This document shows positions 1 through 64,000 of a stretch of DNA of 64,000 nucleotides, one piece after another. The notes under the pieces were generated by a model. That model had not been told where the DNA came from, ran no database searches, and saw only the letters and a list, made by a program, of their open reading frames with translations. The DNA lies in the NCBI RefSeq assembly GCF_054482595.1, contig NZ_CM137008.1. One strand, 5' to 3'. How positions within the stretch are numbered: the first letter of the stretch is position 1; each line of letters begins with the position of its first letter. The position numbers were made by a program, and so were the translations under genes.

Positions 1-678
1 TAAGTAACGATGCGTCATGGCATCGTTATGCCATGAGGCGGGTAACTCGATGCGATCCGCCATTTCACCTTCCGGGACATCCAGCACCTGCTGTAAGGGT
101 GAAACCGATTTGCAATACCAGTAGCGGGCGAAATCATCGGCAACGTCCTCTACTACGGGTCCTATTGCCATGACATCTAAATCCGAAAAAAGTGGCTCTT
201 CCCCTGCCCCAAAATAGGCATCACCAATATTTCGCCCCCCTACCAGCGTCACCACGCCATCGACAGTGAAACTTTTATTGTGCATACGGCGATTGAGACG
301 GGAAAAGTCGGTGATATAACCAAGCGGACGCAGCAAGCGAAACGAGAAAGGATTAAAAAGCCGGACTTCAATGCGGGGATGGCTGTCAAGCAAGCGTAAA
401 ATGTCGTCAAGTCCGGGCGTATTGTTGTCGTCCAGCAACAAACGGACGCGAACGCCACGCTTTGCTGCGGCTAACAGGGCGGAAAACAGTAACCGACCCG
501 ACATATCGTCCTGCCAGATGTAATACTGAACATCCAGCGTATGCTCTGCCATTTCGGCCAGAAGATACCGGGCGGCAAACGCATCCAGACTTTTCTCCAG
601 AGGGAAAAGACCACACTGACCGGGATGTTGCGAACACAGTGGCAGCACCGCGCTCGCCAGCCGGGGCAAATCATTCAT
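1..678 (-). CDS. clsC: cardiolipin synthase C (phospholipase-D family); N-terminal ~226 codons, 3' end lies beyond window start
   Basis: Manual minus-strand translation from ATG 678..676 gives [58 protein letters not shown]... open to position 1, with an HxKxxxxD (HNKSFTVD) motif. Absent from the ORF track because no stop lies inside the window. Start overlaps the ymdB stop; synteny ymdA-ymdB-clsC as in K-12. Confidence 0.8.
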
Positions 679-1204
679 CTCCTTGTTGGGTAAGGAGTCT
701 TTCGTAGAGGTGGGCGTTTTCTTCATCATAACAGACAAAGTATACCTGTTCGGGTAAAGCGTGACGGGTAATAAATTCTGAAACGGTTTTTACTGCGATT
801 TCAGCCGCTGCCGCACGAGGGTAACCATAAACCCCAGTACTGATTGCAGGAAAAGCCACTGACGTATAGCTGTTTGCCGCCACCAGTCGCAGGCTATTGA
901 GATAGGCATCCTGCAAAAGCTGGTCTTCGTTTTGTTCACCACCACGCCAGACTGGCCCGACGGTGTGCACTACGGCTTTAGCGGGAAGATCGCCTGCAAG
1001 CGTAATAACGGCATGCCCCGTAGGGCAATCGCCCTGCTGTTGCCTGACTTTTAAACAAGCATCCAGCAGGGCCGGACCCGCTGCGCGATGAATGGCCCCA
1101 TCGACGCCGCGCCTCCCATTAATGACGGATTAGCCGCATTCACAATCACATCAACGGCCAGTTTGGTAATATCACCCTGCACAACATGAATACGCGTTTT
1201 CATA
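671..1204 (-). pseudogene. ymdB: macrodomain O-acetyl-ADP-ribose deacetylase YmdB, disrupted by a 1-bp deletion
   Basis: ATG at 1204..1202 translates [31 protein letters not shown], then goes out of frame inside the conserved GGGGVDGAIH codon run (+ strand reads gacgccgcgcctcc around 1105-1115, one c short) and stops near 1051. The C-terminal 99 codons (ORF 671..970, [10 protein letters not shown]...QQGDE) are in another frame. Confidence 0.75.
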
Positions 1205-1297
1205 ACGCCTCCTTACACCTTCTTGTTTCTTAAGTGTACAGCAGGCTTTTTGGTTAAATCGCATTTTTCTGCTCAGCAACGTGAGTTGTTCAGAAAC

Positions 1298-2062
<765 letters not shown>

Positions 2063-2120
2063 ATTCTTCTCCCGAAAAAAAACAGGGCTTGCGCCCTGTT
2101 TCTTTAATACAGATGATGTA

Positions 2121-2579
2121 TTAGTACTGATGAGCGGTCGCGTTGTTACCAAAGCCAACCTGAGTTACGTTGACGGTGGAATTAGATGCAGTCTGGTCAA
2201 CCGCTGCACCGTTGCCGCCACCGAACTGTTTAACTGTCATATGAGAGTCTTTACCGTTCCACTGATCAAGAGTGGCGCTGTTACCAAAGCCACGTTGGGT
2301 CAGATCGATTGAGCTGTCATCTGAGCCCTGACCAACATCTGCACCGTTACCACCACCATGCTGGGTAATAGTCAAGTCAGAGTTACGGGCATCAGCTTGC
2401 AGAGCAAGTGCAGAGTTACCACCACCGTACTGATAAATATTCAGCTCTGAATTCGGGCCGCTGTTATTACCACCACCACCGTGGTTACCGCCACCGCCGC
2501 CGTACTGAGGAACAACACCTGCCAGAGCGCTACCGGAGAATACGATTGCTGCAATTGCTGCTACTTTTAAAAGTTTCAT
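2121..2579 (-). CDS. csgA: major curlin subunit CsgA
   Basis: Signal peptide MKLLKVAAIAAIVFSGSALA, Gly-rich N-terminus and five imperfect Q/N-rich amyloid repeats ending ATAHQY. Confidence 0.95.
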   Translation of the reverse strand: MKLLKVAAIAAIVFSGSALAGVVPQYGGGGGNHGGGGNNSGPNSELNIYQYGGGNSALALQADARNSDLTITQHGGGNGADVGQGSDDSSIDLTQRGFGNSATLDQWNGKDSHMTVKQFGGGNGAAVDQTASNSTVNVTQVGFGNNATAHQY

Positions 2580-2619
2580 GTAAAACCCCCATCGGATTGA
2601 TTTAAAAGTCGAATGGAAA

Positions 2620-3075
2620 TTAACGTTGTGTCACGCGAATAGCCATTTGCGACTGTCTCTGCACTACAATTGCCGTTTTTTGAGTACCATACTGTGTAAT
2701 ATTTGCTTTATTACCAGAACCTTTCTGGATAATCATCGCAGTATTACCATAAGCACCTTGCGAAATACTGGCATCGTTGGCACTGCCCGCCTGATCAATA
2801 TATGCAAGGTTATAATCTCCTGTCTGGTCAATCTTTGCCCGGTTGCTACTACCTTCTTGCGCAACAACCGCCAAAAGTTTTGAGCCTCCCTGCCGTAACT
2901 GAGCACTATTATTAGTCCCAGCTTGACCAATTATGGCTGCCTGATTAAATGAAGACTTACTCAATTCATTTACCGCGAAGTTATATTCTGAATTAGCTAA
3001 ATCATAACCTGCTGCGGCTGCAATCCCAGGCGCACCCAATATTGTTAACATCATAAATAACAATTTGTTTTTCAT
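2620..3075 (-). CDS. csgB: minor curlin nucleator CsgB (151 aa)
   Basis: Internal start MKNKLLFMMLTILGAPGIAAA...; curlin repeat architecture; directly upstream of csgA. Confidence 0.95.
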   Translation of the reverse strand: MKNKLLFMMLTILGAPGIAAAAGYDLANSEYNFAVNELSKSSFNQAAIIGQAGTNNSAQLRQGGSKLLAVVAQEGSSNRAKIDQTGDYNLAYIDQAGSANDASISQGAYGNTAMIIQKGSGNKANITQYGTQKTAIVVQRQSQMAIRVTQR

Positions 3076-3828
3076 GTTGTCACCCTGGACCTGGTCGTAC
3101 ATTTAAGAAATTAAATCATTTCAACTTGGTTGTTAACGCAACCTGTATTTTGTTAACGCTGCGTTACGATGGAAAGTATGTCTGCGGAAATATTTTTAAT
3201 AACTCACCCGCGCGTTGTATTTTTCTTTTTTTGTTCATACCAAAGTATTAAAAGCCACGTAAATACGCTGTTATCTACGCAAAAAATATTTTGTTTTCTT
3301 TTAAATCTCCGTTTTCCGCTAGCAAAAAACACCAGACAGTCATTCTTCTTGCCCGTCGCTGATTGCTGCGATATGTCTTGCGCACAAGCCGTGACAAACC
3401 TCGTCTTTTTGCAGTAAAAAATTGTCCACGGTGGTGTGGAGAAAAAACAAGAACGTTTTACATGACGAAAGGACTACACCGAAATATTTTTTATATGCAT
3501 TATTAGTAAGTTAGCACCATTTGTATGATTTTTTAAAATTGTGCAATAAAAACCAAATGTACAACTTTTCTATCATTCCTAAACTTAATAAAACCTTAAA
3601 GTTAACATTTCAATATAACGAGTTACATTTAGTTACATGTTTAACACTTGATTTAAGATTTGTAATGGCTAGATTGAAATCAGATGTAATCCATTAGTTT
3701 TATATTTTACCCATTTAGGGCTGATTTATTACTACACACAGCAGTGCAACATCTGTCAGTACTTCTGGTGCTTCTATTTTAGAGGCAGCTGTCAGGTGTG
3801 CGATCAATAAAAAAAGCGGGGTTTCATC
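3076..3828. promoter_or_regulatory. divergent csgBAC / csgDEFG intergenic regulatory region (promoters and long csgD 5' UTR)
   Basis: ~750 bp AT-rich ORF-poor spacer between divergent csgB and csgD. In E. coli this region is a known hub for OmpR, CpxR, IHF, H-NS, MlrA and sigma-S and for sRNA targeting of the csgD leader. Individual sites were not mapped here. Confidence 0.8.
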
Positions 3829-4479
<651 letters not shown>

Positions 4480-4483
4480 AGCC

Positions 4484-4873
4484 ATGAAACGTTATTTACG
4501 CTGGATTGTGGCGGCAGAATTTCTGTTCGCCGCAGGGAATCTTCACGCCGTTGAGGTAGAAGTCCCGGGATTGTTAACTGACCATACTGTTTCCTCTATT
4601 GGCCATGATTTTTACCGAGCCTTTAGTGATAAATGGGAAAGTGACTATACGGGTAACTTAACGATTAATGAAAGGCCCAGTGCACGATGGGGAAGTTGGA
4701 TCACTATAACGGTCAATCAGGACGTTATTTTCCAGACTTTTTTATTCCCGTTGAAAAGAGACTTCGAAAAAACTGTCGTCTTTGCACTGATTCAAACTGA
4801 AGAAGCACTAAATCGTCGCCAGATAAATCAGGCGTTATTAAGTACGGGCGATTTGGCGCATGATGAATTCTAA
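4484..4873 (+). CDS. csgE: curli secretion specificity factor CsgE (129 aa)
   Basis: ORF track; order csgD-E-F-G with short spacers. Confidence 0.95.
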
Positions 4874-4897
4874 ATAAAAAATTGTTCGGAGGCTGCA

Positions 4898-5314
4898 ATG
4901 CGTGTCAAACATGCAGTAGTTCTACTCATGCTTATTTCGCCATTAAGTTGGGCTGGAACCATGACTTTCCAGTTCCGTAATCCAAACTTTGGTGGTAACC
5001 CAAATAATGGCGCTTTTTTATTAAATAGCGCTCAGGCCCAAAACTCTTATAAAGATCCGAGCTATAACGATGACTTTGGTATTGAAACACCCTCAGCATT
5101 AGATAACTTTACTCAGGCCATCCAGTCACAAATTTTAGGTGGGCTACTGTCGAATATTAATACCGGTAAACCGGGCCGCATGGTGACCAACGATTATATT
5201 GTTGATATTGCTAACCGCGATGGTCAATTGCAGTTGAACGTGACAGATCGTAAAACCGGACAAACCTCGACCATCCAGGTTTCGGGTTTACAAAATAACT
5301 CAACCGATTTTTAA
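4898..5314 (+). CDS. csgF: curli assembly/nucleation factor CsgF (138 aa)
   Basis: ORF track; signal peptide; operon position. Confidence 0.95.
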
Positions 5315-5340
5315 GCCCCAGCTTCATAAGGAAAATAATC

Positions 5341-6174
5341 ATGCAGCGCTTATTTCTTTTGGTTGCCGTCATGTTACTGAGCGGATGCTTAACCGCCCCG
5401 CCTAAAGAAGCCGCCAGACCGACATTAATGCCTCGTGCTCAGAGCTACAAAGATTTGACCCATCTGCCAGCGCCGACGGGTAAGATCTTTGTTTCGGTAT
5501 ACAACATTCAGGACGAAACCGGGCAATTTAAACCCTACCCGGCAAGTAACTTCTCCACTGCTGTTCCGCAAAGCGCCACGGCGATGCTGGTCACGGCATT
5601 GAAAGATTCTCGCTGGTTTATACCGCTGGAGCGCCAGGGCTTACAAAACCTGCTTAACGAGCGCAAGATTATTCGTGCGGCACAAGAAAACGGCACGGTT
5701 GCCATTAATAACCGAATCCCGCTGCAATCTTTAACGGCGGCAAATATCATGGTTGAAGGTTCGATTATCGGTTATGAAAGCAACGTCAAATCGGGCGGGG
5801 TTGGGGCAAGATATTTTGGGATCGGTGCCGACACGCAATACCAGCTCGATCAGATTGCCGTGAACCTGCGCGTCGTCAATGTGAGTACCGGTGAGATCCT
5901 CTCCTCGGTGAACACCAGTAAGACGATACTTTCCTATGAAGTTCAGGCCGGGGTTTTCCGCTTTATTGACTACCAGCGCTTGCTGGAAGGGGAAGTGGGT
6001 TACACCTCAAACGAACCCGTTATGCTGTGTCTGATGTCGGCTATCGAAACAGGGGTCATTTTCCTGATTAATGATGGTATTGACCGTGGTCTGTGGGATT
6101 TGCAGAACAAAGCAGAACGGCAGAATGACATTCTGGTGAAATACCGCCATATGTCGGTTCCACCGGAATCCTGA
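5341..6174 (+). CDS. csgG: curli secretion channel lipoprotein CsgG (277 aa)
   Basis: ORF track; lipobox LLSGC near the N-terminus; operon position. Confidence 0.95.
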   Translation: MQRLFLLVAVMLLSGCLTAPPKEAARPTLMPRAQSYKDLTHLPAPTGKIFVSVYNIQDETGQFKPYPASNFSTAVPQSATAMLVTALKDSRWFIPLERQGLQNLLNERKIIRAAQENGTVAINNRIPLQSLTAANIMVEGSIIGYESNVKSGGVGARYFGIGADTQYQLDQIAVNLRVVNVSTGEILSSVNTSKTILSYEVQAGVFRFIDYQRLLEGEVGYTSNEPVMLCLMSAIETGVIFLINDGIDRGLWDLQNKAERQNDILVKYRHMSVPPES

Positions 6175-6224
6175 CAGATAAAAAAGCCGGAATTATCATC
6201 CGGCATTTTACTGCTTAAGCGAAA

Positions 6225-6252
6225 GCGTGAGTGCCCCTCACGCTTTATTTTT
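6225..6252 (+). terminator. putative rho-independent terminator after csgG
   Basis: Inverted repeat gcgtgag / ctcacgc (6225-6243) followed by tttattttt; a second hairpin gccgg...ccggc sits at 6186-6205. Confidence 0.5.
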
Positions 6253-6729
6253 GATTTCCTGCTCACGGTGCGCCGTCTTTGCACTACGCGCCGCCAGCCA
6301 CAGGCCGCTGTTTTTCATTGCGTAACCAAATATCAGCCCAAGCGCCAGCGAAGGTAACACCAGTTTCCAGTCACCCTGCCCGGCAAACGTCGCGCATGCG
6401 CCTATAAACGTCCCCGGAACAAATGAAAGCAGCAGCTGTTTGGCCTGAATACACATCAGAAACGCGACAATACCGGTTATGACATAACCGAGAATTTCCA
6501 AATGTGGCGTCAGTGCACTACCGTAAATAATGACCATCGCCCACACCACGCCACTAAGCAGGGTTGCAGCGGAGATCGCCAGCCCTTTCAGCCCACCTTG
6601 CGGGCAGGCAAAGTAGGCCGTACAGCCCAGGAAGCCCGCCCAGCTTAGTAAGCCCAGGGAAACAGCCACCCATCCCCAGATACCGGAGAGAATGCCTGTT
6701 GTGATTGCAATAGAGAGAAGTATGTTCAT
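6238..6729 (-). CDS. ycdZ: inner-membrane protein YcdZ (DUF1097-type, 163 aa)
   Basis: Internal start MNILLSIAITTGILSGIWGW...; multiple hydrophobic helices; synteny. Confidence 0.8.
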   Translation of the reverse strand: MNILLSIAITTGILSGIWGWVAVSLGLLSWAGFLGCTAYFACPQGGLKGLAISAATLLSGVVWAMVIIYGSALTPHLEILGYVITGIVAFLMCIQAKQLLLSFVPGTFIGACATFAGQGDWKLVLPSLALGLIFGYAMKNSGLWLAARSAKTAHREQEIKNKA

Positions 6730-6830
6730 GCCGCGCATGATAGCAGAAAACGCGTCCATGAATGAGATCGAGCACACATTTTATGCAACAACAAATTATC
6801 TGTTGCAGTTATGAGTGACGCAGATCACAT

Positions 6831-7385
6831 TTACTCTTCAGAATCCTCTTCCAGCTCGTCCCACATTGCACTAATGGCATCACGGGTTAGCGGTGCCATG
6901 GTGCGCCAGAAAGGCGTGGTTGCATGGGCCTCCACTTTGCCAAGGAACGCGCCACACCAGGGTAACAGATACTCACTGAACAGTGTTCCCAGTGCTTCGC
7001 TCTCATCTTCCGTTGACTGATCTTCCAGCCAGGAAGCCGCAAGCAGCAATGTGCCGATGTGATCGGCTGGCGTATCCGCCAGTGGCATCCCTCGTTCAGA
7101 AAGAAAAGCGCGCACTTCCGCTTCCGTTGCGTCCTCAACCCATGCGCTACGATATGGCGGCACGGCACATTCATCGCCGATAAACAACGCATTGTAATCG
7201 GCAGAGACTTGCGTCATATCACAGCTTTTCTGCAAACGTGTCAGCAACTCATCCTGCTCCAGTGGCCAGTTCGCAGCCAGTTTCCCCTCACGAATCAGGG
7301 TAAACAGCGGCACCAGTAAAGGATCTTGTGGTTGGCGGTAATAGAGCGAACCCAGCACACGACAGAGGATAGAAAACTCGTTCAT
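6831..7385 (-). CDS. ycdY: TorD-family chaperone YcdY (184 aa)
   Basis: ORF track; paired with ycdX as in K-12. Confidence 0.8.
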   Translation of the reverse strand: MNEFSILCRVLGSLYYRQPQDPLLVPLFTLIREGKLAANWPLEQDELLTRLQKSCDMTQVSADYNALFIGDECAVPPYRSAWVEDATEAEVRAFLSERGMPLADTPADHIGTLLLAASWLEDQSTEDESEALGTLFSEYLLPWCGAFLGKVEAHATTPFWRTMAPLTRDAISAMWDELEEDSEE

Positions 7386-7408
7386 TAATATATTTCCATT
7401 ACTAGTAA

Positions 7409-8146
7409 TTAAAGGTCTGCAAATTCCGCAATCGGTGCCATACCGCGAGATTCAAGGAAGTTCAGTAAGCGGCGCGGAGAAACATTCAAAATGCGCTCTG
7501 GCGGAAAATCTACCGCGTCGAGGATTTTAAGACACTCTTCAAATTCCCCCATGGTAAACGCGGTGTGAGAATCCGAGCCTAATGCCACCCAACCTCCAGC
7601 ATCACGTACCGCTGCGGCTACCGCACGACAGTTGTCTTCACTGCCCTTACGTGAGTGTAAAAATGAGGAATTATTGATTTCCAGCGCCACCTGATGTTTC
7701 GCGGCTGCTTCAGCAACGGCTTTAACATCTATCTCATATTTCGGATTTCCGGGATGGCTTATTATATGCACATTGCCGCTGGCGATAGTGGCGATCATCG
7801 CTTGTGTATTGGTCGCTTTGTCATGTGGTGCAAAAACCGGCTCATGAAAACCGGCAATAATCAGATCCAGCGAATCAAACATTTTGCCGCTGCAGTCAAT
7901 TTCACCATCAACATTTTTAATGTTAGCTTCGATGCCGCGCAGGATCCCTACCCCATCAACCACTCGCGGCCAGATACGCATGTTAATGAAGTGCCAGTGA
8001 TGCGGCGCATCTTCCATATCCGGGCCATGATCGGTGATCGCAAAAAGTTTAATGCCCTTTTGTTTGGCCTGGGCAATGTAATCACTCAATGTGCTATATG
8101 CATGTGTGCTGGCAACGGTATGCATATGAAGGTCGACGGGATACAT
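7409..8146 (-). CDS. ycdX: PHP-family zinc phosphatase YcdX (245 aa)
   Basis: Begins [20 protein letters not shown] (PHP-domain His-rich metal site); synteny. Confidence 0.85.
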
Positions 8147-8200
8147 AACTCTCTCCTGTATTCAATTCCCGCCAAGGATAGCAGGAATCCTGATGCTTTA

Positions 8201-9178
<978 letters not shown>

Positions 9179-9372
9179 TTATCGTTATGATCTACAAAGG
9201 CCACCAGCATAACAAATCCGTGGTCGGTGGCAAAAAAAGCAGATTTCGCTTATTAAAACTGCATATTGATTGAAGTTTGAATAAACGCGCGATTTTTTCA
9301 AAAAGTTTGTTGACCTCAGGTCATGATTTCCCTAAATTAGCGCCCGTTCCAGCAAGACAGGAACGACAATTT

Positions 9373-9460
9373 GGTGAGGTGTCCGAGTGGCTGAAGGAGC
9401 ACGCCTGGAAAGTGTGTATACGGCAACGTATCGGGGGTTCGAATCCCCCCCTCACCGCCA
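9373..9460 (+). tRNA. serX: tRNA-Ser (anticodon GGA), class II with long variable arm, 88 nt
   Basis: GGTGAGGTGTCCGAGTGGCTGAAGGAGCACGCCTGGAAAGTG...GGTTCGAATCC...CTCACCGCCA; 7-nt anticodon loop CUGGAAA; T-loop GGTTCGAATCC; encoded CCA. Confidence 0.92.
9447..9460 (+). repeat. attL core: 14-bp direct repeat (ccccctcaccgcca) forming the serX 3' end
   Basis: Identical 14-mer recurs at 51067..51080 in the same orientation, immediately before a terminator-like hairpin that would be the native serX downstream sequence. Confidence 0.65.
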
Positions 9461-9466
9461 GATTAT

Positions 9467-9499
9467 AAGCGCATGTTATTGTTTAACATGCGCTTTTTT
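9467..9499 (+). terminator. rho-independent terminator immediately after serX (island-encoded side)
   Basis: Hairpin agcgcatgtta / taacatgcgct followed by ttttttatt. Confidence 0.55.
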
Positions 9500-9609
9500 A
9501 TTTATCCTTCCGGACAGTATGCCATCGGGTATGCCATCTGAAACCGGTTTATATGCCCCGCGATCATATCTTATCGGACAATTTCCGATCTTTGAGCATA
9601 CTGGCAAAG

Positions 9610-10452
9610 CTATACTGCCAGCATGTCAGGATAGTGTTTTGCGATAATATCATTCAGTCTGTCAACCAGTTCTGGTTTCCTGAACGTGATGTGTGCGGAG
9701 CCCTTCTTAAAGTATCTGATGCTGAACATCTCATCTTCATAGTCCTCTTTACCCTGAACAGACTGGATGTGGTCATCCAGACGAAGGGTGATGTTTTCCC
9801 GGTTGTCGGGGATCGGTTTGCCGCTGAACAGGTGCAGCATTCTTTCCAGGTCGGCAAGTCGATCTACCTGGTGCCCGGTGATAAGATGAAATCCCCACCG
9901 GTCCCATCTCACCAGATTGTTGACGATAATTTTACTGCCAAATTTACAGGGGCAATTAGTTTTGTAATTCCAGCTCAATCCCCTGAAGACGTTGATCACC
10001 CCTCGCTCAAACACTTCATCTTTGTTCTGGTGCAGTTGTTCAAATGTGCTCAGAATGTTCGCTTCACTGACTTCCGGAAAATTATCATACTCCAGTGACC
10101 GGTACCATGTATCACGGGCCTGTGCATCCATTAAGGAAAGCATCCCTGAACGTTGCATCAGGTCACGCCAGATTTCTCGGTCAAGATTCCGGGTAATGGC
10201 TTTCATTGCTGTTTCGGGTTTCTCCATCAGCCAGCAACCGCAGCGAAAATCCTGTTTCATGGCCCAGTCCGGGGCGGTTTTACCTCCAATACTTTCTGTC
10301 ATTGATGAGATTTCAGCCAGTTGCCGGATAAGTGTGTCGATTTGCAGCAGTGTACTCTTTCGTACAGCCAGAATGTGGCTGACTGAGGTTGAGCAGATAA
10401 CGTCCGTATGCCCGTTGACCACTTCCGGATGGGAGAGTGTGATTGCAGACAT
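9610..10452 (-). CDS. conserved island protein, probably DUF4942 family (280 aa)
   Basis: ORF track; position downstream of the CbtA toxin module at the island end as in CP4-like elements. Family name recalled, not searched. Confidence 0.5.
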   Translation of the reverse strand: MSAITLSHPEVVNGHTDVICSTSVSHILAVRKSTLLQIDTLIRQLAEISSMTESIGGKTAPDWAMKQDFRCGCWLMEKPETAMKAITRNLDREIWRDLMQRSGMLSLMDAQARDTWYRSLEYDNFPEVSEANILSTFEQLHQNKDEVFERGVINVFRGLSWNYKTNCPCKFGSKIIVNNLVRWDRWGFHLITGHQVDRLADLERMLHLFSGKPIPDNRENITLRLDDHIQSVQGKEDYEDEMFSIRYFKKGSAHITFRKPELVDRLNDIIAKHYPDMLAV

Positions 10453-10536
10453 AATTGATATTCCTTTTGGTTTATAAACGAAAACGCCAGCCGTATTCAG
10501 GCTGGCGTCAGTGGAATGAAGTCTGGTGAGTAAGAC

Positions 10537-10734
10537 TCACCTGTTCTGTTGCAGAAGCTGCTGTTGGCGCAGGGTACGGATATCTTCCCTGGCCTGTTCA
10601 ATGCAGGGCAGCAGTGCTGCTGAATCCGTTTTATCCTCATCGTTGTCGAAGATAATCCCTGATTCGCAGTCAATATTGTCCTGCAGCCACGCAATCAGAA
10701 TATCCAGCGCCGTTTCTGTGGTTAATGATTTCAT
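10537..10734 (-). CDS. small conserved hypothetical protein (YeeW/YpjJ-like position, 65 aa)
   Basis: ORF track; acidic small protein co-oriented with neighbours. Confidence 0.35.
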   Translation of the reverse strand: MKSLTTETALDILIAWLQDNIDCESGIIFDNDEDKTDSAALLPCIEQAREDIRTLRQQQLLQQNR

Positions 10735-10750
10735 GTTGTGAATTTACGGG

Positions 10751-11239
10751 TTACCAGTCGAAAGTGGGGAACCCCGGCAGACATTCTGCGCCGGCGTCCA
10801 GATGAATGAGACTGACGCCATAACGCCGGGTGAGAGTGACGACCAGACGACGGAACGTTCTTGACAGGCCCAGGCGTTTAAGCCGCAGAACCGGGTACGA
10901 CCATGCATCGGTACGTAACAGATAGCCGCTGCCTGTAAAATGAATCCATTCTGTTTCGCCGTCGTCATTAGTCTGGTGTGACAGCGAGTACAGCCAGGCG
11001 TTGTCCGTTTCCGTGATATGTGCGGTACTGCAACGTATGCCGGTAAGGGTTGTTAACGGTGGTGGTGTACTGGTTGACTGCTGGTCGGATTTATCGACCA
11101 CGCGGAGTGAATAACCGTTTTCAGAGACCTTGTTAATCAGTTCAGCGAGATTAACACCATCGACGTCAACGACAATGCGCCCCATGTTCAGCGCCTGCAT
11201 GTTAATGCTGTCGGCTTCCGGCGTCAGGGAAAGGTTCAT
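10751..11239 (-). CDS. hypothetical protein downstream of cbtA (possibly DUF5983-like, 162 aa)
   Basis: ORF track; start overlaps the cbtA stop by 4 nt, suggesting co-transcription. Confidence 0.4.
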
Positions 11240-11619
11240 TGTTTCGCCTCCTCCGGATGCTTGCCCAGGGTAATGTTATTTACCATTCTGTAATTGTCCC
11301 GGGTCATCAGGCCGGTCGCCCTGCGAGCCCGGAGAATATCAATGCTGTTGATTAACTGAGACGACGGGGCTCCTGCGCTGAATCCCGGCTGGTCAGTTCG
11401 TACCAGCACGTATTTTTCAACGAGAAAGTTCACCGCGTCACACAGTGAAATCCCTGCCTCAATATGCTGCTCAATCACACGTTCATCAGCGAACGGTGTG
11501 TCATTCAACGTAAGGCCATAGTGCTGGTCCAGCAGTCGGGTGAGCAGTGTCTGCCAGATTTCAACCGGAGACGGGCAGCGCGATGCCGCCCGTACGTGTG
11601 TGTCGGGTAATGTTTTCAT
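11236..11619 (-). CDS. cbtA: type IV toxin, CbtA/YeeV/YkfI family (cytoskeleton-targeting)
   Basis: Internal start MKTLPDTHV... followed by [54 protein letters not shown], close to recalled YeeV. Confidence 0.8.
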
Positions 11620-11695
11620 ACTGAAGGTTTTCCTGATATGCAGAGATGAAAAATGGAAAAGTGGCGTGGTGAAAGCACCAGGCCGGAGCAGAAGG

Positions 11696-12076
11696 CTATT
11701 CCGGAGGGTTACTTTCCGTTTCGGTCGCAGGATAAACAGCCAGATAAACGTAACCACAGGAGCCGAGGGTGTCGGCATCGCAGGTCAGCCCTTTCGCATA
11801 CAGCGTGACGGTATGCTGATGCCGGGGATTCAGTTCACCGCTGGTGAGCATGAGTTCCAGTTGTTTCATCAGCAGTGGAAAAGCCTGGTCCAGATGGTAT
11901 GCATCCGCATTGCTGAACCGGCCTCTGATACCGGCGCGGTCTGCAAGGTAATGCAACCGGTTACCCTCCTGCACCAGACGTGCCCCGAAACAGGGCGTCA
12001 CGATGCAGGGCAGCCCCCACCAGGGGCGGTCTTTGTTGTCGTCGGGAAGCGTTGTCCCGGGGAGTGTGTCTGACAC
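11696..12076 (-). CDS. cbeA: type IV antitoxin, CbeA/YeeU family
   Basis: GTG start at 12076 preceded by gagga; product [54 protein letters not shown]..., close to recalled YeeU; 76 bp upstream of cbtA. Confidence 0.8.
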
Positions 12077-12086
12077 GATAAAATCC

Positions 12087-12770
12087 TCACAGAAAATCGG
12101 TGAATGATAGTTTAACGATGACGGGGCAGCCGGCGCGCAGACCGGCTTCGGTGAAGGTATATTCGTTGATGAGAAGGGCCTCATCCACAGCGGCGTCTGA
12201 GGTCAGCCAGTCGTACTCGTTTTCCAGTTGACGGTACAACCAGAAGGCCAGGTCGCGCAGGGCTTCGCTGACTGCGGCTTCCGCATCGGTTGTCATAGCC
12301 TGACCAGTCGGACTGTTCCGGGTGACGGTGATATCCATGCAGTACGGATGGCAGTAACGTCCCCGGTGGTGGATTTCAGCCTGCAGTTGCCAGAAGTTAC
12401 GCTTCTGCACCGCCTGCAGGGCATCCGCGATACGATGAAGCTCACGGTCCTGCGGGGCATACACCCCGACTCTCCTGGCTGTTGCTGACTGCCAGTGCCA
12501 GCGTCCTTCAAAACAGGCTCCGTCCCCCTGGCTGCAGAATCCGCTGAACCAGATGCACGGCTCTTCCATAAACCTGCCGTTGCTGAGCCGGATAACACGC
12601 TGGCGGAGGTCAATCCCGAAAATGCCACAGACCTCCCTGAAGTCCCCATACACGTTTTCATACCAGTTGCTGTCAGCATGATGCTGACGGTACCAGTCGC
12701 GGGCTTTTTCCTGTGCGGTGGAGGATAGCTCATTCAGTGTATACACAGTGGTGGTGATAATTCTGCTCAT
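12087..12770 (-). CDS. hypothetical protein (227 aa) inserted between yeeT-like and cbeA; family not recognised
   Basis: ORF track; tightly packed between 12789 and 12076; Trp/Cys-rich (CIWFSGFCSQGDGACFEGRWHW, HHRGRYCHPYC). Confidence 0.5.
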   Translation of the reverse strand: MSRIITTTVYTLNELSSTAQEKARDWYRQHHADSNWYENVYGDFREVCGIFGIDLRQRVIRLSNGRFMEEPCIWFSGFCSQGDGACFEGRWHWQSATARRVGVYAPQDRELHRIADALQAVQKRNFWQLQAEIHHRGRYCHPYCMDITVTRNSPTGQAMTTDAEAAVSEALRDLAFWLYRQLENEYDWLTSDAAVDEALLINEYTFTEAGLRAGCPVIVKLSFTDFL

Positions 12771-12788
12771 CAGAGTGCCCTTACTGAC

Positions 12789-13010
12789 TCAGTTCAGAGT
12801 GACGTTCATCAGCCGGACATACGGGCCAAAACTGTCCTTACGGCGTTCAGCAAACACGGCCAGCACACCGGGAATATCCTGCACTTCACGACCGGTATAC
12901 GCCTCAGCACTGCCGTGCCAGCGGTATTTGCCGGTACAGAAAGGAAAAAGACGGGATGCCGGATGTTGTTGGTGAATACGCATGGCTTCACCACGGGTGA
13001 TGATTTTCAT
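12789..13010 (-). CDS. yeeT: YeeT/YkfH-family protein (DUF987, 73 aa)
   Basis: MKIITRGEAMRIHQQHPASRLFPFCTGKYRWHGSAEAYTGREVQDIPGVLAVFAERRKDSFGPYVRLMNVTLN, near-identical to recalled K-12 YeeT. Confidence 0.75.
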   Translation of the reverse strand: MKIITRGEAMRIHQQHPASRLFPFCTGKYRWHGSAEAYTGREVQDIPGVLAVFAERRKDSFGPYVRLMNVTLN

Positions 13011-13072
13011 AGTGTGATACCTCTGAAGACAGAAGATAAAAGTGCAAACAAGCGTGATGTGGTTGTGACGGG

Positions 13073-13549
13073 TTAAAGCAGACCATGTTCGGCAAAGGAG
13101 AAAACCTGGTTGCCACCGACTATCAGATGGTCCGGCACCCGGATATCCACCAGGCCCAGTGCCTGTACCAGACGTTCCGTGATAAGGCGGTCTGCCTTGC
13201 TGGGTGTGACTTCACCGGACGGGTGATTGTGCGCCAGCACCACGGCAGCGGCATTGTGGTACAGGGCGCGTTTAATCACTTCCCGGGGATGGACTTCCGT
13301 GCGGTTGATGGTGCCGGTGAAGAGGGTTTCACCGGCAATCAGTTGATTCTGGTTATTCAGATACAGCACCCGGAATTCTTCACGCTCCAGTCCCGCCATG
13401 TTCAGAATCAGCCATTCCCGTGCCGCACGGGTGGAGGTGAAGGCCACGCCGGGTTCATGAAGATGGCGGTCCAGAGTTTTCAGGGCCCGCAGAATGAGAC
13501 TGCGCTCGCCGGGCGTCATCTCTCCGGGCAGAAAGGAAAGCTGCTGCAT
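13073..13549 (-). CDS. yeeS: RadC-like JAB-domain protein (YeeS/YkfG family)
   Basis: Internal start MQQLSFLPGEMTPGERSLILRAL...; JAB metalloprotease motif HNHPSGEVTPSKAD. Confidence 0.8.
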   Translation of the reverse strand: MQQLSFLPGEMTPGERSLILRALKTLDRHLHEPGVAFTSTRAAREWLILNMAGLEREEFRVLYLNNQNQLIAGETLFTGTINRTEVHPREVIKRALYHNAAAVVLAHNHPSGEVTPSKADRLITERLVQALGLVDIRVPDHLIVGGNQVFSFAEHGLL

Positions 13550-13564
13550 TGTCCCTGCCTCCAT

Positions 13565-14050
13565 TCAGTCGATGATGCGCATAATGGCGCTGCATTCCGG
13601 ATGCTGCAGGGCGTAATCCCGCAGCCGGTAATAATGGACCGTCATGGCATAACACTCCGTACGACAGGCGTGATGACTGTACGTCATCAGACAGGCAGCA
13701 ATGCCGGCAGCTTCCGGACTCATTTCAGCGCGGTTACCGTTCATGGCATTGAACAGTACCCATGTTTCGTCATCATCGTCATCCGGTTCGGGTGCCATAA
13801 ATGCCCCGCCGTTGTTCAGGGTGTACAGATTCCAGATACCACCGCAGTAGTCTTCACACAGACGGTCCATCCAGCCGAAGACACGGGGCTCCAGGGCCAC
13901 CCACTGTGGAATGAGGCCAAAGTGCTGCGGCCAGAAGCTGATGCGCTGTTCATCAGGGACTATGGTGGCAACCAGCTGAGGCTGGTCATTCCCTGATGCA
14001 GCGGTTACGGAAACAGAAGGAGTGGTGGAATTATGCAAGACGGTTGTCAT
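13565..14050 (-). CDS. antirestriction protein, KlcA/ArdB-like (YafX/YfjX family)
   Basis: ORF track 161 aa; acidic stretch PEPDDDDDETW; conserved position upstream of radC-like gene in CP4-type islands. Confidence 0.6.
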   Translation of the reverse strand: MTTVLHNSTTPSVSVTAASGNDQPQLVATIVPDEQRISFWPQHFGLIPQWVALEPRVFGWMDRLCEDYCGGIWNLYTLNNGGAFMAPEPDDDDDETWVLFNAMNGNRAEMSPEAAGIAACLMTYSHHACRTECYAMTVHYYRLRDYALQHPECSAIMRIID

Positions 14051-14141
14051 GAGATTATTCCTTATAAAAAGTAAATGAATGGAAGAAATCCCGGGGGAAG
14101 GGACAGACGTGAGTCAGAACTGCGCTTTCAGGGAAACGGCA

Positions 14142-14960
14142 TCAGCGCATACTCTCCAGCAGCGTTTCAGCCATCACCCACAATGCGCGGTTGAGCTTAA
14201 TGTCGGTGTCGATGCTGTGAATGGCACGGGTATGGATACGTTTTCCTCTGGCACTGCGACCGGAAATCCCGCCTTTCAGCATATTCTCCTGAATGGTCTG
14301 ATAAGCACTCCACAGGTCCTTACCGTAATCCTCCCGGCGTCGTGGCGTCAGAATGTCGGCGGTGGTGACGGGCCGATGTTCGTCACCATAACGGTAAGTC
14401 AGTGCCGCCTGTGCCAGCGCCTGGCGTGCCGGTGGCGGCAGAATCAGCGACTGCATGGCATCACGCTTTTCCTCAATCCGGTCAAAAACCCCCACCACCT
14501 CGTAAGCCCCTTCAATAACTTTCTCCACCACATTTCCCCGGTGCGGAACACGCACTTCCCCCAGAGACTGACCACAGACGCATCCGTTCTGACAGACGAA
14601 CCTGAAGTAACCCGGCAGCATCTGGTAGCTGGAGGTACCGTCATGGGAGTTGAGCAGAATGATTTCAGGGACATGTTCTCCGTTTATCTCTCCGGCCCGC
14701 CGCAGACGCAGCATATGTTTTGTGTATCCCCGGCGGCCCGGGTCGCGCACACGGGTCTGGCAGGCGAAGAATGGCTGAAAGCCTTCCCGCTGCAGGCTTT
14801 CCAGTACGGTGATGGTGGGAATGTACGCATATCGTTTACTGCGGGAAGTATGCCGGTCTTCACCGAAAATACTGGGAACATAGTGCATCAGTTCTTCGTG
14901 TGTCAGCGGACGGTCACGGCGTATCTGGTTCGTATAACCAAAACGACTGGCTAGTCGCAT
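14142..14960 (-). CDS. DUF932-domain protein (YafZ/YfjQ family, 272 aa)
   Basis: MRLASRFGYTNQIRRDRPLTHEELMHYVPSIFGEDRHTSRSKRYAYIPTITVLESLQREGFQPFF..., matches recalled YfjQ/YafZ. Confidence 0.7.
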   Translation of the reverse strand: MRLASRFGYTNQIRRDRPLTHEELMHYVPSIFGEDRHTSRSKRYAYIPTITVLESLQREGFQPFFACQTRVRDPGRRGYTKHMLRLRRAGEINGEHVPEIILLNSHDGTSSYQMLPGYFRFVCQNGCVCGQSLGEVRVPHRGNVVEKVIEGAYEVVGVFDRIEEKRDAMQSLILPPPARQALAQAALTYRYGDEHRPVTTADILTPRRREDYGKDLWSAYQTIQENMLKGGISGRSARGKRIHTRAIHSIDTDIKLNRALWVMAETLLESMR

Positions 14961-15236
14961 AATTTGCTCCTTATGAATGAGTTAGCGGTATAAATGAAAA
15001 AGCCGCGTCTCCCGGAGAAGACACGGCCTGACAGATGAAATGAATGACGTTTATTGTCTGAGAAGCCCTTCACTGGCGAGCTGCGTATTTTTATGGAAGG
15101 AGATCACCCAATAACCCCATCGGGATCGGGTAATAACCGGCCAGACTGTGATCGATTCAGATGCCATTTGGCAGCAAAAGAGCCTTCGGCAATAAACGTG
15201 ATGTACAACCCGGCATATCTGTTACTCCCTGAAAGT

Positions 15237-15265
15237 AAAAGGCCCCGGTCATTATGACCGGGGCC
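15237..15265 (-). terminator. rho-independent terminator downstream of flu
   Basis: Hairpin ggccccggtca / tgaccggggcc (15241-15265) followed on the minus strand by ttttacttt. Confidence 0.6.
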
Positions 15266-15286
15266 TGAAGGGGAGTGACCTGATTA

Positions 15287-18133
15287 TCAGAAAGTCACAT
15301 TCAGCGTGGCCTGACCGTTATAGCCTTCGGCGCTGCTGCCGCTGACGCTGTGGGCATAACCGGCCTGAACGCCCAGGGTGATATTTTCCCGGACACGGGC
15401 TTCCAGTCCGGCCTGCAGGTCCAGTGACGTGCCATTCTGGGACGGTGAGAACGTCATGTTACTGCCGGCGGCGGCTGTCCCCATGCTCATGTCACCCCGG
15501 GAACTGAAGGTGCGGATAACAGAAGGCTGTACCCACCAGTTCACCGGCAGTTCACGCACACGGTGTTTTGCACTGTCGCGCAGGGTGTCACGGGATGAGG
15601 TGCCTTCACCAAAGCTCATATCGTTGTGGCTGCCCAGACGGAAGCCGGCACGCATATGTTGTGCACTGCCATGCCCGAACTTCACATAACCGGCGTTATC
15701 CTGGCCGTCATCCAGGGAAAGTCCCTGCCAGGTGTACTGCAGTTGTGGTTCCAGCATCAGGTTGTCAGTGATACTGAAGGGCAGACCGGTTTCCAGTGAG
15801 CCCAGCCAGCCCCAGCCCCGGGCGCGGAAGTCGTTATTGTCCGATGACGCTTTCATGCTGTGGCGGGTTCCCTGTGCCATAATGTCAGCCCACAGGCCGG
15901 AGGACGTGTGTACCAGATTCAGGTATCCGCCCAGGCTGCCGGCATCATCCCGGACCGTGCCGGCGCGGGAGCCGTCATCATCCTTAACATCAACGGAAGA
16001 ATGGCCAGCAGCACTATATACCCCCGCGGTCACAGACATACCGGCAACCTCTGTTCTCAGCAGGTCACTCTCCAGACGGACGAAGCCATAGCTGCCGCTG
16101 CTTTCCGGCGTGGCCCCACGGGCAATACCGCCGTTGTTATCGTGACCGAGATGACCGCCCTGAATGCTGAGACGGACGCTGTTATTTTCACCGTTTACAC
16201 CGGTCTGATGGCTGCGGGAGCCTGCCAGAATCCGGTCATAGTCCATTGCCTGTGTCAGCATGGAAGCATACAGGGGGACTTCAGCACGATAAGCATTTTC
16301 ACTGCGCAGGTACCAGTCTTCATCGCTGTCACGGTTCAGGGTGTAGTTAAAGGCACCGGCCTGAAGCGGGCGACTCAGGGCAAACGCACCTTCTTCTGTG
16401 GTGGCACCATTCTGTGCATCCACAACCCGGATACCCTGTCCGGAAGTTGCCACCCCGAGGTTACTGTTTCCGACATTTGTGAACGCAAGCCAGGTTTTGC
16501 CGGTTGCCTGACCACCATTAATCACCAGCTGGTCAGAGGCATTGCTGCCATCAAGGCGAACACGCATATTGATGGTGCCACCCTGACCGGTGAGGTTACT
16601 GGTGGTCAGTTTATGGAACGTTACCGGGGCGTCGCCTTTTGCAACAGCACGGCTCAGGACGGCATCCTGTGTCGTCTGATTATCAAAGCGAATCTCCCCT
16701 GCGTTAACAATATCGCCGGTACTGACCACATCACCATTCAGTACCATGCTGGCGCCTTTACTGAGCTGTGTTCTGCCACTCAGACTTCCCCCGGCAGCCA
16801 GCGTCAGTGTTCCACGATGTCCGACAGTGGTGTTGCCAGCCTGTCCCCCGGCATTAACCGTAAAGCTGCCGCCATTTTCCAGCAGCAGGCCGCTGGCCTG
16901 ACCGGATATGCCATCAATACTGAACTTACCGCTGGCATTGGTCCCCTCAACAGTGGCACCACTGTCTGCAATCAGGGCACCACCGGATGTCATGGTGACA
17001 CCTGTCGCCTTACCACCGGCAGACACTGCCAGGGTACCGCCGTCATCCACCCGTGTTTTCTGCGCTGAATGACCCTCCAGTACATCCAGACGACCGCCGG
17101 ACTCCAGAACAACACCGTCAGCCTTACCGTTTTCCACCGCGAAATTGCCCAGACGGTTGCTGCCGGTGACGGTTGCCGCCGTACTGGTGACCAGTGCGCC
17201 TCCCTGCTTCAGGGTGACATTCGTGGCTGTACCACCGGCGTTCACCTGCAGTTTGCCTTTCTGGTTAACGGTGGTGAAATCCGCCAGACCACCTTCCTTG
17301 ATAATCTGCCAGCCGTCACTGTTCACAACAGTGTCAGACGTTGTACCGCCGTTGTGTACATACTGGTTACCGCCATTCAGCGTGGTATCCAGTGCGTGGC
17401 CATGTACCGTCTGGTCGCCGCCGGCATAAACCACAGTGGTATTTGCTGTTCCTTCAACAGTCACAATCTGACGACCATTTTTATTGATGGTGGTACGTAC
17501 GGCATTTCCGCGAACAAACTGCCCGGTATCACCATTTTCTGCATCCGGTCCTCCTTCTGCGCCGGTATTCACAACGGTGTCTGTTGCCACTGCGCCGGGT
17601 TTGACGACCTGCCAGCCCTTATCATTAATGACGGTTCCTGTGGCTATCGCACCTTCATGCATCCACTGCTCGCCACCATTCAGCGTGGTGTTCAGTGCCA
17701 GTCCCTTCAGGCTTTGTCCGCCTCCTTCATTGATTATTGTGTCTGTAGCCTTTCCCCCGGCACCTACAAACTGGAGCCCGCCGCTGCTGATGGTGGTATT
17801 ACTGGCTGTGCCGCCATCCTGTACCCATTGCCCGCCGGTATTGGCCTCGTTATCCGTCCCATACTCCAGCCCGGTACTGATGGTCATTCCGTTGGTCGTA
17901 CCGAAGACAATCTGGTTGTCATGATTTGTCAGTGTTCCGCCGTTCACGGTTTCTCCCGCCTCTACAACCGTGTCAGCAGCCAGTGCCGGGACTGGCGTGA
18001 CAGCAGCAAGAGACAGCGCAACCGCCACACCGGCGCGTTTTCCCCGTGAGCGGGCCAGTTCGGAAGCCACCACCAGGGTGCCCGTAATGTGATTCCATAC
18101 CAGCCTGTAGCTGGTGTTCAGATGTCGTTTCAT
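15287..18133 (-). CDS. flu: antigen 43 (Ag43) self-associating autotransporter adhesin
   Basis: Start MKRHLNTSYRLVWNHITGTLVVASELARSRGKRAGVAVALSLAAVTPVPALAADTVVEAGETVNGGTL (ATG 18133 with aagga RBS); repetitive beta-helix passenger; C-terminal beta-barrel ending ...QATLNVTF. Confidence 0.9.
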   Translation of the reverse strand: MKRHLNTSYRLVWNHITGTLVVASELARSRGKRAGVAVALSLAAVTPVPALAADTVVEAGETVNGGTLTNHDNQIVFGTTNGMTISTGLEYGTDNEANTGGQWVQDGGTASNTTISSGGLQFVGAGGKATDTIINEGGGQSLKGLALNTTLNGGEQWMHEGAIATGTVINDKGWQVVKPGAVATDTVVNTGAEGGPDAENGDTGQFVRGNAVRTTINKNGRQIVTVEGTANTTVVYAGGDQTVHGHALDTTLNGGNQYVHNGGTTSDTVVNSDGWQIIKEGGLADFTTVNQKGKLQVNAGGTATNVTLKQGGALVTSTAATVTGSNRLGNFAVENGKADGVVLESGGRLDVLEGHSAQKTRVDDGGTLAVSAGGKATGVTMTSGGALIADSGATVEGTNASGKFSIDGISGQASGLLLENGGSFTVNAGGQAGNTTVGHRGTLTLAAGGSLSGRTQLSKGASMVLNGDVVSTGDIVNAGEIRFDNQTTQDAVLSRAVAKGDAPVTFHKLTTSNLTGQGGTINMRVRLDGSNASDQLVINGGQATGKTWLAFTNVGNSNLGVATSGQGIRVVDAQNGATTEEGAFALSRPLQAGAFNYTLNRDSDEDWYLRSENAYRAEVPLYASMLTQAMDYDRILAGSRSHQTGVNGENNSVRLSIQGGHLGHDNNGGIARGATPESSGSYGFVRLESDLLRTEVAGMSVTAGVYSAAGHSSVDVKDDDGSRAGTVRDDAGSLGGYLNLVHTSSGLWADIMAQGTRHSMKASSDNNDFRARGWGWLGSLETGLPFSITDNLMLEPQLQYTWQGLSLDDGQDNAGYVKFGHGSAQHMRAGFRLGSHNDMSFGEGTSSRDTLRDSAKHRVRELPVNWWVQPSVIRTFSSRGDMSMGTAAAGSNMTFSPSQNGTSLDLQAGLEARVRENITLGVQAGYAHSVSGSSAEGYNGQATLNVTF

Positions 18134-18339
18134 CAGCTTTTCCTTACAGAGGGTGAATAAAAAAGCCGGTACCCACAAATGTGGATACCGGCAGGTACAA
18201 AACAGCATGGTCAGATAAAGTGGTTTTTCCCGGACATAAATGCTTCCCCTCTCTCATCCGCCAGAGAAGTATCAGTCCGTTGTGTGCAATTCCGTTCTGC
18301 ATGATGAAGAGATTCAGCTGCCTTTTCGCAGACCATTAA

Positions 18340-18395
18340 CCACCATAAACGATCGATGACAACGATCGATACCTGTTTTATCGATCGTTTTATTC
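18340..18395 (-). promoter_or_regulatory. agn43 phase-variation switch: three clustered GATC (Dam) sites overlapping the OxyR operator
   Basis: GATC at 18351, 18364 and 18383 within 36 bp, ~220 bp upstream of the flu start; matches the known Dam/OxyR switch architecture. Confidence 0.7.
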
Positions 18396-18504
18396 TATTA
18401 ACAGCAAGGCAGTCACGCAAGGGAAAGAGGTGGGTATGAGGTGTTTGTATCATGTTTTCAGTTGGTTAACGCAATGTAATCAGGCATTTCCCCTGGCAGA
18501 ATGT

Positions 18505-19377
18505 TCAGAAGAAAATCCAGTTCCATACAGCGCGGGCAACAGAGACCACCGTGTCACGGACGACACGCAGAACCGTACGAGCCACAGAGGCAACACAGAC
18601 GCTCTCCGCCGTGTCAAATATCCGGTCCACCGCACCGGTAAACTGTTCACGGGCCTGCCCCCGGACAGATTCCGTGCACAGCTCGTCCTGCAGGCGGGTC
18701 ATCAGGGGACTGGCGGCATGGTCGGGAAGTGCTGTCATGAGCGCACTGACCAGCGTATCCAGTTCCCAGCCGGTGCGGGCCGATACGGCCACAACCGGAT
18801 GTACGGGCCGGAACAGACGGAATACCGCCTCCGTTTTTTCGCGAATGTTCTGTGCCTGTGCGGGAGAAGGCTGAATACCGGCCATATCCCATTCATGGCA
18901 GGGCTCCGTTTTATCGGCCTGCGTCACCACAAACAGCACCTGCTGATGTCCCCGGTGCAGGATGTGTCGCCAGAAATACTCATCCACAGACAGGGCACGG
19001 TCATCGGCTTTAATCAGCCACAGTACCAGGTCAAGTTCAGGCAGAATGTCACGGTACAGGGCTTCATACTCTGCATCCCTGTCCCGGCTCTCGCCCACCC
19101 CGGGCAGGTCAGTGATAACCATGCTGTGACCGTGGCCACTCAGACGGAAGCGCCGCACTTCCCGGGTGCCGGCGTGAACATCACTGACCGGGGTGACCTC
19201 CCCCTGAAACAGTGCATTACAGAGTGAGGATTTACCGGCCCCGCTTTTCCCCATAATGCCAATCACGGGTTCGTGACTGGTGAGTTTACGCAGATGTTCC
19301 AGGATGTGACGGGAAAGTGAGTAAGGCAGGGAAGAAAGTGGTTTTTCAATTGCCTCAATGGCATCAGACGGATTCAT
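18505..19377 (-). CDS. yeeP: YeeP/YkfA-family GTPase (50S-ribosome-binding GTPase fold)
   Basis: Internal start MNPSDAIEAIEKPL...; P-loop GIMGKSGAGKSS; DxxG motif DLPGVG. Confidence 0.75.
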   Translation of the reverse strand: MNPSDAIEAIEKPLSSLPYSLSRHILEHLRKLTSHEPVIGIMGKSGAGKSSLCNALFQGEVTPVSDVHAGTREVRRFRLSGHGHSMVITDLPGVGESRDRDAEYEALYRDILPELDLVLWLIKADDRALSVDEYFWRHILHRGHQQVLFVVTQADKTEPCHEWDMAGIQPSPAQAQNIREKTEAVFRLFRPVHPVVAVSARTGWELDTLVSALMTALPDHAASPLMTRLQDELCTESVRGQAREQFTGAVDRIFDTAESVCVASVARTVLRVVRDTVVSVARAVWNWIFF

Positions 19378-19640
19378 ACATGTATTCCCGGTGAAAAAAG
19401 ACAAAACCCCGCGCACCGGAAAGGTGGCGGGGGATTCACGGAGATAATATCTGTCTGAAATTATTTAGAATGCACCTGGTGCACTGCAAAGGAAAGGCAA
19501 TATTCCGTTCCTCCTCCTTGTCGTGAATACCCCAGGTATCTCACAATGTACACCGACTTACTCCGGGGCTGCCTGAACCACAAGATTGCTGTAGAATTGC
19601 CCCCAATGATTCAGGTCCAAACCAGGAAAATGGATTAAAA

Positions 19641-21212
19641 ATGACAAGTATTCAACAACGAGCAGAACTGCACCGCCAGATATGGCAAATTGCCAATGAT
19701 GTCAGAGGTTCTGTTGACGGATGGGATTTTAAGCAATACGTTCTGGGCGCGCTTTTCTACCGTTTTATCAGCGAAAATTTTTCCAGCTATATTGAAGCCG
19801 GTGATGACAGTATCTGTTATGCGAAACTGGATGACAGCGTAATTACTGATGACATTAAAGACGATGCCATCAAAACTAAAGGCTACTTCATCTACCCAAG
19901 TCAGCTTTTCTGCAACGTAGCTGCGAAAGCAAATACCAATGACAGACTGAATGCAGATTTAAACAGTATCTTCGTTGCTATCGAAAGTTCTGCTTACGGT
20001 TACCCTTCAGAAGCTGACATCAAAGGTTTGTTTGCTGATTTCGATACCACCAGTAACCGCCTGGGTAACACCGTTAAGGATAAAAATGCCCGCCTGGCTG
20101 CGGTTCTGAAAGGGGTTGAAGGGTTAAAACTTGGTGACTTCAACGAACATCAGATTGACCTGTTCGGCGATGCCTATGAGTTCCTGATTTCTAACTATGC
20201 GGCGAATGCTGGTAAGTCAGGCGGCGAGTTTTTTACACCGCAGCATGTCTCTAAGCTGATTGCACAACTGGCTATGCACGGGCAGACCCACGTTAACAAA
20301 ATCTACGACCCAGCCGCAGGTTCCGGTTCGCTGTTGTTACAGGCGAAAAAGCAGTTTGATGACCATATCATCGAAGAAGGCTTTTTTGGTCAGGAGATCA
20401 ACCATACGACCTATAACCTGGCGCGTATGAACATGTTTTTGCACAACATCAACTACGACAAGTTTGATATCAAGCTGGGCAATACGCTGACTGAGCCGCA
20501 CTTCAGAGATGAAAAACCGTTTGATGCCATCGTTTCTAACCCGCCGTATTCAGTGAAATGGATTGGCAGCGATGACCCGACGCTGATTAACGATGAGCGT
20601 TTTGCCCCGGCTGGCGTCCTGGCCCCCAAATCAAAAGCTGACTTCGCGTTTGTATTACATGCGCTGAACTATCTTTCGGCCAAAGGTCGCGCCGCGATTG
20701 TCTGCTTCCCGGGTATTTTTTACCGTGGCGGCGCAGAGCAGAAAATCCGTCAGTATCTGGTCGATAATAACTATGTCGAAACCGTGATTTCACTGGCACC
20801 GAACCTGTTCTTTGGCACCACCATTGCCGTAAACATTCTGGTGCTGTCTAAACATAAAACGGATACCAAAGTTCAGTTTATTGACGCCAGCGAACTGTTC
20901 AAAAAAGAGACTAACAACAATATCCTGACCGATGCCCATATCGAACAGATTATGCAGGTATTTGCCAGCAAGGAAGATGTTGCTCATCTGGCGAAATCTG
21001 TTGCGTTTGAGACTGTTGTCGCGAATGACTATAACCTGTCGGTGAGCAGCTATGTGGAAGCGAAAGATAACCGCGAAATTATCAATATTGCTGAACTGAA
21101 TGCAGAGCTGAAAACCACGGTCAGCAAAATCGACCAGTTGCGTAAAGATATTGATGCAATTGTGGCTGAAATTGAAGGCTGCGAGGTGCAGGTAATGACT
21201 CCAACTTATTGA
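19641..21212 (+). CDS. hsdM: type I restriction-modification N6-adenine methyltransferase subunit HsdM; last ~7 codons supplied by IS1
   Basis: 523 aa; SAM-binding motif [10 protein letters not shown] and catalytic NPPYS; C-terminus ...[14 protein letters not shown] reads into the IS1 inverted repeat (IS1 begins at 21191). No hsdS or hsdR nearby. Confidence 0.8.
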
Positions 21213-21958
21213 TAGTGTTTTATGTTCAGATAATGCCCGATGACTTTGTCATGCAGCTCCACCGATTTTGAGAACGACAGCGACTTCCGTCCCAGCCGTG
21301 CCAGGTGCTGCCTCAGATTCAGGTTATGCCGCTCAATTCGCTGCGTATATCGCTTGCTGATTACGTGCAGCTTTCCCTTCAGGCGGGATTCATACAGCGG
21401 CCAGCCATCCGTCATCCATATCACCACGTCAAAGGGTGACAGCAGGCTCATAAGACGCCCCAGCGTCGCCATAGTGCGTTCACCGAATACGTGCGCAACA
21501 ACCGTCTTCCGGAGCCTGTCATACGCGTAAAACAGCCAGCGCTGGCGCGATTTAGCCCCGACGTATCCCCACTGTTCGTCCATTTCCGCGCAGACGATGA
21601 CGTCACTGCCCGGCTGTATGCGCGAGGTTACCGACTGCGGCCTGAGTTTTTTAAATGGCGGAAAATCGTGTTGAGGCCAGCGCCCATAATGCGGGCGGTT
21701 GCCCGGCATCCAACGCCATTCATGGCCATATCAATGATTTTCTGGTGCGTACCGGGTTGAGAAGCGGTGTAAGTGAACTGCAGTTGCCATGTTTTACGGC
21801 AGTGAGAGCAGAGATAGCGCTGATGTCCGGCAGTACTTTTACCGTTACGCACCACCCCGTCAGTAGCTGAACAGGAGGGACAGCTGATAGAAACAGAAGC
21901 CACTGGAGCACCTCAAAAACACCATCATACACTAAATCAGTAAGTTGGCACCATTACC
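21191..21958 (-). mobile_element. IS1 (768 bp)
   Basis: Terminal inverted repeats ggtaatgactccaacttattgat (21191-) and atcagtaagttggcaccattacc (-21958); internal insA/insB. Flanking 9-mers differ (cgaggtgca vs caaaaatac), so no target-site duplication. Confidence 0.9.
21206..21903 (-). CDS. insAB: IS1 transposase genes insA (21628..21903) and insB frame (21206..21709); InsAB' made by -1 frameshift
   Basis: Ins[44 protein letters not shown]...; InsB ...[21 protein letters not shown]... Confidence 0.9.
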
Positions 21959-22061
21959 CAAAAATACATGCAACTAAAACAGGGTTATTTACAGACAAAT
22001 TTAAAATTAGCTGAAAGTTAATATTATTTTTTCGGAGCCTTTTCTGGCCCCGAATATTGCT

Positions 22062-35534: not shown

Positions 35535-37427
35535 TTAGCCAAGAATCGAACGGCGAACTTTATAATAATATTTGATGAGCTTATTTCTTCTTGGCGAACC
35601 GACAGGAGCATATTTGTTAACATATGGCATTAAAGCTCTTTTAATCTTTGTCTGCAGTAACACGGTTTGCTGCAGTTCAGTATGTTGGTTAGGTACTACC
35701 GTGGCCACAGGTAACTGGCGATAGTAGATTTCTTTCTCCCATGGCGTACTTAAAACATTCTCAAGAAAATCATCATAGAAATCGACTTTCTCAGTATTCC
35801 ATGGTTTGTTTTCACCCGCATAGTGAATCATTTTTGGATTTCTTCTGGCTTGCAAAAAGCGCATATAGGTTGAAAACTTGAGATTCGGGAAGAAATCATC
35901 GGTATTACCATTACCATGGTACACGTTCCATTCTAATGGTAAGAATTTGACTCGGCCAAAGAAGACTTTGTTCATGATATCCTGATCTAAGAACCAATAC
36001 TTTTTGGCTTTCAATGCTGACATCAATTGAGCAAAGGTATTCTCTGTAACCATTTGTTCGACATTAAAAACAATAATCCCGGCCTGAAAATATTCGTCAG
36101 GATTAGTCATTCCTAATGTCTTTTTCAGGTATTGCTCTGCAGGCATAATGCCATCATCTGATTCTGACATGGTACCAAACTTCACAAACCCTTCCATGAC
36201 GATGTCTTTAACAGCGGCAACCAGGTTAGTGCCGATCTCGACATCCAGAAGTGTCGCCAAATCAGCCTTCACCACGGTGTCAGAATCGATAAACACAACT
36301 TTTTTATACTCGCGGAAAAGTTGCGGGATGAACAAGCGCGCATAGGTCGACGCACTAAAATGTGCACGGGTATGAACATCACTCATCTCAGTGAATGAAT
36401 TCACATCAAAAAAGCGCAATGATATGTTGTTATGACCAGCAACTAGCTTGATAAGGCGTTGTTTATTTAAATGACTGACCTTATTTTCCAGAACAACGAT
36501 ATCATAGTTTCTGCTCGCATCAGAATGGAGAACAATTGAATTGATTAATGCCCCGCCACTTAATGCATAGTTATTATCAAAACTAATAACAACCGGTACG
36601 CTTTCGTCAAAAACGGGCTTTAATTTACCATTAAATGTTTCAGCAGTAACAAACGTGCGCTGTAGTTCTTTTATTTTTAGCTGTTTATCTTGTTGACATT
36701 TGATGATATAGATATTGAATAAACGCTCAGCAATGTGTCCTATAACTCGTTTTTCTTGAGCGTTGTAGTTATTCATCGAAATCCGATCTTCAAGATTAGA
36801 CAAAATAGCAAAAAGCCATTCAGAATAATCCAGGAACATGTCTTTGCGCATAACAAACATGTTCGTATAATAACCATCAGTTGCATTATTGAATTGTTGA
36901 ATCGCAGCTTTATATTGTGGATACAGCTCTTCAACGACATCCAGGGCAGACTGATAGTCTTTAATGTGTAAAAACTCACCTTTTGCATAATGATCAAGGT
37001 TATTCTTACTTCCTGCCGATGTTACCGACCATTTTTTGGGTAACAGCAGATCATATCCATCGACGCAGGTGCTTATGGATTCATCACTTAATCCAAACTG
37101 GCTTTCGTATTCGGCATTGATGAGCGGGTAGTTGACTACCCCCCAGTTATCCTCAGGATGATTTTGTTGTTCTGCAAAGTTCAAGTGTCTGCGGTAATGC
37201 ATGAATCCCACATAGTCAGCCAGAGATTCATTCTTCCACACCCAGTAGTGGGCCGTCAGCTCACAATAGAAGGGGTTTTTAAAGGAAATGTTGTCTCCGC
37301 TATCATCCCCTTCACAGCCAATATCATTATAAGTATTAGCCTTCCCGACATGCAGTGGTTTAATAATAGAGGCATTTAGAAAAGCACTGGGTTTGTGGTG
37401 ACATGTATAAATTTTGATACTATTCAT
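35535..37427 (-). CDS. wbbM: bifunctional galactosyltransferase, WbbM-like (DUF4422 N-terminal plus GT8 C-terminal, 630 aa)
   Basis: N-terminal CELTAHYWVWKN-containing domain; C-terminal GT8 (VVISFDNNYALSGGALINSIVLH, DSDTVV); size matches Klebsiella WbbM (recalled). Confidence 0.65.
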   Translation of the reverse strand: MNSIKIYTCHHKPSAFLNASIIKPLHVGKANTYNDIGCEGDDSGDNISFKNPFYCELTAHYWVWKNESLADYVGFMHYRRHLNFAEQQNHPEDNWGVVNYPLINAEYESQFGLSDESISTCVDGYDLLLPKKWSVTSAGSKNNLDHYAKGEFLHIKDYQSALDVVEELYPQYKAAIQQFNNATDGYYTNMFVMRKDMFLDYSEWLFAILSNLEDRISMNNYNAQEKRVIGHIAERLFNIYIIKCQQDKQLKIKELQRTFVTAETFNGKLKPVFDESVPVVISFDNNYALSGGALINSIVLHSDASRNYDIVVLENKVSHLNKQRLIKLVAGHNNISLRFFDVNSFTEMSDVHTRAHFSASTYARLFIPQLFREYKKVVFIDSDTVVKADLATLLDVEIGTNLVAAVKDIVMEGFVKFGTMSESDDGIMPAEQYLKKTLGMTNPDEYFQAGIIVFNVEQMVTENTFAQLMSALKAKKYWFLDQDIMNKVFFGRVKFLPLEWNVYHGNGNTDDFFPNLKFSTYMRFLQARRNPKMIHYAGENKPWNTEKVDFYDDFLENVLSTPWEKEIYYRQLPVATVVPNQHTELQQTVLLQTKIKRALMPYVNKYAPVGSPRRNKLIKYYYKVRRSILG

Positions 37428-37441
37428 CTTATTACCAATTA

Positions 37442-38182
37442 TTAAGCCATTGCTTGCTTGTAAAGTTCAATGATTCTCTCTGCTGAGCCAATTTCGCGGA
37501 GTTTATGGTTTTCGATCCAAACAACTCTGTCACAGATTTTTTCAACATCACTCATATTGTGGCTAACGAATAATATCGTTACACCCTTATTTTTGAAGTC
37601 TCGTATTGTTTGTATACATTTGGCCTGGAACGAAATGTCACCGACAGCAAGTACCTCATCGATAATAAGTATATCGGGTTCTACCTGGCTGATGACAGAG
37701 AATCCAAGCTTCGCAAGCATACCACTTGAGTACACGCGAATAGGTTCGTCAATGAAATCACCCAGCTCGGAGAACTCAATTATCCGATCCATCCGTTGCT
37801 GAACCTCTTTGCGGCGTAGCCCAAGCAGGGTCGCATTGAGATAAATATTTTCTCGCCCGGTTAATTCAGGGTGAAAACCGCCGCCTAGCTCAAGCATTGA
37901 GGCAACGCGTCCCTGGGTTGTAACAGTGCCTTTTGTAGGCTTAATGACGCCGGCCACCAGCCCGAGGGAGGTACTTTTCCCTGCGCCGTTACGACCAATC
38001 AGCGCTACGGCCTCGCCTTTACCCACGGTGAAGGTAATGTCTTCGATCGCAAGATATTTACGCCCTTTTAACAGCTGAAAAGCTCTTTTAGGGTGAAATA
38101 CGAGATCCTTAATTCCTGAGCCAATATGGTGGTAAAGAGGATACTCTTTCGTAACGTGACTAAAGTTTATTACTGGTTCCAT
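37442..38182 (-). CDS. wzt: O-polysaccharide ABC exporter ATP-binding protein (246 aa)
   Basis: Walker A GRNGAGKST, signature YSSGM, Walker B LIIDEVLAVGD; start overlaps wzm stop (taATG). Confidence 0.82.
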   Translation of the reverse strand: MEPVINFSHVTKEYPLYHHIGSGIKDLVFHPKRAFQLLKGRKYLAIEDITFTVGKGEAVALIGRNGAGKSTSLGLVAGVIKPTKGTVTTQGRVASMLELGGGFHPELTGRENIYLNATLLGLRRKEVQQRMDRIIEFSELGDFIDEPIRVYSSGMLAKLGFSVISQVEPDILIIDEVLAVGDISFQAKCIQTIRDFKNKGVTILFVSHNMSDVEKICDRVVWIENHKLREIGSAERIIELYKQAMA

Positions 38183-38961
38183 TACAAAATCTCTGCAAAT
38201 CGATATTTTAATTTATTAAAAATACTCAGGCCCACAATTGTCAGGACTAAACCTGTAATGTAAAGGATTGAAATATATTCATAATTTAAGACGCCATCCA
38301 TGAACAGCTGCCGCCAGCTGAGGATCATGCTTGCCAGAGGATTATAGGTAATAATCCAGCTAAATTTTTCAGGAATCATATCTGACGCATATAATATCGG
38401 CGTGCAATAAAACATGAGCATGATACCAAGGCTGACAAATCGCTCTAAATCCCTGAAGAACAGATTTAGCGTAGAAAATATGATTGAAATACCAAATGTA
38501 AAAATCACCTGACCAAGCGCAATAATTGGTACGCCCCAGAGCCATGAGAGCGATGGACGCATACCATACACGAACAGGAATGCAATAATCACAGGAATTG
38601 TACACAAGAAATGTACCCCTTCCATCATGACATTACTCAATGGAATAACTGAGCGCGGAAAAACTGTTTTTTTGATTATTTGCGCATTGGCTATAAACGA
38701 AAACAAGGAATTTGTCGCCGAGCTGGCAAACCATTGCCACGGAAATAAACCGGTAATCAAGAAAAGGGTATAATTCGGGATCTGCACTCGCATAACGAGC
38801 TTAAAAATGAAATAATATATCATTGCAAAAAGCAGTGGATTCGCAATTGACCATAAGTAACCAAATACGCTGCTTTTATAACGTACCTTTAAATCTTTGT
38901 TTGTTATAACAACAAGAAGATCAAACAAATACCCTATATTATACTTCATTTTTATACTCAT
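38182..38961 (-). CDS. wzm: O-polysaccharide ABC exporter permease (ABC-2 type, 259 aa)
   Basis: Six predicted hydrophobic segments; first gene of the operon downstream of the ops element. Confidence 0.8.
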   Translation of the reverse strand: MSIKMKYNIGYLFDLLVVITNKDLKVRYKSSVFGYLWSIANPLLFAMIYYFIFKLVMRVQIPNYTLFLITGLFPWQWFASSATNSLFSFIANAQIIKKTVFPRSVIPLSNVMMEGVHFLCTIPVIIAFLFVYGMRPSLSWLWGVPIIALGQVIFTFGISIIFSTLNLFFRDLERFVSLGIMLMFYCTPILYASDMIPEKFSWIITYNPLASMILSWRQLFMDGVLNYEYISILYITGLVLTIVGLSIFNKLKYRFAEIL

Positions 38962-39258
38962 AAATTATTCTACAAAAAATTCCGTACGTAATATGTATCA
39001 AACAGAATTATCGATAAGATCTGCTGTGCTCGAGAGACGAACAGCTATTCCCATAAACAAAGACCAATTGTAACATCATTTTGCACAAGCAATATGTAAA
39101 CAATCTTTCCTGCGCATTAGCACTCCGGAATCGGAGATGATCGCTAACCTCAGTAACCGCTGAATGAAAATGTGATTCTCGTGGAAGATACATAAACCAT
39201 CCTTTAAGATTGTAAATAAAATGTTAAATCGAACAATGAGTTTATTCTAAAATTCAGA

Positions 39259-39270
39259 CACGCTACCGCC
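39259..39270 (-). promoter_or_regulatory. ops element (GGCGGTAGCGTG), RfaH recruitment site, in the leader of the wzm operon
   Basis: Plus-strand cacgctaccgcc is the reverse complement of the canonical 12-nt ops; ~300 bp upstream of the wzm start in the transcribed orientation. Confidence 0.75.
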
Positions 39271-39899
39271 ATTGGCTATCGCAACCAAAATGCGGACTCC
39301 CCTCTCTAAAGTGTCTGTCTTACCCGGTCTTACCGTAACGAAGAGGATACGCTCGTCGTTAGCTCCACAAGCATTACCGGCGCAGCATTCATGAAGCCAC
39401 AAACAGCCTAGTCAGCGTTCGGCAAAAAAGCTAAAAACAAACGGATATCTGTACTCAGCGCCCCTCTCCGGACTCACATCCATCGCTACACCGCAACAAA
39501 TGCACCGCTACTTTCCCCAGTTTATGGCATCCTATCCATCAGGACTTTCTCATTTCACCCTTGAAACCAACAAAAAGCGTCACTCTCGGCAGTATGACTT
39601 CAACAGCCATGTAGCTGGGCGCTCCGCATCTCTACATGAGTCAGGCAGAGTATTAAGTTCGCGGGCAGGCAGCGGCAACACCACCAGGATAACGTACTTC
39701 CTCATCCTATCTTGCATAAAAGTGAATTTGACTTTTCTTCAAAAGTGGTCAAATCCGAGCGTCGTAGGGTACGTTTGCTGCGCATTATCAATAATGCATC
39801 CGTAGGACGTGAATTACGCGCGCATTATAGCTCTGGTCTGGAAGAATAAAAATGAAAAAGCATGACCAATCCATCCAGCCAAAAAATACTGAAGTGGTC

Positions 39900-40324
<425 letters not shown>

Positions 40325-42885
40325 TAAGCGTCGTCTGAGTACCGTCTGGTCCCGAATCCAGGATCCTGTAACTTAAGCACCCACTTATTTTGCAGGTGGA
40401 CACCTCATGCGCACCAAAGAACGACTCCCCCGGAAACGCTATTCTCCTGAATTTAAAATGGAACTGGTCAGGCTGGCCCTTGAACAAGATGTCACGAACG
40501 GTGCAATAGTGGTTCTTCCGCAACTTGGGTGGAAGAAAATGGATGAAACTTTCTGGTGAACAAGGATCTAAGCTGTTTTAAGTTATGGGCAACGCAATGC
40601 ACTCTCTTAAGACACTTCTACAGTTACCTTGCGGATGGCGATGCAGTCGACAAATTATTAGCTCTGACGGTATCACCCTCCATCTCCACGGAAAACGCAA
40701 AACAGCACAATGTCCTGAATGCTCTAAGCGTAGCGACTCTGTTCATAGTTCTCGTCGGCGCCGGATACAGCATCTACCCTGCTCCGGGCAGACGCTATGG
40801 CTTGTATTTTCCGTCCGCCACTGGTACTGCCGTAACCCTGTTTGTTCACGAAAAATTTTTGCCGAGTCGCTTGCTCCCTTCGCCGGTTCACACCAGCAGT
40901 CTTCACAGGCGTTACAAAATTTACAACGTCAACTGGGATTAATAGCCGGAGGTGAGGCTGGAAAACGGGCTGCAACGGCAGTGGGTCTCCGTTGCAGTGC
41001 AGATACTCTTCTTCGCAGGGTTATCAATACCCCGGGGACGAAACAGTCAGGCGCGCCTCATGTCGGTATTGATGAGTGGGCGTGGCATCGGGGCCACCGT
41101 TACGGTAAGTTAATCGTCAATCTTGATACTCACCGTCCCCTCGTCCTGCTTCCCGGTCGTGATCAGCGTACGCTGGCGACCTGGTTCAGAAAATATCCGG
41201 AAATACAGGTTGTCTCGCGTGATCGCAGTGGAGTCTATGCAACAGCAGCACGTGAAGGTGCACCTCAGGCCAGACAGGTGGCCGATCGATGGCACCTGCT
41301 AAAAAATATTGGCGATGCGCTTGAACGAATGATGTACAGACATATACCTCTGATACGTCTTGTTGCCAGTGAGTTGTCACTAAAGAAATCACCTGAGCCA
41401 GAACTGTCTGTGCCTGCAGTATCGCTCCGTCGTCCGGAACGCCTTAAACAGCAAACCCGCAAAAAACGGCATCAGCGTTGGACAGAGGTTATGGCCCTGC
41501 ATAACAAGGGATGTAGTTTCAGGGAAATATCCCGTATTCAGGCCTGTCGCGTGTGACAGTCAGTCGCTGGGTGCGTTCAGGAACATTCCCTGAAATGTCA
41601 ACCCGACCTCCAAAGCGAGGGCTTCTGGACCCATGGAGGGAGTGGTTAAAAGAGCAACGAGAAAGCGGTAATTATAACGCCAGCCGGATATGGCGGGAAA
41701 TGGTGGCCCGGGGGTTTACAGGCAGTGAAACCATCGTCAGGGATGCTGTTGCCAAATGGCGTAAAGGCTGGATCCCACCGGTTACTACTGCCGCCAGACT
41801 TCCTTCAGTGTCCCGGGTAAGCCGGTGGTTGATGCCCTGGAGAATAATCAGGGGGGAAGAAAATTATGCTTCCCGATTTATTAGTCTGATGTGTGAAAAA
41901 GAACCGGAGCTGAAAATAGCGCAGCAACTGGTACTCGAGTTCTACCGTATTCTGAAAACCCAAAATAAATCACAGCTTAGCAGCTGGTTCACTCGAGTCC
42001 ACGAAAGCGGCTCAGCAGAACTTCGGCGCGTGGCTGCGGGGATGGAAGCTGATGCTGCGGCTATATGTGAGGCAATCAGCAGTCGCTGGAGTAATGGTGT
42101 TGTCGAAGGTCATGTAAATCGCCTGAAGATGTTGAAACGCCAGATGTATGGTCGAGCCGGATTTGAACTGCTCAGGCAGAGGGTCATGAGTCCACTGGCA
42201 TGAAAATCTCCACCCAAGTTGCGGAAGAACCACTTTTCATCCGTCGTTGACACAAGAGGGCAGTATCGCTGCTCTGGCCCGTCAACATGACGTCAACGAT
42301 AATCTGCTCTTTAAATGGATAAGGCTCTAGCAACGTGAAGGGCGGGCGGGTCTGTCGACCCCGAAAAAATGCATCGTCGCTTCCTACCCTGATACCCGTG
42401 CAACTTCAGGCGGAGCCTTCTCTCCCGGAATTCGAACCACTATCCTGTTCACCTCCCACTGCCTGCCACATAAAATGTCGGGGCGGAGAAATAACGCTGA
42501 CCTCTCCCTCAGTTGAGCTTATGAGCACTGTCCTGCGCGAACTGATGCGGGGGTCTGTATGATAAATCTTCCCGCAGGCACAAAAATCTGGCTGGTTGCC
42601 GGTATCACCGATATGCGCAACGGCTTCAATGGTCTCGCCGCAAAGGTGCAGACAGCGTTGAAAGATGACCCGATGTCCGGCCACGTCTTCATCTTCCGGG
42701 GCCGCAGCGGCAGTCAGGTCAAACTGCTGTGGTCCACCGGCGACGGACTGTGCCTGCTGACCAAAAGGCTGGAGCGTGGCCGCTTCGCCTGGCCGTCGAC
42801 CCGCGATGGCAAAGTGTTCCTGATGCCGGCGCAGCTGGCGATGCTGATGGAAGGTATCGACTGGCGACAGCCAAAGCGGTTACTG
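40325..42885 (+). mobile_element. IS66-family remnant (orf1 split by an ISL3-like insertion, orf2 present, large transposase absent)
   Basis: gtaagcg terminus at 40325; orf1 N-terminus MRTKERLPRKRYSPEFKMELVRLALEQ (40407-) resumes after the insertion as ...EGSIAALARQHDVNDNLLFKWIRL; orf2 at 42559..42924 (MINLPAGTKIWLVAGITDMRNGFNGL...DWRQPKR). Confidence 0.5.
40494..42250 (+). mobile_element. ISL3-family-like insertion sequence with frameshifted transposase
   Basis: Imperfect ~40-bp terminal inverted repeats sharing core agtggttcttccgcaacttgggtgga (40508-40533 and complement 42209-42234); transposase in two ORFs 40585..41556 and 41553..42203 (zinc-finger N-terminus, GIDEWAWHRGHRYG, C-terminal SNGVVEGHVNRLKMLKRQMYG); frame break inside an HTH segment. 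Confidence 0.55.
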
Positions 42886-43744
42886 ACGTCCCTGACATGT
42901 TGTAGCCCAGGTCTTCTTCGTTGATAAAGTTCACATCCAGAGGATGGATACTTCCTGTAGCCCGTAATATCGTCGATTCAATATCCTGCACATTCATCGG
43001 GATCACCGATGCAAGAAAAGCCCATTGATCAGAATAAGGCTGGAAATTAATATCAACAAAAACGCTTCCCCCCGATGCACGCGGTCTTTTTTGCAGAGGT
43101 AACGCGATAAGATTACCAAATCCTCCTTTTGGCATAGTATCCTGATTAGGAAATAATCGGTCATAAGAACTCAATTGCAGCTGTCGGGTCCGGCTGCACG
43201 TATAGCTAATAATAGCAGTCCCCAGACGGCGAGCTTCGCGGGCCGAAACTCGTGAAGCAAAAAATATCCAGACATGCGCTCCCTGACGTGAGCGGGATAT
43301 TTCCAGCGCAGCAGGTACACTCAGCTCATCACAGGCTCGCATGAACGCGGATGCATCCTTCTGCCATTCAGCTTTATCAAAATCAACAGCCAGAAAATAA
43401 CAGGAATCATCTTCCAGCAACGGATATAACCCGGCAGTATGCGTGCCTGCCAGATGCTGGTAGATGACAAGATCAGATACAGGGAGTAACTGACGGTGCG
43501 TACAGTCCCCGCATTTTATCCGGGGTTTACCGCATATTCTCGCCTGCCATTCGTTAGCGCAGGCAGGAGAGTACCCTGATTTGCCGCTGGTTTTACTTTC
43601 CCAACGAAGGGCCCATATATCATCACGCCCACGAAACAACCGACGAAATAATGCAACCTTCTCGTCGGTGGATAATACGGAAACGCGCTGCACAGGGCTC
43701 GGCGGTTTACGTCGCCATTCCAAGTAATGAGACCAGACGGGCAT
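42719..43744 (-). pseudogene. primase-polymerase (AEP superfamily)-like protein, probably C-terminally truncated by the IS66 remnant
   Basis: N-terminal ~285 aa with DxD (LAVDFD) and sxH (RQGAHVWIFF) primase-like motifs and a C-x2-C pair; the last ~60 codons of the track ORF are antisense read-through of IS66 orf2. Confidence 0.45.
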
Positions 43745-43947
43745 TTTCTGCCCTCAATGCAGCTAATTCATCGCTGTCAGATTTATGAACCATATTCGTT
43801 ACCTGTATCCGATCCACTGAGGCACCACGGCAGAAATTCGGGTCCCCTACACTGATGACAAAGCGCCCCGCCCTCTTCTGCCTATTAACTCAAGCACCTC
43901 CCAACAACTTACAGAAACTTAATTCTAATACCTAATACAGCTGTAAT

Positions 43948-44511
43948 TCAGTTGTGTCGTGGTCGGCCCCGGTTACTTTTTTCGGGAAGCCTGCTACGGC
44001 CCAGAATAATACCGTGTTCTTTCTGATCCTGTTTAGCCAGGTAGCTGAGGGCGTAACGTAAGTCGTCTACTGCGGACTTATCACTATAGTGAATCACGTG
44101 ATCGATACGCACCGGGTATTTATCTTTAGCCCGGCACAGATGAAAATAACCCTCCCCTTCCGTGATCCGCCTCCAGATATCCCCCAGTTGCCTGGATATC
44201 TGATAAGAGTTCTTGTGACGTTGCCCATCCAGATAGCCGATAAAATGAATATGAAGCCCTTTGTCTGGTGTATATTCCATAACCCAGTAATATCCTGCCA
44301 ACATCGTCTGGGTTTCGCTAAGTAAACGGTATATTTCCATACACATACTGTGCTTACAGGAATGCCCGAAACTGGGCGTGTCTTTCCTGTAGGCAAAATC
44401 AATTCTGAAAGGTAACAGTTTAGAAAAACGTTGAAACAATCCCTCCATGTGTTCATTCACATCTTTCAGAATCGCGAAATTCATTTCGTAATTGGGATTG
44501 GCATTATACAT
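43948..44511 (-). CDS. hypothetical protein (187 aa), possibly YfjJ/YagK-type (inovirus Gp2-like)
   Basis: ORF track; HIHFIGY motif; position in an integrase/AlpA/DUF3987-type module; family assignment uncertain. Confidence 0.4.
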   Translation of the reverse strand: MYNANPNYEMNFAILKDVNEHMEGLFQRFSKLLPFRIDFAYRKDTPSFGHSCKHSMCMEIYRLLSETQTMLAGYYWVMEYTPDKGLHIHFIGYLDGQRHKNSYQISRQLGDIWRRITEGEGYFHLCRAKDKYPVRIDHVIHYSDKSAVDDLRYALSYLAKQDQKEHGIILGRSRLPEKSNRGRPRHN

Positions 44512-45642
44512 TTTATAGTCCTTAATTTATAAAACTCACAGGAAGAGGAAATTATGTAAATACTGAGAGAACATAAACGCCGTAGCACGGCATTAATAAA
44601 CGAAGTAAACCAGCAGCACAGACACCCTGATAAAACTGTTTTGTATTACCGCATCGCTGTAACGAGGTAATACTTCAGAATTCAGTGAGGCTCTCTTAAA
44701 CAGAGGACCAGTAAGAATTACAATGGTAAAAACACACCTCATAGAATTGAGTTTAAGGAAGCACCATTCACTCAACCTGACATTCACAAAAGTCAGTACC
44801 AGGTGGCCTCAGGTAACATCGCTATTAATATTATCCTGCCATTAAGTAAAAACAGAAACTCTGTGAGGAAGTCTCACCAATATTTGACCAGTAGCATAAA
44901 GAATAACGATATGAGAGATACGCCCACACCAGAGATGATTACCCCATACAAAAAGATAATATTTATTAATACCACCGCACCTCAATAGACTAATAACACA
45001 CTAATAGCGTTTTGGTACACACTTAACACTAACTATGCACCAGACACATACTCAGGATTAACATTCCCAACATTTATGGTACTCTCAAAGAGTATAATTC
45101 ACCACACAGGTAAACTCTCACACCAGTAGTATGGAGATAATGCTGTACACATACTTACAGAGTAAAGTGTACAGTTAGCATACAGTGGCGAGCAGACATT
45201 ACAACATAAAGACATAAGATAGCATAATAAGAACATAACAAAACTCCCACTAATAATACTAATTAACCTTAATTCTTTTTTGAACAGGAAATCAACATAG
45301 CTCCAGACCTCTTCAGGTCATACACTTTTGTATTGGATGTTCAATGTGTACTTCTGCACAAACAAAAAAATAAAACCCGCAAAATAAAATATCAGCCCCA
45401 AAAATACAGCGTGAAACACCACGTTATGGATATGTTTTCATATCACCAGAAGCATATTTCACACATACAATACAGAAACAATTCATCATATAATCAGGGT
45501 TACTGTTCACTCCTCTCGGTTATCCGCGAGACGATAAAACATGACACTAATCACAAAAACGAGAGATAGTATTTGCGAAATATAAACAACATAAAAATCA
45601 ATGCGTTGCGATTTTTTATTTTTTCAGACATGCATGCCCCCT

Positions 45643-45678
45643 CTGCTATTGTTGCTAGCCGGCTAGCAACAATAGCAG
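45643..45678. repeat. perfect 36-bp palindrome (18+18, no loop) just downstream of the 607-aa gene
   Basis: ctgctattgttgctagcc followed by ggctagcaacaatagcag; no adjacent U-tract on either strand. Confidence 0.6.
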
Positions 45679-45720
45679 GGATATACAAACATCGGATGCC
45701 AAAAACACGTTCCGATAATA

Positions 45721-47544
45721 TCATCGAGGATCTGACTGGTTGTTTTTAGTATCATCACCACAAATGATGGTTAATGCGTTGTAGATCAGTCTGCGTCTGT
45801 TCTTGTTTTCAGCATTATTTCCATACAACATCATGACGTTTTTAATATCATCAACCGGTGATATTACATAATCAACCAATACGCCAAGCTTCTCAATACA
45901 TTGCAGTAAAGTATATTTGTGTCTGCCCGTAAATAATCCTATCAGGTTTTCTTTACTTTCACGACTGGATAATATTTTGTTCTCTGTAATTAATTCAGCC
46001 AACGTTTCACCATCGTAAACACGTTCTTTATCTATCAGAATATTTATCTTATCTAACGCCCTCTCTACATTATCAAGAAGACCTGTAATATACGGAGGCT
46101 GAATATCTGACTTTGTACTAATATTTGCAAGCATCGAATTATACATTTTAATGACACGCATCAGAGTAAAATTATTCGCATCATATTGTATTTCATCTTC
46201 ATTATACGCAGGATCCGTCACGACCCTTAAGTCCATAAATGCATCCTGATAAGCTTTTACATAATCAAGTAATTCGAACAGTGAACCATGCTTTATTTTC
46301 TCCCTGTTTAATTTGATCTCCAGCGCTATCCTGAGAACTGAAAAAGCGCCGGGAAGATACCCAGAAGGTAACTCGTATTTTGGGGATTCATCATAAAACC
46401 GAAGAGCTTTGTGGAGTTTGTTCCGCCGAATCAGATAAATAAGGACGGCCAGTAACATGTAGCACCTGGTCACATAACCACGGGCATTCTGCAACTGTTC
46501 AAAATAATTAATAATGTTTTCCAGATATACATCATCATAACTTTTCTTATCAGAAAGATTAAACACCATATCTTTTAAAGATTCGATATATTCTTGTGAT
46601 TTATCATCAAGTGACACAATATAACGAGTTAATGCTCCTTTGGGGCCACTCTCAAACTCATGAAACCGTTCAAGTAATGCTCTTGCATAAGGCGTTGTGT
46701 CAAAAATATTAAAATCATAAAGATAGCGTGCAGCGTAGCCATACAACCCATGTACCCAAAGCCCTTCTCTTATCAGCACTCTGAGATAATATGCAATACT
46801 GTCAAGTATCTTTACCTTCCGTTGCATATCAAGCAAAATACTTAATGAATAAAATGCATAATAGAACTTGTCAATGTTGTTGAGTATTCTGTCCAGCTCA
46901 CTCTTATCAAGCTTCTTCTCTCTGTAATCCTTCTTGTATTCATTCTTACAGGCCTTTATATATTGTTTCATAAGGCTCTTCCTTTTACCGTACCCTTTTC
47001 GAATAGTTCCCTGGTATTTTCCCAGCTCATACATTTTTCCGTTTTCCCGAAAATCTTCTCTGTTAAATCCCAGTTCAGCAAGATACTCCCGGAGATAACG
47101 TTTAACGGCAGCCTCATCGCTTTCTGTACCAGAGTAATCCAGGCAGGGACAATATGATTTTTGCAAAAAATTATAGATATGATAATAAAACCCTGTTTCA
47201 TTCTCCGGACGATATGTGTTATATATATCCAGCACAATAAAAACAACTCCAAAGCTTTTCAGAAAATAGTTACGGATATATTCGGACTTTAATGTTGAAT
47301 ACACAGGGTAAGAATTCATCATGTAATAAAAATATTCATACCGGGAAAATATAATTCGCCGTTGTTCCAGACTATACACCCCTTCAGCATCAATAATTTG
47401 ACTGAGCTCATTATAACGTTGATCCCAGAATCTTTGATGCGCTCCAAAATCAGTACTCTTCCGCTTATCTCTCGGACTCTCTCCTTCCTTAAACAACTCA
47501 AAAACTGTACAAATATCATACAAAAGATTTGTAAACATGCGCAT
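45721..47544 (-). CDS. hypothetical protein (607 aa), AT-rich, no recognisable catalytic motif; divergent from alpA
   Basis: ORF track; Lys/Tyr/Asn-rich, largely helical-looking sequence; no Walker A, HKD, HNH, DDE or HEPN-like motifs recognised by eye. Confidence 0.6.
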   Translation of the reverse strand: MRMFTNLLYDICTVFELFKEGESPRDKRKSTDFGAHQRFWDQRYNELSQIIDAEGVYSLEQRRIIFSRYEYFYYMMNSYPVYSTLKSEYIRNYFLKSFGVVFIVLDIYNTYRPENETGFYYHIYNFLQKSYCPCLDYSGTESDEAAVKRYLREYLAELGFNREDFRENGKMYELGKYQGTIRKGYGKRKSLMKQYIKACKNEYKKDYREKKLDKSELDRILNNIDKFYYAFYSLSILLDMQRKVKILDSIAYYLRVLIREGLWVHGLYGYAARYLYDFNIFDTTPYARALLERFHEFESGPKGALTRYIVSLDDKSQEYIESLKDMVFNLSDKKSYDDVYLENIINYFEQLQNARGYVTRCYMLLAVLIYLIRRNKLHKALRFYDESPKYELPSGYLPGAFSVLRIALEIKLNREKIKHGSLFELLDYVKAYQDAFMDLRVVTDPAYNEDEIQYDANNFTLMRVIKMYNSMLANISTKSDIQPPYITGLLDNVERALDKINILIDKERVYDGETLAELITENKILSSRESKENLIGLFTGRHKYTLLQCIEKLGVLVDYVISPVDDIKNVMMLYGNNAENKNRRRLIYNALTIICGDDTKNNQSDPR

Positions 47545-47632
47545 CTGCTCTGATCTCCGGTTGGTTTCCGTTTTATCACAGGGGACATTCTGGCCTTAAC
47601 GTAGCAAATTAATGACATAGCCTTCAACTCAC

Positions 47633-47893
47633 ATGGAGAACAATATGTCAACCCAGACCGGACATTTTTATACCCCCTCACGCATCCTGCGTATGGCTGA
47701 ACTTACCCGACTCCTTGGTATATCAAGATCGACCATCTACGAAAAAATGAATCCGGCATCAAAATACTACGATGCCACCTTTCCCCGGCCTGTCCGGCTT
47801 GGGAGTTCGGCTGTAGGCTGGCGGGCATCTGCCATTGATGAGTGGTTAACTTTACATACAACACCAACCAGATCCGTAACTAAGGATAAATAA
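47633..47893 (+). CDS. alpA: AlpA-family phage transcriptional regulator (excisionase-like)
   Basis: ...ILRMAELTRLLGISRSTIYEKMNPASKYYDATFPRPVRLGSSAVGWRASAIDEWL resembles recalled CP4-57 AlpA. Confidence 0.75.
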   Translation: MENNMSTQTGHFYTPSRILRMAELTRLLGISRSTIYEKMNPASKYYDATFPRPVRLGSSAVGWRASAIDEWLTLHTTPTRSVTKDK

Positions 47894-47908
47894 GGAAAAC
47901 TGTACGCC

Positions 47909-49474
47909 ATGACAAAATTATCCCCCCCTGAACTTGACATAACTAAACTGCCTGACAGGTGCCAGGCATTACTTGATGAAATGCATGAAGAAACGGGAAT
48001 AAGCCGTGAAATACTGCTGTCTGTTATGCTGACGGTCAAGGCTGTCTCGGTCCAGGATACGCATGAAGTTGAACTTTCTGGAGGGCAGCGTACCAGTCTT
48101 CAGATATATATGTGTCTTTCATCAGCATCAGGCAGTGGAAAAACCTCTGCCTGCGCAAAATTAATCGCCCCTGTTCATGAAACAGAAGAAGAACTACATC
48201 AGGCATATATCGACGATAAAAAAAACTATGATCGCATGATGGAAATGTGGACAACAGATAAAAAAATCCTGGAGCGGAGATATAAAAAGGAAATGGAAAG
48301 ATCCCCGGAAAATGCTGCTGCTGCACGAGCAGCGCTTGAAAAGTGTATAGCAAATAAACCCGTACCTCCCGTACAACAGGTTCTCATCGTGAATGACGCG
48401 ACACCAGAAGGGATAGCTTTGAAACTCAGCCAGTCACCTTCTCTTCTGTTGCTGTCTGATGAAGGAGGAACTATTCTGGATAAGCGTTTCGAACGCAAAT
48501 CGGCGCTGTACAACACATTATGGAGTGGGCAACCAGTCACCGTAGAACGGGCATCCAGACCCGGGTTCCGGGTAAAGGATTCCCGTCTCACTATGCTTAT
48601 ACTGACTCAACCGGTAATATTTGATAAGTTTTTTACTCTCACTGGCGACCAGATCCGGGGCAATGGCTTTCTGGCCCGGGTGCTATTTTGCGAACCCGGA
48701 GCAAATAAAATAATGACGACAGAACCGCATACTGCCACTCCTGTTGTAACGCAGCAATGTGCAACCTGTTTTCATGAGAAAAGTTTTGGCAGTCAGATCA
48801 GAGACTCTCTGAGAGCGTCCCGGGAAAGGCGTGCAAAAGGTGAGCAACGCATCCGCATGACATTATCACACGCAGCATCCCACGATCTGGAAATCTTTCA
48901 CGAAGAAAATATGAGTGCTGTCAGGCAGAACCCACGTATGACCACTTTCGAAGACATTATCGTCAGGAAAAGAGAACAGGCTGTTCGAATAGCCGCACTT
49001 CTGGAGCTGGAGAACAATCCACATGGTACAGTAATAACACGAGAAAGTATCAATAGTGCTATTTATCTCGTTGATTTTTATTTTCAGCATCTTATATCCA
49101 AACTGGAATCACTTCGGGAAATATCTCCTGCAGAAAAACTGGATAAATGGCTCAGAGAAAATATCATCCGGGTAAAAGGATACGAATATCAAAAAAGCCA
49201 TATACTACAATATGGTCCATATGCTCTCAGGAATAAATGTGTTCTTGATGAAGCACTTGATATACTTGCAGAACAGAAAAAAATCGTAATTGATTATTCA
49301 ATCGGCCAAAAAATCATTTATATCGGTGACGCGATTACACCTTGTGAATTAGCAAATGAGGCAAACATCCCGATAATGGAGCGTGGAATGTTTATAGTCT
49401 GTTGGGACCATAAGCTGAATAAGTACAGAAATGAAGAACAGACTAAAATATGGAACATAACTACAAAAAATTAA
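47909..49474 (+). CDS. DUF3987-family protein (YfjI-like, 521 aa)
   Basis: ORF track; immediately downstream of alpA as in CP4-57 (alpA-yfjI); family recalled, not searched. Confidence 0.6.
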   Translation: MTKLSPPELDITKLPDRCQALLDEMHEETGISREILLSVMLTVKAVSVQDTHEVELSGGQRTSLQIYMCLSSASGSGKTSACAKLIAPVHETEEELHQAYIDDKKNYDRMMEMWTTDKKILERRYKKEMERSPENAAAARAALEKCIANKPVPPVQQVLIVNDATPEGIALKLSQSPSLLLLSDEGGTILDKRFERKSALYNTLWSGQPVTVERASRPGFRVKDSRLTMLILTQPVIFDKFFTLTGDQIRGNGFLARVLFCEPGANKIMTTEPHTATPVVTQQCATCFHEKSFGSQIRDSLRASRERRAKGEQRIRMTLSHAASHDLEIFHEENMSAVRQNPRMTTFEDIIVRKREQAVRIAALLELENNPHGTVITRESINSAIYLVDFYFQHLISKLESLREISPAEKLDKWLRENIIRVKGYEYQKSHILQYGPYALRNKCVLDEALDILAEQKKIVIDYSIGQKIIYIGDAITPCELANEANIPIMERGMFIVCWDHKLNKYRNEEQTKIWNITTKN

Positions 49475-49517
49475 AGTTCCCGTCTTTTATCATTCAGTTA
49501 CCAACCTGAATATCTGA

Positions 49518-49557
49518 AACAATGCCAGACATCGGTTACAAACTGGCATTGTTTTTA
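49518..49557 (+). terminator. rho-independent terminator after the DUF3987 gene
   Basis: Stem aacaatgccag / ctggcattgtt with 14-nt loop, followed by ttttta. Confidence 0.5.
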
Positions 49558-49697
49558 TCATTCAATTTATAAACTACAATATTACGTATTATTTTTACAT
49601 TTATGTCATTGCAAATATCAGACAAACAAGCATTATAACTCAATAAGTATATTTTTCGTGATTACAGACGACATCTGCAAATCTGTGAGATGTGATT

Positions 49698-50906
49698 TCA
49701 TCGCTGGTTTTCCATAATCTGAGACATCACATAATCCGCCCATGCCTGCATCATCGGTATACGCTGATCCAGCAGATCAGTCCGGTGATATGCCGCCTCA
49801 ACCTTATTTTTCAGCGTATGGGCAAGCGCCCTTTCCGCCAAATCCCGCGAATATCCCTGTTCGCTACACCAGTCCCTGAATGTTGAACGAAAACCATGTG
49901 CTGTAGCCACTCGTCCGGGTATATCACTGATGGCCTTCTTTTTACGCAGAAAACTCGTCAACACCATATCTGAAAGGATCTGCTGCTTTCTGGGAGAAGG
50001 AAACACCAGTTCGTCATGCAGACCACGTATATTTTCCAGAACGTGAATGGCCTGTCGGGATAAAGGAACACGATGCTGTATCCTGGCTTTCATTCTTTCT
50101 GCGGGTATCGTCCATATCCGCTTATGAAAATCAATTTCAGCCCAGCGCATTCCCCTTGCTTCGCCCGAGCGGGTTGCTGTCAGTATCACCATTAATAACA
50201 GTGCCCGGGTAACATTATAAGGTTCATCTGTATACACACTGGTCGCCACAAAAAGCGGTAACTGCCTCCAGGGCATTGCCGGCTGGTGTTCATCACGTCC
50301 TCTTGATTGCTGTGGAAGCAAATGATCAACCACATCAACAGGATTCGCCACACAAAAACCATGCGCCCAGCCCCACTGCATAACAACATGAATGCGCTGT
50401 TTAACCCGGCTTGCCGTTTCTGACAAGGTTAACCAGACTGGACGCAGTGTTTCTGCCACGTCCGCAGCCGTAATCGAATCCAGCGTTTTTGCTCCCAGTT
50501 GAGGAAACGCGTAATTCTCAAGCGTCGATAACCACTGCCTTACATGCTTTGGATTTTCCCATCCAGGAGACAGTTCTGCATGTACACGCCTGGCTGCATC
50601 GGCAAATGTTGGGATAACAACTTTTTCAGCTTCAGCCTTTTTAATCTCCAGAGGATCATCACCTGCAGCAAGTTGCTCTCGCATTATCCGGGCAGTACGT
50701 GCAGCTTCAGCAATACTGACCTCAGGATAAGTTCCCAATCCAGCATTACGCCTTTTTTGTGTCACCGGACTTACATAACGAAAAACCCATTTACCCCTCC
50801 CCTTTACTGAAGAAGGATGAAGAGTCAGTCCTGTAATTCCCCCATGGGGCAATGGTTTGTCATCAGGTTTGATATGCCTTGCTTTAGTATCCGTCAATAC
50901 TGCCAT
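49698..50906 (-). CDS. int: P4-type tyrosine integrase (402 aa)
   Basis: N-terminal MAVLTDTKARHIKPDDKPLPHGGITGLTLHP...YPEVSIAEAARTARIMREQLAAG (DUF4102-like arm-binding domain); C-terminal catalytic HGFRSTFRDW and AAYHRTDLL (Tyr). Confidence 0.9.
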   Translation of the reverse strand: MAVLTDTKARHIKPDDKPLPHGGITGLTLHPSSVKGRGKWVFRYVSPVTQKRRNAGLGTYPEVSIAEAARTARIMREQLAAGDDPLEIKKAEAEKVVIPTFADAARRVHAELSPGWENPKHVRQWLSTLENYAFPQLGAKTLDSITAADVAETLRPVWLTLSETASRVKQRIHVVMQWGWAHGFCVANPVDVVDHLLPQQSRGRDEHQPAMPWRQLPLFVATSVYTDEPYNVTRALLLMVILTATRSGEARGMRWAEIDFHKRIWTIPAERMKARIQHRVPLSRQAIHVLENIRGLHDELVFPSPRKQQILSDMVLTSFLRKKKAISDIPGRVATAHGFRSTFRDWCSEQGYSRDLAERALAHTLKNKVEAAYHRTDLLDQRIPMMQAWADYVMSQIMENQR

Positions 50907-51066
50907 ACGCTAATTCCTGTTACTCTGGTATGCCATTCAGTATGCCATTAGTCTCTCACTTCACTAAGAATACATTAGATAACATCGGACAGAAAAAATT
51001 GTAATGCATTGTTTATAATAAGGTTATATAACACTCCCGGATTAAGTCAGATTTATTTCAGGCGGT

Positions 51067-51080
51067 CCCCCTCACCGCCA
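51067..51080 (+). repeat. attR core: 14-bp direct repeat of the serX 3' end
   Basis: ccccctcaccgcca identical to 9447..9460; followed by the displaced terminator. Confidence 0.65.
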
Positions 51081-51093
51081 TATTTAAAGAAGA

Positions 51094-51122
51094 GCTCGTA
51101 CGAAAGTACGGGCTTTTTTTTC
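51094..51122 (+). terminator. rho-independent terminator (probably the native serX terminator displaced by the island)
   Basis: Hairpin gctcgtac gaaa gtacgggc followed by ttttttttc, 14 bp after the attR repeat. Confidence 0.6.
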
Positions 51123-51272
51123 GTATATTGCACACACCGGGTGCCCCCGCCCACGTCTGTTAGGGCGAGGGGAAATCGTGCACATCAACTGTCTGGTTAC
51201 TCAGTCAACAATCAAAATGCGCAAGAGAGTACAGAACATATATGTATTATCTGGTCACTTCCTATCACTTCC

Positions 51273-52259
51273 TCACTTATTAAAATGCCCCCAACGGAAA
51301 TACATGTCACATGCCATCATAAAATCGTTATGCCAGAGGAATCGACAATAGAAAAAATAGTAAATTAAGCACGGTACATAGCAGAGTAAAAAATAGGCTT
51401 CAAACCAAATCCGCCATTCCACAAGCGTTGCCAATACCGACACCAGCGTAATCCACATCACTTCAATAACCAGCAATATGAATAACCGAAGCCAAAGCGG
51501 CTTGGCAAAAAAGGTCGACAACACATTTTCACTGGAGAAAAAGAGATCGATTTCCTGCAAAAAAAGCCTGCCCAAAAAAGCGTACCGCCTGGAGAAGCGC
51601 AGAAAAAACAGATTAATCGCCAACACTACGCCACAAAGAATGAGCAATGCAATTATCGATTTAAACGTTAACCACTGCCCCTCTATCACAAAAGAATCAC
51701 TGTTACGCAACGGGCTGATAGTAAGCAGGTTAACAACCGTTGAGATGCACACCGAAAGCAGCACATAGCGAGTCAGACTTTTATATTTTACTTTTTTCGC
51801 TACTGAAATAGCGACCTGCTTGACATAACTGGTGCGGATCATCCGAAACAGCAGAAAGATAACCAACGGCCCAAGTAACGAAATCAGGAACAGCGCATAT
51901 AACGAGGGTAGACGCTGGTATAGCCCCCAACTCATTGCACTCAACATGATTAACGACAGAAATCCTGCCACCAGAGGTTGCGTAATAAATAATTCTATTT
52001 TGTGGTTCTGCTTTTTCTTAAACCACGAAAAATCGATATTCTTCGTGACGCATTTATAAGCCCAGTACGCCTTGAGATCAAAAATAAAATTATACAGCAC
52101 CAGGGCCAGAATCCCACTAACGACACCAATATCCTCTGATGGAAAAGTAAATCCTGCATTTTTCCAATAAAAGCCTATCAGAATAAGTCCAATAGCATAA
52201 ATGTATATCAGACTTCGTTTATCCTGAAAGCGAATAAAAGTTAAATAATCAGGAATCAT
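51273..52259 (-). CDS. ycdU: inner-membrane protein YcdU (328 aa)
   Basis: ORF track 328 aa, multi-pass hydrophobic; K-12 backbone gene next to serX. Confidence 0.85.
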
Positions 52260-53200
52260 TTGAATACCTTCGCATCACTAAATGCTTTACGACAATGCAT
52301 AACTCGTTGCTGATCCACGCCAGCGAAATCATTTAACATATTCCCCAAATAGGGCTTATTACTTATTTCAAGGAAAGCTACCGAGGTTGGCATATTCAGA
52401 AATGTATCGAGAGATTCAGTCCATTTCACCGTATGAGTTAAGTGTAATGAGAGATTTTCTTTGATAATTGACGGAGCGACCTCGCTTTTTGCTGTTACGT
52501 TCATCAGAACCTGATGCTCTGGCGAAGCGATATCCAGTCCGGCAAGATAATCGCGCATTGCCTGAACGCCGTCTTCCATCAAACGCGTGTGCCAGGCACC
52601 GCTCACACCGAGTTTAACCGGTTCGTATCCAGCGGCCATCAGCAGCGTGGCAAATTCATTCAACGCAGCCTGCGTTCCCCCAATAACCTGCTGGCGCGGC
52701 GTGTTATCACAGCTAATATCCAGCGCAATGCCTGATTCCGTAATCATCGTCTGCAGTTGTTCGCGGTTGATGCCTTTAACCGCCAGCATTGCGCCTTTAT
52801 TTCTCTGGCTTTCGTCATGCATTAGGCTGGCTCTGAAGTGAATCATGCCAAATAGCGTCTCAAGAGAAATAGCTCCAGCGGCGTAGAGCGCACTGTATTC
52901 ACCAACGCTGTGTCCGCAGGAGCCCACAACCGTTAAATTCTCAAGACGCTCGCGGCACAGGGTATAGAGCGTTACATTAATTGCGGTCACCGCCAGTTGT
53001 TGTACCGTCGTTTGAATAAGGCGATTCATCGGCCCTTTCTGACACAGGCGACGCAGGTTCAGTCCGGAAATATCGCTGGCACAATCCCAGATATGTTTTG
53101 TACTGGCGTTGAGATCCCAAAGATCGCTGCCCATACCAATAACCGGATTACCCTGACCGGCAAAAAGCAGTACTGTCGGTTGTGAAGCATTATTCATCAT
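52256..53200 (-). CDS. FabD-like acyltransferase (malonyl-CoA:ACP transacylase family, 314 aa)
   Basis: [12 protein letters not shown] and active-site GHSVGE motifs; occupies the position of the K-12 ymdE fragment (recalled). Confidence 0.75.
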
Positions 53201-53210
53201 CTCTTTATCC

Positions 53211-54599
53211 TTATAGATAGTATTTAAAGCCCAAATAAAGGCCTAACGTGTCGCCAAAAAGCGCAAATTCAGAATACCGACTTCCCAGCGCGCTATAGCC
53301 ACCGGCATAGGCTTCAAGCTGGTTACTGATAGCGCTGAGCGGCGTGGAATAATGCAGGCCCAGCAACGTGCTGCCATCAATGAGATTGACCACCAGCGAA
53401 GGCTGCAGCGTCGACTCTCCCGCCAGCGGCAGACTGGCCCAGGCGTTCAGATAGTGCTTACCCTGCAGCATCCCCTGATTGGCGGTATTGCTGATTTCTG
53501 AAGCCATCAGGTATTTGTAAGAATCAAATGCCTGATCCAGTGGCGCATAGCCGGTTGTGGTATTGAGGAAGTCAATTAACTCGCGCTGCTGACGCTGTTC
53601 AGCGCGCGAATACCCCTCGCTCTGAAAGTAATACTCAACGCCAAACACGCTGAAATTATCGCTGGTGTACTGCCCCCCCAGGGCCAGCTCCACGCCGCTT
53701 TCGTCTTTCGTTTCATAGAGCGAATCCGGAAACTGATATTCCTCGACCTGCGCCGTCTCATGGTGGGAAAGATGCCGCCATTGTTGGGAGCGGTGGTAGG
53801 CTGCGTCGACATTCAGCGTCAGCTGCGGGGTGTAGTGATAACTGTCAGACAGCGCGAGTGACGGCGATGGTCCGAGCCGCACATTGACTGTCGGCGTGTG
53901 CTCACCAAAGCGATGGTCGCTGTAGCTCAGCAGATAGGCTTCATCGCTGTTTCCCTGCTGATTAGCAGACCAGTTGCCAGACGTCACATAGCGTTTGTCG
54001 ATGGTGGCTAACTTCGGTATGACGCTCGCCGAAAACGCATAATCGCGTGTATCCAAGTTCATTTTTGCGCCCCACGATGACGCCTGATACGCCGATGTCA
54101 TTTTGGGATCGTGCAAACGTGTCGACTGGAATCCGGTGTAATAATGCGTTTGCAAATCAGAAGGCGAACGCAAAAAGAACATTCCTGACGGCGCGGCAAA
54201 TTTTCCAGCTTCAAATTGAACGCTGTCCGAAGCGCTATAGACCAGACTGAGGCGGTTAATTAACGCACGCGTGCGGCTATCATCCGTTTCGAATTTCCCT
54301 GCGGGTTTAAGCGCATATTCGTTTATTCCATACAGATTGAGCTTAAGCTCCAGCGTATTGTCGATTATCGAACAACCGCTATTGATGCCAATCCCCGCCT
54401 CCTGATAACCGTTGTGACGTGTGTAGGGATTTTTGCCTGCAATCTGCCAGGCCGAAGCCTGTTTATTGACATAAGACACCTGCTCGTAAAGCGTCACATC
54501 GCTGTTTTGTGCCACCTCGTCACCTGACAGGCAATCCGCCTGTACCGTCAACGGCAGCGCAACACACAGCAACGAAGAGATCTTCAGCGTACGTTTCAT
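53211..54599 (-). CDS. secreted protein with signal peptide (putative outer-membrane protein, 462 aa)
   Basis: N-terminal MKRTLKISSLLCVALPLTVQA; Tyr/Ser/Gly-rich alternating sequence suggestive of beta-strands. Confidence 0.45.
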   Translation of the reverse strand: MKRTLKISSLLCVALPLTVQADCLSGDEVAQNSDVTLYEQVSYVNKQASAWQIAGKNPYTRHNGYQEAGIGINSGCSIIDNTLELKLNLYGINEYALKPAGKFETDDSRTRALINRLSLVYSASDSVQFEAGKFAAPSGMFFLRSPSDLQTHYYTGFQSTRLHDPKMTSAYQASSWGAKMNLDTRDYAFSASVIPKLATIDKRYVTSGNWSANQQGNSDEAYLLSYSDHRFGEHTPTVNVRLGPSPSLALSDSYHYTPQLTLNVDAAYHRSQQWRHLSHHETAQVEEYQFPDSLYETKDESGVELALGGQYTSDNFSVFGVEYYFQSEGYSRAEQRQQRELIDFLNTTTGYAPLDQAFDSYKYLMASEISNTANQGMLQGKHYLNAWASLPLAGESTLQPSLVVNLIDGSTLLGLHYSTPLSAISNQLEAYAGGYSALGSRYSEFALFGDTLGLYLGFKYYL

Positions 54600-55384
54600 T
54601 TCGCACCTCGCTGAATATACTCTTTGGTGAAATGAAACTCCGGCAGCGATTCCAGACGAACATCGCTGTACTCCATCACTGAATAGTTATTGCCGTGACG
54701 AACATCGGTAACGGTTATTTTCATGGGTCGCGTTTTCCCCAACACCGGCTGGAAATCCTGATACAACACTTCTTTTATTAACTGGTCATCCTGCGAATAA
54801 TAGGCCGCCTTCCACGGGCGATTATCACCGTCTTTTTCAACGTAATAGATAACCTTCGGCCAGGTGATATCCGCCGATTTACGCACCAGCGCCAGCTTGT
54901 AACACTGCTTTTCAGCACACGTGACTTCCCCCACCAGGGTCGAGTCATAGGCATATTCAAAGTTAGTGACAATGACATCGCCGTTAGAGATTTGCCCAAT
55001 TAATCTTTGTTGCCGTGAAATAGGCATAGGACGTCGCAGTTCCGGCGTGTAAAACCATAAATCGTACCAGTCGGAAAGCATGATTTTTCCTTTATCTCGC
55101 GGCGGATAAATAAAACGCACCAGCGAGCGTGCATCCGCTTTTTCATTACCCTGCGGTTTCATAAAGCGCATGGAAATATCGAGGACCTGTTTATTCTCTG
55201 GCTGGGTTGCGCCCGCTTTATATTCCGTTACCGTCAGCGTGTAACGAAACGGTTTATTCGGCGAACGAATTTCGTCAGCGCGACGAATTATCTCCAGCGC
55301 CTTATTATCTGTGCTCGCCGCCTGAACGCACGACGTAGCGAGCCACAGGCAAGCAAACCACTTGCCGTAAAAAGCCATATTCAT
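54596..55384 (-). CDS. periplasmic LolA-like / lipoprotein-sorting-like protein (putative, 262 aa)
   Basis: Signal peptide; adjacent to an FtsX-type ABC permease; family recalled, not searched. Confidence 0.4.
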   Translation of the reverse strand: MNMAFYGKWFACLWLATSCVQAASTDNKALEIIRRADEIRSPNKPFRYTLTVTEYKAGATQPENKQVLDISMRFMKPQGNEKADARSLVRFIYPPRDKGKIMLSDWYDLWFYTPELRRPMPISRQQRLIGQISNGDVIVTNFEYAYDSTLVGEVTCAEKQCYKLALVRKSADITWPKVIYYVEKDGDNRPWKAAYYSQDDQLIKEVLYQDFQPVLGKTRPMKITVTDVRHGNNYSVMEYSDVRLESLPEFHFTKEYIQRGAK

Positions 55385-55392
55385 AATTAGCC

Positions 55393-56703
55393 CTATGAGA
55401 ATTTAAATGCGTCAGAAATATTCAGCCGGGAAGCACGTAAAGCCGGTAACACAGAGGCGCCTGTTGCTGTCAAAATGGGTAATACCACCGTCACCCAAAT
55501 CAATTCCGGGTTACTGGTTTTTATAAAGGCGGTATAGCCGATGGTTTGTCCAGGCGATGGCGGCATCGCAATACCATAAAGATTAATAATCCAGGCTAAC
55601 ACGCCCCCCACCAGCAGGCTGCCGACGGCGCCAATCACACCAATAAAAATGCCTTCTGTCAGAAACAAGCGCGTGACGTGAAGCGGCTTCAGGCCTATGG
55701 CACGCAGAGTGGTAATTTCACGGGTGCGCTCAACAATGTTCATTGCCATCGAGTTGCCGATCATGAAGATGACAATCAGCGCAACAATCAGCTTGATGAA
55801 GAAATAGATCCCCGATAGCAACCCTTCAACCTGTTGATAAAAGAGTGAAACATCACGCCAGTCTTTGACCACCAGCGGCAAATGATTGCGTTCGATAAAT
55901 TGACGCAGCTTTGCGCTAAACGCCGCGGTGTCATCTTCTTTAAGCAGAATTAGCACTTTGCTGACGCCATCCGTACCCATCATGCGCTGCGCGGTGTCCA
56001 GCGGGATCTTCATCGCGACATCGTCATAATCTTTAATGCCTGACTCAAAAATGCCACGCAGTTTTAGCGACAATGCGCCCTGCCCGCCCGCCGTGTTGAC
56101 CACCATCACATCCAGCCAGTCGTCGTATTTCGCATTCAACGTTTTCGCCAGACCGCTGCCCAGGGTGATTTCATCACCTTTTACCTGGGAAAGATCGCTC
56201 CCCGCGATAATCTTATCGAACGATCCCAGCTTTAAAGCGGGTAACGGCTCCACCCCCAGCGCGGAGAAATAGCTGGAGGTTTCGCTCTCGTAATGTGAAA
56301 TTACGCCAGTAAACTCCAGTTGCCCGGAGAGCGTGGAAATATCCGCCGCCAGCGTCGGGTCCGACAAAATAGCTTTCTTTAACGCCGCATAATCGGCAAT
56401 CAGGCTCTTATTTTTATTCGACGTTTCAAAATAGTGCTGATTGTAAATTTGTACATGACCAATATTGGTACGAATCGTCTGCTCTTTCAGGATCCAGAAA
56501 GAGTAATCAATAAATCCGCCATATAAAAAAATTGCCACGCCACCCAATACAATGGCGGTTATAGTAGAAAAAGAGCGACGCTTGTGGCGAAAGAGATTCA
56601 AAAATGCAAATTTGACATCTCGTGAATAAAACAGAAGCTGATAAAACACAAAAAACAGAATCAGCAGCAGAACGCTATTAACAGCTAAAATTTCCCCGGA
56701 CAT
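55393..56703 (-). CDS. ABC transporter permease, FtsX/LolC-MacB family (436 aa)
   Basis: N-terminal TM helix, large periplasmic domain, C-terminal 3-TM bundle (…ITTLRAIGLKPLHVTRLFLTEG…). Confidence 0.7.
   Translation of the reverse strand: MSGEILAVNSVLLLILFFVFYQLLFYSRDVKFAFLNLFRHKRRSFSTITAIVLGGVAIFLYGGFIDYSFWILKEQTIRTNIGHVQIYNQHYFETSNKNKSLIADYAALKKAILSDPTLAADISTLSGQLEFTGVISHYESETSSYFSALGVEPLPALKLGSFDKIIAGSDLSQVKGDEITLGSGLAKTLNAKYDDWLDVMVVNTAGGQGALSLKLRGIFESGIKDYDDVAMKIPLDTAQRMMGTDGVSKVLILLKEDDTAAFSAKLRQFIERNHLPLVVKDWRDVSLFYQQVEGLLSGIYFFIKLIVALIVIFMIGNSMAMNIVERTREITTLRAIGLKPLHVTRLFLTEGIFIGVIGAVGSLLVGGVLAWIINLYGIAMPPSPGQTIGYTAFIKTSNPELIWVTVVLPILTATGASVLPALRASRLNISDAFKFS

Positions 56704-64000: not shown

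Follow-up and report, generated by a model that had tools for sequence, protein, structure and literature searches.

The pathogenicity island of the Shigella resistance locus (SRL PAI) in Shigella flexneri and the O-islands OI-43 and OI-48 of Escherichia coli O157:H7 are inserted at serX or serW, two identical tRNA-Ser(GGA) genes. The SRL PAI integrase inserts at either gene (PMC2297512) and is required for precise deletion of the island (PMC7545054), excision is stimulated by the AlpA-like protein Rox (PMC2704930), and orf56 of the same island encodes a DUF4942 protein (PMC6980539). OI-43 and OI-48 are bounded by perfect 14-bp repeats, TGGCGGTGAGGGGG, which equal the final 14 bp of serW/serX and exactly match those of the SRL PAI; their complete excision was detected in 1.8e-3 and 2e-4 of cells, and the integrase is drawn at the ycdU-side, cryptic-serX end (PMC3064760). 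Here we describe a 41.6-kb interval within a 64-kb stretch of DNA, referred to below as the window, which is very probably a single integrative island of this SRL-PAI / OI-43 / OI-48 family, inserted site-specifically at the 3′ end of serX. The SRL PAI and OI-43/OI-48 are its closest relatives, a relationship missed in the initial annotation of this DNA. The attachment and integrase system of these islands is already published and our boundaries add no new mechanism to it; the island is of an ordinary type, and only its cargo is noteworthy.

Boundaries and empty site of the island at serX

A search of the 64-kb window with up to one mismatch allowed returned the 14-mer CCCCCTCACCGCCA, the reverse complement of TGGCGGTGAGGGGG, twice, both copies being exact and on the plus strand (Table 1). 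The chance expectation is 0.02, and two matches were obtained in 0 of 100 shuffles. The first copy forms the end of the tRNA-Ser(GGA) gene called by ARAGORN and is composed of 3 nt of the T-stem, the acceptor 3′ strand, the discriminator base and CCA; serX, the gene bearing attB, stays whole on integration. The span between the two 14-bp cores is 41,606 bp, and the flanking genes ghrA and ycdU proposed initially agree with the RefSeq annotation of a genome that has the same island at the same site. An empty site was assembled in silico from 600 bp of left flank including the tRNA end and 600 bp to the right of the second repeat. It aligned in one piece with the ghrA-serX-ycdU region of strain XH990 at 1200 of 1200 positions, where serX is followed by ycdU 192 bp on, and the flanks are contiguous in at least 889 of 5,426 complete genomes. 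This comparison with an island-free junction, which had been suggested as a check, joins the flanks exactly at the 14-mer and bears out the two repeats as the island boundaries attL and attR.

In XH990 and AW1.7, whose sites are empty, the hairpin and T-run behind the second repeat lie directly 3′ of serX; in strain SMS-3-5 they lie after serW. Because the hairpin directly follows serX in island-free strains, it is the native serX terminator, as had been supposed, pushed 41.6 kb from its tRNA by the island. At attL it is substituted by an island-borne intrinsic terminator that is kept in O157 and in strain 3059.

The rarity of the 14-mer, on which the initial annotation made the boundaries depend, holds within the window but not in K-12-like strains without the island, where two further native copies of the 14-mer follow serX within 181-bp RtT-type tandem repeats, each of which ends in AATCCCCCCCTCACCGCCA and a terminator. 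The 14-mer alone is therefore not diagnostic of an att site, and the second copy in the window might likewise be a native duplication of the serX 3′ end, with the true boundary elsewhere. Its att status is diagnosed by the island-side context instead of by the 14-mer itself. The copy is preceded by GGCGGT, compared with CAATCC in the RtT repeats, its left context runs into an arm conserved with the O157 island, and no RtT unit lies between the repeat and ycdU. Together with the exact junction in XH990, these features make a native duplication most improbable, and the RtT-type copies serve as a useful caution for automated att-site calling at serX. The island is a clean, fully delimited example of its kind, for which the empty site is known exactly, both att arms are present and the tRNA terminator is replaced by one from the island.

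Table 1. Coordinates of the features of the serX island and its flanks in the window
Feature	Position	Strand	Basis or remark
ghrA, flanking gene	8201-9139	-	RefSeq annotation, genome with same island at same site
serX, tRNA-Ser(GGA)	9373-9460	+	ARAGORN; tRNA-Ser in annotation of identical genomes
attL core, 14-bp identity block	9447-9460	+	Last 14 nt of the tRNA
Island-borne intrinsic terminator, 12-bp stem and T-run	9467-9495	+	Terminator scan; dG -17.4 kcal/mol, z -5.4
Two GTATGCCAT copies, attL (P') arm	9517-9537	+	Candidate arm-type integrase-binding sites
DUF4942 gene	9610-10452	-	Pfam; tRNA-proximal terminal gene
CP4-type accessory module	10537-19416	-	RefSeq annotation of same island
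Ag43 autotransporter	15287-18133	-	Within accessory module
Orphan type I restriction-modification hsdM, abutted by IS1	19641-21903		Pfam N6_Mtase, HsdM_N; annotation
wbbY (740-aa two-domain glycosyltransferase, -) and wbbZ (pyruvyltransferase, +), divergent	22062-25191		90%-identity clusters
IS debris: IS256, IS5/ISKpn26, IS3, IS903B fragments/copies	25458-31045		Annotation of same island
rfb2a-type O-antigen cluster: wzm, wzt, wbbM, glf, wbbN, wbbO and GT2 gene	31047-38961	-	ORFs, composition
ISL3 transposase, IS66 tnpB, TOTE-type AEP primase pseudogene	40585-43793		ORFs, annotation, Pfam
YagK/YfjJ-family gene	43948-44511	-	Annotation; counterparts yagK (CP4-6), yfjJ (CP4-57)
607-aa protein	45721-47544	-	No family match
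AlpA-family helix-turn-helix gene	47633-47893	+	Pfam Phage_AlpA 6.9e-19; RefSeq start 47645
DUF3987 (YfjI-like) gene	47909-49474	+	Pfam DUF3987 3e-63; PHROG DNA helicase 2.4e-40
P4-type tyrosine integrase, 402 aa	49698-50906	-	Pfam, three domains
Two GTATGCCAT copies, attR (P) arm	50928-50948	+	Candidate arm-type sites
attR core region	51059-51082	+	Read directly from sequence; CAGGCGGT 51059-51066, 14-bp identity block 51067-51080
Native serX terminator, hairpin and T-run	51086-51121	+	dG -20.4 kcal/mol, z -5.7
ycdU, flanking gene	51273-52259	-	RefSeq annotation, genome with same island at same site

Integrase, attachment arms and recombination module

The start of the integrase gene is 161 bp away from the attR core, and the gene is read inward, in agreement with its first description; it is the only intact integrase gene of the island. 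Its three Pfam domains (Arm-DNA-bind_3, Phage_int_M and Phage_integrase), its R..H-x-x-R..H..Y residues and its full-length alignment with CP4-57 IntA (34% identity, E 8e-53) identify it as P4-type (CP4-57 IntA-like). The catalytic residues R246, H337, R340, H363 and Y373, read from alignments with IntA and the O157 integrase, are intact. The protein shares 97% identity with the O157:H7 integrase that adjoins ycdU and attR (the OI-48 position). Its identity to a 405-aa integrase of S. flexneri, probably that of the SRL PAI judging by species and length, is 96%. The integrase together with its attR is present in ~23% of complete E. coli genomes. Upstream of int, no promoter of the sigma-70 type was detected.

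The exact 9-mer GTATGCCAT occurs only four times in the 64 kb, all at the island ends, as a pair of copies 12 bp apart in each arm, the attR pair being located 22–42 bp upstream of the int start codon. Identity to O157 is ~94% in the attR arm and 98% in the attL arm, and both the core and the GTATGCCAT pairs are preserved; in the attR arm both copies persist despite ~15 surrounding substitutions, and in strain 3059 one attL-arm copy carries one substitution. Repeat statistics and the limited conservation among relatives ~94–98% identical point to the pairs as candidate arm-type integrase-binding sites and underlie the overlap proposed below. At attR the island-derived CAGGCGGT immediately precedes the identity block, and we infer an attP junction reading ...CAGGCGGT-CCCCCTCACCGCCA-GATTATAAGCGC..., in which CAGGCGGT and the 14-bp block provide an 8-bp imperfect inverted repeat around CCCCCTC.

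In the proposed mechanism the tRNA-distal integrase would recombine attP, carried by the circularized island, with attB, which consists of the final 14 nt of serX or serW. The N-terminal arm-binding domain of the integrase would bind the paired GTATGCCAT repeats in both arms, and strand exchange would take place in the 7-bp overlap CCCCCTC, flanked in attP by CAGGCGGT / ACCGCCAG. As these 14 nt are also present in attP, the tRNA would be rebuilt at attL, acquiring the terminator supplied by the island, and the second 14-mer with the native terminator would be left at attR beside the integrase gene. The AlpA/Rox-like protein may serve as the excision factor.

The alpA and DUF3987 genes, both on the plus strand, converge on the minus-strand integrase gene, as noted previously. 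The AlpA-family protein is 80% identical to its homologue in the O157 island and 49% to K-12 AlpA and, by analogy with Rox, is likely a recombination directionality factor promoting excision. The DUF3987 protein is 25% identical to K-12 YfjI (E 1e-45) and is a putative helicase or primase-type replication protein. The adjacent 607-aa protein gave no match in Pfam, NCBIfam or PHROGs; a homologue with 30% identity (E 2e-73) adjoins the O157 integrase, and in Nissle a 605-aa hypothetical protein, likened by size and position only, occupies this integrase-adjoining site. A relationship of the 607-aa protein to YfjH was ruled out by comparison. A phage satellite of P4 or PICI type would have capsid-redirecting, packaging or cos functions near int, alpA and a primase; among the six proteins scanned against PHROGs, only the integrase, the excisionase and the helicase gave matches. 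In O157, Nissle and CP4-57 the block formed by the 607-aa gene, alpA and DUF3987 has the opposite orientation, and its inversion in the window could alter regulation.

Gene content, cargo and probable movement of the island

The tRNA-proximal DUF4942 gene is conserved in the SRL-PAI / OI-43 / OI-48 family, and together with the attL arm it is 95–98% identical in O157, O26 and other genomes. The accessory module comprises DUF957, DUF5983, the CbtA toxin, the YeeU antitoxin, DUF987, RadC/JAB, antirestriction, DUF932, Ag43 and GTPase genes, in an order matching K-12 CP4-6 adjoining thrW. In Pfam and the annotation, neither hsdS nor hsdR accompanies hsdM. Many IS elements and several pseudogenes are annotated in the island, and the ISL3 transposase is frameshifted in the window by a 1-bp deletion at 41539. 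The RefSeq annotation contains no conjugation or packaging genes of the island's own and no phage morphogenesis genes.

The G+C content is mosaic, from 36% to 57%, IS blocks lie between the modules, and identity to O157 varies strongly across the recombination module (integrase 97%, AlpA 80%, 607-aa protein 30%, DUF3987 25%), a pattern that two or more independently integrated elements in tandem, one CP4-like and one a polysaccharide island, would also produce. However, there is a single integrase, no third copy of the 14-mer exists in the window even with one mismatch, and the whole interval moves between serX and serW as one near-identical unit. Such a tandem array is thus very unlikely, and the mosaicism is better explained by IS-mediated capture of cargo inside one island.

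Judged by sequence, the island carries as cargo the set of O-antigen genes of Klebsiella O1 (rfb2a with wbbY and wbbZ). The listed members of the 90%-identity clusters of wbbY and wbbZ are mostly Klebsiella pneumoniae proteins. All ORFs of the rfb2a-type cluster, which has a low G+C content of 37–47%, are intact; its WbbM-like protein is 79% identical to K. pneumoniae WbbM (PDB ID 6U4B), and Glf aligns with K. pneumoniae UGM (PDB ID 2BI7) at 775 bits. Klebsiella O1 genes in E. coli SMS-3-5 and GD33 were published in a 2023 study that gave their locations only as "varying chromosomal locations," and wbbY and wbbZ of SMS-3-5 are 99.6% and 99% identical to K. pneumoniae (PMC10629545 supplement). 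Carriage of these genes by E. coli is known; their carriage on an island has not previously been reported.

In SMS-3-5 the same island is located at serW (infA-serW-island-clpA), with its orientation to the tRNA unchanged. Over the 41.6 kb, 2 substitutions and 1 indel separate it from the copy in the window (99.99% identical), whereas the adjacent backbone shows 177 substitutions in 9,460 bp (1.9%). In another serX carrier the flanks differ at 23 of 2,233 positions (1%) and the island by 4 substitutions and 2 indels. Of the 25 best-matching genomes, 14 align with the window from the ghrA flank onwards (serX type), and in the other 11, as in SMS-3-5, the alignment begins only just before the tRNA. 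A near-identical island at serW in a backbone diverged by 1.9% points to recent site-specific movement, and at population level movement is reflected in empty sites, in the occupation of two sites and in near-identity despite the divergence of the backbones. Integration and excision would depend on the integrase by analogy with the literature on integrases of 96–97% identity, and the system may be active at present in the strain of the window.

A fixed, decayed remnant, with repeats that are the scars of one ancient integration and no movement in any current strain, would fit the many IS copies and fragments, the orphan hsdM, the AEP primase pseudogene and frameshifted ISL3 transposase, the inverted alpA-DUF3987 block, the lack of a predicted int promoter and the lack of conjugation or packaging genes. 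We consider this unlikely, as the unit is shared, IS debris included, at two tRNA genes in backbones that have diverged far more than the island, as the flanks of the second serX carrier show the same disparity, and as the integrase is encoded by an intact ORF, retains every catalytic residue and closely resembles experimentally active integrases. For the cargo, we lean slightly toward the island being an undescribed vehicle that moves the complete Klebsiella O1 set among E. coli lineages through serX/serW insertion, and that moved recently as one IS-laden 41.6-kb unit. If so, this would explain the varying locations reported in the 2023 study, and a Klebsiella vaccine and antibody target could pass between E. 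coli strains by horizontal transfer. Strains with the island may expose an additional O antigen cross-reactive with Klebsiella O1, against which vaccines and antibodies are currently directed. The island would be a concrete route for the O1 trait between E. coli lineages, tying a known integration module to medically relevant cargo.

Comparison with related islands

The SRL PAI was compared through its published descriptions and the 405-aa S. flexneri integrase, with AlpA aligned to the O157 homologue. It shares with the window island the 14-bp repeat at the serX 3′ end, the serX/serW targets, a gene for an AlpA-like protein (Rox in the SRL PAI, a putative excision factor in the window), and the placement of the integrase (orf1) at one end and the DUF4942 gene (orf56) near the other. 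The SRL PAI is larger (66 kb compared with 41.6 kb) and carries resistance genes and the Fec iron system, whereas the cargo in the window consists of Klebsiella O1 genes, Ag43 and toxin-antitoxin genes. The O157:H7 islands OI-43/48, named SpLE1 in strain Sakai, are tellurite-resistance and adherence islands that span ~87 kb and carry ter, ure and iha. They have the integrase in the same position beside ycdU and attR, reading inward, and the att arms, GTATGCCAT pairs and island-borne terminator are conserved. From int, the order in O157 is int, a ~605-aa hypothetical gene, IS1, alpA and yfjI, with alpA co-directional with int, whereas in the window this block is inverted and alpA-DUF3987 converges on int.

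CP4-57 (ssrA) has a recombination and replication module homologous to that of the window island (IntA 34%, AlpA 49%, YfjI 25%), and the accessory modules are in the same order when read from int outward. In CP4-57, intA lies directly after ssrA and is co-directional with alpA and yfjI, whereas in the window the integrase gene is separated from the tRNA by 41 kb and is convergent with alpA-DUF3987; the two elements also target different genes. As the CP4-57 integrase directly follows its RNA gene, the window island as a whole has the reverse orientation to its tRNA. The initial annotation had likened the locus more to CP4-6 (thrW) than to CP4-57, which holds for the layout. The K-12 annotation of CP4-6 runs from thrW(+) through toxin-antitoxin, DUF987, RadC, antirestriction, DUF932, GTPase and cargo genes to intF(-) at the far end, and as in the window the proximal genes face away from the tRNA and the distal integrase adjoins a tRNA fragment. 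The likeness does not extend to homology, where the integrase, alpA and DUF3987 are CP4-57-like; CP4-6 is without an alpA-DUF3987 pair, and IntF is no close relative (21% identity, catalytic domain only, E 0.015). With serX instead of thrW as the target, neither the integrase nor the target is that of the CP4-6 family. The cargo is the same in gene order and sequence as the O1 loci of K. pneumoniae, where wbbY-wbbZ is unlinked to rfb2a, whereas in the window both are found together on one tRNA-targeting integrative island.

Boundaries of the island and the empty serX site

The window contains two exact copies of the 14-mer CCCCCTCACCGCCA (9447-9460 and 51067-51080, + strand in each case), and the count remains two when one mismatch is tolerated; 0.02 would be expected by chance, and none of 100 shuffles contained two matches. 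The tRNA-Ser(GGA) ends at 9460, and the first copy therefore corresponds to the final 14 nt of the tRNA, with the CCA, in agreement with the proposal of the initial annotation that a 14-bp repeat of the serX 3′ end bounds the island. The backbone genes ghrA and ycdU were also named there as the flanking genes, and the RefSeq annotation of CFSAN061769, a genome with the same island at serX, likewise has ghrA on the left side and ycdU on the right. For comparison with an island-free serX-ycdU junction, an empty site was reconstructed from the 600 bp up to the tRNA 3′ end and the 600 bp after the second repeat and compared with 5,426 complete E. coli genomes. The reconstructed site is identical to that of strain XH990 at 1200/1200 positions without interruption, with ycdU located 192 bp after serX. 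The flanks are contiguous in at least 889 of the 5,426 genomes, a minimum count, as extra repeat units are present at the site in many K-12-like strains. The hairpin following the second repeat (dG -20.4 kcal/mol, z -5.7) is found directly 3′ of serX in empty sites and is therefore the native serX terminator, as had been surmised. The positions and strands of the ORFs also bear out a P4-type integrase that adjoins attR and reads inward, with alpA-DUF3987 convergent on it. All descriptive elements of the initial annotation are correct, and the finding is real and was correctly interpreted.

The tRNA plus about 40 bp 3′ of it, including the terminator hairpin, is common to serW and serX (45084-45125 of locus L002, the stretch 3′ of serW, and 51081-51121 of the window), and the duplicated attB region is therefore larger than the gene.

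Two tandem units of 181 bp, which carry the annotation RtT sRNA, come after serX in AW1.7 and other K-12-like strains; both units terminate in AATCCCCCCCTCACCGCCA, the last 19 nt of the tRNA, and the terminator. The 14-mer can therefore be repeated at the serX locus without an island, and in K-12-like strains with RtT units the att core is natively triplicated. A native duplication of this type as the source of the second 14-mer in the window is ruled out by the exact empty site and by the flanking context, as the sequence to the left of the second copy, …CAGGCGGT, is island sequence that is kept in related islands and is not RtT sequence. The RtT pseudo-3′ ends were also considered as secondary attB sites and rejected, with a chimeric query of an RtT unit and the island attL arm detecting an island of this family at an RtT pseudo-end in 0/5,426 genomes at megablast sensitivity. 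Matches to the attL arm all begin within a true tRNA-Ser, and in H77 and H81, which contain both an island and RtT units, the units are positioned beyond attR. The absence of islands from RtT pseudo-ends and the position of the units beyond attR suggest that attB may require more than the 19 bp common to the tRNA and RtT ends.

Coordinates of features of the serX island (window positions unless another locus is named)
Feature	Coordinates	Strand	Details
tRNA-Ser(GGA), serX	9373-9460	+	ARAGORN, single tRNA call
Island-supplied terminator at attL	9467-9495		12-bp stem and T-run; dG -17.4 kcal/mol
GTATGCCAT pair, attL side	9517 and 9529	+	57-69 bp right of attL core
hsdM and abutting IS1	19641-21903
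740-aa glycosyltransferase (wbbY) and divergent pyruvyltransferase (wbbZ)	22062-25191
wzm, wzt, wbbM, glf, wbbN, wbbO and GT2 gene (rfb2a cluster)	31047-38961
ISL3 transposase	40585-42203
AEP-TOTE pseudogene	42719-43793
607-aa protein gene	45721-47544	-	no Pfam, NCBIfam or PHROG match
AlpA-family gene	47633-47893	+	converges on integrase
DUF3987 gene	47909-49474	+	converges on integrase
Integrase	49698-50906	-	start 161 bp from second repeat; reads into island
GTATGCCAT pair, attR side	50928 and 50940	+	127-139 bp left of attR core
RtT tandem units after serX	4601-4963 of AW1.7 serX locus (L004)		absent from window

Predicted attP of the circularized island

In a circularized island, the attP junction would read ...TTTCAGGCGGT-CCCCCTCACCGCCA-GATTATAAGCGCATG..., and joining of the two arms would give the core CAGGCGGT-CCCCCTC-ACCGCCAG, an 8-bp imperfect inverted repeat with a 7-bp spacer. 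The presence of an inverted repeat around a 7-bp spacer suggests that the overlap region may be formed by the initial 7 bp of the identity block and the shared core-binding half-site by its final 7 bp. The exact 9-mer GTATGCCAT is present in four copies in 64 kb compared with 0.72 expected, arranged as two pairs with a 12-bp spacing within each pair. Both attR copies are kept in O157 despite about 15 substitutions around them, and the attL copies are kept there as well, with a single change in one copy in strain 3059. The two pairs are candidate arm-type sites for the integrase N-terminal domain. A search of 50700-51300 for an int promoter found none.

O-antigen cargo and movement between serX and serW

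As cargo, the island carries the O1 O-antigen gene set of Klebsiella pneumoniae, comprising wbbY, wbbZ, and the rfb2a cluster, with all ORFs intact. The WbbM-like protein shares 79% identity with WbbM of K. pneumoniae (PDB 6U4B), Glf matches the K. pneumoniae mutase with 775 bits, and the 740-aa glycosyltransferase and the pyruvyltransferase belong to 90%-identity clusters in which most of the listed members come from K. pneumoniae. Structural matches to the WbbY-like protein were limited to distant GT2 domains, and none was accepted as a solved structure for it. The E. coli strains SMS-3-5 and GD33 have been reported to carry wbbY and wbbZ that are 99.6% and 99% identical, respectively, to those of Klebsiella, with SMS-3-5 marked as having rfb2a nearby, and co-expression of a second, O1-cross-reactive O antigen has been proposed for the E. 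coli carriers (Kelly et al. 2023, PMC10629545). The occurrence of the O1 genes in E. coli is published, but their carriage on a serX/serW integrative island is not, and neither "island" nor "mobile" appears in the main text of that paper. The chromosomal location of wbbY/wbbZ in E. coli was found to vary (PMC10629545), which carriage of the genes on the serX/serW island would explain.

By annotation, SMS-3-5 contains the same island between infA-serW and clpA, with its orientation relative to the tRNA unchanged. Comparison with the window island shows two substitutions and one 1-bp indel across 41.6 kb, compared with 177 substitutions (1.9%) in the 9,460-bp backbone segment on the left side of serX. 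In CFSAN061769, the flanks are 1% diverged (23/2,233) and the island has just 4 substitutions and 2 indels. As a near-identical island, IS debris included, is found at serX and serW in diverged backbones, it has recently entered two separate attB sites in lineages that differ from each other. Among the best 25 matches, 14 reach into the ghrA flank and 11 begin just before the tRNA, as in SMS-3-5, the one genome checked by annotation. YD786 is a further carrier strain. The island may be an active vehicle spreading the Klebsiella O1 antigen genes among E. coli.

The serX site of SMS-3-5 (644-2860 of locus L012) is unoccupied. On its right side, a DUF2726 gene and phoH take the place of ycdU, pgaABCD, and efe, and the genes normally found on this side of serX have thus been deleted or replaced in this strain. 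In the window, the ISL3 transposase gene has a 1-bp deletion at 41539 relative to SMS-3-5 and CFSAN061769, dividing it into ORFs of 323 and 216 aa; the deletion is a sequencing error or else a mutation that recently inactivated the gene. A full-length type I restriction-modification hsdM, abutted by IS1 and lacking hsdS and hsdR, is an orphan methylase remnant within the island, and next to IS66 tnpB lies a pseudogene of an archaeo-eukaryotic primase domain of the TOTE conflict-system type (Pfam AEP-TOTE, 5.5e-100), which looks like what is left of a defense or conflict system.

Integrase, alpA module, and related elements

The 41,606-bp island encodes one integrase, with Arm-DNA-bind_3, Phage_int_M, and Phage_integrase domains and with catalytic residues R246, H337, R340, H363, and Y373 intact as read from alignments. 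The initial annotation had described an arrangement closer to CP4-6 (thrW) than to CP4-57 (ssrA), two cryptic prophages of K-12, which holds for layout but not for homology. In the K-12 annotation, the toxin-antitoxin end of CP4-6 adjoins thrW with intF at the far end, whereas intA of CP4-57 adjoins ssrA. However, CP4-57 IntA is 34% identical to the island integrase over its full length (E 8e-53), whereas CP4-6 IntF, rejected as a homologue, is just 21% identical in the catalytic domain alone (E 0.015). From int outward, the island contains YfjJ-like, GTPase, DUF932, antirestriction, RadC, DUF987, antitoxin, and toxin genes, the same module order as in CP4-57, which makes it a CP4-57-like element in reversed orientation to its own tRNA.

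The segment at 45721-49474, comprising the 607-aa gene, alpA, and the DUF3987 gene, is inverted compared with O157, Nissle 1917, and CP4-57, in all of which alpA and yfjI are co-directional with int; a search for inverted repeats bounding this block gave none that were convincing. The module shows mosaic identity to O157, at 97% for the integrase, 80% for AlpA (49% to K-12 AlpA), 30% for the 607-aa protein, and 25% for DUF3987. The O157 homologue of the 607-aa protein also adjoins the integrase, and Nissle 1917 has a hypothetical protein of equal size at this position, matched by size and place; the 607-aa protein is a conserved partner of the integrase family. YfjH was rejected as its homologue, with no similarity detected, and none of the AlpA-like, DUF3987, 607-aa, and YfjJ-like proteins received a specific name from NCBIfam.

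The O157:H7 integrase with 97% identity lies beside ycdU and attR and reads inward, and a Shigella flexneri integrase of 405 aa, which belongs to the same 90% cluster, is 96% identical. Identity to the O157 island is about 94% for the attR arm and 98% for the attL arm taken together with the DUF4942 gene, and the integrase-plus-attR segment (≥80% present) is found in 1,258 of the 5,426 genomes, including Nissle 1917. In EDL933, the O-islands OI-43 and OI-48 each lie between perfect 14-bp repeats, TGGCGGTGAGGGGG; the repeat corresponds to the final 14 bp of serW and serX and is the same as that of the S. flexneri SRL PAI, and complete excision of the islands occurs in about 1.8e-3 and 2e-4 of cells (Bielaszewska et al. 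2011, PMC3064760). This published repeat is the reverse complement of the window 14-mer. The SRL PAI integrase mediates integration next to serX or serW (PMC2297512) and is required for precise SRL PAI deletion (PMC7545054); excision is stimulated by Rox, an AlpA-like protein (PMC2704930). Int, Rox, and the DUF4942 protein are encoded by orf1, orf3, and orf56 of the SRL PAI (PMC6980539), an arrangement that agrees with the two ends of the window island. The integration system is thus already described. What is new, or at least has not been described explicitly, is the island itself as a member of the SRL PAI and OI-43/48 family with different cargo.

Follow-up and report, generated by a model that had tools for sequence, protein, structure and literature searches.

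The gene that lies between yeeT and cbeA in the window, that is, the whole 64,000-nucleotide stretch of DNA analysed here (NCBI RefSeq assembly GCF_054482595.1, contig NZ_CM137008.1), is, by its conservation, a genuine and constrained gene of a very large family. It is ancestral to the radC-yeeT-cbeA-cbtA cassette and has been lost from it repeatedly while cbeA and cbtA were kept. On plasmids and ICEs, copies of the family sit in blocks of ArdC, ParB_N, RadC and SNF2-methylase genes, without CbtA/CbeA. Because of this independence from CbtA/CbeA, of these blocks, of the location of the gene at phage genome ends in at least three groups and of its repeated loss from islands, the reading put forward here, tentatively and as a possibility somewhat short of a probability, is that the family protein is an early-expressed establishment or host-takeover factor of the anti-defence type, which would act on a conserved host component; its target, timing and activity we infer. 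The sequence itself is catalogued and common; for its biology, no family model, solved fold relative or literature was found.

The gene and its operon

The open reading frame of 684 bp that the sequence-only reading had placed at 12087-12770 was confirmed, on the minus strand, as is the whole cassette. The window holds one copy of the family gene, and its surroundings comprise the following features:

15000..15029, minus: terminator-like hairpin upstream of the block, a 13-pair stem followed by a T run
14142..14960, minus: DUF932 protein, first gene of the co-oriented block (Pfam)
13565..14050, minus: antirestriction protein, PF03230 (Pfam)
13073..13564, minus: RadC-like JAB protein (Pfam)
12789..13010, minus: yeeT-type gene, DUF987, 73 aa, directly upstream of the family gene (Pfam)
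12789-12791, minus: yeeT stop
12778..12782, minus: Shine-Dalgarno-like AAGGG, 7 nt 5' of the ATG, inside the 18-nt yeeT-to-gene spacer (read from the sequence)
12768-12770, minus: ATG of the family gene
12087..12770, minus: family gene, 684 bp, 227 codons plus TGA stop (ORF list)
12129..12770, minus: conserved 214-codon core (alignment, model, dN/dS)
12126..12128, minus: codon 215, TGC (Cys) here against a TGA stop in the standard 214-aa alleles (comparison with strain EC7, locus L001)
12090..12125, minus: read-through tail, codons 216-227, non-conserved, pLDDT 60-70 (model and allele comparison)
12087-12089, minus: stop of the family gene
11708..12076, minus: cbeA, type IV antitoxin, PF06154 (Pfam), with its GTG start at 12074-12076
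11236..11619, minus: cbtA, type IV toxin, PF06755 (Pfam)
10751..11239, minus: yeeW-type gene, DUF5983 (Pfam)
10483..10509, minus: terminator-like hairpin downstream of the block
9373-9460: tRNA-Ser(GGA)

Read along the minus strand, the gene order assigned with Pfam is DUF932, PF03230, RadC, DUF987/YeeT, the family gene, CbeA, CbtA, DUF5983/YeeW, a 65-aa ORF and DUF4942. The tightness of the spacers described before holds, with a small correction of their lengths: from the yeeT stop to the ATG there are 18 nt (12771-12788) instead of 19, and 10 nt (12077-12086), not 11, lie between the stop of the family gene and the GTG of cbeA. The GAGGA ribosome-binding site of cbeA overlaps the stop of the family gene, and no hairpin as strong as the two that bracket the block was found in the interval of yeeT, the family gene and cbeA.

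The length of 227 residues is due to the loss of the usual stop codon. Compared with locus L001 of strain EC7, the window allele carries a single-base change from TGA to TGC at codon 215, which adds 13 codons up to the next in-frame stop, and residues 215-227 form a read-through tail of low pLDDT. This exact 227-aa protein is present on at least 1000 contigs, with an NCBI product name, so that the gene was already in the databases. The reported richness in Trp, Cys and His is a property of the window protein (W 3.5%, C 3.1%, H 3.1%). Since none of the Cys columns of the family is conserved to 75%, the Cys richness is local to the window allele, and a zinc site formed by conserved cysteines was rejected on the same grounds.

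Conservation, predicted fold and database identity

A word-index search retrieved 2726 homologues, and an exhaustive search yielded, at E<=1e-3, 3591 cluster representatives (clusters at 50% identity), of which 395 reach E<=1e-30; nearly all are single-domain proteins of ~210 aa. Comparison of the window allele with seven orthologues (from E. coli, Citrobacter, Klebsiella, Salmonella, Methylosinus and Tistrella) gave dN/dS values of 0.15-0.30 over all 214 codons, ungapped, and between E. coli and Alphaproteobacteria the 214-codon core shows zero indels at an identity of ~60%. In a 60-sequence alignment, the conserved core FSGFxSQGDGAxFEG corresponds to residues 75-89, further conserved polar residues are E14, D43, D108, H112, Q122, Y139, H141 and R172, and a conserved ANEYxFTEDG lies close to the C-terminus; the C-terminal region is acidic and helical. 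The family as a whole is acidic (median pI 4.75, median net charge -15.5), with most of the charge in residues 1-52 and 161-214. The repeated deletion of the gene in E. coli and the stop-loss tail of the window allele could be taken to mean that the ORF is decaying or spurious and has no function. This view is refuted by the conservation data and has practically no chance of being correct, given the dN/dS values, the 214 codons kept across bacterial classes, the 3591 clusters and a confidently predicted structure (mean pLDDT 94).

The latter was obtained with AlphaFold2 from the 60-sequence alignment (pTM 0.86). The model consists of two N-terminal helices, three beta-hairpins with the QGDG loop, two helices, a hairpin that carries H141 and a long acidic helical pair. 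A Foldseek search of the model against the full PDB returned no fold neighbour (best E 0.12), and neither the single sequence nor a profile matched a PDB sequence at E<=10; as far as these searches go, no solved structure corresponds to the predicted fold. In BFVD, the matches were limited to phage proteins of comparable length that are themselves uncharacterised (Escherichia, Salmonella, Bacillus and Lactobacillus phages). The possibility that D83...E88 belongs to a PD-(D/E)xK nuclease was rejected, as there is no conserved Lys and no match to a nuclease fold.

With regard to the databases, the sequence-only reading had recognised no family in the protein, and this has been borne out. Scans of the protein against Pfam, NCBIfam and PADLOC gave nothing above noise, and a Pfam scan of the 60 alignment members gave no match at E<=1. 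The sole family match is PHROG 5162 (E 9.5e-37, residues 2-211 against profile positions 2-196 of 201), which is a direct profile match of the family protein over most of its length; PHROG 5162 carries no functional annotation, so that membership is silent on mechanism. No paper on the family gene turned up in literature searches that covered the NCBI name, yeeT/yeeS/DUF987 and lfgA/lfgB.

The NCBI product name suggests a type II antitoxin of the RelB/Phd/StbD type. This name, propagated in RefSeq and UniRef, is the sole argument for such an assignment, and the label is a generic one, used elsewhere for relB. A family listed under this label in the supplement of a paper on leading regions (PMC11541004) is also called 'DNA-binding transcriptional repressor', which indicates the RelB type. 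What is shared with RelB/Phd/StbD antitoxins is the name only, while sequence, size, fold and partner toxin are all unlike. No Pfam or NCBIfam antitoxin model (e.g. PhdYeFM, RelB) matches the protein, and its 214 aa and predicted mixed alpha/beta fold are unlike those of the small RHH or YefM-fold antitoxins. Moreover, no RelE/ParE-type toxin adjoins the gene in the window, where the neighbours are DUF987 and CbeA/CbtA, and in Alphaproteobacteria the neighbours are a 138-aa protein and an SNF2/methyltransferase. Membership of this antitoxin type is hardly credible, and the database name, unsupported by any Pfam or NCBIfam model, appears to be wrong. The label 'RNA polymerase binding protein' in Acinetobacter phage CP14 was likewise rejected, as a positional mis-annotation.

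Gene loss in E. coli and the link to CbeA/CbtA

The sequence-only reading stated that in CP4-type elements a short spacer separates yeeT from the antitoxin gene, and indeed three of the three K-12 CP4 cassettes are without the gene, with spacers of 73, 37 and 18 bp. It also described the gene as wedged into the cassette, a view that the spacers themselves contradict. In CP4-44, the spacer contains the ATG and seven codons of the gene followed by its last few codons, which together form a 16-codon in-frame relic (MSRIIATTGPFLADFL*). Because both gene ends are kept there, the K-12 yeeT-cbeA spacer is a deletion scar. The deletion in strain S30 is another one, of 550 bp, which begins at the yeeT stop and reaches gene nucleotide 532; this brings the independent deletions in E. 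coli islands to at least two, with cbeA/cbtA intact. The earlier observation is therefore upheld and its interpretation in part, with the direction of the event reversed, from an insertion here to a loss in K-12, and the yeeT-cbeA spacers of the K-12 CP4 elements are to be read as deletion scars and not as the ancestral state.

The extent of the loss was estimated in 5426 complete E. coli genomes. The whole gene, covered to at least 80%, was found in 1941 of them, and any match to the whole gene, including its 3' remnant, at 6439 places in 3505 genomes. The gene body (gene nucleotides 30-530) occurs at 2830 places in 1964 genomes, against 12844 places in 4796 genomes for yeeT. The gene is thus kept in ~22% of yeeT-type cassettes and ~36% of complete E. 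coli genomes, and many others hold a remnant. By this count (2830 against 12844 yeeT places) it is not a standard member of most CP4-like elements, which the earlier reading had named as the alternative to its own, though it is common.

Where enterobacteria have kept the gene, two arrangements can be distinguished. The order RadC, DUF987, family gene, CbeA, CbtA is that of the window, of Citrobacter and of an E. coli lineage with 64% identity; in Klebsiella michiganensis the order is RadC, DUF987, CbeA, family gene, CbtA, with spacers of 13 nt and 33 nt. Salmonella diarizonae shows a core of CbeA, family gene and CbtA, in which the gene overlaps the cbeA stop through an ATGA, and no RadC or DUF987 Pfam match was found upstream at this locus. 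In addition, several E. coli lineages carry a natural family-CbeA fusion of 342-343 aa, caused by a change from TGA to TTA together with a 34-nt spacer deletion. Since the ribosome-binding site and the GTG of cbeA are retained in the fusion allele, free CbeA may still be produced from it. An AlphaFold model of the fusion, for which the CbeA alignment was shallow, shows a confident family domain, a pLDDT below 50 for residues 222-272, a pTM of 0.68 and no confident interface.

These arrangements raise the question of whether the protein could belong to the CbtA/CbeA type IV module of enterobacterial islands as its third component, in the form of a toxin-binding accessory antitoxin, adaptor or regulator. 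The operon-like spacing (in the window, 10 nt before the cbeA start), the location of the gene between cbeA and cbtA in K. michiganensis and S. diarizonae, the in-frame fusion in several E. coli lineages and an association that holds across alleles just 58-64% identical all speak for it. On the other side, 79 of the 80 species-representative loci and every examined phage locus are without CbeA/CbtA, ~78% of the E. coli yeeT-type cassettes, including the three of K-12, keep the pair without the gene body, and clean deletions remove the family gene and spare cbeA/cbtA. The fusion allele, for its part, can still yield free CbeA, and its predicted structure, from a shallow CbeA alignment, offers no confident interface. 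These counts (CbeA/CbtA in 1/80 loci; ~78% of cassettes without the gene body) do not fit an obligate third component, and on balance a role of this kind is quite improbable. According to published studies, the CbtA/CbeA pairs of K-12 function without the family gene. The suggestion of an additional toxin-antitoxin component is weakened by the 79 loci without the pair and by the K-12 pairs without the gene, and it retains the support of the cbeA-gene-cbtA order in Klebsiella and Salmonella.

With CbeA/YeeU (PF06154) itself, the family protein shares the operon, an adjacent gene, a natural fusion allele and, in some genera, a location between cbeA and cbtA. It differs in being unrelated in sequence, with no match to PF06154 (5e-54 for the adjoining cbeA product), about twice the size of CbeA and mostly found without CbtA/CbeA. 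Under the establishment reading, the CbeA/CbtA pair would be an exchangeable part of a wider establishment operon, and the repeated deletion of the gene with retention of cbeA/cbtA fits a transfer function rather than a toxin-antitoxin function.

Plasmid, ICE and phage contexts and candidate function

Beyond E. coli, 578 relatives were collected, with one genome per species and a single peptide pattern, and the best 80 of the 578 loci were probed for their neighbours. Nearly all of these 80 loci are alphaproteobacterial, with ~60% identity. The neighbours found on the same strand as the family gene in the 80 species-representative loci are listed below:

72/80 loci, upstream, overlapping: 138-aa protein, no Pfam family
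63/80 loci, ~180 bp downstream: SNF2/methyltransferase
57/80 loci, upstream: ParB_N
53/80 loci, downstream: Toprim
45/80 loci, downstream: YAcAr
39/80 loci, upstream: ArdC
39/80 loci, ~490 bp upstream: RadC
30/80 loci, upstream: DUF2958
1/80 loci: CbeA/CbtA, in the single Salmonella locus

In an ORF-based check, 68 of the loci had an ORF of 60 aa or more upstream, and in 67 of these 68 its 3' end overlaps the start codon of the family gene. DUF987/YeeT, DUF6878 and the alphaproteobacterial 138-aa protein show no mutual homology (none by BLASTP; hhalign probability 0.15%). On a Thioclava plasmid, the order is DUF932, RadC, a small DUF6878 gene, the family gene and DUF6088/AbiEii, which reads as the E. 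coli order with the toxin-antitoxin pair swapped. Among plasmid records, 113, mainly alphaproteobacterial, contain a match, and 41 of the 113 are typed as conjugative. In Tistrella, the family gene reads towards nikA/relaxase from a distance of ~2 kb, on the non-relaxase side, an arrangement that is suggestive of a plasmid leading-region position at this one locus; when the Tistrella relaxase was used as a probe against the 80 loci, no relaxase homologue was found. Plasmid leading regions are known to carry anti-defence islands with anti-restriction genes, methyltransferases, SSBs and toxin-antitoxin pairs (PMC11541004).

The alphaproteobacterial context also speaks for a different role, namely that of an enzyme or structural factor that would serve the DNA transactions of the element itself (such as processing, modification, partition or the priming of replication), together with ParB_N, SNF2/methyltransferase, Toprim and RadC. 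In these elements the gene has a near-fixed place between ParB_N/RadC and SNF2/methyltransferase plus Toprim, it is translationally coupled to the 138-aa partner (67/68 loci), it is under very strong constraint, and the polar set Q81, D83, E88, H112, Q122, Y139 and H141 would be compatible with a catalytic or metal site. Nevertheless, the searches revealed neither a fold nor a motif known from catalysis, the copies in phages and in E. coli are without neighbours of the ParB_N/SNF2/Toprim type, and the acidity of the protein argues against direct DNA binding. Its dispensability in resident E. coli islands also speaks against this role, though such islands no longer need transfer functions. Taken together, a part in the element's DNA transactions is unlikely, yet far from negligible.

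In phages, homologues were found in 64 records, with identities of 26-36%. In the giant Caulobacter phages (CcrBL9, CcrSC, CcrPW and others), the gene lies within the annotated 22-kb terminal repeat, which gives two copies per genome, and Klebsiella phage fENko-Kae01 has it as gene ENKO_004 within a direct terminal repeat of 19.7 kb. The Bacillus Herelleviridae phages Hobo and BM15 carry it as gene 9, 3.4 kb from the left end, where it occurs twice. Pseudomonas phage Lana and a metagenomic contig of phage-like character have the gene in a long run of small co-oriented hypothetical genes, and the Caulobacter, fENko-Kae01 and Hobo/BM15 copies likewise lie among genes of this kind. A first-entering location was thus found in phages, in the terminal repeats of the CcrBL9 type and of fENko-Kae01 and at the left end of Hobo and BM15. 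To judge by genome position, the phage copies would be expressed early. For SPO1, also of the Herelleviridae, the terminal region has been reported to carry early host-takeover genes (PMC6873191).

The establishment or host-takeover reading can be spelled out in a series of proposed steps. The product would be a soluble, acidic, single-domain protein of ~214 aa, among the genes that mobile elements express first after entry, and in the window it would be transcribed within the DUF932 / antirestriction / RadC / YeeT operon. It may then act, through its acidic N- and C-terminal helices or through the polar set named above, on a conserved host defence or DNA-processing protein, or on a nucleic-acid or nucleotide substrate, with the result that the incoming element would be helped to establish itself. 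CbeA/CbtA would sit in this operon as an addiction module in its own right, open to exchange for another. Of the suggestions made from the sequence at the outset, that of an anti-defence component is the one that the context supports best. Against the establishment reading stands the observation that the enterobacterial copies are always inside the CbeA/CbtA operon, some of them between antitoxin and toxin. Furthermore, the ~60% identity between E. coli and Alphaproteobacteria, without indels, would be unusually high for an anti-defence protein and seems to fit an enzyme or element housekeeping at least as well.

The family protein shows no homology to characterised anti-defence proteins and no sequence or fold similarity to ArdA, ArdB-KlcA or ArdC. 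With ArdA, ArdB/KlcA (PF03230) and ArdC it shares the niche, as PF03230 is a neighbour in the window and ArdC in alphaproteobacterial elements, as well as an acidic composition and a size of the same order. With the early host-takeover genes of phages (the SPO1 module, including the DNA mimic Gp44) it shares a placement in terminal repeats or close to genome ends, seen in the Caulobacter, Klebsiella and Bacillus phages; this likeness to the SPO1 proteins is one of genome position. As regards possible DNA mimicry (as by Ocr, ArdA or SPO1 Gp44), the family was compared by charge, which is acidic (median pI 4.75; median net charge -15.5) and concentrated in the terminal helices.

The strong conservation suggests a conserved host target. 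A broader version of the establishment reading, which is speculative and on the whole doubtful, is that the gene is the E. coli member of a pan-bacterial family, with a predicted fold without solved counterpart, that is delivered first by phages, in their terminal repeats, and by conjugative elements. Such a family would act on a universally conserved host component, by neutralising or modifying it, and, once captured into the enterobacterial CbeA/CbtA operon, may modulate the pair. If true, it would explain the unusual constraint and the presence of the family in both Gram-negative and Bacillus phages, and it would define a new class of establishment or anti-defence effector. The placement of the gene in anti-restriction-type and first-entering regions makes it a concrete and cheap target for anti-defence and host-takeover screens, and it is widely carried: one in three complete E. 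coli genomes has it, as do hundreds of further species and several groups of phages.

Alleles of the family gene

K-12 MG1655 retains, in the CP4-44 counterpart of the 227-codon family gene (window 12087-12770), a 16-codon in-frame relic, MSRIIATTGPFLADFL followed by a stop codon (L003, about 2554-2604). This relic is located in the 73-bp spacer between yeeT and cbeA, and preserves both the original start codon of the gene and the stop codon of the read-through frame, which extends the family protein when its usual TGA is changed to TGC.

The family protein also occurs naturally fused to the antitoxin CbeA, in a protein of 342-343 aa (E. coli CP138416.1, L110 3001-4032; proteins P0004, P0017 and P0023). 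The fusion originated by a change of TGA to TTA together with the loss of 34 nt from the spacer, and the allele, in which the ribosome-binding site and GTG start codon of cbeA are still present, is found across several diverged E. coli lineages. Two further proteins, both singletons, depart from the usual architecture: P0001 (283 aa), in which the N-terminal ~70 residues of the family protein are tandemly duplicated, and P0039 (285 aa), a chimera with the Antirestriction family that is consistent with a deletion having taken out RadC and YeeT. Both may be assembly artefacts.

Neighbours of the family gene in other genomes

An alternative gene order, with the family gene flanked by cbeA and cbtA, is found in two species:

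Klebsiella michiganensis, L097-L100, 5610-6996
Salmonella diarizonae, L086, 9260-11086

The Salmonella locus carries two CbeA-type genes in tandem, encoding a divergent 133-aa protein and one of 123 aa.

In 67 of 68 alphaproteobacterial loci (L007 7592-8008 and 66 others among L017-L096), a protein of ~138 aa overlaps the start codon of the family gene, and is probably its translationally coupled partner. This protein belongs to no Pfam family and is not a homologue of DUF987.

In Acinetobacter phage vB_AbaM_CP14 (OP585105.1, L108), the homologue is recorded as an 'RNA polymerase binding protein'. Beside it, products of 60 aa are called 'DNA polymerase', 'sliding clamp' and 'clamp loader'. All these names are unreliable and seem to reflect a positional transfer.

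Cassette and island context

In K-12 CP4-57 (L004 1920-2869), the antirestriction-like and RadC-like genes are named lfgA and lfgB, respectively, in the current record. One paper reports cleavage of the antitoxin MqsA by LfgB, acting as a protease (PMC10846083), which hints that RadC-type proteins of such cassettes are able to act on antitoxins.

The surroundings of the cassette in the window include:

9373-9460 (+), tRNA-Ser(GGA), directly adjoining the DUF4942 end of the island
10537-10734 (-), 65-aa ORF, in the position of the RefSeq-annotated DUF957 of related islands
15287-18208 (-), gene for a 973-aa protein, upstream of the cassette

The 65-aa ORF gives no Pfam match at E<=0.01. The 973-aa protein has the look of an autotransporter adhesin, and its position is occupied by Ag43 in related islands.

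Follow-up and report, generated by a model that had tools for sequence, protein, structure and literature searches.

A probable Dam/OxyR phase-variation operator of the agn43 type upstream of an island-borne Ag43/Cah adhesin gene in Escherichia coli

Gene and genomic context

The window, i.e. the whole stretch of 64,000 nucleotides analysed here, carries on its minus strand an intact gene for an autotransporter adhesin of the Ag43/Cah family (18133..15287; 948 amino acids). The assignment was made with Pfam and with NCBIfam NF033177, which was matched from 1 to 948 of 948 with 1958 bits, well above the cutoff of 1200. The Pfam domains were ESPR, AIDA, AC_1 and Autotransporter (the beta-barrel), and the passenger domain matched the solved Ag43 structures 7KO9, 7KOH and 4KH3. 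The ATG at 18133..18131 (minus strand) was taken as start codon, in agreement with the RefSeq annotation of an identical locus and with the full-length NCBIfam match; a longer open reading frame beginning at 18208 was rejected as the real start because both of these favour 18133. A Shine-Dalgarno sequence, AAGGA, was read from the sequence at 18145..18141 on the same strand. Just 3' of the flu stop codon, a terminator-like hairpin consisting of GGCCCCGGTC-ATAAT-GACCGGGGCC followed by TTTT (15237..15265, minus strand) was read by eye.

The first-pass annotation had described the adhesin as island-borne, and the gene does lie in an island of about 40 kb adjoining tRNA-Ser(GGA). The island extends from this tRNA gene (9373-9460) to an integrase gene adjoining ycdU, and the csg and pga operons flank it. 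The window was 100% identical to several E. coli chromosomes, and since the locus shares this identity the host is E. coli. The genes dam and oxyR lie outside the 64-kb window; both are core genes of E. coli. Also present is a lone type I restriction-modification M subunit gene abutted by IS1 (19641-21212 and 21206-21903). No R or S subunit gene was found in the annotation of the surrounding ~40 kb, and the M subunit gene looks like a remnant. Positions 22062-38950 hold an island polysaccharide cluster that is riddled with insertion sequences and includes genes for glycosyltransferases, glf, an RfbB-type ABC exporter and a pyruvyl transferase.

Promoter and Dam target sites

A sigma-70 promoter of the agn43 type was placed on the minus strand downstream of a YeeP-like GTPase gene (19377..18505, minus strand). 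Its -35 hexamer, TTGCGT (18420..18415), was read from the sequence and by homology and is followed by a spacer of 17 bp (18414..18398) and by the -10 hexamer TAGAAT (18397..18392). The -35 hexamer was identical in 117 of 118 metagenomic homologues, whereas K-12 has TTGTCC at the same position; the -10 hexamer was identical in K-12 flu, in O157 cah and in 115 of the 118 metagenomic copies. A generic promoter scan, in which at least four of six matches were needed per hexamer, called no promoter at the operator, because the -35 hexamer matches the consensus at 3/6 bases only, and the promoter was placed by homology instead. Transcription would start at about 18385-18388, as predicted from the -10 hexamer. 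In strain EC958, a 5'RACE end of agn43 was mapped 228 nt upstream of the ATG (PMC4807369). Transferred by homology, this end falls into the spacer between the second and third GATC, ~24 nt further downstream than the start that the -10 hexamer predicts, and may reflect either RNA processing or a second transcription start.

Three GATC sequences, the targets of Dam, follow the -10 hexamer within a total span of 36 bp. GATC-I (18386..18383) lies at or just past the predicted transcription start and at the 3' end of the OxyR half-site A' described below. GATC-II (18367..18364), 19 bp from GATC-I, lies at the 5' edge of half-site B, and GATC-III (18354..18351), a further 13 bp away, at its 3' edge. 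A sequence search returned the sites at 18351-18354, 18364-18367 and 18383-18386, so that the three positions given in the first-pass annotation (18351, 18364 and 18383) were exact. Its statement that the sites lie upstream of the Ag43 start is true on the minus strand only, with the ATG at 18133-18131 and the coding sequence at 18133..15287.

The clustering of the three sites was rejected as evidence in itself. With 181 GATCs in the 64-kb window, at least one triple within 36 bp arose in 47% of random placements (P ~0.47), and the window holds three triples of 36 bp or less, the other two inside the coding sequences of pgaB and pgaC. Clustering alone is within chance; the regulatory meaning of the trio comes from homology. 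Dense GATC clusters were also observed at 59180-59285 (six sites in ~100 bp) and at 61011-61094, inside the pgaB and pgaC coding sequences, which means that groups of GATCs can arise without a regulatory context.

The surroundings of the trio are poor in GATC. No other site was found between 15153 and 20396, and the flu open reading frame of 2847 bp (15287-18133) contains none, against 7.6-10.4 expected (Poisson P ~5e-4). GATC has been reported as under-represented in mobile elements of ST131 (PMC4659465). The island stretch 9997-22566 (12.5 kb) contains seven GATCs only, three in the operator, three in a second trio and one at 20396. The second trio, at 15102, 15124 and 15150, is intergenic, between the flu stop codon and a DUF932 gene (window 15102-15153), and two of its sites come after the direct repeat GGTTATTnnnnGATC. 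These GATCs were kept in 13, 14 and 17 of 17 homologous copies, respectively. The second trio (15102-15153) was rejected as a part of the switch, as it is only partly conserved and the segment elsewhere overlaps remnants of a DUF905 gene.

The operator trio itself is non-random. This follows from a register that is the same as in K-12 flu and O157 cah, from the local GATC desert, from its coincidence with the top OxyR match of the window and from its conservation in natural copies, as set out below.

Predicted OxyR operator and its inverted core

The region was scored with the published (Toledano) half-site consensus ATAGnTnnnAnCTAT, which has 10 specified positions per half-site. A predicted OxyR operator was obtained by consensus match at 18398..18352 on the minus strand, covering the -10 hexamer (18397..18392) and all three GATCs. 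Half-site A', ATAGAATAAAACGAT (18398..18384, minus strand), overlaps the -10 hexamer and GATC-I and matched at 8/10 positions; half-site B, ATCGTTGTCATCGAT (18366..18352, minus strand), is bracketed by GATC-II and GATC-III and also matched at 8/10. The two half-sites start 32 bp apart, and the composite with a spacer of N17 scored 16/20, the top score among the ~128,000 positions that the two strands of the 64-kb window offer, where the next best was 14. By this consensus match, an OxyR recognition sequence overlaps the GATCs and the promoter as in agn43-type switches. With the compact N7 spacing the best score in the region was 13/20, and the register used in K-12 gave 10/20 here as against 14/20 in K-12. 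Compact spacing was dropped as the main signal in view of the clear 16/20 at the extended N17 spacing, and OxyR may bind the window's operator in the extended geometry.

The region also contains a perfect 11-bp inverted repeat, AACGATCGATA / TATCGATCGTT (18361..18389), whose arms carry GATC-I and GATC-II. Its 7-nt loop, AAACAGG (18378..18372, minus strand), is the reverse complement of the loop in the K-12 family. When the 15-nt core between GATC-I and GATC-II was compared with cores of the K-12 family, 12/15 positions matched as reverse complement and 7-9/15 in forward orientation, with 0/7 in the loop in forward orientation (K12, EC5654, ST130 and DA61218 scored by script; AGR6128 compared by eye, ~11/15). 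In its simplest reading, this comparison would mean that an inversion of the hairpin loop separates two widespread operator families. The inversion flips an inner ATAG-like OxyR element and shifts it by 1 bp. A literature search for a palindrome or an inversion at agn43 returned nothing relevant.

Both families are common. A query of the window type matched ~3,550 genomes and one of the K-12 type ~2,260, a part of the latter being cross-matches to window-type copies, for example O157; by these counts, most E. coli operators carry the inverted core. The window's particular operator is uncommon: over its 63 bp, 49 E. coli records reached 99% identity or more. The centre of its GATC-II/III spacer is GTC, a rare triplet. 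One metagenomic copy was a mosaic of a K-12-type -35 hexamer and upstream sequence (TTGTCC...) with an operator and leader of the window type, a composition that indicates recombination within the conserved block of -10 hexamer and operator.

Conservation of the operator in natural populations

A query of 421 bp over the region matched 4,019 of 5,426 complete E. coli genomes, and in these matches the flanks were always annotated as "GTPase family protein" and "Ag43/Cah family autotransporter adhesin", cah or agn43. For a population sample, metagenomic copies were anchored on the downstream flank GTGGTTAATGGNCTGCGAAAA, i.e. independently of their GATC status, and 118 genuine operators were recovered, 70 of them distinct. 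All three GATCs were kept in 112 of the 118 (95%), and one GATC was lost in the other six. The inverted core was identical in 108.

Among the distinct copies, mean divergence per column was 17% in the promoter spacer and 0.7% in the -35 hexamer. From the -10 hexamer to GATC-III it was 2.3%, and 0.7% without the variable centre of the GATC-II/III spacer. This variable triplet (ACT, GCT, GGT, TAT and others; GTC here) is the unspecified nnn centre of half-site B, and its positions were the only freely variable ones in the 118 natural copies. Such a pattern is expected for a protein-binding operator that is kept by purifying selection. A scan of contigs across species, run with a pattern in which the GATC-II/III gap was one base too long, gave 111 matches, all of them chance matches in unrelated taxa.

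Degenerate alleles also occur. About 5% of natural operators of the family lack one GATC owing to a point mutation (GATC-I to AATC, GATC-II to AATC or TATC, GATC-III to TATC). Strain 14EC033 has lost GATC-I and has TAGAGT as its -10 hexamer, and strain CS6L has lost GATC-III. Operators of this kind are candidates for altered or locked switches. Because such alleles exist in nature (14EC033, CS6L), it is meaningful to call the window's copy intact, as the first-pass annotation had done; all three GATCs, the -10 hexamer, the TTG of the -35 hexamer and the 17-bp spacer are present in it.

The leader RNA and its terminator

The 5' leader of the Ag43 mRNA, about 250 nt in length, corresponds to the IsrC/IS102 RNA (18388..18152, minus strand). 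Rfam family RF00124 was matched over its whole model (1-206 of 206) with 71.6 bits, where the gathering score is 46 (E=6e-11). The leader contains an intrinsic terminator (18192..18159, minus strand) with a 12-bp stem (18192..18165, 8 GC pairs) followed by TTTTTT. The MFE fold and the centroid fold both contain this terminator. It ends about 26 nt upstream of the ATG, and its sequence hardly differs between the window, K-12 and O157. A passage in PMC5389530, citing Wallecha 2014, describes expression of flu as controlled by antitermination of IsrC.

The first-pass annotation had taken the nearby terminator and the Shine-Dalgarno-proximal ATG together as support for an expressible gene. The Shine-Dalgarno sequence and the ATG are conserved and the reading frame is intact. 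The terminator, however, sits in the leader between promoter and start codon, with no independent gene next to it, and attenuates expression rather than supporting it. The leader terminator is a second, attenuating layer of control, which does not replace the switch.

Interpretation

The region is very probably the regulatory region of an Ag43/Cah gene that works as a classical Dam/OxyR epigenetic phase switch, and the reading given in the first-pass annotation is thus supported. OxyR binding, the methylation states, the transcription start and ON/OFF switching in the window's strain are predicted from sequence and from the established model. In that model, OxyR sits on the operator while the GATCs are unmethylated, keeping the promoter silent and Dam away from the sites (OFF); methylation by Dam excludes OxyR (ON), and replication lets the two proteins compete anew (PMC4872104, PMC13337833, PMC3764049). 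For K-12, the work summarised in PMC13337833 and PMC4872104 shows that OxyR binds the operator when it is unmethylated and not after Dam methylation, and that Dam is kept out by bound OxyR; the K-12 operator is the only one that has been dissected biochemically.

Applied to the window, the model would run as follows. The sigma-70 promoter (TTGCGT, 17 bp, TAGAAT) would fire leftward, on the minus strand, and an OxyR tetramer would bind two half-sites, A' over the -10 hexamer and GATC-I, and B between GATC-II and GATC-III. With the three GATCs unmethylated, OxyR would occlude the promoter and shield the sites from Dam, giving a heritable OFF state. If Dam methylated the sites after replication before OxyR rebound, OxyR would no longer bind and transcription would proceed, giving a heritable ON state. 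Transcripts would then cross the ~250-nt IsrC/IS102 leader, whose terminator ends ~26 nt before the ATG, and read-through alone would make Ag43.

Rates or bias of switching could differ from those of K-12, given 11 differences in 47 operator bases, including the inverted core and the rare GTC triplet. A rival reading is that of a homologous switch whose function is skewed, in which the core inversion and the GTC triplet alter the affinity for OxyR in such a way that the promoter is mostly locked ON or OFF or switches at a rate far from that of K-12. The drop of the K-12-register N7 site from 14/20 to 10/20 speaks for such a skew, as does the replacement of the inner CTAT element by ACAG, shifted by 1 bp and flipped. 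The exact operator is rare (49 records), and sequence variation in regions of the gtr type is known to change the switch frequency (PMC2909390). The inverted core is, however, the majority form in E. coli and identical in 108 of 118 copies, both 8/10 half-sites are unchanged, and the GTC triplet occupies positions that are unspecified in the consensus and vary freely in nature. Moreover, an ST131 strain is strongly repressed by OxyR (PMC4807369), and the ST131 genome compared here has the inverted core. We therefore consider a functionally skewed switch unlikely.

Still less probable is that a short IsrC-like RNA is the main product of the promoter, with the terminator stopping most transcripts and the adhesin rarely being made whatever the methylation state. 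The terminator is strong (12-bp stem, 8 GC pairs, U6) and lies close to the ATG (~26 nt), the IS102/IsrC match spans the full model, and the passage in PMC5389530 places flu under antitermination of IsrC. K-12, however, has the same terminator and yet produces abundant Ag43 in ON cells (PMC3764049), the reading frame is intact here with its Shine-Dalgarno sequence and ATG conserved, and attenuation adds a second regulatory layer while leaving the switch in place. That the three GATCs are a chance cluster without regulatory role is effectively refuted: random placement readily yields a triple (47%) and two more occur in pgaB and pgaC, but the sites share their exact register with the characterised operator, 95% of copies keep all three sites against 17% divergence in the adjacent spacer, and the trio coincides with the top OxyR consensus site of the window.

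For the preferred reading, a classical Dam/OxyR switch, one refinement is put forward tentatively. OxyR may read agn43 operators mainly via the outer half-sites A' and B in an extended (reduced-form) geometry, similar to gtr, and switching rates specific to each allele, or the position of a compact (oxidised) tetramer, may depend on the flipped core. This suggestion comes from the core inversion together with the 16/20 match at a half-site spacing of 32 bp. Both the extended-geometry reading and the core inversion may already have been described in the literature.

The switch is already known, its exact sequence is present in RefSeq genomes, and nothing is added here to the mechanism of Ag43 control. 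What is added is the recognition of the terminator as a leader attenuator, the conservation of the operator at population level, and the inverted core that distinguishes a common operator family from that of K-12; as leads, both this core and the extended-geometry reading are minor. If the switch operates as predicted, it is very probable that only part of the cell population expresses the serX-island adhesin; this affects how data on aggregation, biofilm formation and vaccine antigens are read for strains that carry it.

Relation to characterised phase-variable operators

The first-pass annotation had referred to the known arrangement at agn43, had proposed a comparison with K-12 and had named a failure to align with the known operator as an argument against a switch. 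The region aligned, and the GATCs start 11, 30 and 43 nt from the start of the -10 hexamer in both sequences. The same offsets were found in O157 cah, ST131, ATCC 25922 and others, so that the window shows the fixed agn43-type arrangement of 19 + 13 bp beginning 11 nt past the -10 start. It has also been reported that both allelic groups of Ag43 have three GATCs with similar spacing (PMC2808357).

With K-12 agn43 (flu), the window shares the -10 hexamer TAGAAT, the TTG of the -35 hexamer, the spacer length of 17 bp and the offsets of GATC-I, -II and -III. Both 8/10 OxyR half-sites are likewise shared, A' being identical and B differing in its unspecified centre only. The leader terminator, the Shine-Dalgarno sequence, the near-identical start of the ESPR signal peptide and the upstream YeeP-like GTPase gene are further features in common. 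From the -10 hexamer to GATC-III, 36/47 bases are identical and 11/47 differ. The core loop is AAACAGG in the window and TCTATTT in K-12, in reverse-complemented orientation, and the centre of the GATC-II/III spacer is GTC in the window and TAT in K-12. The distance from the -10 hexamer to the ATG is 264 nt as against 233 nt in K-12, i.e. ~31 nt longer, with a divergent middle part of the leader, and the proteins belong to different length classes (948 aa in the window, 1039 aa in K-12).

Among the known systems, cah of O157:H7 and the Ag43 genes carried by ST131 and ATCC 25922 have an operator of the window's own family, with the inverted core, and agree with it in leader type and gene length class. 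Over 421 bp, the window was 91% identical to O157 and 97.9% to ST131. The operators of O157 cah, ST131 and ATCC 25922 differ from that of the window only in the three central bases of the GATC-II/III spacer (TAT/ACT instead of GTC) and in a few scattered substitutions. In the ST131 strain EC958, mutation of oxyR raised agn43 transcription 121-fold (PMC4807369); the ST131 genome examined here has an operator of the same family as the window.

In the gtr systems of Salmonella and P22, the OxyR half-sites each contain a pair of GATCs 13 bp apart (PMC2909390), as does half-site B of the window. The spacing of the gtr half-sites, calculated here from the published GATC coordinates, is ~32 bp and is matched by the spacing of A' and B; the authors of PMC2909390 attributed the gtr spacing to reduced OxyR. 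The gtr regions differ in having three half-sites and four GATCs, arranged as two alternative OxyR sites, of which one activates and the other represses, whereas a single, repressing site with three GATCs is predicted for the window.

Follow-up and report, generated by a model that had tools for sequence, protein, structure and literature searches.

Methylation by type I restriction-modification systems requires an M2S1 complex, and an M subunit without HsdS has no DNA specificity. Insertion sequences of the IS1 family are about 768 bp long, are bounded by imperfect inverted repeats of about 23 bp and promote deletions of adjacent DNA, a classic IS1 behaviour known since gal-region studies of the 1970s. 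In the enzymology of type I systems, HsdM needs HsdS for DNA recognition, and complementation between subunits is what defines the type I families, with EcoR124 as the prototype of type IC (PMC3874165). In EcoKI, loss of approximately 43 C-terminal residues abolishes assembly (PMC2647291). The absence of target duplications as a result of adjacent deletion or of recombination between insertion sequences has been documented (PMC11708052). The D-galactan II genes have a role both in Klebsiella O1 and in E. coli O19; homologues are present in E. coli SMS-3-5 (PMC4237132).

Examination of a 64,000-nucleotide stretch of contig NZ_CM137008.1 (RefSeq assembly GCF_054482595.1), hereafter the window, revealed a locus in which an hsdM gene, a single IS1 and D-galactan II genes follow one another. 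The window carries a CP4-44-like E. coli island located at tRNA-Ser beside ghrA, whose genes include DUF4942, CbtA/YeeU, an antirestriction gene, Ag43 and a GTPase gene. In CFSAN061769, the same tRNA-Ser/ghrA site is occupied by DNA 99.7% identical to the window over 50 kb. Throughout the CP4-44-like tRNA-Ser island family, hsdM has on its left a conserved YeeP-like GTPase gene (18505..19377 in the window, minus strand; Pfam MMR_HSR1), whose product is annotated in every related island as a GTPase family protein. The intergenic region 5' of hsdM is colinear with that of intact islands.

The hsdM open reading frame (19641-21212, plus strand) encodes 523 amino acids, including a tail contributed by IS1. 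Its predicted product contains an HsdM_N domain (PF12161, E=7.6e-17) and an N6_Mtase domain (PF02384, E=4e-121) according to Pfam. It is about 99% identical over 517 amino acids to the HsdM of EcoR124II (PDB 7BST; 1153 bits), with four substitutions visible among the 517 aligned residues, and 99.0% identical to the 518-amino acid HsdM of the intact island of C3728. On the basis of these alignments, the gene is assigned to type IC (EcoR124 family).

Native HsdM has 518 amino acids and ends in EGCEVQK. Comparison with Pfam, EcoR124II and C3728 delimits the native part of the gene to codons 1-517 of 518 (19641..21190, plus strand), so that K518 alone is lost in the window. In place of K518 and the native stop, the right inverted repeat (IRR) of IS1, read in the hsdM frame, provides six final codons (VMTPTY) and a TGA (21191..21212, plus strand), as established by direct comparison of the junction with C3728 (locus L002). 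In that locus the native hsdM stop overlaps the hsdS ATG within AAATGA; the break in the window lies 3-4 nt 5' of the hsdS start codon, one G being common to the native sequence and to the IS1 end. The first-pass annotation had rightly traced the hsdM frame into the IS1 inverted repeat, and its statement that the 3' end of hsdM is replaced by IS1 stands as far as the origin of the end is concerned, but overstates the loss. It had also named a native C-terminus as potential counter-evidence: 517 of the 518 residues are indeed native, but the final residue and the stop come from IS1. HsdM is essentially full-length and retains its C-terminal HsdS-binding region.

Within the window the gene is also an orphan, as had been claimed at first reading. 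A tblastn search of the window with the type IC HsdS and HsdR of an intact island returned no match, the same approach found no trace of either gene in eight related carrier loci, and no other hsd gene appears in the annotation of CFSAN061769 or among the Pfam domains scanned for over the final 12 kb of the window. The complete hsdM-hsdS-hsdR set found in cis in the intact relatives is thus lacking in the window.

The IS1 that terminates hsdM (21191..21958, minus strand) is an intact 768-bp element with an IS1B-like body. It has intact insA (21628-21903; 91 amino acids) and insB' (21206-21709; 167 amino acids) frames, joined by a -1 frameshift at an intact A6C motif, TTTAAAAAAC (about 21646-21655). 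The IRR, which begins with GGTAATGACTCCAACTTATTGAT, faces hsdM and the left inverted repeat (IRL), which ends with CACCATTACC, faces wbbY. Membership of the IS1 family is indicated by the length of the element, by its terminal ends (GGTAATGACTCCAACTTATTGAT and GGTAATGGTGCCAACTTACTGAT) and by the frameshift organisation. The RefSeq annotation of this position is likewise an IS1B-family transposase with a programmed frameshift.

No 9-bp target duplication borders this IS1, the left flank being CGAGGTGCA and the right flank CAAAAATAC, in agreement with the first-pass annotation. Such an absence is expected if a deletion or a recombination came after insertion. No other IS1 copy and no matching 9-bp duplication were found in the window, and a composite transposon was rejected, since the element stands alone without a partner. 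The exact 768-bp sequence was found at this locus only. The nearest other IS1B copies differ from it at positions 490, 645, 651, 761 and 765, and its IRL tip, GGTAATGGTGCC, corresponds to that of the Klebsiella plasmids. A clean single-crossover chimera between IS1B and a plasmid IS1 is borne out only in part: plasmid-type alleles stand at positions 645, 651, 761 and 765, with IS1B-type alleles at 666 and 669 in between. From its pattern of alleles, the window IS1 is a mosaic.

A chimeric join at a repeated sequence had to be considered for such a junction, since IS1 occupies a median of 11 places per genome and is a classic site of misassembly. In about 35 complete E. coli genomes, sequenced independently and coming from different hosts and countries, the hsdM-IS1 junction aligns in a single piece, which makes an assembly or annotation artefact exceedingly improbable and identifies the junction as a real, inherited structure.

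Across these genomes the junction is followed by three different right flanks. In the window, in SMS-3-5 and in about 25 others, wbbY follows; in CUVM53, ET82, F1053 and GDSC2239PM the flank is CGAACAGCGTTC, belonging to a site-specific integrase or its remnants; and in AH25 it is a Csu-type fimbrial operon. The left 324-372 bp of IS1 are invariant among the carriers of the junction, whereas the right part of the element co-varies with the cargo. Where wbbY is absent, the right part is IS1A-like with the canonical GGTGATGCTGCC tip; where wbbY follows, IS1 always carries the plasmid-type tip. As the left part is invariant and the right part follows the cargo, this IS1 acts as a mosaic recombination joint.

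The intact form of the island has the order GTPase-hsdM-hsdS-hsdR-IS1, with hsdS overlapping hsdM by ATGA. The GTPase-hsdM context continues as hsdM-hsdS-hsdR in C3728, cS76a, S115, 2017.04.03CC and TST3, and in four of these five islands an IS1 lies 145 bp past hsdR with its IRR toward hsdR. The junction between the region downstream of hsdR and IS1, ...GCTCAATTTGCA followed by GGTAATGAC, was established by direct reading of the C3728 and S115 sequences and is present in 45 of 5426 complete E. coli genomes. In each copy examined, IS1 is oriented as in the window, with the IRR facing hsd. The comparison with intact islands had been proposed in the first-pass annotation: the relatives have hsdM-hsdS-hsdR-IS1 with the same IS1 orientation, and the window lacks the hsdS-hsdR segment.

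S115 provides the closest counterpart, with the order GTPase-hsdM-hsdS-hsdR-IS1-wbbY-wbbZ. Its IS1-wbbY junction is identical to that of the window, and the 6.2 kb extending rightward from IS1 are 99.8% identical. The IS1 copies themselves are near-identical and share the allele set 490G, 645A, 651A, 761C and 765T, which was found in the window-locus IS1 and in S115 and nowhere else. Relative to S115, 4,637 bp are absent from the window (4,670 bp in C3728 coordinates), corresponding to the final hsdM codon and the stop, the whole of hsdS and of hsdR, and the 145-bp spacer. The two loci thus differ, as in an adjacent deletion, by the DNA between the IS end and the new joint, the other IS1 junction being unchanged. 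Together with the intact relatives, this difference makes an IS1-associated loss of hsdS and hsdR the best explanation of the locus, as had been suspected at the outset, with hsdR then named only as a possible part of the loss. The hsdM genes of S115 and the window differ at 46 of 1550 nt (3%), and the S115 IS1 has a foreign, divergent patch at positions 355-435. Because of this divergence and this patch, S115 may be a recombinant that regained hsdMSR through a crossover within IS1 rather than an ancestor-like form. These sequence data are compatible with either status for S115 and with more than one order of events. In its general form the island has hsdMSR-IS1, and the S115 and window states are in either case related through IS1.

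On the IRL side of IS1, the cargo consists of the D-galactan II genes wbbY-wbbZ (22062..25191). A 103-bp spacer (21959..22061, no strand assigned), which is part of the Klebsiella-plasmid module, separates the IRL from the stop codon of wbbY, in line with the earlier observation that the DNA beyond IS1 is the 3' end of a WbbY-like gene. In Pfam searches, wbbY (22062-24284, minus strand) encodes a 740-amino acid protein with GT1 and GT2 domains and wbbZ (24382-25191, plus strand) a protein of the pyruvyl-transferase family. Homology between the window and Klebsiella plasmids spans 21191-26520, through IS1 and wbbYZ and into ISKpn26, and nucleotide identity is 100% over 21959-25400. The IS1-wbbY junction, ...CACCATTACC followed by CAAAAATACATG, is identical in three loci (L006, L007 and L014), in S115 and in the window.

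These observations bear on the claim of the first-pass annotation that a single IS1 deletion, running from hsdM to wbbY, removed hsdS (and possibly hsdR) and at the same time joined the restriction-modification remnant to the polysaccharide genes. The position of IS1 between the two, the lack of a target duplication and the absence of both hsdS and hsdR are all compatible with it. The IS1-wbbY junction is, however, base-identical in at least 16 plasmids (most of them from Klebsiella, others from Raoultella and E. coli) that have unrelated left flanks, and it occurs in S115 on the 3' side of a complete hsdMSR; it therefore predates, and is independent of, the loss of hsdS-hsdR. Moreover, an IS1 adjacent deletion alters one junction only, and the hsdM-IS1 junction also occurs with other right flanks. 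A single deletion of this kind is accordingly very unlikely, and this part of the earlier proposal is abandoned: the observation itself is confirmed, its interpretation partly supported. Homologous exchange with a Klebsiella plasmid is the most likely way in which the wbbYZ module was acquired. ISKpn26 probably also took part in recombination with the plasmid module. ISKpn26 also gave rise to further variants: C21 and HZDC01 carry an inversion, and EC17CM12 has lost wbbYZ.

We consider it likely that hsdS-hsdR were lost by adjacent deletion, that HsdM is silent without its partner, and that the wbbYZ module was joined by recombination within IS1. In this scheme, the precursor would have had the order GTPase-hsdM-hsdS-hsdR-IS1, the IRR pointing toward hsdR from 145 bp past it. 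We infer that the IRR end transposed intramolecularly into the hsdM/hsdS boundary, producing an IS1 adjacent deletion that would have removed about 4.6 kb, kept the element together with its other junction, and left no target duplication. The ready-made IS1-wbbY-wbbZ unit of Klebsiella plasmids would have joined the island IS1 by homologous recombination within the element, which would then serve as a swappable joint for the right-hand cargo. The IS1B-type alleles at 666 and 669, which depart from a clean single crossover at the right end of IS1, count against this scheme.

The final structure fits equally well an adjacent deletion and a recombination between two direct IS1 copies. In the latter route, a second IS1 in the same orientation would have inserted at the hsdM/hsdS boundary with a 9-bp duplication, and RecA-dependent recombination between the two copies would then have deleted hsdS-hsdR and one IS1. 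The end product would be the same and likewise devoid of a target duplication (PMC11708052), and the IS1 copies at the locus are visibly recombinogenic mosaics. The hsdS 5' region is a frequent IS1 target in other lineages: insertions occur there at three other positions, recognised as two-piece matches (H222-H236) whose spans exceed the query length by about 54, 84 and 94 bp. The two-IS1 intermediate, with IS1 at the site seen in the window and hsdS to its right, was nevertheless absent among the genomes listed with a single-piece junction and from eight carrier loci read base by base, and this route needs two events with matching orientation where the adjacent deletion needs one. We judge the two-step route unlikely. 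The adjacent deletion is favoured because it is a single event, starts from a widespread precursor and does not call for an intermediate that is unseen in the junction-bearing genomes.

Regarding function, the orphan HsdM would be expected to show no enzymatic activity in a cell that does not provide a type IC HsdS in trans, and the predicted phenotype of the system is r-m-. A role as a solitary methyltransferase of the Dam/CcrM type was not assigned, since HsdM depends on HsdS (PMC3874165). Alternatively, hsdM may have been retained because its product works with a type IC HsdS (and HsdR) from another source in the cell, such as an IncF or IncI plasmid or a second locus on the chromosome. Complementation occurs among type IC subunits (PMC3874165), the retained 517 of 518 residues include the region that binds HsdS, and the open reading frame is unbroken in every carrier examined. 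Homologues of type IC hsdM are common in E. coli (730 plasmid places; 1552 of 5426 genomes), and on about 11 of 31 carrier chromosomes hsdM is matched more than once. Any complete type IC system nevertheless brings its own hsdM and would make the window copy redundant; the hsdM match is the only one on 20 of the 31 carrier chromosomes, including that of SMS-3-5; and the carrier alleles are nearly identical, so the unbroken frame may merely reflect a recent origin. Retention for a partner in trans therefore seems improbable, and association of the modified HsdM with a foreign HsdS, possible in principle, is a speculation.

A broader proposal combines both aspects of the locus, the IS1 beside hsd acting as a standing docking site for repeated exchange of Klebsiella-plasmid cargo and HsdM being kept for incoming type IC systems. 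We regard it as decidedly doubtful. If it were true, capture of wbbYZ would turn a galactan-I O-antigen cluster into an O1/O19-type cluster, and HsdM could, for instance, bias assembly toward methylase over nuclease and thereby ease plasmid establishment.

The locus would mark a lineage that lost a type IC restriction barrier and whose methylome should lack the corresponding type I motif. As current annotation still calls hsdM a "type I R-M subunit M", the gene may be miscounted as a defence system. The loss at hsdM is explained by a well-known behaviour of IS1, as ordinary mobile-element-driven gene loss of low novelty, and leaves the current understanding of IS1 and of type I systems unchanged. 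From the sequences compared, a modestly interesting by-product is the role of IS1 as a point of exchange between E. coli islands and Klebsiella plasmids: one element serves as the recombination joint between an E. coli tRNA-Ser island and the O-antigen genes wbbYZ of Klebsiella plasmids, which bears on how O19/O1-like antigens arose in E. coli.

Compared with EcoR124I/II, the window HsdM has the same HsdM_N and N6_Mtase architecture, and the hsdM-hsdS-hsdR order with its ATGA overlap is that of the intact island relatives. The window differs in lacking hsdS and hsdR, in the replacement of the final K by VMTPTY and in the chromosomal location of hsdM in a tRNA-Ser island, whereas EcoR124 is carried by an IncFIV plasmid. 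The intact hsdMSR-IS1 islands (C3728, TST3, 2017.04.03CC and S115) share the GTPase-hsdM left context and the IS1 orientation, and S115 among them also shares the IS1-wbbYZ right side; unlike the window, they have kept hsdS, hsdR and the 145-bp spacer. SMS-3-5 carries its island after infA, whereas that of the window lies at tRNA-Ser beside ghrA.

The IS1-wbbY-wbbZ module of Klebsiella plasmids has the same IS1-wbbY junction as the window, but the body of the plasmid IS1 is only about 93% identical to that of the window and its left flank is unrelated, with GAGCGGAATATC where the window has hsdM. Finally, as in known IS1 adjacent deletions and IS-IS deletions, the element is intact, one junction is kept and the other is new, no duplication is present and the orientation is preserved. 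The mechanism is not unusual; the endpoint happens to lie in the hsdM/hsdS overlap, so that hsdM stays almost complete.

Comparison of the IS1 copy that joins hsdM to wbbY in the window (21191-21958) with its counterparts in further loci (L006, L007, L011-L014 and L017-L019) revealed mosaic sequences. The left 324-372 bp of IS1 are invariant across all compared loci carrying the hsdM|IS1 junction, and the right portion and the IRL tip change together with the right-hand flanking DNA. Yet another IS1 mosaic is found on the Klebsiella plasmid pRHBSTW-00995_3. One island with the same junction occupies two different tRNA-Ser genes (SMS-3-5, L001, versus the window, EC17CM12, L011 and L012): it lies after infA in SMS-3-5 and C21, whereas in the window, CFSAN061769, EC17CM12, GDSC2239PM and AH25 it lies beside ghrA.

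A search of complete E. coli genomes with an hsdM-plus-IS1 query also returned matches from other lineages (H222-H236), including ETEC O25 strains and ATCC 43886, which are about 54, 84 and 94 bp longer than the query and are underlain by an hsdS annotation. These longer matches suggest that IS1 independently entered type IC hsdS at its 5' end, and the region of the hsdM/hsdS boundary therefore looks like a recurrent IS1 target. In C3728 (L002, 15221-16460), whose island retains hsdMSR, pgaD directly adjoins the IS1 located downstream of hsdR; the remaining island up to the pga operon has been lost by another IS1-side deletion.

On the other side of the junction, the region corresponding to 21936-27300 of the window is remodelled by ISKpn26 in the sister genomes C21 (L004) and EC17CM12 (L005). 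In C21 and HZDC01, two ISKpn26 copies flank an inverted wbbYZ segment and the final 23 bp of IS1 have been cut away; in EC17CM12 a deletion of wbbYZ begins 19 bp past IS1. In the window, debris of IS256, ISKpn26, IS3 and IS903B separates wbbYZ from a Klebsiella O1/O2-type, ABC-transporter-dependent rfb cluster of the same island (31047-38961, minus strand), which is bounded by IS903B (30077-31045) and contains wzm, wzt, a DUF4422 WbbM-like gene, glf and three glycosyltransferases.

The island with the type I remnant hsdM also carries an antirestriction-protein gene in the RefSeq annotation (13565-14050, minus strand), as well as a CbtA/YeeU toxin-antitoxin pair and Ag43. Finally, a cluster adjoining ycdU (52256-63990, minus strand), truncated by IS3 in CFSAN061769, encodes an acyltransferase, two ketoacyl synthases, a LolA-like protein, a MacB/FtsX-type ABC exporter and a GCV_T-like protein, a gene content that is aryl-polyene-like.

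Follow-up and report, generated by a model that had tools for sequence, protein, structure and literature searches.

The window analysed here is a 64-kb (64,000-nt) stretch of contig NZ_CM137008.1 (assembly GCF_054482595.1). Its minus strand carries a cluster of seven genes headed by wzm and preceded by a long leader. The features of this cluster, listed in the order in which they would be met from the upstream side, are as follows.

From 39898: remnant of a DDE transposase gene, annotated in E. coli SMS-3-5
39889: upstream limit of the Raoultella-like DNA, beyond which neither R. ornithinolytica nor the plasmid copies are homologous
39824-39861, minus strand: predicted promoter of the O-locus head, with the T-rich GCTTTTTCATTTTTATTC at 39861-39844, a gap of 14 nt and a -10 TATAAT at 39829-39824
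39536-39553, minus strand: island 2, an 18-nt conserved motif, ATGAGAAAGTCCTGATGG, with a distal GAAAGTA at 39515-39509
39259-39295, minus strand: JUMPstart (Rfam RF01707), Klebsiella/Raoultella variant, with ops as its 3' end
39259-39270, minus strand: ops element GGCGGTAGCGTG, exact single match on the non-template strand, at which RfaH is predicted to load and RNA polymerase to pause
38962-39258, minus strand: untranslated spacer of 297 nt between ops and wzm, its final 13 nt before the ATG conserved
38182-38961, minus strand: wzm, O-antigen ABC-transporter permease (annotated start 38949)
37442-38182, minus strand: wzt, ABC-transporter ATP-binding subunit
35535-37427, minus strand: wbbM-like gene, 630 aa, with a DUF4422 and a glycosyltransferase region
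34362-35516, minus strand: glf, UDP-galactopyranose mutase (TIGR00031, 321 bits against a cut-off of 303.75)
33475-34365, minus strand: gene in the wbbN position, family 2 glycosyltransferase
32329-33474, minus strand: gene in the wbbO position, family 4 glycosyltransferase
31047-32207, minus strand: seventh gene, family 2 glycosyltransferase, its 3' end cut by IS903B (30077-31045)

The order and sizes of the first six genes match those of the rfb2a (D-galactan I) set, wzm, wzt, wbbM, glf, wbbN and wbbO, the last two names and wbbM being given here by position and size. Glf scored above its NCBIfam cut-off, and the remaining rfb2a-type products match the expected superfamilies. Neighbouring genes overlap or are separated by no more than 18 nt, apart from one gap of 121 nt, and the GC content of the operon is 35-48% (about 41%), whereas that of the adjoining IS-element DNA is about 52-56%. 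The product of the seventh gene has 386 aa in the window versus 413 aa on plasmid L004. No Shine-Dalgarno sequence was found ahead of wzm, with a duplex energy of 0.2 or -2.2 kcal/mol, and terminator-like sites in the leader and operon were not commoner than in shuffled sequences, so that no particular terminator can be named as a target of RfaH.

The initial annotation had placed an exact 12-nt ops element in the leader of a wzm operon of about 8 kb, and the sequence bears this out. We found that GGCGGTAGCGTG at 39259-39270 exactly matches the 12-nt ops sequence GGCGGTAGnnTG, that this match is unique, and that the DNA around it is non-coding, the wzm ATG following 297 nt downstream with no conserved ORF in between; the operon measures 8.2 kb from ops to the IS903B copy at its end. 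Both the element and all seven downstream genes lie on the minus strand and, because this is the coding strand of those genes, the motif is on the non-template strand, as ops requires. The 8-mer core GGCGGTAG occurs once in the 64-kb window, and a search for a second ops, allowing one mismatch and including the regions upstream of wbbY and wbbZ, gave none. In dinucleotide-preserving shuffles, the exact 12-mer was expected by chance 0.02 times per window (a match in 2 of 100) and the 12-mer with at most one mismatch 0.23 times. The rfaH gene is not inside the window; RfaH and ops form a system common to the Enterobacterales, and RfaH is well established in E. coli (PMC6391919). Two ORFs near the element were also considered. 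A 61-aa ORF in the spacer (39193-39008, minus strand), preceded by a Shine-Dalgarno-like AAGGA, was rejected as a gene and probably is not one, because a 2-nt indel shifts its frame in R. planticola and the Klebsiella leaders lack it; a 101-aa ORF on the plus strand (39500-39805) was annotated in none of the annotated E. coli records examined.

When compared with Rfam RF01707, the sequence at 39295-39259 aligned over all model positions 1-38, with a score of 25.6 bits (E = 0.004 in a search of 1.2 kb) versus a gathering score of 35 bits. The orthologous JUMPstarts of Raoultella and Klebsiella likewise scored 25.6-27.3 bits, and more distant wzm heads, in 8 of the 20 loci scanned, exceeded the gathering score (41-59 bits). 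The low score is due to the 5' two-thirds of the element, which differ from the E. coli consensus, with GGTTGC for GGTAGC, CCAAT for CCAGG and a loop shorter by 1-2 nt. The 5-bp stem, formed by TTGGT (39288-39284) and GCCAA (39276-39272), is preserved with all five pairs in the window copy, and in an alignment of 20 orthologous heads it was 97% paired, with CG/UA and UA/AU exchanges; pairing was lost on sliding the partner columns of the alignment. The element heads a wzm-wzt-wbbM-glf-glycosyltransferase operon, a polysaccharide gene cluster of the kind that JUMPstart elements precede. By these sequence comparisons, the ops belongs to the JUMPstart/ops family as a slightly divergent but otherwise ordinary member, and is an expected rather than a new feature. 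Since this variant falls below the Rfam threshold, automated annotation misses O-locus heads of the Klebsiella/Raoultella type, including those of E. coli O8 and O9.

For the conservation of ops, we used loci fetched by similarity of the Wzm protein alone (n = 26, of which 24 were complete; 67-100% amino-acid identity). Of the 24 complete loci, 19 had an ops with at most one mismatch ahead of wzm and co-oriented with it, as did one of the two truncated loci, and two further complete loci had a JUMPstart with an ops of two or three mismatches, giving a total of 21 of 24. The DNA flanking ops and JUMPstart was otherwise diverged among these loci. A separate metagenome scan with the 30-mer TTGGTTGCGANAGCCAANGGCGGTAGCGTG returned 80 loci, in which the first downstream ORF encoded a Wzm-like protein (36 loci), mannose-1-phosphate guanylyltransferase (manC, 19) or dTDP-glucose dehydratase (rfbB, 12), among others. 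The invariance of JUMPstart among these loci is no evidence of conservation, because they were retrieved by that very pattern, and conservation of ops was judged on the protein-anchored Wzm set only. The genome scan, which used one representative per species and exact peptide words, returned no K. pneumoniae. In addition, a 46-bp block including ops was found, with 97.8% identity, ahead of an rfbBADC and ABC-transporter cluster on IncF plasmids, and about 500 further complete E. coli genomes (of 5,426) share only a JUMPstart block of 40-46 nt. In the two of these genomes that were inspected (L112 and L113; 3501-3546), the block stands at ugd/his, ahead of the O9 cluster and the O8 cluster, respectively, indicating that the normal O-antigen locus of E. 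coli already possesses this variant.

Alignment of the leader with those of Raoultella and species of the K. oxytoca complex revealed just four conserved blocks in otherwise diverged DNA, namely 39861-39824, 39553-39536, JUMPstart with ops, and the 13 nt before the wzm ATG. The first block was also the best-scoring sigma-70-like candidate upstream of ops in a permissive scan, and with its fixed gap of 14 nt it was present in 74 of 78 loci carrying the JUMPstart variant, whatever their first gene; these 78 are the loci with enough upstream sequence, and many of them are near-identical, representing only about 10-20 distinct variants. As the promoter block and island 2 lie outside the search pattern, their recurrence in these loci is not circular. 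It is thus likely, judging from the alignments, that 39861-39824 is the promoter of the O locus, with a start near 39817, and this best and most conserved candidate falls within the interval, 39271 to about 39860, in which a promoter had been anticipated. The predicted start is about 547 nt upstream of ops (the promoter-like block 554 nt), a distance longer than in most RfaH operons, and the whole leader would be about 856 nt. The -35 of the predicted promoter is poor (TTTTTA), and the native DNA between its T-rich block and the IS remnant amounts to no more than about 28 nt. It was because of this weak -35 that a standard promoter scan missed the conserved TATAAT; its sole site, TTCACG-18-GATAAT at 39813-39784, was displaced by the permissive scan and the alignments.

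Island 2, the second conserved block, was found in 73 of the 78 loci at 137-276 nt upstream of JUMPstart, again with any first gene, and is the only unexpected item in the analysis. A search of Rfam with island 2 gave no match. A structured RNA was rejected, RNAalifold having predicted no pairs in 17 variants, and an RcsAB box was not supported, only 9 of 14 positions agreeing with the consensus and the 3' half being out of register. The motif can also be read as a mini-ORF of four codons that opens with AUG or UUG and closes with an invariant UGA. We offer only as a tentative and rather doubtful suggestion that 39553-39509 may be an undescribed regulatory element, such as a binding site for a protein or sRNA or a mini-ORF, and that ops may not be the sole point of control. 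If this were true, island 2 could gate the polymerases that reach ops, thereby setting O-antigen output, and could set the balance of the two O antigens in E. coli strains bearing the island.

Heads of this kind are known from several systems. JUMPstart/ops heads of E. coli and Salmonella were described by Hobbs and Reeves (1994) and Bailey et al. (1997), as cited in PMC4732683 and PMC6128206. In the O-antigen (rfb), core LPS (waaQ) and capsule heads of these species, as in the window, the 12-nt ops terminates a short-stemmed element of roughly 38 nt, is carried by the non-template strand and precedes a long polysaccharide operon; it lies within the untranslated leader of those operons, as is predicted for that of the window. 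The distance from ops to the first gene is 297 nt in the window, whereas it is about 50-140 nt in most wzm-first homologues. The O-locus heads of R. ornithinolytica NBRC 105727, R. planticola, K. grimontii and K. michiganensis have an identical JUMPstart variant and, like the window, a promoter block followed by island 2, JUMPstart and wzm, with 96-99.3% identity over leader and operon in Raoultella; their clusters, however, lie beside a divergent epimerase gene, whereas that of the window lies on a tRNA-Ser island and is found also on plasmids. The polymannose clusters of E. coli O8 and O9 (manC-manB-wzm-wzt) share the JUMPstart variant, with 89-95% identity over 42-46 nt, and are, like that of the window, ABC-transporter-dependent O-antigen clusters, but they differ in their first gene, their polymer and their position at the normal chromosomal O-antigen locus, and their JUMPstart is only 70-80 nt upstream of manC. 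The hlyCABD operon of uropathogenic E. coli resembles that of the window in being horizontally acquired and in having a very long untranslated leader, where ops is part of a JUMPstart distant from promoter and first gene alike. Its transcription starts 1,616 nt, and its ops lies 634 nt, upstream of hlyC (PMC6775461), and these distances place the length of the window leader within precedent; hlyCABD is, however, a toxin operon, and its start site and RfaH dependence were mapped experimentally, whereas both are predicted in the window.

The cluster had also been described as imported and thereby wired into a regulator of the host. Import was confirmed, in that the DNA from 39889 down to 35185, the end of the fetched locus, is 99.3% identical to R. 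ornithinolytica NBRC 105727, over the whole leader and 4.7 kb at the front of the operon, the portion that can be compared with that strain. The same stretch is 96% identical to R. planticola, and the window Wzm is 100% identical to that of Raoultella. New wiring in E. coli did not hold, since ops and about 620 nt of upstream leader came along from a Raoultella-like donor; the identity, which includes the leader, indicates that ops arrived with the cluster and was not gained in E. coli. In Raoultella, the cluster is 1.36 kb from the divergently transcribed epimerase gene, and the E. coli copy keeps 928 nt of this intergenic region. The same cluster, with 98.8-99.8% identity and the same junction at 39889, is present on plasmids of Enterobacter, Citrobacter and E. 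coli, the shared junction implying a single capture event. The full leader was found in 45-49 of the 5,426 complete E. coli genomes, and over these genomes and several plasmids the promoter block, leader, JUMPstart and six genes are 99.3-100% conserved. In three plasmids (for example, L031, NZ_CP056149.1, 3464-4590), homology ends at an IS5 copy 92 nt upstream of ops (window 39362), such that JUMPstart is kept and the predicted promoter and island 2 are gone.

The cluster lies within a 41.7-kb island (9366-51120) at a tRNA-Ser gene (9373-9457), with an integrase at 49698-50906, inserted beside csg/ghrA; the ends of the window are 100% identical to E. coli THO-010 (NZ_AP022540.1). In SMS-3-5, a strain which we take to be of serotype O19, the island is 99.98-99.997% identical and occupies the second of two identical tRNA-Ser sites, the one flanked by infA and clpA. 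Fragments of IS1, IS3, IS5, IS256, IS66 and ISL3 make the island a mosaic. About 14 kb away are a gene for a 740-aa two-domain glycosyltransferase (22062-24284, minus strand) and a divergent pyruvyltransferase gene (24382-25191, plus strand), a pair arranged like the wbbY and wbbZ described by Kelly et al. (2023); in Klebsiella, this arrangement converts O2a to O1. Clusters of the window type in E. coli have already been reported by Kelly et al. (2023), who found wbbYZ close to a complete rfb2a cluster in isolates of this species, on a plasmid as well as at chromosomal sites that varied, noted the possible co-expression of two O antigens, and connected such clusters with the fact that E. coli O19 antisera react with Klebsiella O1 LPS (PMC10629545).

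Taken together, the data make it probable that 39259-39270 is a genuine ops, that the JUMPstart which it terminates belongs to the long leader of a D-galactan I (rfb2a-like) operon of the Raoultella/Klebsiella type and, by homology, that it acts through RfaH antitermination. The exact ops, its place on the non-template strand, the predicted untranslated leader, and the length, AT-richness and acquired nature of the polysaccharide operon all agree with this reading, and RfaH-dependent antitermination is the best-supported prediction for the operon. We infer a promoter, binding of RfaH and an effect on expression from the sequence, as follows. Initiation would take place about 547 nt ahead of ops, from the conserved promoter with its -10 at 39829-39824. 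RNA polymerase would pause at ops with U11 as the RNA 3' end. The non-template strand would then form the small ops hairpin, with C3:G8 and G4:A7 pairs and T6 flipped out in the known RfaH mechanism (PMC6391919), and RfaH of the host would bind both hairpin and polymerase. RfaH would refold and remain bound through the 8.2-kb AT-rich operon, excluding NusG and suppressing Rho-dependent termination and pausing, and it may aid recruitment of ribosomes to the wzm start, which lacks a Shine-Dalgarno sequence. RfaH has been proposed to help recruit ribosomes on operons without such sequences, and the wzm start fits this proposal. As for rfaH mutants of K. pneumoniae, loss of O side chains was presumed in one study (PMC7375759) and only capsule and serum resistance were tested in another (PMC4462621), neither of which shows LPS data.

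It could be argued that the ops is intact but an idle passenger, the operon having become silent or barely transcribed through IS-mediated loss of upstream regulatory DNA or silencing of the AT-rich island. The native DNA does give way to a transposase remnant at 39889, which leaves about 72 nt ahead of the predicted start; the seventh gene is truncated by IS903B in an island full of IS debris; and some plasmid copies have an IS5 at 92 nt upstream of ops and lack the leader beyond it. We nevertheless regard this as unlikely, given that the predicted core promoter, the leader, JUMPstart and the six biosynthesis and export genes are intact and conserved at 99.3-100%, and that Kelly et al. (2023) tie such clusters to the serological reaction with Klebsiella O1 LPS. 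A main promoter downstream of ops, by which the element would never be read and expression would be independent of RfaH, appears less probable by about half: although the 297-nt AT-rich spacer has room for one and contains a weak sigma-70-like site, TTGTTC-16-TACAAT at 39236-39209 (-10 at 39214-39209), this site is not conserved in the Klebsiella leaders, whereas the upstream block is kept in 74 of the 78 loci, and that 21 of 24 homologous loci have kept JUMPstart speaks for its being transcribed. Both of these possibilities fit the intact, conserved promoter block, leader and six genes less well than does RfaH antitermination at a functional ops.

Slightly less probable again is that the JUMPstart hairpin serves mainly as a structural element of RNA or DNA, for example in mRNA stability or processing, with ops adding little via RfaH. 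The compensatory changes in the 5-bp stem across loci and the listing of JUMPstart in Rfam as a cis-regulatory RNA motif would suit such a role, but the 12 bases of ops are far more conserved than the stem or the loop, and JUMPstart function has been tied to ops and RfaH (PMC6391919, PMC6775461). That the 12-mer is a mere coincidence is suggested at most by the exact matches in 2 of 100 window shuffles, and its probability is negligible, since the position, strand, JUMPstart context and cross-genus conservation of the match exclude chance.

If the RfaH antitermination reading is correct, the additional O antigen, similar to Klebsiella O1/O2, that some E. coli lineages and plasmids carry is predicted to share its control by RfaH with the native O antigen, LPS core and capsule of the strain, and a mutation in rfaH or an RfaH inhibitor would then abolish both O antigens together. 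Such co-regulation bears on serotype cross-reactions and on vaccines and antibodies directed against Klebsiella O1/O2. The conserved promoter block and island 2 may serve as targets for mapping the regulation of O loci and for engineering galactan expression in E. coli, the practical value of the finding being modest.

Some further features of the window were observed outside the cluster. By transfer of the SMS-3-5 annotation, a gene for the M subunit of a type I restriction-modification system abuts an IS1 copy at 19641-21903. Matches above the Rfam gathering score were the ES056 sRNA (3682-3773), the IS102 RNA (18152-18388) and the ALIL frameshift pseudoknot of an IS3-family element (28561-28677). 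The right flank, which lies outside the island (51273-63990, minus strand), consists of eleven co-directional ORFs, including ycdU and one for a beta-ketoacyl synthase, and is common to O157:H7 and O55:H7 genomes, with 98.4-98.6% identity.

Follow-up and report, generated by a model that had tools for sequence, protein, structure and literature searches.

The analysed stretch of DNA (hereafter the window: 64,000 nucleotides of contig NZ_CM137008.1, assembly GCF_054482595.1) contains, in a tRNA-Ser-linked genomic island, the remnant of an IS66-family element whose first gene (orf1/tnpA) is interrupted by a second, ISL3-type insertion sequence. The coordinates of all features are listed in Table 1.

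Table 1. The nested insertion and its surroundings (positions in the window)
Feature	Position	Strand	Description
IS3-type transposase remnant (integrase core, C-terminal part)	39920..40323	-	Ended by the IS66 left end; ORF 39920-40168 matches rve_3 and rve_2
IS66-family left end	40324..40489	+	Tip GTAAGCG and 5' part of orf1/tnpA (start 40407); 98.8% identity to the E. coli 1105 copy (L003 3000-3166)
Target-site duplication CAAGA, left copy	40485..40489		Based on the uninterrupted IS66 copy and the repeat in the window
ISEc38-type (ISL3-family) insertion sequence	40490..42252	+	1,763 bp here, 1,764 bp when intact
Inverted repeat, transposase-start side	40490..40533	+	Outer 21-nt arm TGTCACGAACGGTGCAATAGT (type B), then inner 23 nt GGTTCTTCCGCAACTTGGGTGGA
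Transposase fragment 1	40585..41556	+	323 aa; Zn_ribbon_ISL3 and first half of DDE_Tnp_ISL3
1-nt deletion site	41538..41539	+	ATT-CAG here, ATTACAG in all other copies; codon T319, HTH-1 of the IstA-like module
Transposase fragment 2	41553..42203	+	216 aa from a mechanical GTG start; second half of DDE_Tnp_ISL3
Inverted repeat, transposase-stop side	42209..42252	-	Inner 23 nt as at the other end; outer arm TGTCAACGACGGATGAAAAGT (type A)
Target-site duplication CAAGA, right copy	42253..42257
Rest of IS66 orf1/tnpA, decayed	42253..42562	+	From alignment with E. coli 1105
IS66 tnpB (orf2)	42559..42924	+	TnpB_IS66 (PF05717), E 1e-37; annotated tnpB in ortholog
TOTE conflict-system AEP primase gene, truncated	42719..43744	-	AEP-TOTE, E 5e-100; abuts the IS66 remnant and is not part of the IS

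The limits of the insert (40490-42252) could be set because an uninterrupted IS66-family copy in E. coli 1105 matches the window in two parts, at 40323-40489 (98.8% identity) and 42247-42906 (97.6%). CAAGA is found on both sides of the insert as a 5-bp target duplication, and TTGAACAAGAGGGCAG is present once in the uninterrupted copy. A repeat search detected the two 44-nt inverted arms, which are 84% complementary and 1,675 nt apart. In addition, independent plasmid copies of the element align to the window between these limits only (query 50/51 to 1813/1814 of window positions 40440-42302). The first-pass annotation had described an ISL3-type element of ~1.76 kb with ~40-bp imperfect inverted repeats inside IS66 orf1; the repeat arms, the uninterrupted IS66 copy and the profile matches given below all agree with this description, with the correction that the left tip of IS66 begins at 40324 and not at 40325.

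The IS66 host is a dead and truncated remnant of its family and not a functional member. From the family gene set (tnpA, tnpB and tnpC between GTAAGCG-type ends) only the left tip, the interrupted and decayed tnpA and tnpB are left; tnpC and the right end are absent from this locus, where IS66 homology ends at 42906. Compared with the intact copy in E. coli 1105, orf1 has a TAG at 42328-42330 in place of TGG and an additional GGGC within 42340-42347 (a 4-nt duplication). The two parts of orf1 had been correctly placed on both sides of the insert before, but its stop codon, its duplication and the loss of tnpC had been overlooked. The left-end part also gave a weak HTH_Tnp_1 match. Both neighbouring genes are annotated as pseudogenes in orthologous loci: a DDE-type integrase at 39898-40323 and the AEP primase. 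With regard to the surroundings of the island, window positions 1-9400 are matched over equal length and at ~100% identity by the Santai, SM107 and W619 genomes; Santai and SM107, the two inspected, have the identical 9.4-kb backbone and a different island at this site.

Judging from the labels assigned by PGAP, the inserted element appears to be ISEc38 or a close isoform, that is, an already catalogued insertion sequence. Its nucleotide identity to PGAP-labelled ISEc38 copies is 96-97%, and the transposase is 96% identical to a protein labelled 'ISL3-like element ISEc38 family transposase' (P0055). Matches to Pfam DDE_Tnp_ISL3 and Zn_ribbon_ISL3 exceed the cut-offs, and the ISL3 family model NF033550 scored 365.7 bits for the intact orthologue (cut-off 180) and 252 and 111 bits for fragments 1 and 2, respectively. 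In the literature, ISEc38 was found in lists of mobile elements only.

The transposase of the window copy is divided into two ORFs that overlap in GTGA (41553-41556), as had been stated before. Fragment 1 covers the RNase H-like DDE domain in its N-terminal part, including D163, D213 and D234, and its final five residues (QACRV) are out of frame; fragment 2 contains the remainder of an IstA-like module, an alpha-helical region, E508 and K515. This two-ORF split arises from the absence of one A after 41538; the stop codon of ORF1 lies 15 nt further downstream. Accordingly, of the earlier localization of the split, the ORF overlap stands, but the actual lesion lies upstream of it. The assignment of the break to a helix-turn-helix segment holds well: the intact protein reads ...FREISRITGLSRVTVSRWV... 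around it, and HTH_7, HTH_17 and HTH_38 matches fall within residues 293-338.

An uninterrupted transposase ORF, which is broken between 41538 and 41539 in the window, is present at the orthologous loci. E. coli CFSAN061769 and SMS-3-5 have the same nested insertion, show no difference from the window across 9.7 kb other than the A following 41538, and are each annotated with one 1,620-nt ISL3 transposase gene (WP_012311606.1, 539 aa). The A is present in all of five further copies from four different contexts; the 91-nt site with the extra base occurs in 3,032 records, and a 40-mer centred on the deletion had no match in 5,426 complete genomes. The IS66::ISEc38 junction itself is common to 72 complete-genome records. 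Among 15 complete elements from Escherichia, Budvicia, Citrobacter, Serratia, Rahnella and Trabulsiella, 12 have a single ORF of 528-539 aa, and the breaks of the other three lie elsewhere than the deletion in the window. A scan of viral contigs for further copies returned one locus only. The deletion is thus private to the window. Other copies, among them those located at exactly this place in the chromosome, encode the transposase in one intact ORF, an outcome that the first-pass annotation had itself named as refuting.

Two explanations would give the split gene a function. One of them, raised in the first-pass annotation, is that programmed -1 ribosomal frameshifting joins the two ORFs into a full-length transposase, as in IS1 and IS3. 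The ORFs do overlap, and ORF2 is read in frame -1 with respect to ORF1; however, the 40-nt frame overlap (41517-41556) holds no slippery heptamer in register: the only one there that resembles X XXY YYZ, GGGAAAT, is out of register. Moreover, the layout is not conserved, since every other copy lacks the deletion, including the 72 genomes sharing the junction, and a single intact ORF is usual across genera and in more than 150 clusters of homologues of ~530-560 aa. Given the absence of a slippery site, the single ORF in 12 of 15 relatives and the private deletion, programmed frameshifting is rejected, and we consider its chance of being correct negligible. The other explanation is that termination and reinitiation at GTGA produce two polypeptides, whose halves reassemble into an active enzyme or the first of which acts as an inhibitor that binds the ends. 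Truncated transposases are known to act as inhibitors in other insertion sequence families (Tn5 Inh and IS911 OrfA). Although the stop and start codons overlap in a way that could in principle permit reinitiation, and the Zn ribbon and N-terminal region are retained in ORF1, the overlap is an accidental by-product of the private deletion, and the GTG has no Shine-Dalgarno-like sequence in front of it. In addition, residues 319-323 of HTH-1 are lost through the cut, and the module to which they belong is well conserved in the family. Reinitiation therefore seems highly improbable.

It is very probable that ISEc38 or a close isoform lies in IS66 orf1 with its transposase broken by a private 1-nt deletion, as a case of ordinary decay. 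The element would have transposed into IS66 orf1 (tnpA), making the 5-bp duplication. The age of the nested insertion shows in its presence in at least 72 sequenced E. coli genomes. Loss of the A in codon T319 would then have shifted the frame and led to a stop five codons later, so that the protein would be cut within HTH-1 of an internal module for DNA binding, between D163/D213/D234 and E508. Because neither fragment has the complete active site, the window copy should be unable to mobilize itself and has presumably lost transposase activity, which was the first of the two options offered earlier; with both ends intact, it could still move in trans.

The window copy is either inactivated in this way or its missing base is a sequencing or assembly error, in which case the true sequence at 41536-41542 would be ATTACAGG and the transposase an intact protein of 539 aa. 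The anatomy is the same under both readings, which differ only as to whether the lesion exists in the cell. That none of the 5,426 complete genomes has this deletion speaks for an error, as does the comparison with CFSAN061769: besides the missing A, the 41-kb island differs by only four substitutions and one other 1-nt deletion (28966), and all four 1-nt indels between the window and this genome are deletions in the window. However, no homopolymer is present at the site (GTATT[A]CAGG), and another 1-nt deletion of the window, in ymdB near 1109, is apparently shared with Santai, SM107 and W619; its presence in three independent complete genomes suggests that the assembly is not obviously prone to indels. 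Pseudogenized ISEc38-like copies are also common in E. coli, for example one (L007) annotated 'frameshifted; internal stop'. An error is therefore a possible but less probable origin of the missing base. For annotation, this copy calls for a pseudogene label or for comparison with reads. The split gene itself matters little, being one more decayed insertion sequence in a graveyard of such elements. The lesson is to compare a split transposase with its orthologous copies first, and only then to consider frameshifting.

The ISEc38 transposase shares homology at residues ~302-401, the stretch in which the break falls, with the tandem HTH-1/linker/HTH-2 region of the IS21 transposase IstA (residues 10-103), as indicated by phmmer (E 2e-11), the NCBIfam IS21 profile (positions 2-100, E 3e-16) and Foldseek (28% identity, rmsd ~4 A over 98 columns). 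The first-pass annotation had recognized a helix-turn-helix at the break but not that it belongs to an IstA-like module in the catalytic domain. The module is placed between the catalytic aspartates and E508, with the deletion inside it. A set of 83 sequences (32-42% identity) shows no variation at D163, D213, D234, E508 and K515, and in the AlphaFold model (pLDDT 91.6) RNase H-like strands span residues 159-233 and E508 is on a later helix; from this invariance and the model, D163, D213, D234 and E508 are the probable catalytic residues. ISL3 transposases with an IS21-type module in the catalytic domain comprise more than 2,000 clusters at 50% identity (E <1e-30). We found no literature linking ISL3 and IS21 domains.

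The ends of the element are also unusual. The inner 23 nt (GGTTCTTCCGCAACTTGGGTGGA) represent the usual ISL3-type end motif, which is subterminal in the window copy: the GG(C)TCTT motif is present in both arms (40511-40533 and 42209-42231), 21 nt inside the tips, and homology among independent copies extends to TGTCA/TGACA. Six independent insertions show 5-bp duplications (CAAGA, ATTAC, CACCA, GGTGC, ACAAC and CAAAC). ISL3 elements usually duplicate 8 bp of target, and no 8-bp repeat was found at either boundary of the window element. A case of an 8-bp duplication adjoining an ISL3 element has been described (PMC11702846).

Two other ways of drawing the ends were considered and rejected. First, an element bounded by GG...CC (1,722 bp) with an 8-bp duplication is ruled out, as its flanks GCAATAGT and ACTTTTCA are inverted and not direct, 47 further bases are missing from the uninterrupted IS66, and plasmid copies share sequence out to TGTCA. 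Second, the outer arms cannot be, in E. coli, halves of a palindromic host target, as they travel into unrelated sites and the duplications fall outside them. Among distant long-form relatives (L038, L039, L049-L051) the evidence for outer arms is mixed: in one of them a clear arm is seen at a single side, a second has a 39-nt inverted repeat in which GGTTCTC is subterminal, and the remaining sequences are too short.

In enterobacteria, the IS21-type module accompanies the unusual ends and the 5-bp duplication. We tentatively raise the idea, with more doubt than confidence, that the ISEc38 group may be an undescribed ISL3 subclass with an IstA-like module in the core, composite ends, 5-bp duplications and shuffled arms. 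Each composite end would consist of a 21-nt outer arm with a TGT tip followed by the classical ISL3 end motif, and the two outer-arm variants might be swapped between ends via crossovers within the 23-bp inner repeat. It may even be, purely as an inference, that the inserted module reads the outer arm and shifts the cleavage point outward. The clade with this module would offer a natural test of how end-recognition modules set cleavage position and target stagger, which may interest transposon specialists.

Finally, the element can be compared with known systems. It resembles ISEc38 in length class (1,764 bp between TGT...ACA tips) and in having the same inner and outer repeats, whereas the window copy is one base short with a split ORF, and the lineage found here (WP_012311606.1), which carries no label beyond 'ISL3 family transposase', is ~4% diverged from the copies that PGAP names ISEc38. 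With classical ISL3 elements (IS1165, IS31831 and the ISL3 type) it shares Zn_ribbon_ISL3 and DDE_Tnp_ISL3, an end-to-end match to the NCBIfam ISL3 equivalog, the end motif GG(T/C/G)TCTTCC and a single ORF as the normal state. It differs from them in that the GG motif lies 21 nt inside the true tip, the duplication is 5 bp and not 8 bp, and the internal insert makes the ISEc38 transposase exceed the family profile of 370 positions by ~135 aa. The two overlapping ORFs, the second in the -1 frame, recall IS1 and IS3, but the window copy lacks a slippery heptamer and conservation, and its layout comes from a private deletion. The likeness to IS21 (IstA, for example IS5376; PDB 8b4h and 8q4d) comprises the tandem HTH region, the terminal CA and the 5-bp duplications; tips of TGTCA...TGACA with 5 bp agree with the TG...CA tips and 4-5-bp duplication of that family (PMC10122671). 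On the other hand, matches cover IstA ~2-110 only, with none to its catalytic, beta-barrel and C-terminal domains, and ISEc38, with room for one gene only, has no gene for the IstB ATPase (AAA+ helper).

The layout proposed in the first-pass annotation, an ISL3-type element within IS66 orf1 that has inverted repeats and a two-ORF transposase, is borne out by the predicted ORFs and by the nucleotide sequence itself. E. coli 1105 (locus L003) has the same IS66-family element without the insertion, and this copy aligns to window positions 40323-40489 and 42247-42906. At the break point this copy reads ...CCCTTGAACAAGAGGGCAG..., whereas the window reads ...TTGAACAAGA[TGTCACG ... CGTTGACA]CAAGAGGG... 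(square brackets enclose the insert). Thus, the ISEc38-type insert spans 40490-42252 (1,763 bp), with the 5-bp direct repeat CAAGA on either side. Near-identical transposases carry the PGAP label 'ISL3-like element ISEc38 family transposase', and the window element showed 96-97% nucleotide identity to PGAP-labelled ISEc38 copies. In the literature, mentions of ISEc38 were found only in lists of mobile elements. In a plasmid collection, 972 Klebsiella plasmids contained an ISEc38 relative (60-80% identical).

Features of the nested insertion and its surroundings (window coordinates unless a comparison locus is named)
Feature	Position	Strand	Remarks
Short ORF, MRTKERLPRKRYSPEFKMELVRLALEQ...	start 40407		weak HTH_Tnp_1 match (5' part of IS66 first gene)
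Inverted arms	40490-40533 / 42209-42252		44 nt, 84% complementary (repeat search)
ISL3-type transposase ORF1	40585-41556		ORF list, Pfam
IstA-like tandem HTH module (HTH-1, linker, HTH-2)	41470-41790; intact gene L001:4075-5694		residues ~295-401
ISL3-type transposase ORF2	41553-42203		ORF list, Pfam
IS66 tnpB	42559-42924		Pfam match; preceded by remainder of IS66 first gene
Truncated TOTE conflict-system AEP primase gene	42719-43744	-	adjoins IS66 remnant
YagK/YfjJ (inovirus Gp2-type) gene	43948-44511	-	after TOTE AEP primase gene
607-aa protein, no function assigned	45721-47544	-	after YagK/YfjJ gene
Target duplications			CAAGA (window); ATTAC (L004); CACCA (L019); GGTGC (L026); ACAAC (L041); CAAAC (L042)

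Megablast detected the element in 3,402 of 5,426 complete E. coli genomes, the best matches being 1,723 bases long for a query of 1,722. The nested insertion also occurs, within the same island, in two of these genomes, CFSAN061769 and SMS-3-5, where a single 1,620-nt gene (WP_012311606.1) is annotated for the transposase. When 9.7 kb spanning the element were aligned with MAFFT, the window differed from both genomes at a single point: it has no A after 41538 (ATT-CAG vs ATTACAG). The A-containing frame encodes ...FREISRITGLSRVTVSRWVRSG...; loss of the A shifts the frame at codon 319, and a stop codon follows QACRV. The A is kept in five other copies representing four contexts (two chromosomal sites, two plasmids and a widespread pseudogenised copy), and the 91-nt site with the extra base occurred in 3,032 records. 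A 40-mer centred on the deletion, for which megablast seeding is possible only where the deletion is shared, had zero matches in the 5,426 genomes. Since the IS66::ISEc38 junction was present in 72 records and this 40-mer was unmatched, sequence comparison indicates an inherited insertion and a deletion confined to the window's genome. The split described in the first-pass annotation does exist in the window; the frameshift is shared with none of the other copies compared, and the same-site copies in CFSAN061769 and SMS-3-5 have an intact ORF.

The missing A is probably a real mutation. A sequencing or assembly error would fit its uniqueness among the 5,426 genomes and the near absence of other differences from CFSAN061769 across the surrounding 41-kb island (four substitutions and a further 1-nt deletion). 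However, such an error appears the less probable explanation: the site is not a homopolymer, pseudogenised ISEc38-like copies (for example, L007) are common, and a 1-nt deletion in ymdB of the same window, apparently common to three independent complete genomes, suggests that the assembly is not indel-prone. On either reading the feature is unremarkable: a known IS, sitting inside a dead one, has lost a single nucleotide in this genome alone, or its sequence contains an error.

The ymdB deletion (conserved macrodomain gene, window ~1051-1203) falls inside the GGGGVDG motif and causes a frameshift; Santai, SM107 and W619 match positions 1-9400 with equal length and ~100% identity, so the allele is apparently shared by all three. 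The second 1-nt deletion relative to CFSAN061769, at 28966, is located between two annotated IS3-family transposase CDSs, and all four 1-nt indels between the two sequences were deletions in the window. L007 (E. coli EC20 1893024-1894740, annotated 'frameshifted; internal stop') represents a single conserved pseudogenised copy found at one chromosomal site in most E. coli (L007 and ~2,700 other genomes), where it adjoins zinc-ribbon and inovirus Gp2-type genes.

The IS66 host element is a dead wreck. Compared with the intact copy in E. coli 1105, its orf1 has TAG instead of TGG at 42328-42330 and an additional GGGC within 42340-42347. Homology stops at 42906, implying loss of the right end and of tnpC, the transposase gene; the remnant lies between an IS3-type integrase remnant (left) and the truncated AEP primase gene (right). 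The surrounding tRNA-Ser-linked island (~9370-51000) is almost the same as its counterpart in CFSAN061769 (4 SNPs over ~41 kb), whereas the flanking core genome is ~1% diverged, which implies recent horizontal spread of the island. Santai and SM107, with an identical backbone, have a different island at this site. A polysaccharide cluster of O-antigen-like, ABC-transporter-dependent type (~31000-38960; permease, ATPase (rfbB), DUF4422 protein, glf and glycosyltransferases) also lies in the island rather than at the usual O-antigen locus, and it may resemble the Klebsiella galactan cluster. Beyond the 607-aa protein gene, genes for an HTH regulator, a DUF3987 protein and an integrase follow in the orthologous locus and may represent a second small integrative element.

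With regard to expression of the split transposase, the first-pass annotation had offered inactivity or programmed frameshifting. ORF2 occupies the -1 frame, and both frames are open together only over 41517-41556, where the sole X XXY YYZ-like heptamer, GGGAAAT, does not lie in register. Of 15 complete elements (E. coli, Budvicia, Citrobacter, Serratia, Rahnella and Trabulsiella), 12 had one ORF of 528-539 aa, the other three being broken at sites other than the window's. A search of 1.84 billion representatives yielded >150 clusters of ~530-560 aa, most of which aligned without interruption to almost the entire query. Programmed frameshifting is refuted by the lack of an in-register heptamer, the single ORF in relatives (including same-site copies) and the private nature of the deletion.

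The intact transposase aligned with the entire ISL3 equivalog (365.7 bits) and is ~135 residues longer than the profile; its Pfam DDE_Tnp_ISL3 match is split at profile positions ~135/115. The extra segment (residues ~302-401) shares homology with the tandem HTH at the N terminus of IS21 IstA (NCBIfam IS21 profile positions 2-100, E 3e-16; PDB 8q4d/8b4h residues 10-103, E 2e-11; Foldseek, 28% identity, rmsd ~4 A). In IstA, both HTH domains read transposon-end repeats (PMC10122671). The module interrupts the ISL3 catalytic domain after the aspartates and before E508, and the window's deletion falls within HTH-1. Of all the observations, only the ISEc38 group's architecture, ends included, might be novel. 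Long-form ISL3 transposases are widespread (>150 clusters at E < 1e-84; 2,270 at E < 1e-30).

Alignment of 83 homologues (32-42% identity) showed no variation at D163, D213, D234, E508 or K515; in the AlphaFold model based on it (pLDDT 91.6), residues 159-233 contain the RNase H-like strands and helix 505-520 carries E508. Thus, the deletion parts the aspartates (ORF1) from the glutamate (ORF2), and the window copy is predicted to be unable to make active transposase, in agreement with the inactive alternative of the first-pass annotation. Given its intact ends, the copy could be mobilised in trans by another ISEc38 copy; no second copy was present within the 64-kb window.

In ISEc38-type elements, the classical ISL3 end motif GG(T/C/G)TCTTCCGCAAC... 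is subterminal, and an outer 21 nt starting with TGT(C/T)A moves along with the element. The tips, TGTCA...TGACA, lie 21 nt beyond the GG motif; in plasmid copies, the sequence shared with the window runs exactly from 40490 to 42252. Perfect 5-bp duplications were found at the tips of six independent insertions; in the window, they and the inverted arms together occupy 40485-40533 and 42209-42257. The outer arms are of two sequence types, A and B, each occurring at either end (window 40490-40510 / 42232-42252). Among 14 elements compared (including the window, L004, L005, L008, L032 and L041-L046), all six with a duplication had one A and one B arm, and all five with two like arms lacked it; L005 and L041 had chimeric inner repeats. 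In E. coli genomes, the start-side arm was exact B in 318 records, exact A in 461 and A with one mismatch in ~2,731. The pattern across these 14 elements would fit exchange by crossover or template switching within the 23-bp inner repeat: inside one element, this would swap the arms and keep the duplication, whereas between two elements it would generate A/A and B/B forms and lose the duplication.

The usual ISL3 target duplication is 8 bp. Compared with classical ISL3 elements, ISEc38-type elements make duplications of 5 bp rather than 8 bp, and their GG motif is subterminal rather than at the tip. IS21 generates 5-bp duplications and has ends in CA (PMC10122671); a 5-bp duplication and a TGACA tip are also found in ISEc38-type elements.

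Follow-up and report, generated by a model that had tools for sequence, protein, structure and literature searches.

A 5' remnant of the IS-excision enhancer gene iee joined to an IS66-family remnant

A 341-aa open reading frame (ORF) in the stretch of DNA analyzed here (64,000 nucleotides, hereafter the window) raises the question of which gene it represents and whether that gene still works. Some genome annotations treat the ORF as a genuine "DNA primase small subunit domain-containing protein". A first-pass annotation, made from the letters alone, described it as a primase-polymerase-like gene truncated by an IS66 remnant, and took it for the probably destroyed replication protein of the element, in line with a cryptic, immobilized island. 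The ORF list of the window places the frame at exactly the coordinates given there (Table 1). Comparison with intact homologues identified the ORF as the 5' remnant of iee, a known E. coli gene of a known family, and not as an island replication primase. We are highly confident that it is a doubly disrupted iee pseudogene in a SpLE1/CP4-57-like integrative island at tRNA-Ser.

Identity of the open reading frame

The BLASTP comparison with the protein annotated "IS-excision enhancer IEE" of O157:H7 Sakai SpLE1 (ECs_1305/NP_309332.1, 786 aa) revealed an identity of 252/276 residues (91%) between ORF residues 5-280 and IEE residues 26-301, and no similarity to Sakai IEE was found beyond ORF residue 280. 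ORF residues 9-280 correspond to IEE residues 30-301, and the first 8 residues lie outside the ancestral iee frame. The N-terminal ~285 residues had been assigned to an archaeo-eukaryotic primase (AEP)-like region; this part is indeed AEP-derived, with its end at residue 280. The remainder (residues 281-341) is antisense to IS66 tnpB, in line with the antisense read-through of IS66 orf2 that had been proposed.

ORF residues 28-257 matched the Pfam family AEP-TOTE (PF22548) with an E-value of 5.5e-100, far beyond chance. Both the AEP-like DxD (LAVDFD) and sxH (GAHVWIFF) motifs of the first-pass annotation were located and are conserved in the family, where they correspond to the invariant D142/D144 and G176/H178 of the family alignment. 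The residues that are catalytic in IEE (D142, D144, H178 and D216; PMC9943667) occupy invariant columns of the same alignment. The C-x2-C pair, likewise noticed before, comprises the two cysteines of IKCGDC, which are C99/C102 of a nearly invariant cluster (C83/C92/C99/C102). The AEP domain of the remnant contained no internal stop, and all of its catalytic and cysteine residues were intact. The "Z1568-like" AEP family takes its name from Z1568 of EDL933.

Table 1. Positions of the iee remnant, its lesions, its motifs and the adjoining features in the window.
Feature	Position	Strand	Evidence or content
IS66-family remnant	42247..42905	(+)	Pfam TnpB_IS66 (E 1e-37), NCBIfam IS66_TnpB, alignment with L008, SMS-3-5 annotation
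tnpB of the IS66 remnant	42559-42905		1-nt deletion near its end, by which its ORF continues to 42924
341-aa ORF	42719..43744	(-)	8 out-of-frame residues, followed by IEE 30-301 and a tail of 61 residues
ORF tail, antisense through IS66 tnpB	42719..42904	(-)	Not ancestral coding sequence
Deletion junction	42905..42906		Three-way comparison of the window, IS66 copy L008 and intact iee L003
iee segment B: IEE residues 30-301, whole Z1568-like/AEP-TOTE domain	42906..43720	(-)	BLASTP, Pfam PF22548
Motif C, SYDRLFPNQD	43139-43168		
Motif B, GAHVWIFF	43259-43282		ORF aa 155-162
Motif A, LAVDFD	43376-43393		ORF aa 118-123
IKCGDC	43502-43519		ORF aa 76-81
Four-Cys cluster of segment B	43502-43561		
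Site of the 14-bp deletion (AAGCTCATGGGATT missing relative to intact alleles)	43720..43721	(-)	Pairwise alignment with O104:H4 iee
iee segment A: ancestral ATG (43793) and IEE residues 1-24	43722..43793	(-)	tblastn with Sakai IEE, 100% identity
ECs1304 homologue, 187 aa, YagK/YfjJ-like, annotated "inovirus-type Gp2 protein"	43948..44511	(-)	Gene order; weak Pfam matches

Intact homologues only ~285 aa long would have spoken against a truncation, and those that we found span 786-788 aa. Among the best 120 database homologues, 114 have 782-790 aa and six have 744-774 aa, the latter mostly on 3-9 kb contigs or labelled partial, and the AEP and helicase domains are both present in 120/120. At E<=1e-30, the family as a whole comprised 1,485 clusters, with typical lengths of about 780-980 aa. 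Intact homologues carry ResIII and Helicase_C (Pfam), and their helicase domain belongs to SF2, being closest to XPB/Rad25, UvsW and RadD.

Two deletions and their predicted consequences

The first lesion is the 14-bp deletion, through which IEE residues about 25-29 are lost and codon 25 is frameshifted; the aligned length was 909 nt in intact alleles and 895 nt in the window. Translated from its ATG, segment A reads MVHKSDSDELAALRAENARLVSLLGMAT and then ends in a stop after 27 codons, leaving no uninterrupted frame of ~786 aa. The ATG of the 341-aa ORF is internal and is preceded by an SD-like GAGGG with a 6-nt spacer. PGAP independently labels the gene "frameshifted; incomplete; missing C-terminus" and places the pseudogene start at the position equivalent to 43793.

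For the second lesion, the window was compared with an intact iee reference (L003) and a near-identical (97.6%) IS66 reference copy (L008). IS66 homology ends at 42905/42906 and iee homology starts at 42906, with ~1 nt common to both. Aligning intact homologues, as the first-pass annotation had suggested, thereby located the breakpoint. Codons 302-786 of iee are gone, and codon 301 is joined to tnpB at the final base of its ancestral stop codon, TAG (42903-42905), a position inside the IS66 element and not at an IS terminus. In the IS66 remnant, tnpA' has both a TAG in frame and an insertion of 4 nt. The element has neither tnpC nor a right IS end, and an ISL3 element takes the place of its left part. 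As IS homology reaches no further than the tnpB stop, and as tnpC, the IS end and iee codons 302-786 are all missing, the truncation is a deletion and IS66 insertion was ruled out as its cause; the gene is truncated, as had been claimed, by a deletion whose junction lies inside the IS. The SF2 helicase-like domain (Walker A K451, DExH, arginine finger R735) is absent from the remnant, as IEE similarity stops at residue 301. The helicase half was not found elsewhere in the 64-kb window, where tblastn returned only IEE 1-24 and 26-301, and neither the lost 3' half of iee nor the spacer downstream of it turned up when the window was searched for them.

The 14-bp deletion, the ancestral ATG at 43793, the junction at the tnpB stop and the identification of the gene as iee go beyond the first-pass annotation.

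A search of 5,426 complete E. coli genomes listed 45 full-length matches of 99.9-100% identity, and every one of these has the identical junction; in one genome, the remnant has been eroded further by IS1, down to 70 nt. The dN/dS relative to the closest intact allele was 0.38, from only 18 substitutions, too few to tell relaxed from maintained constraint.

Experiments have shown that IEE acts in IS excision and end joining, and the latter requires both of its domains (PMC9943667). In intact IEE, the N-terminal Z1568-like AEP domain acts as a Mn2+-dependent, error-prone DNA polymerase, and the C-terminal SF2 helicase-like domain, a DNA-dependent ATPase, holds DNA and draws two 3' ends to each other. 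Jointly, the domains perform microhomology-mediated end joining (MMEJ), and in vivo the protein promotes the transposase-dependent excision of IS3- (IS629-type), IS1- and IS30-family elements. The 14-bp deletion put iee out of frame at codon 25. The larger deletion took codons 302-786 and the spacer and, from IS66, tnpC and the right end, thereby joining codon 301 to the tnpB stop of the neighboring IS66-family element and creating a fortuitous 341-aa ORF. Since end joining needs both domains, the remnant is predicted to lack IS-excision activity. The AEP-Dom construct of IEE (stop at codon 289, residues 1-288) was active as a polymerase in vitro, and end synapsis and joining were absent (Calvo et al. 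2023, PMC9943667). Loss of function is thus the likeliest state of the remnant, as a domain-only IEE can polymerize and would be unable to join ends.

The same construct allows a different view, in which the 341-aa ORF would be expressed and kept as an AEP polymerase that works alone, the natural counterpart of AEP-Dom. A domain-only protein is possible in principle because of the SD-like GAGGG 6 nt before the ORF ATG; the AEP domain and the Zn-type cysteine cluster are complete with zero internal stops, and all 45 listed full-length matches carry the identical allele. However, the ORF starts at a fortuitous ATG outside the ancestral frame, its 61-aa tail consists of antisense IS sequence, and the near-identity of the carriers points to recent common descent rather than selection. 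Moreover, the remnant has been cut to 70 nt by IS1 in one genome, a promoter scan found no promoter above chance upstream of the ORF, and the exact 341-aa protein was not found in a collection of 15 billion proteins. We regard retention of such a protein as improbable. Slightly less probable still is a remnant that is not inert: with translation beginning at the fortuitous SD/ATG at 43744, it would yield an error-prone AEP polymerase that stands alone and lacks the end-synapsis domain. In a related version, the deletion itself would be a by-product of IEE-type microhomology joining beside an IS.

Neighboring genes and the role of the intact family

In every E. coli locus examined (Sakai, O157 180-PT54, O104:H4, M19 and EC93), the upstream neighbor of iee was the 187-aa ECs1304 homologue, and an ECs1304-like gene also occupies the orthologous position upstream of iee in the SMS-3-5-type island. 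The 187-aa gene showed weak, sub-threshold Pfam matches to REP_ORF2-G2P and YagK_YfjJ_C, HUH-like (LHIHF) and YxxK-like (YLAK) motifs, and marginal similarity to K-12 YfjJ (E 0.001). This weakly Rep/G2P-like neighbor, the AEP domain, the integrative nature of the island and the retention of the gene pair in several E. coli islands would suit the island's own replication primase-polymerase (P4-alpha/plasmid Prim-Pol type), destroyed by IS66 insertion with the island immobilized as a result. Several observations oppose this. The intact orthologue is IEE, with experimentally shown functions in IS excision and end joining (PMC9943667), its partner helicase is of the SF2 XPB/RadD-like type and not of the replicative SF3/D5 type, and the junction coincides with the tnpB stop codon instead of an IS end. 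The island carries its own separate and intact DUF3987/YfjI-type gene and an integrase, and homologues in 80 other species sit in varied non-replicon contexts. Similarity to primases was borne out by the AEP-TOTE match, but neither Pfam Prim-Pol nor D5_N was listed at E <= 0.01. A replication module of a Rep-like gene with an AEP-helicase was rejected as well: the Pfam matches of the neighbor are sub-threshold, its YfjJ similarity is marginal, and the published function of IEE made such a module unnecessary. The replication-primase reading is already largely refuted, and we consider it extremely improbable. "Replication protein of the element" was a misassignment, and the loss of iee says nothing on whether the island is immobilized.

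The intact family could also act primarily as an anti-mobile-element or anti-phage "conflict" effector, with IS excision as one manifestation, in which case the cargo slot of this island would hold a dead defense gene. This is suggested by the Pfam/PGAP name of PF22548 ("TOTE conflict system AEP"), by a match to the PADLOC Cas-associated PrimPol profile PDLC01465 (E 1e-143), and by the closest solved AEP chain, 7nqd/7nqf (E 6e-27), which was deposited as "TPR_REGION domain-containing protein" and which we take to be CRISPR-associated Prim-Pol (CAPP). Distant homologues adjoin type I restriction-modification genes, RhuM, YhcG, Schlafen/AlbA_2, SIR2 and AbiE, and one has a fused PLD nuclease. 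In K-12 CP4-57, the AbpAB and RnlAB defense genes occupy the position after yfjI-yfjJ; ShosTA-like genes come after iee in M19 and EC93, as does a ShosT fragment in O104:H4. On the other side, the Pfam search found no TPR, CSD/OB or TBP family among the E. coli neighbors or the 140 immediate neighbors in 79 other loci, and those neighbors are heterogeneous, the commonest family, AbiEii, accounting for 7/140. Literature searches on "AEP-TOTE"/PF22548 and on primase-polymerase defense experiments found no phage-defense experiment for the IEE protein, and what has been demonstrated for it is confined to IS excision and MMEJ (PMC9943667). A primary defense role is, in our judgement, rather unlikely, and it alters the presumed role of the gene, not the pseudogene verdict. 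The label "TOTE conflict system" taken literally was rejected, as TPR/OB/TBP partners were found neither in E. coli nor in 80 loci from other species.

One neighbor of 607 aa showed no detectable domains in the Pfam scan, and a divergent TPR there is possible on that account. In other phyla, IEE homologues often adjoin restriction-modification, AbiE, Fic and SIR2 genes, with TPR/OB/TBP partners absent.

The locus is best annotated as a truncated, frameshifted iee pseudogene, and not as a replication primase, a live "TOTE conflict" protein or a "DNA primase small subunit" protein; its significance beyond correct annotation is small. Carriers of this island variant, for example SMS-3-5-like strains, are predicted to lack IEE-enhanced excision of IS3/IS1/IS30-type elements. 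The many IS remnants that surround the locus would agree with this, as an association and not as a demonstrated effect. The neighborhood pattern of IEE homologues in other phyla may help work on the true biological role of the gene.

Comparison with known systems

Replicative Prim-Pol proteins of plasmids, phages or satellites (P4 alpha/pRN1 ORF904 type), in which an SF3 (D5/P4-type) replicative helicase is fused or paired with the Prim-Pol domain, differ from the gene, whose intact homologues have SF2 ResIII/Helicase_C instead. The AEP domain in the window belongs to PF22548, the family named after the TOTE conflict system (2022), as far as that system is described in a citing paper (PMC12458937); the effector of such a system carries this domain. 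In contrast, the TPR-OB (CSD) and TBP-domain genes that share an operon with the effector were undetected beside the gene, both in E. coli and in the 80 further species examined.

Among solved AEP folds, the Prim-Pol-type domain of 7nqd/7nqf comes closest in the profile comparison, and the Prim-Pol clade motifs are common to both. However, the window gene scored 89 bits against NCBIfam NF040561, whose cut-off is 200 bits, has no nearby cas genes, and differs in the partner domain.

The AEP-Dom construct retains the same domain with an almost equal C-terminal boundary (288, compared with 301 in the window), although the predicted window product lacks IEE residues 1-29 and has 8 unrelated N-terminal residues and a 61-aa unrelated tail.

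Compared with IEE of Sakai SpLE1 (ECs1305), the window gene lacks residues 302-786, is frameshifted by 14 bp at codon 25 and ends in antisense IS66 sequence. Even so, the two share 91% amino acid identity over IEE 26-301 with equivalents of D142, D144, H178 and D216, an ECs1304-like gene upstream, a tRNA-Ser integrative island of the same type, and an IS66-family element downstream in the same orientation.

Identity of the gene and its AEP domain

The ORF listing of the window revealed a 341-aa ORF with exactly the coordinates that the first-pass annotation had assigned to a primase-polymerase-like gene. Residues 28-257 of this ORF matched the Pfam profile PF22548 (AEP-TOTE) from end to end (E 5.5e-100), DNA_primase_S was a second, weaker Pfam match, and the match to the NCBIfam CRISPR-associated Prim-Pol model NF040561 was sub-threshold. 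The DxD motif, the sxH motif and the Cys pair were found where that annotation had placed them, and the AEP assignment was upheld. In an alignment of 31 diverse members, from which family conservation was judged, C83, C92, C99 and C102 formed a nearly invariant four-Cys cluster, and D216/R217 (SYDRLF) was the third catalytic motif.

A search on 'Z1568-like', an AEP family named after an EDL933 gene, led to a study of the IS-excision enhancer (IEE) of O157:H7, which describes a 786-aa protein with a Z1568-like AEP domain (residues 1-290), an SF2 helicase-like domain (291-786) and the key residues D142, D144, D216, H178, K451 and R735 (PMC9943667). These residue numbers were identical to those of invariant columns in our alignment. 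In the Sakai genome record, ECs_1305 (NP_309332.1, 786 aa), located within SpLE1, is labelled 'IS-excision enhancer IEE'; the gene immediately before it, ECs_1304, encodes a 187-aa protein, and the IS66-family element ISEc8 comes after it. BLASTP aligned ORF residues 5-280 with Sakai IEE residues 26-301 (252/276 identities) and revealed no similarity past IEE residue 301. Given this match, and an ECs1304 homologue immediately upstream of the remnant, the window gene is iee, an already known gene in a decayed state.

Locations of features in the window and in the intact protein
Feature	Position	Strand	Remark
tRNA-Ser	9373-9460		
Island	~9461 to 51000		between tRNA-Ser and clpA
ISL3-family transposase	40585-42203	+	split into 323-aa and 216-aa ORFs
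IS66 tnpB	42559..42924	+	Pfam E 1e-37; NCBIfam IS66_TnpB
Ancestral tnpB stop codon	42903-42905		TAG
Limit of iee homology	42906		
ORF (iee remnant)	42719..43744	-	341 aa
LAVDFD	ORF aa 118-123		family D142/D144
GAHVWIFF	ORF aa 155-162		family G176/H178
IKCGDC	ORF aa 76-81		family C99/C102
14-bp deletion	between 43721 and 43720		
Ancestral iee start	43793		ATG
Retained 5' segment	43793-43722		IEE residues 1-24, 100% identity (tblastn)
ECs1304 homologue	43948-44511	-	187 aa
AT-rich ORF	45721-47544	-	607 aa
AEP-TOTE (Pfam)	intact protein aa 49-277		
ResIII (Pfam)	intact protein aa 423-565		
Helicase_C (Pfam)	intact protein aa 639-738		

Intact copies of iee, 2,361 nt (786 aa) in length and ~93% identical to the window at the nucleotide level, were found in many strains, O157:H7 and O104:H4 among them; the closest intact allele, that of strains M19 and EC93, was 96.3% identical and encoded 788 aa. 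Among the 120 best matches in a 5.8-billion-protein database, 114 were 782-790 aa long and all 120 contained both domains, while the remaining six (744-774 aa) were mostly on 3-9 kb contigs or labelled partial. An exhaustive search of representatives yielded 1,485 clusters at E<=1e-30, typically of ~780-980 aa, with similarity usually spanning query residues 45-420. Intact homologues are therefore much longer than ~285 aa, in agreement with the truncation proposed in the first-pass annotation.

Two lesions in the window allele

The first lesion is the absence of 14 bp (AAGCTCATGGGATT) that are present in intact alleles, and the ancestral frame stops after 27 codons. The ATG of the listed ORF is internal and out of frame, and it is this deletion alone that brings the ORF into the IEE frame; its first eight residues are not ancestral, and residues 9-280 correspond to IEE 30-301. 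A putative product could possibly be translated from this chance ATG, as GAGGG lies 6 nt upstream of it and the AEP domain contains no stop; however, the promoter scan upstream gave results at chance level, and the exact protein was absent from a large protein collection.

The second lesion lies at the IS66 remnant. Because the plus-strand gene encodes IS66 TnpB, the last 61 codons of the ORF are antisense to it, as had been read earlier from the sequence. Homology to the nearest IS66-family copy (97.6% identical) stops at 42905/42906, on the final base of what was the stop codon of ancestral tnpB. Absent at the joint are iee codons 302-786, the intergenic spacer, tnpC and the right IS end, and ~1 nt is common to both sides. 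An IS insertion or IS-end event was rejected as the cause, since the junction is at the tnpB stop and the right IS end is missing. Judging from the sequence of the joint, the truncation arose by deletion, with one of the two endpoints lying in IS66, and the mechanism given in the earlier reading had to be replaced. Sakai, O157 180-PT54 and O104:H4 each have an IS66-family element in the same orientation, 0.3-0.8 kb downstream of iee and with tnpC as its proximal gene; from such an arrangement, a single deletion would yield the iee/tnpB fusion of the window. These three elements are only 85-88% identical to that of the window, and the direct ancestor was not found.

The IS66 remnant also contains a 1-nt deletion near the tnpB end, because of which the tnpB ORF runs on to 42924, and an in-frame TAG and a 4-nt insertion in tnpA; its left part was replaced by an ISL3 element. 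One intact 539-aa ISL3 transposase is annotated at the equivalent place in SMS-3-5, from which the window differs by a 1-nt indel in this gene, and the window therefore represents another strain or a variant sequence. No other iee pieces were found in the 64-kb window by tblastn or blastn.

Transposase-dependent excision of IS629, and of further elements from the IS3, IS1 and IS30 families, is promoted by intact IEE. The AEP domain of IEE acts as an error-prone DNA polymerase that depends on Mn2+, the helicase-like domain hydrolyses ATP in a DNA-dependent manner but does not unwind DNA, and microhomology-mediated joining of 3' overhangs requires both domains (PMC9943667). A construct stopped at codon 289 still polymerises DNA, but its products are short, it displaces strands poorly and it is unable to bring two ends into synapsis (PMC9943667). 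In the window, iee is frameshifted at codon 25 and breaks off at codon 301, and the best-supported reading of these lesions and the published biochemistry is that IS-excision function would be lost.

Distribution of the truncated allele

The 1.2-kb region was 100% identical in SMS-3-5 and dozens of other complete genomes, and the window is from E. coli. In SMS-3-5, PGAP describes a pseudogene ('TOTE conflict system archaeo-eukaryotic primase domain-containing protein; frameshifted; incomplete; missing C-terminus'). Of 5,426 complete E. coli genomes, 866 gave a match to the 5' part of iee. Among the full-length matches listed at 99.9-100% identity, tnpB adjoined iee in 45/45 records (48 records in all reached at least 99%), and one further genome, F1053, had the same junction. 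The truncated allele thus goes back to one recent event and has been inherited since. Over 271 retained codons, dN/dS was 0.20-0.23 against the O157 and O104 alleles and 0.38 against the closest intact allele, where 8 synonymous and 10 non-synonymous changes are too few to prove relaxed constraint.

In F1053 (NZ_OY757949.1, 2809740-2825809), erosion by an IS1 (IS1A) removed all but 70 nt of iee, and the locus now adjoins phoH rather than the integrase/clpA side, which indicates a further IS-mediated deletion or rearrangement. The EC93 record NZ_CP061330.1 ('plasmid pCP127') is a 127-kb 'plasmid' with chromosomal proB, proA and tRNA-Thr, then the iee island and cdiBA, which points to misassignment of the replicon or to plasmid capture of a large stretch of chromosome.

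The IEE family and the island compared with known systems

We retrieved 80 loci from other species and clustered the neighbour genes. The neighbours of IEE homologues were very variable and included type I R-M subunits, RhuM, YhcG, Schlafen/AlbA_2, SIR2, an SbcC-like ATPase, AbiE, Fic and RelE/PIN toxins; the commonest families among 140 immediate neighbours were AbiEii (7), Fic (4) and RhuM (3). One homologue had a fused PLD nuclease. A conflict or defence role of the family is possible on these gene contexts and, if true, would leave the verdict on the window locus unchanged.

Every E. coli locus examined had the ECs1304 homologue immediately upstream of iee. The protein has GLHIHF as an HUH-like motif and SYLAK as a YxxK-like motif; it matched Rep ORF2/G2P and YagK/YfjJ only below threshold, and its similarity to K-12 YfjJ was marginal. 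It is a possible nickase-like partner of IEE. In 11 of the ~80 non-E. coli loci, a ~183-aa gene was found directly upstream of the IEE homologue, often overlapping it (loci L014:6150-6701, L016:9331-9888, L024:5540-6085 and eight more); its product looks helical by eye, its representative had no Pfam match, and the gene is a candidate partner that E. coli lacks.

In O104:H4, intact iee is followed directly by a 62-aa ShosT-matching fragment (locus L003:14386-14574, PADLOC E 2.8e-15), and in M19 and EC93 by a complete DprA-like gene and a 208-aa gene (locus L009:12392-13908) that are probably ShosTA; in some islands the position after iee is thus occupied by defence cargo.

By definition, the TOTE operon comprises TPR, OB, TBP and Effector (PMC12458937). 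No TPR, OB or TBP partner was found at any IEE-homologue locus examined, and the IEE family therefore falls outside this operon definition, although its AEP domain bears the TOTE name.

The AT-rich 607-aa ORF had zero Pfam or NCBIfam matches, and its 611-aa O104:H4 counterpart had zero matches in Pfam, PADLOC and PHROGs. In SpLE1-like islands, the corresponding near-integrase position is filled by ORFs of ~545-620 aa that lie in either orientation (that of Sakai, ECs_1300, carries the annotation 'membrane protein'), and similarity was shown only for the O104:H4 copy (75% nt over 452 nt). At ~19640-39000, the island contains a type I R-M M subunit gene adjoined by IS1 and a polysaccharide cluster with glycosyltransferases, glf and an O-antigen-type ABC transporter, which is broken up by copies or remnants of IS1, IS3, IS5, IS256 and IS903.

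The island also encodes an AlpA-like HTH protein together with an integrase and a DUF3987/YfjI-type protein that are both intact; the O104:H4 homologue of the latter had matches among phage PHROGs to 'DNA helicase' and 'DNA primase'. The proposal that the primase-like gene was the element's replication protein was rejected: the gene is iee, a separate intact DUF3987/YfjI gene is present, and the helicase half of IEE has its closest matches in XPB/Rad25, UvsW and RadD rather than in replicative SF3 helicases. As in K-12 CP4-57, the order of the island is intA, alpA, yfjI, yfjJ and then cargo, and the CP4-57 cargo directly after yfjJ consists of the AbpAB and RnlAB defence genes.

What the first reader, a model, noticed from the sequence alone, without database searches (positions are those of the whole stretch)
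44512..45720. 1.2 kb ORF-free, strand-biased (CA-rich on plus strand) region ending in a perfect palindrome
Between the YfjJ-like gene and the 607-aa gene there is no credible ORF on either strand. Composition is strongly skewed, with many aca/cac runs on the plus strand. The region terminates in a perfect 36-bp palindrome (45643-45678) without a U-tract, which looks more like a protein-binding or cruciform site than a terminator. Possibilities are a long non-coding RNA, an H-NS-bound silencing region, or a decayed gene.
Basis: seen in the sequence. Interest (0 to 1): 0.45.

Follow-up and report, generated by a model that had tools for sequence, protein, structure and literature searches.

The report
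Upstream control region of island Rep-like gene
The 1.2 kb gene-free stretch is the upstream region of a rolling-circle-replicase-like gene of a genomic island: only a short promoter-like box, the ribosome-binding region and a hairpin behind the preceding gene look constrained, and the rest is fast-evolving spacer.

Summary
Window 44512-45720 has no conserved ORF, is T-rich and C-poor on the minus strand, and contains a perfect 36-bp palindrome at 45643-45678.

The skew is not special to this region. It equals the third-codon-position composition of the co-oriented 607-aa gene.

The region lies between that gene and a 187-aa 'inovirus-type Gp2' protein with HUH and YxxxY motifs. It has four parts:
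- **Hairpin:** a -33.5 kcal/mol hairpin 42 nt after the 607-aa stop codon. A Citrobacter-type homologous island keeps it through three compensatory pair changes.
- **Distal spacer:** about 365 nt with no recognised feature.
- **Box:** AATTAAGGTTAATTAGTATTAT at 45253-45274. In metagenome contigs, 56 of 57 copies with enough downstream sequence are followed by a Gp2-family gene. It contains a -10-like hexamer (TATTAT or TATAAT) but no -35 element.
- **Leader:** about 730 nt, ORF-free and confined to Escherichia. Its distal half changes faster than gp2 silent sites and its proximal 350 nt changes about as fast. It ends in a conserved Shine-Dalgarno region.

My best reading is terminator or 3' hairpin, then promoter/operator, then a long, mostly unconstrained leader. 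The main rival is that the box is the Rep nick site or origin. I found no Rfam family, no iterons and no gene remnant. Interest is modest.

The parts
45721..47544 (-). Upstream gene (context): a 607-aa protein of unknown family. It is a backbone gene of this island type, transcribed divergently from alpA.
   Evidence: ORF. No Pfam, NCBIfam or PADLOC match. Homologues of 30-32% identity occur in Nissle-type and Citrobacter-type islands.
45639..45681 (-). Strong hairpin 42 nt after the 607-aa stop codon. Its core is the perfect 36-bp palindrome at 45643-45678, extended by CCC/GGG. It has no U-tract. Likely a 3'-end, terminator or stabiliser hairpin of the upstream gene.
   Evidence: The repeat is perfect, 18+18 nt. 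Folding energy is -33.5 kcal/mol with z = -5.25. The homologous hairpin in L055 5525-5562 has three compensatory pairs (TTGT/ACAA against CAGC/GCTG), while CCCTGCTA..TGCTA is conserved.
45275..45638 (-). Distal AT-rich spacer specific to the 607-aa-gene type of island. No recognised feature. It contains one weak terminator-like site at 45410-45423.
   Evidence: 97% identical in strain 47-1826 but not homologous to Nissle-type islands. The terminator-like hairpin is not better than shuffles (z = -0.12).
45243..45274 (-). Conserved box AATTAAGGTTAATTAGTATTAT followed by TAGTGGGAGT. It carries a -10-like hexamer TATTAT at 45253-45258. Candidate promoter/operator of gp2, or alternatively the Rep recognition or nick site.
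   Evidence: Found upstream on the same strand of Gp2 homologues down to 33% identity. 56 of 57 metagenome copies with at least 1900 nt downstream are followed by a Gp2-family ORF. 96% of its columns are invariant in the E. coli class. A variant box carries a perfect TATAAT.
44856..45242 (-). Hypervariable part of the untranslated leader. It is indel-rich and evolves faster than gp2 silent sites.
   Evidence: 10-25% invariant columns against 49% at gp2 four-fold sites. Alignment A3 shows deletions, duplications and a microsatellite in relatives.
44512..44855 (-). Proximal leader, inherited together with gp2 and conserved at about the neutral level. It contains the local hairpins and the SD region.
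   Evidence: About 84% identical in roughly 1300 E. coli genomes and never annotated. 56% invariant columns. Folding z-score is -1.9 on both strands.
44566..44594 (-). Terminator-like hairpin AAUGCCGUGCUACGGCGUU with a U-rich tail, 55-85 nt before the gp2 start. Candidate attenuator.
   Evidence: Listed by the terminator scan. Folding energy is -9.6 kcal/mol with z = -3.5. One stem pair occurs as C-G, U-A and A-U among variants (helix 14).
44844..44853 (-). Invariant GUUUUUACUU, predicted to pair with the SD region about 320 nt downstream (candidate long-range anti-SD).
   Evidence: RNAalifold helix 2: 97% of cells paired, but with one-sided changes only, so it is unproven.
44512..44545 (-). 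Translation-initiation region: CCUCUUCCU, then AAGGA (SD, 44519-44523), then AUG. Homologous to the covarying SD-sequestering hairpin of short-leader relatives.
   Evidence: 88% invariant columns. Short-class leaders show GTTCCTTTG..CAAAGGAAC-type hairpins with compensatory variation.
43948..44511 (-). gp2: a 187-aa 'inovirus-type Gp2' (YagK/YfjJ family) HUH endonuclease-like protein. This is the gene the region serves.
   Evidence: Conserved HxH (H87, H89), Y153-x3-Y157-LAK and a C-terminal RGRPR. AlphaFold2 pLDDT 89.7. The best PDB fold matches are parvovirus NS1, AAV Rep and circovirus Rep nuclease domains, but they are weak (E 1e-3 to 1e-2, TM 0.3-0.4).
42719..43744 (-). Truncated TOTE-type PrimPol gene (context): 341 of about 786 aa, cut by an IS element.
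   Evidence: PF22548 at E = 5.5e-100. The full-length form is PrimPol plus an SF2 helicase. RefSeq marks it as a pseudogene.

Best explanation
The stretch is the intergenic control region of a backbone gene of a CP4-57-like genomic island. That gene, gp2, encodes a small HUH (rolling-circle Rep-like) endonuclease. Read on the minus strand, the region works as follows.

1. The transcript of the 607-aa gene ends at, or is stabilised by, a very strong hairpin.
2. After about 365 nt of spacer comes a 22-32 nt AT-rich box that accompanies Gp2-family genes across Enterobacterales. I read it as the gp2 promoter: its TATTAT/TATAAT hexamer is the -10 element. The invariant GGTTAATTAG spacer would be the binding site of a conserved regulator, perhaps Gp2 itself or an AlpA-type factor. 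There is no -35 element, so the promoter should be weak or activator-dependent, and probably H-NS-silenced.
3. Transcription then crosses a roughly 730-nt untranslated leader found only in the Escherichia lineage. Most of it is unconstrained spacer. Its T-rich, C-poor make-up matches the silent sites of neighbouring sense strands. As a side effect it makes the sense RNA a poor Rho substrate and the antisense RNA a good one.
4. Near its end the leader has a hairpin with a U-rich tail that may attenuate transcription. The Shine-Dalgarno sequence is held in secondary structure, so Gp2 is made only sparingly.

**Shown:** the anatomy, the conservation pattern, the coupling of box to gene, and the compensatory changes in the hairpins.

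**Inferred:** promoter activity, direction of transcription, attenuation, and occlusion of the SD sequence.
For: - **Box-gene coupling.** The box is found upstream on the same strand of Gp2 homologues in Citrobacter, Erwinia, Edaphovirga, Budvicia, Yersinia and others. Of 57 metagenome box copies with enough downstream sequence, 56 are followed by a Gp2-family ORF. 18 of 40 loci found through the protein carry the box. A count by eye of the printed 'no motif' loci adds about 14 carrying the variant GGGTTTTTAGTATAAT with a consensus -10.
- **No rival promoter in relatives.** In short-leader relatives the box lies 68-283 nt from the ATG and no other conserved upstream element is evident by eye. 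It is followed by a covarying SD-sequestering hairpin, so the mRNA must start at or near the box.
- **K-12 paralogue.** The K-12 paralogue yagK has a GGTATTAT-TATAAT element at the same place. It was mapped by genomic SELEX as a constitutive sigma-70 promoter with H-NS binding (PMC3946193).
- **Conservation profile.** Invariant columns: box 96%, SD region 88%, proximal leader 56%, gp2 four-fold sites 49%, distal leader 10%.
- **Terminator-like sites.** 5 were found against 1.2 expected. The hairpin at 44576-44594 has three Watson-Crick variants at one pair.
- **Upstream hairpin.** It is kept by three compensatory pairs next to a homologue only 32% identical.
- **Skew.** It equals the third-position composition of co-oriented genes.
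- **Regulator present.** An AlpA-family regulator is encoded in the island.
Against: - No -35 hexamer is conserved. The generic promoter scan did not pick up the box.
- There is no transcript or TSS evidence for any member.
- A 22-nt block that stays invariant where the neighbouring protein has fallen to 33% identity is more than a promoter needs. It would also fit a Rep recognition site.
- Covariation in the leader is weak. There are 16 doubly changed cells against 7.8 +/- 2.6 in shuffles (2/500 reach it), and the tool warns that this is not a probability.
- The fold z-score is the same on both strands.
- The long-range anti-SD helix has no compensatory change.
- The upstream hairpin has no U-tract, so it is not a canonical intrinsic terminator.
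Confidence: 0.55

Rival explanations
1. The box is the double-strand origin (recognition and nick site) of the Gp2 HUH endonuclease. After AlpA- and integrase-driven excision, the circular island would be copied by rolling-circle replication. In the E. coli lineage the adjacent PrimPol-helicase would assist. The strong hairpin upstream of the box would act as a single-strand origin. The T-rich, C-poor sense strand would reflect repeated single-stranded exposure. This reading can coexist with the box also being the promoter.
For: - Gp2 keeps HUH and YxxxY catalytic motifs. Its model best resembles Rep/NS1 nuclease domains.
- The box contains TAGTATTAT/TAATATTAT. From my own knowledge, this is 8 of 9 identical to the nonanucleotide origins of circo-, nano- and geminiviruses, and the E. 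coli version ATTATTAGTGG resembles the Ff gpII nick site TTTAATAGTGG.
- Near-invariance of 22 nt across very divergent Reps is typical of nick sites.
- The box sits just upstream of rep, as in Ff and many rolling-circle plasmids.
- L055 has three direct repeats of the box-proximal unit.
- The PrimPol-helicase follows gp2 in 14 of 21 E. coli-class loci.
- Copy-number gain of an integrase and a Gp2 gene was reported in Nissle gut isolates.
- Gp2-like proteins are core genes of int/alpA islands in Pseudomonas.
Against: - No GC-rich stem presents the putative nick site. There is only an imperfect 6-bp A/T inverted repeat.
- The window has no iterons.
- The part of the box that stays fixed across both box variants is exactly a good -10 hexamer (TATTAT or TATAAT).
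- The skew is shared by the 607-aa gene upstream of the box, so it does not start at the box.
- The upstream hairpin travels with the 607/627-aa gene and not with gp2.
- No true inovirus in the phage collection encodes a close Gp2 relative.
- The fold matches are weak (TM 0.3-0.4).
Confidence: 0.22
2. The region encodes a discrete long non-coding RNA of about 690 nt. It would run from the box promoter to the hairpin and U-rich tail at 44566-44594 and have its own function in trans or as a scaffold. gp2 expression would be mere read-through.
For: - A promoter-like box and a terminator-like hairpin with one covarying pair bracket an ORF-free stretch.
- Several short blocks are invariant, for example TTTTTACTTAATGG and CAGTTTTATCAGG.
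- The C-poor sense RNA would resist Rho (inference).
Against: - More than half of the putative RNA evolves faster than silent sites and tolerates large indels and microsatellites.
- The longest invariant runs are no longer than expected by chance (P = 0.20).
- There is no Rfam match.
- Relatives do without it, with leaders of 68-283 nt.
- The fold z-score is only -1.9 and equal on both strands.
Confidence: 0.1
3. The extra roughly 600 nt between box and gp2 is the wreck of one or more genes that once sat there. A sister lineage has an hha-family gene at this position. The stretch would now be functionless filler.
For: - A sister lineage has an hha-like gene (PF05321, E = 6e-26) between box and gp2. 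It is intact in four loci and visibly decaying in at least five.
- The leader evolves neutrally or faster and is indel-prone.
- Short-leader relatives show that the extra length is dispensable.
Against: - No protein similarity of any kind is left. The best tblastn E-value to Hha is 7, whereas decayed sister loci still score 1e-4 to 1e-30.
- No frame is conserved.
- The composition (T far above A) matches silent sites and not whole codons.
- No annotated homologue was found in plasmids or E. coli genomes.
Confidence: 0.13

Closest known systems
Promoter regions of the E. coli K-12 paralogues yagK (CP4-6) and yfjJ (CP4-57)
   Same: Same gene family (YagK/YfjJ, 'inovirus-type Gp2'). Same place in int-alpA-yfjI-type islands. 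They share the GGTAWTAT core just before a -10 hexamer. The yagK spacer binds RNA polymerase holoenzyme and H-NS in genomic SELEX (PMC3946193).
   Different: The K-12 gaps are only 152 and 271 bp. They lack the left half of the box (AATTAAGGTTAATT), the 730-nt leader and the upstream palindrome.
Intergenic region upstream of gene II in Ff filamentous phages (plus and minus origins, packaging hairpin)
   Same: A long, hairpin-bearing, non-coding region directly upstream of a gene annotated as Gp2-type replication initiator, on a T-rich sense strand. ATTATTAGTGG in the box resembles the gpII nick site TTTAATAGTGG (the Ff sequence is from my own knowledge).
   Different: No phage structural genes are present and no close phage homologue of the protein exists. 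No array of conserved hairpins was found, and most of the stretch is unconstrained. Nicking is untested.
AlpA/Q-type antitermination cassettes (P. aeruginosa PalpB with its AlpA-binding element and leader terminator tB)
   Same: An AlpA-family gene lies in the same island (PF05930). There is an invariant sequence between the -35 position and the -10 hexamer, ending in GGTA/AGTA as in the Pseudomonas element GGGACG-N5-GGTA. Terminator-like hairpins lie in the leader before the first gene (PMC7969949 and PMC9371919).
   Different: The sequence of the element differs. The island's AlpA ORF here is 86 aa, whereas contact residues of the Pseudomonas protein run to position 142, so the RNA-polymerase-binding part may be missing. 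No -10-like pause element could be established. All of this is analogy only.
Leader regions of plasmid rep genes with an occluded ribosome-binding site (R1 repA, ColIb-P9 repZ; from my own knowledge)
   Same: A replication-initiator-like gene whose Shine-Dalgarno sequence lies in a conserved, covarying hairpin. This implies tight translational limitation.
   Different: No antisense RNA gene, leader peptide or pseudoknot could be identified here. The local hairpin is weakened in the window's lineage and may be replaced by an unproven long-range pairing.

Membership tests
Any curated RNA family (Rfam 15, including retron msr/msd, riboswitches, large ncRNAs) | Covariance-model match at or near the family's gathering score | tested here: not met
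   The permissive search of 43500-46500 gave only 5 chance-level hits (snoRNA and miRNA models, E 1.6-9.3, all far below gathering scores).
Retron | Reverse-transcriptase gene next to the non-coding region | tested here: not met
   The neighbours are a 607-aa unknown protein, an HUH Gp2 and a PrimPol fragment. No RT domain was found.
Intrinsic (Rho-independent) terminator: the palindrome | Stable G+C-containing stem-loop just downstream of a stop codon | tested here: met
   -33.5 kcal/mol, 42 nt after the stop codon, conserved by compensatory changes in L055.
Intrinsic (Rho-independent) terminator: the palindrome | U-tract immediately 3' of the stem | tested here: not met
   The sequence after the stem is AGGGGGCAUGCAUG on the sense strand and GGAUAUACAAAC on the other. 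It is not listed by the terminator scan.
Sigma-70 promoter: the box | -10 hexamer TAnnnT conserved in position | tested here: met
   TATTAT in the main box and TATAAT in the variant box, at the same register in nearly all relatives.
Sigma-70 promoter: the box | -35 hexamer 16-18 bp upstream | tested here: not met
   The position is occupied by a non-conserved A-rich run (consensus ttaaaaaat). The box is not reported by the consensus scan.
Sigma-70 promoter: the box | Mapped transcription start | not testable with these tools
   No transcript data are available. There is only indirect support from genomic SELEX on the K-12 paralogue yagK.
Rolling-circle double-strand origin | Adjacent gene for an HUH initiator with catalytic His-hydrophobic-His and Tyr motifs | tested here: met
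   HxH and YxxxY are conserved in 24 relatives. The fold matches to Rep/NS1 domains are weak.
Rolling-circle double-strand origin | Conserved nick sequence presented in a hairpin loop or next to initiator-binding repeats | tested here: inconclusive
   The conserved AT-rich box is present. It has only an imperfect 6-bp A/T inverted repeat. The window has no iterons. L055 has three repeats.
Rolling-circle double-strand origin | Site-specific cleavage by the initiator and origin-dependent replication | not testable with these tools
   This needs biochemistry or genetics.
Decayed protein gene | Residual protein similarity or a conserved frame in relatives | tested here: not met
   No conserved ORF. 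No similarity to the hha-like gene of the sister lineage. No annotated homologue in the E. coli or plasmid collections.
Component of the TOTE PrimPol-helicase system | Co-occurrence of the non-coding region and Gp2 with AEP-TOTE genes in distant relatives | tested here: not met
   They are adjacent in 14 of 21 E. coli-class loci. AEP-TOTE relatives at 46-62% identity (L146, L147, L149) have no Gp2 and no long gap upstream.
AlpA/Q-type antitermination cassette | Regulator-binding element inside the promoter, terminator(s) in the leader, and a cognate AlpA with an RNA-polymerase-binding part | tested here: inconclusive
   An invariant spacer and terminator-like hairpins are present. An AlpA-family gene is present, but it is only 86 aa. 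The element's sequence differs from GGGACG-N5-GGTA.
H-NS-silenced AT-rich region | H-NS occupancy | not testable with these tools
   The region is 63% A+T. The paralogous yagK spacer is listed as H-NS-bound.

The most novel reading that the evidence does not exclude
The AT-rich box is the origin of a so far unrecognised rolling-circle replication module shared by the large family of int-alpA-yfjI-yfjJ ('CP4-57-like') genomic islands of Enterobacterales, and perhaps Pseudomonas. Gp2 would nick the box after excision. The hairpin upstream would serve as the single-strand origin. In E. coli the neighbouring PrimPol-helicase would prime and unwind. Islands regarded as passive or 'cryptic' would then amplify themselves as single- or double-stranded circles.
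Probability: 0.17. Interest if true: 0.7.

Novelty: new member of a known kind. Interest (0 to 1): 0.33.

Why it matters
About 1500 of the 5426 complete E. coli genomes searched carry part of this stretch, and none annotates it. The YagK/YfjJ 'Gp2' genes next to it are core genes of a very common class of genomic islands, and their function is unknown. The stretch reduces to a small set of constrained cis-elements: a box tightly coupled to every Gp2-family gene, an occluded ribosome-binding site, and a compensated hairpin behind the upstream gene. This gives experimenters precise targets. The same box is either the switch that keeps a Rep-like nuclease silent or the site where that nuclease acts. 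Deciding between the two would show whether these islands replicate autonomously. The work also shows that the striking strand bias and the 1.2 kb size, which attracted attention, are largely by-products and not signs of a new RNA.

Tried and rejected
- **Known RNA families:** Rfam at permissive thresholds found nothing.
- **Repeats:** Tandem repeats and iterons were absent. The k-mer excess is mild. Scans for degenerate copies of the box-proximal unit were not significant, apart from one ad hoc pattern.
- **Small conserved ORFs or leader peptides:** An ORF from a GTG at alignment column 619 recurs in 9 of 16 variants but is broken in the others. I rejected it.
- **Decayed hha-like gene:** No trace was found.
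- **Homology between the E. coli-type leader and the other long-leader lineage:** Only the box aligns.
- **The region as part of the TOTE PrimPol-helicase system:** Rejected, because distant relatives lack it.
- **True phage relatives of Gp2:** There are none beyond two weak Acinetobacter prophage-like hits.
- **PDB by sequence:** Nothing.
- **Literature on 'TOTE':** Four searches returned nothing.
- **Known EHEC island sRNA Esr41:** It lies elsewhere, between z1181 and z1182, and has a poly(U) terminator, so it is not this region.
- **Other copies of the box's left half in the window:** None.
- **Weak terminator-like site at 45410-45423:** It folds no better than shuffles.
- **ArcA-box and sigma-54 resemblances of the box:** I considered these from memory and dropped them, because spacing and key bases do not fit.
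Full report
**1. The observation**

The sequence at 44512-45720 is as described.
- The longest ORFs are 78, 64 and 61 codons. None is kept in frame or extent in 16 homologous variants.
- On the minus strand, which is the sense strand of both flanking genes, the composition is T 38.5, A 24.8, G 21.5, C 15.1%.
- The palindrome at 45643-45678 is perfect, 18+18 nt with no spacer. No U-tract follows it on either strand.
- There are no tandem repeats and no match to any Rfam family.

**2. Context**

On the minus strand the gene order is as follows.
- A 607-aa protein with no family match.
- The gap.
- A 187-aa 'inovirus-type Gp2' protein (weak REP_ORF2-G2P and YagK_YfjJ_C matches).
- A TOTE-type PrimPol gene cut down to 341 aa by IS elements.

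On the other side of the 607-aa gene lie a divergent AlpA-family regulator (PF05930), a DUF3987 protein and a tyrosine integrase. This is the conserved end of a CP4-57-like genomic island.

Gp2 keeps an HxH motif and a Y-x3-Y-LAK motif in 24 relatives. Its AlphaFold2 model (pLDDT 89.7) is closest to the HUH nuclease domains of parvovirus NS1, AAV Rep and circovirus Rep. The scores are weak, however (E 1e-3 to 1e-2, TM 0.3-0.4).

**3. Distribution**

- 155 complete E. coli genomes carry the whole 1.2 kb.
- About 1300 more carry the 350 nt next to gp2 at about 84% identity.
- No record annotates anything there.
- In Nissle 1917, O157:H7 and other strains the homologous gap is 820-1012 bp and lies between yfjI and gp2.
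- K-12 yfjI-yfjJ has only 152 bp.

**4. A deeply conserved box**

I compared the regions upstream of Gp2 homologues from other genera. The only shared element is AATTAAGGTTAATT[AG][AG]TATTAT, followed a few bases later by GRAGT. In the window it lies at 45243-45274.

I then searched metagenome contigs with the 22-mer alone, which gave 86 loci. Of the 57 copies with at least 1900 nt downstream, 56 are followed by a Gp2-family ORF on the same strand.

Among the 40 loci found through the protein that have enough upstream sequence, 18 have the box within five substitutions. By eye, about 14 of the 'no motif' loci printed have the variant GGGTTTTTAGTATAATTAAGG.

The part common to both forms is GGTTWWTTAGTATWAT. 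This is a good or perfect -10 hexamer plus the ten bases before it. No -35 hexamer is conserved; an A-rich run sits in its place.

The distance from box to ATG falls into three classes:
- 68-283 nt in most lineages.
- 601-809 nt in the Escherichia class, which includes the window.
- 925-1160 nt in a third class.

The third class holds an hha-family gene (PF05321, E = 6e-26). It is intact in four loci and decaying in others.

**5. What is constrained**

I aligned 16 Escherichia-class variants (A3) and counted invariant columns.

| Segment | Invariant columns |
|---|---|
| Box core | 96% |
| SD region | 88% |
| Proximal leader (44512-44855) | 56% |
| gp2 third codon positions | 65% |
| gp2 four-fold sites | 49% |
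| Middle leader | 25% |
| Distal leader | 10% |

The proximal leader therefore drifts at about the neutral rate, together with gp2. The distal half changes faster, through deletions, duplications and even a (TATAGG)n microsatellite. The longest invariant runs are not longer than chance (P = 0.20).

Covariation on the RNAalifold structure is modest:
- 16 doubly changed cells against 7.8 +/- 2.6 in shuffles, reached by 2 of 500 shuffles.
- The signal is concentrated in three local hairpins.
- One of them, at 44576-44594, has a U-rich tail, a fold z-score of -3.5, and occurs with C-G, U-A and A-U at one pair.

The predicted pairing of the SD region with the invariant GUUUUUACUU at 44844-44853 has no compensatory change and remains a guess.

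In short-leader relatives the SD lies in a clearly covarying 7-9 bp hairpin preceded by an A-rich AAAAA(T)TACA element.

The 381-nt proximal leader folds with z about -1.9 on both strands.

**6. The skew**

Third codon positions of the 607-aa gene have T .40, A .25, G .22, C .13. This is practically the composition of the gap. The gp2 and PrimPol genes show the same direction.

So the bias is that of unconstrained sites on this sense strand. It extends upstream of the box. It is not a signature of the gap, of an origin, or of a coding remnant, whose all-position composition would have T about equal to A.

**7. The palindrome**

It lies 42 nt after the stop of the 607-aa gene and folds at -33.5 kcal/mol (z = -5.25).

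In a Citrobacter-type island the gene order is the same: int, DUF3987, alpA, a 627-aa homologue of 32% identity, box, gp2. There an 18+18 hairpin lies 69 nt after the stop. CCCTGCTA..TGCTA is conserved, and three positions are changed on both arms so that pairing is kept (TTGT/ACAA becomes CAGC/GCTG).

Nissle-type islands have a different hairpin after yfjI, and a terminator-like one after their own 605-aa gene.

The palindrome is therefore a selected hairpin that belongs to the upstream gene. The most economical reading is a 3'-end, terminator or stabiliser structure. The missing U-tract and the conserved TGCTA repeats leave room for a sequence-specific partner.

**8. Interpretation**

The best-supported model is a composite control region: 3' hairpin of the upstream gene, spacer, gp2 promoter/operator (the box), a long and largely unconstrained leader with possible attenuation, and an occluded ribosome-binding site.

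Indirect support comes from three sources.
- The K-12 paralogue yagK has a GGTATTAT-TATAAT element that was mapped as a constitutive sigma-70 promoter bound by H-NS.
- The short-leader relatives have no other conserved upstream element evident by eye that could be the promoter.
- In the AlpA antitermination system of P. aeruginosa, a regulator-binding element lies inside the promoter and terminators lie in the leader. This is an analogy only.

The main rival is that the box is the recognition or nick site of the HUH protein, that is, a rolling-circle origin. In its favour:
- The 22 nt stay invariant across very divergent proteins.
- The box resembles nonanucleotide origins and the Ff gpII site (my own knowledge).
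- L055 has three direct repeats of the box-proximal unit.
- A PrimPol-helicase lies next to gp2 in 14 of 21 Escherichia-class loci.
- Island literature is suggestive.

Against it:
- There is no presenting hairpin and no iterons in the window.
- The skew does not start at the box.
- The conserved core is exactly a -10 hexamer.

The two readings are not exclusive.

The PrimPol-helicase itself does not need this region. Relatives at 46-62% identity have neither Gp2 nor a long gap upstream.

**9. Verdict**

The finding is real but mostly ordinary. It is an unannotated regulatory intergenic region whose size and strand bias are by-products. The parts worth keeping are the Gp2-coupled box, the SD-occluding structures and the compensated hairpin. 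As far as I could find, none of these is described. They give direct handles on the unknown function of the YagK/YfjJ Gp2 family.

Noticed in passing
window 42719-43744 (-) and 41553-42562: The TOTE-type PrimPol-helicase gene is truncated to 341 of about 786 aa by IS66/ISL3-family insertions. RefSeq marks it as a frameshifted pseudogene in SMS-3-5. Whatever the gp2-PrimPol pair does, it is probably defunct in this strain.
   Followed up: partly
L117 6222-6485, also L062, L064, L073 (intact); L069, L070, L074, L091, L141 (remnants): In a sister lineage an hha-family gene (H-NS co-regulator; PF05321, E = 6e-26) sits between the box and gp2. It is caught at several stages of decay.
   Followed up: partly
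L055 5745-5857: A 22-nt unit overlapping the 3' end of the box (TATTATTAGTGGAAGTATCTAT) is repeated three times at 45-46 nt spacing in the Citrobacter-type leader. It looks like an iteron array. No counterpart exists in the window.
   Followed up: partly
short-leader loci, e.g. L036 1097-1287, L033 4784-4964, L011 4843-5000: Nearly all short leaders end with an A-rich AAAAA(T)TACA element, followed 8-12 nt later by a 7-9 bp hairpin that buries the Shine-Dalgarno sequence. The hairpin shows clear compensatory variation between lineages.
   Followed up: partly
L077, L106, L108: Two gp2 paralogues lie 2-3 kb apart, each preceded by its own version of the box.
   Followed up: no
window 45721-47544; L002 10459-12276; L055 3573-5456: A family of roughly 605-627-aa proteins has no match in Pfam, NCBIfam or PADLOC. 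It is always divergent from alpA near the integrase end of these islands. The three lineages are 30-32% identical.
   Followed up: partly
L022, L024, L025 at 4652 (-) and L026 at 1294 (-): A box-like half-site, TTAAGGTTAATTG, lies on the opposite strand about 350 nt upstream of gp2. It faces the divergently transcribed 268-aa gene and hints at a shared regulator.
   Followed up: no
A3 alignment: L089 (columns about 380-410), L109 (columns about 505-515): The hypervariable leader carries a (TATAGG)n microsatellite in one variant and an 11-nt tandem duplication in another.
   Followed up: no
window 43900-43945 (-): The gp2-PrimPol spacer contains GGTATTAGAATTAAG, a permuted echo of the box (GGTATTA + GAATTAAG). 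It may be chance in AT-rich DNA.
   Followed up: no
window 44492-44519 (+): A promoter-like site, TTGGGA-16-TATAGT, lies on the opposite strand and overlaps the gp2 start. It could drive an antisense RNA across the SD region and leader. Its hexamers fall in invariant sequence, but this is explained by the coding and SD constraints.
   Followed up: no
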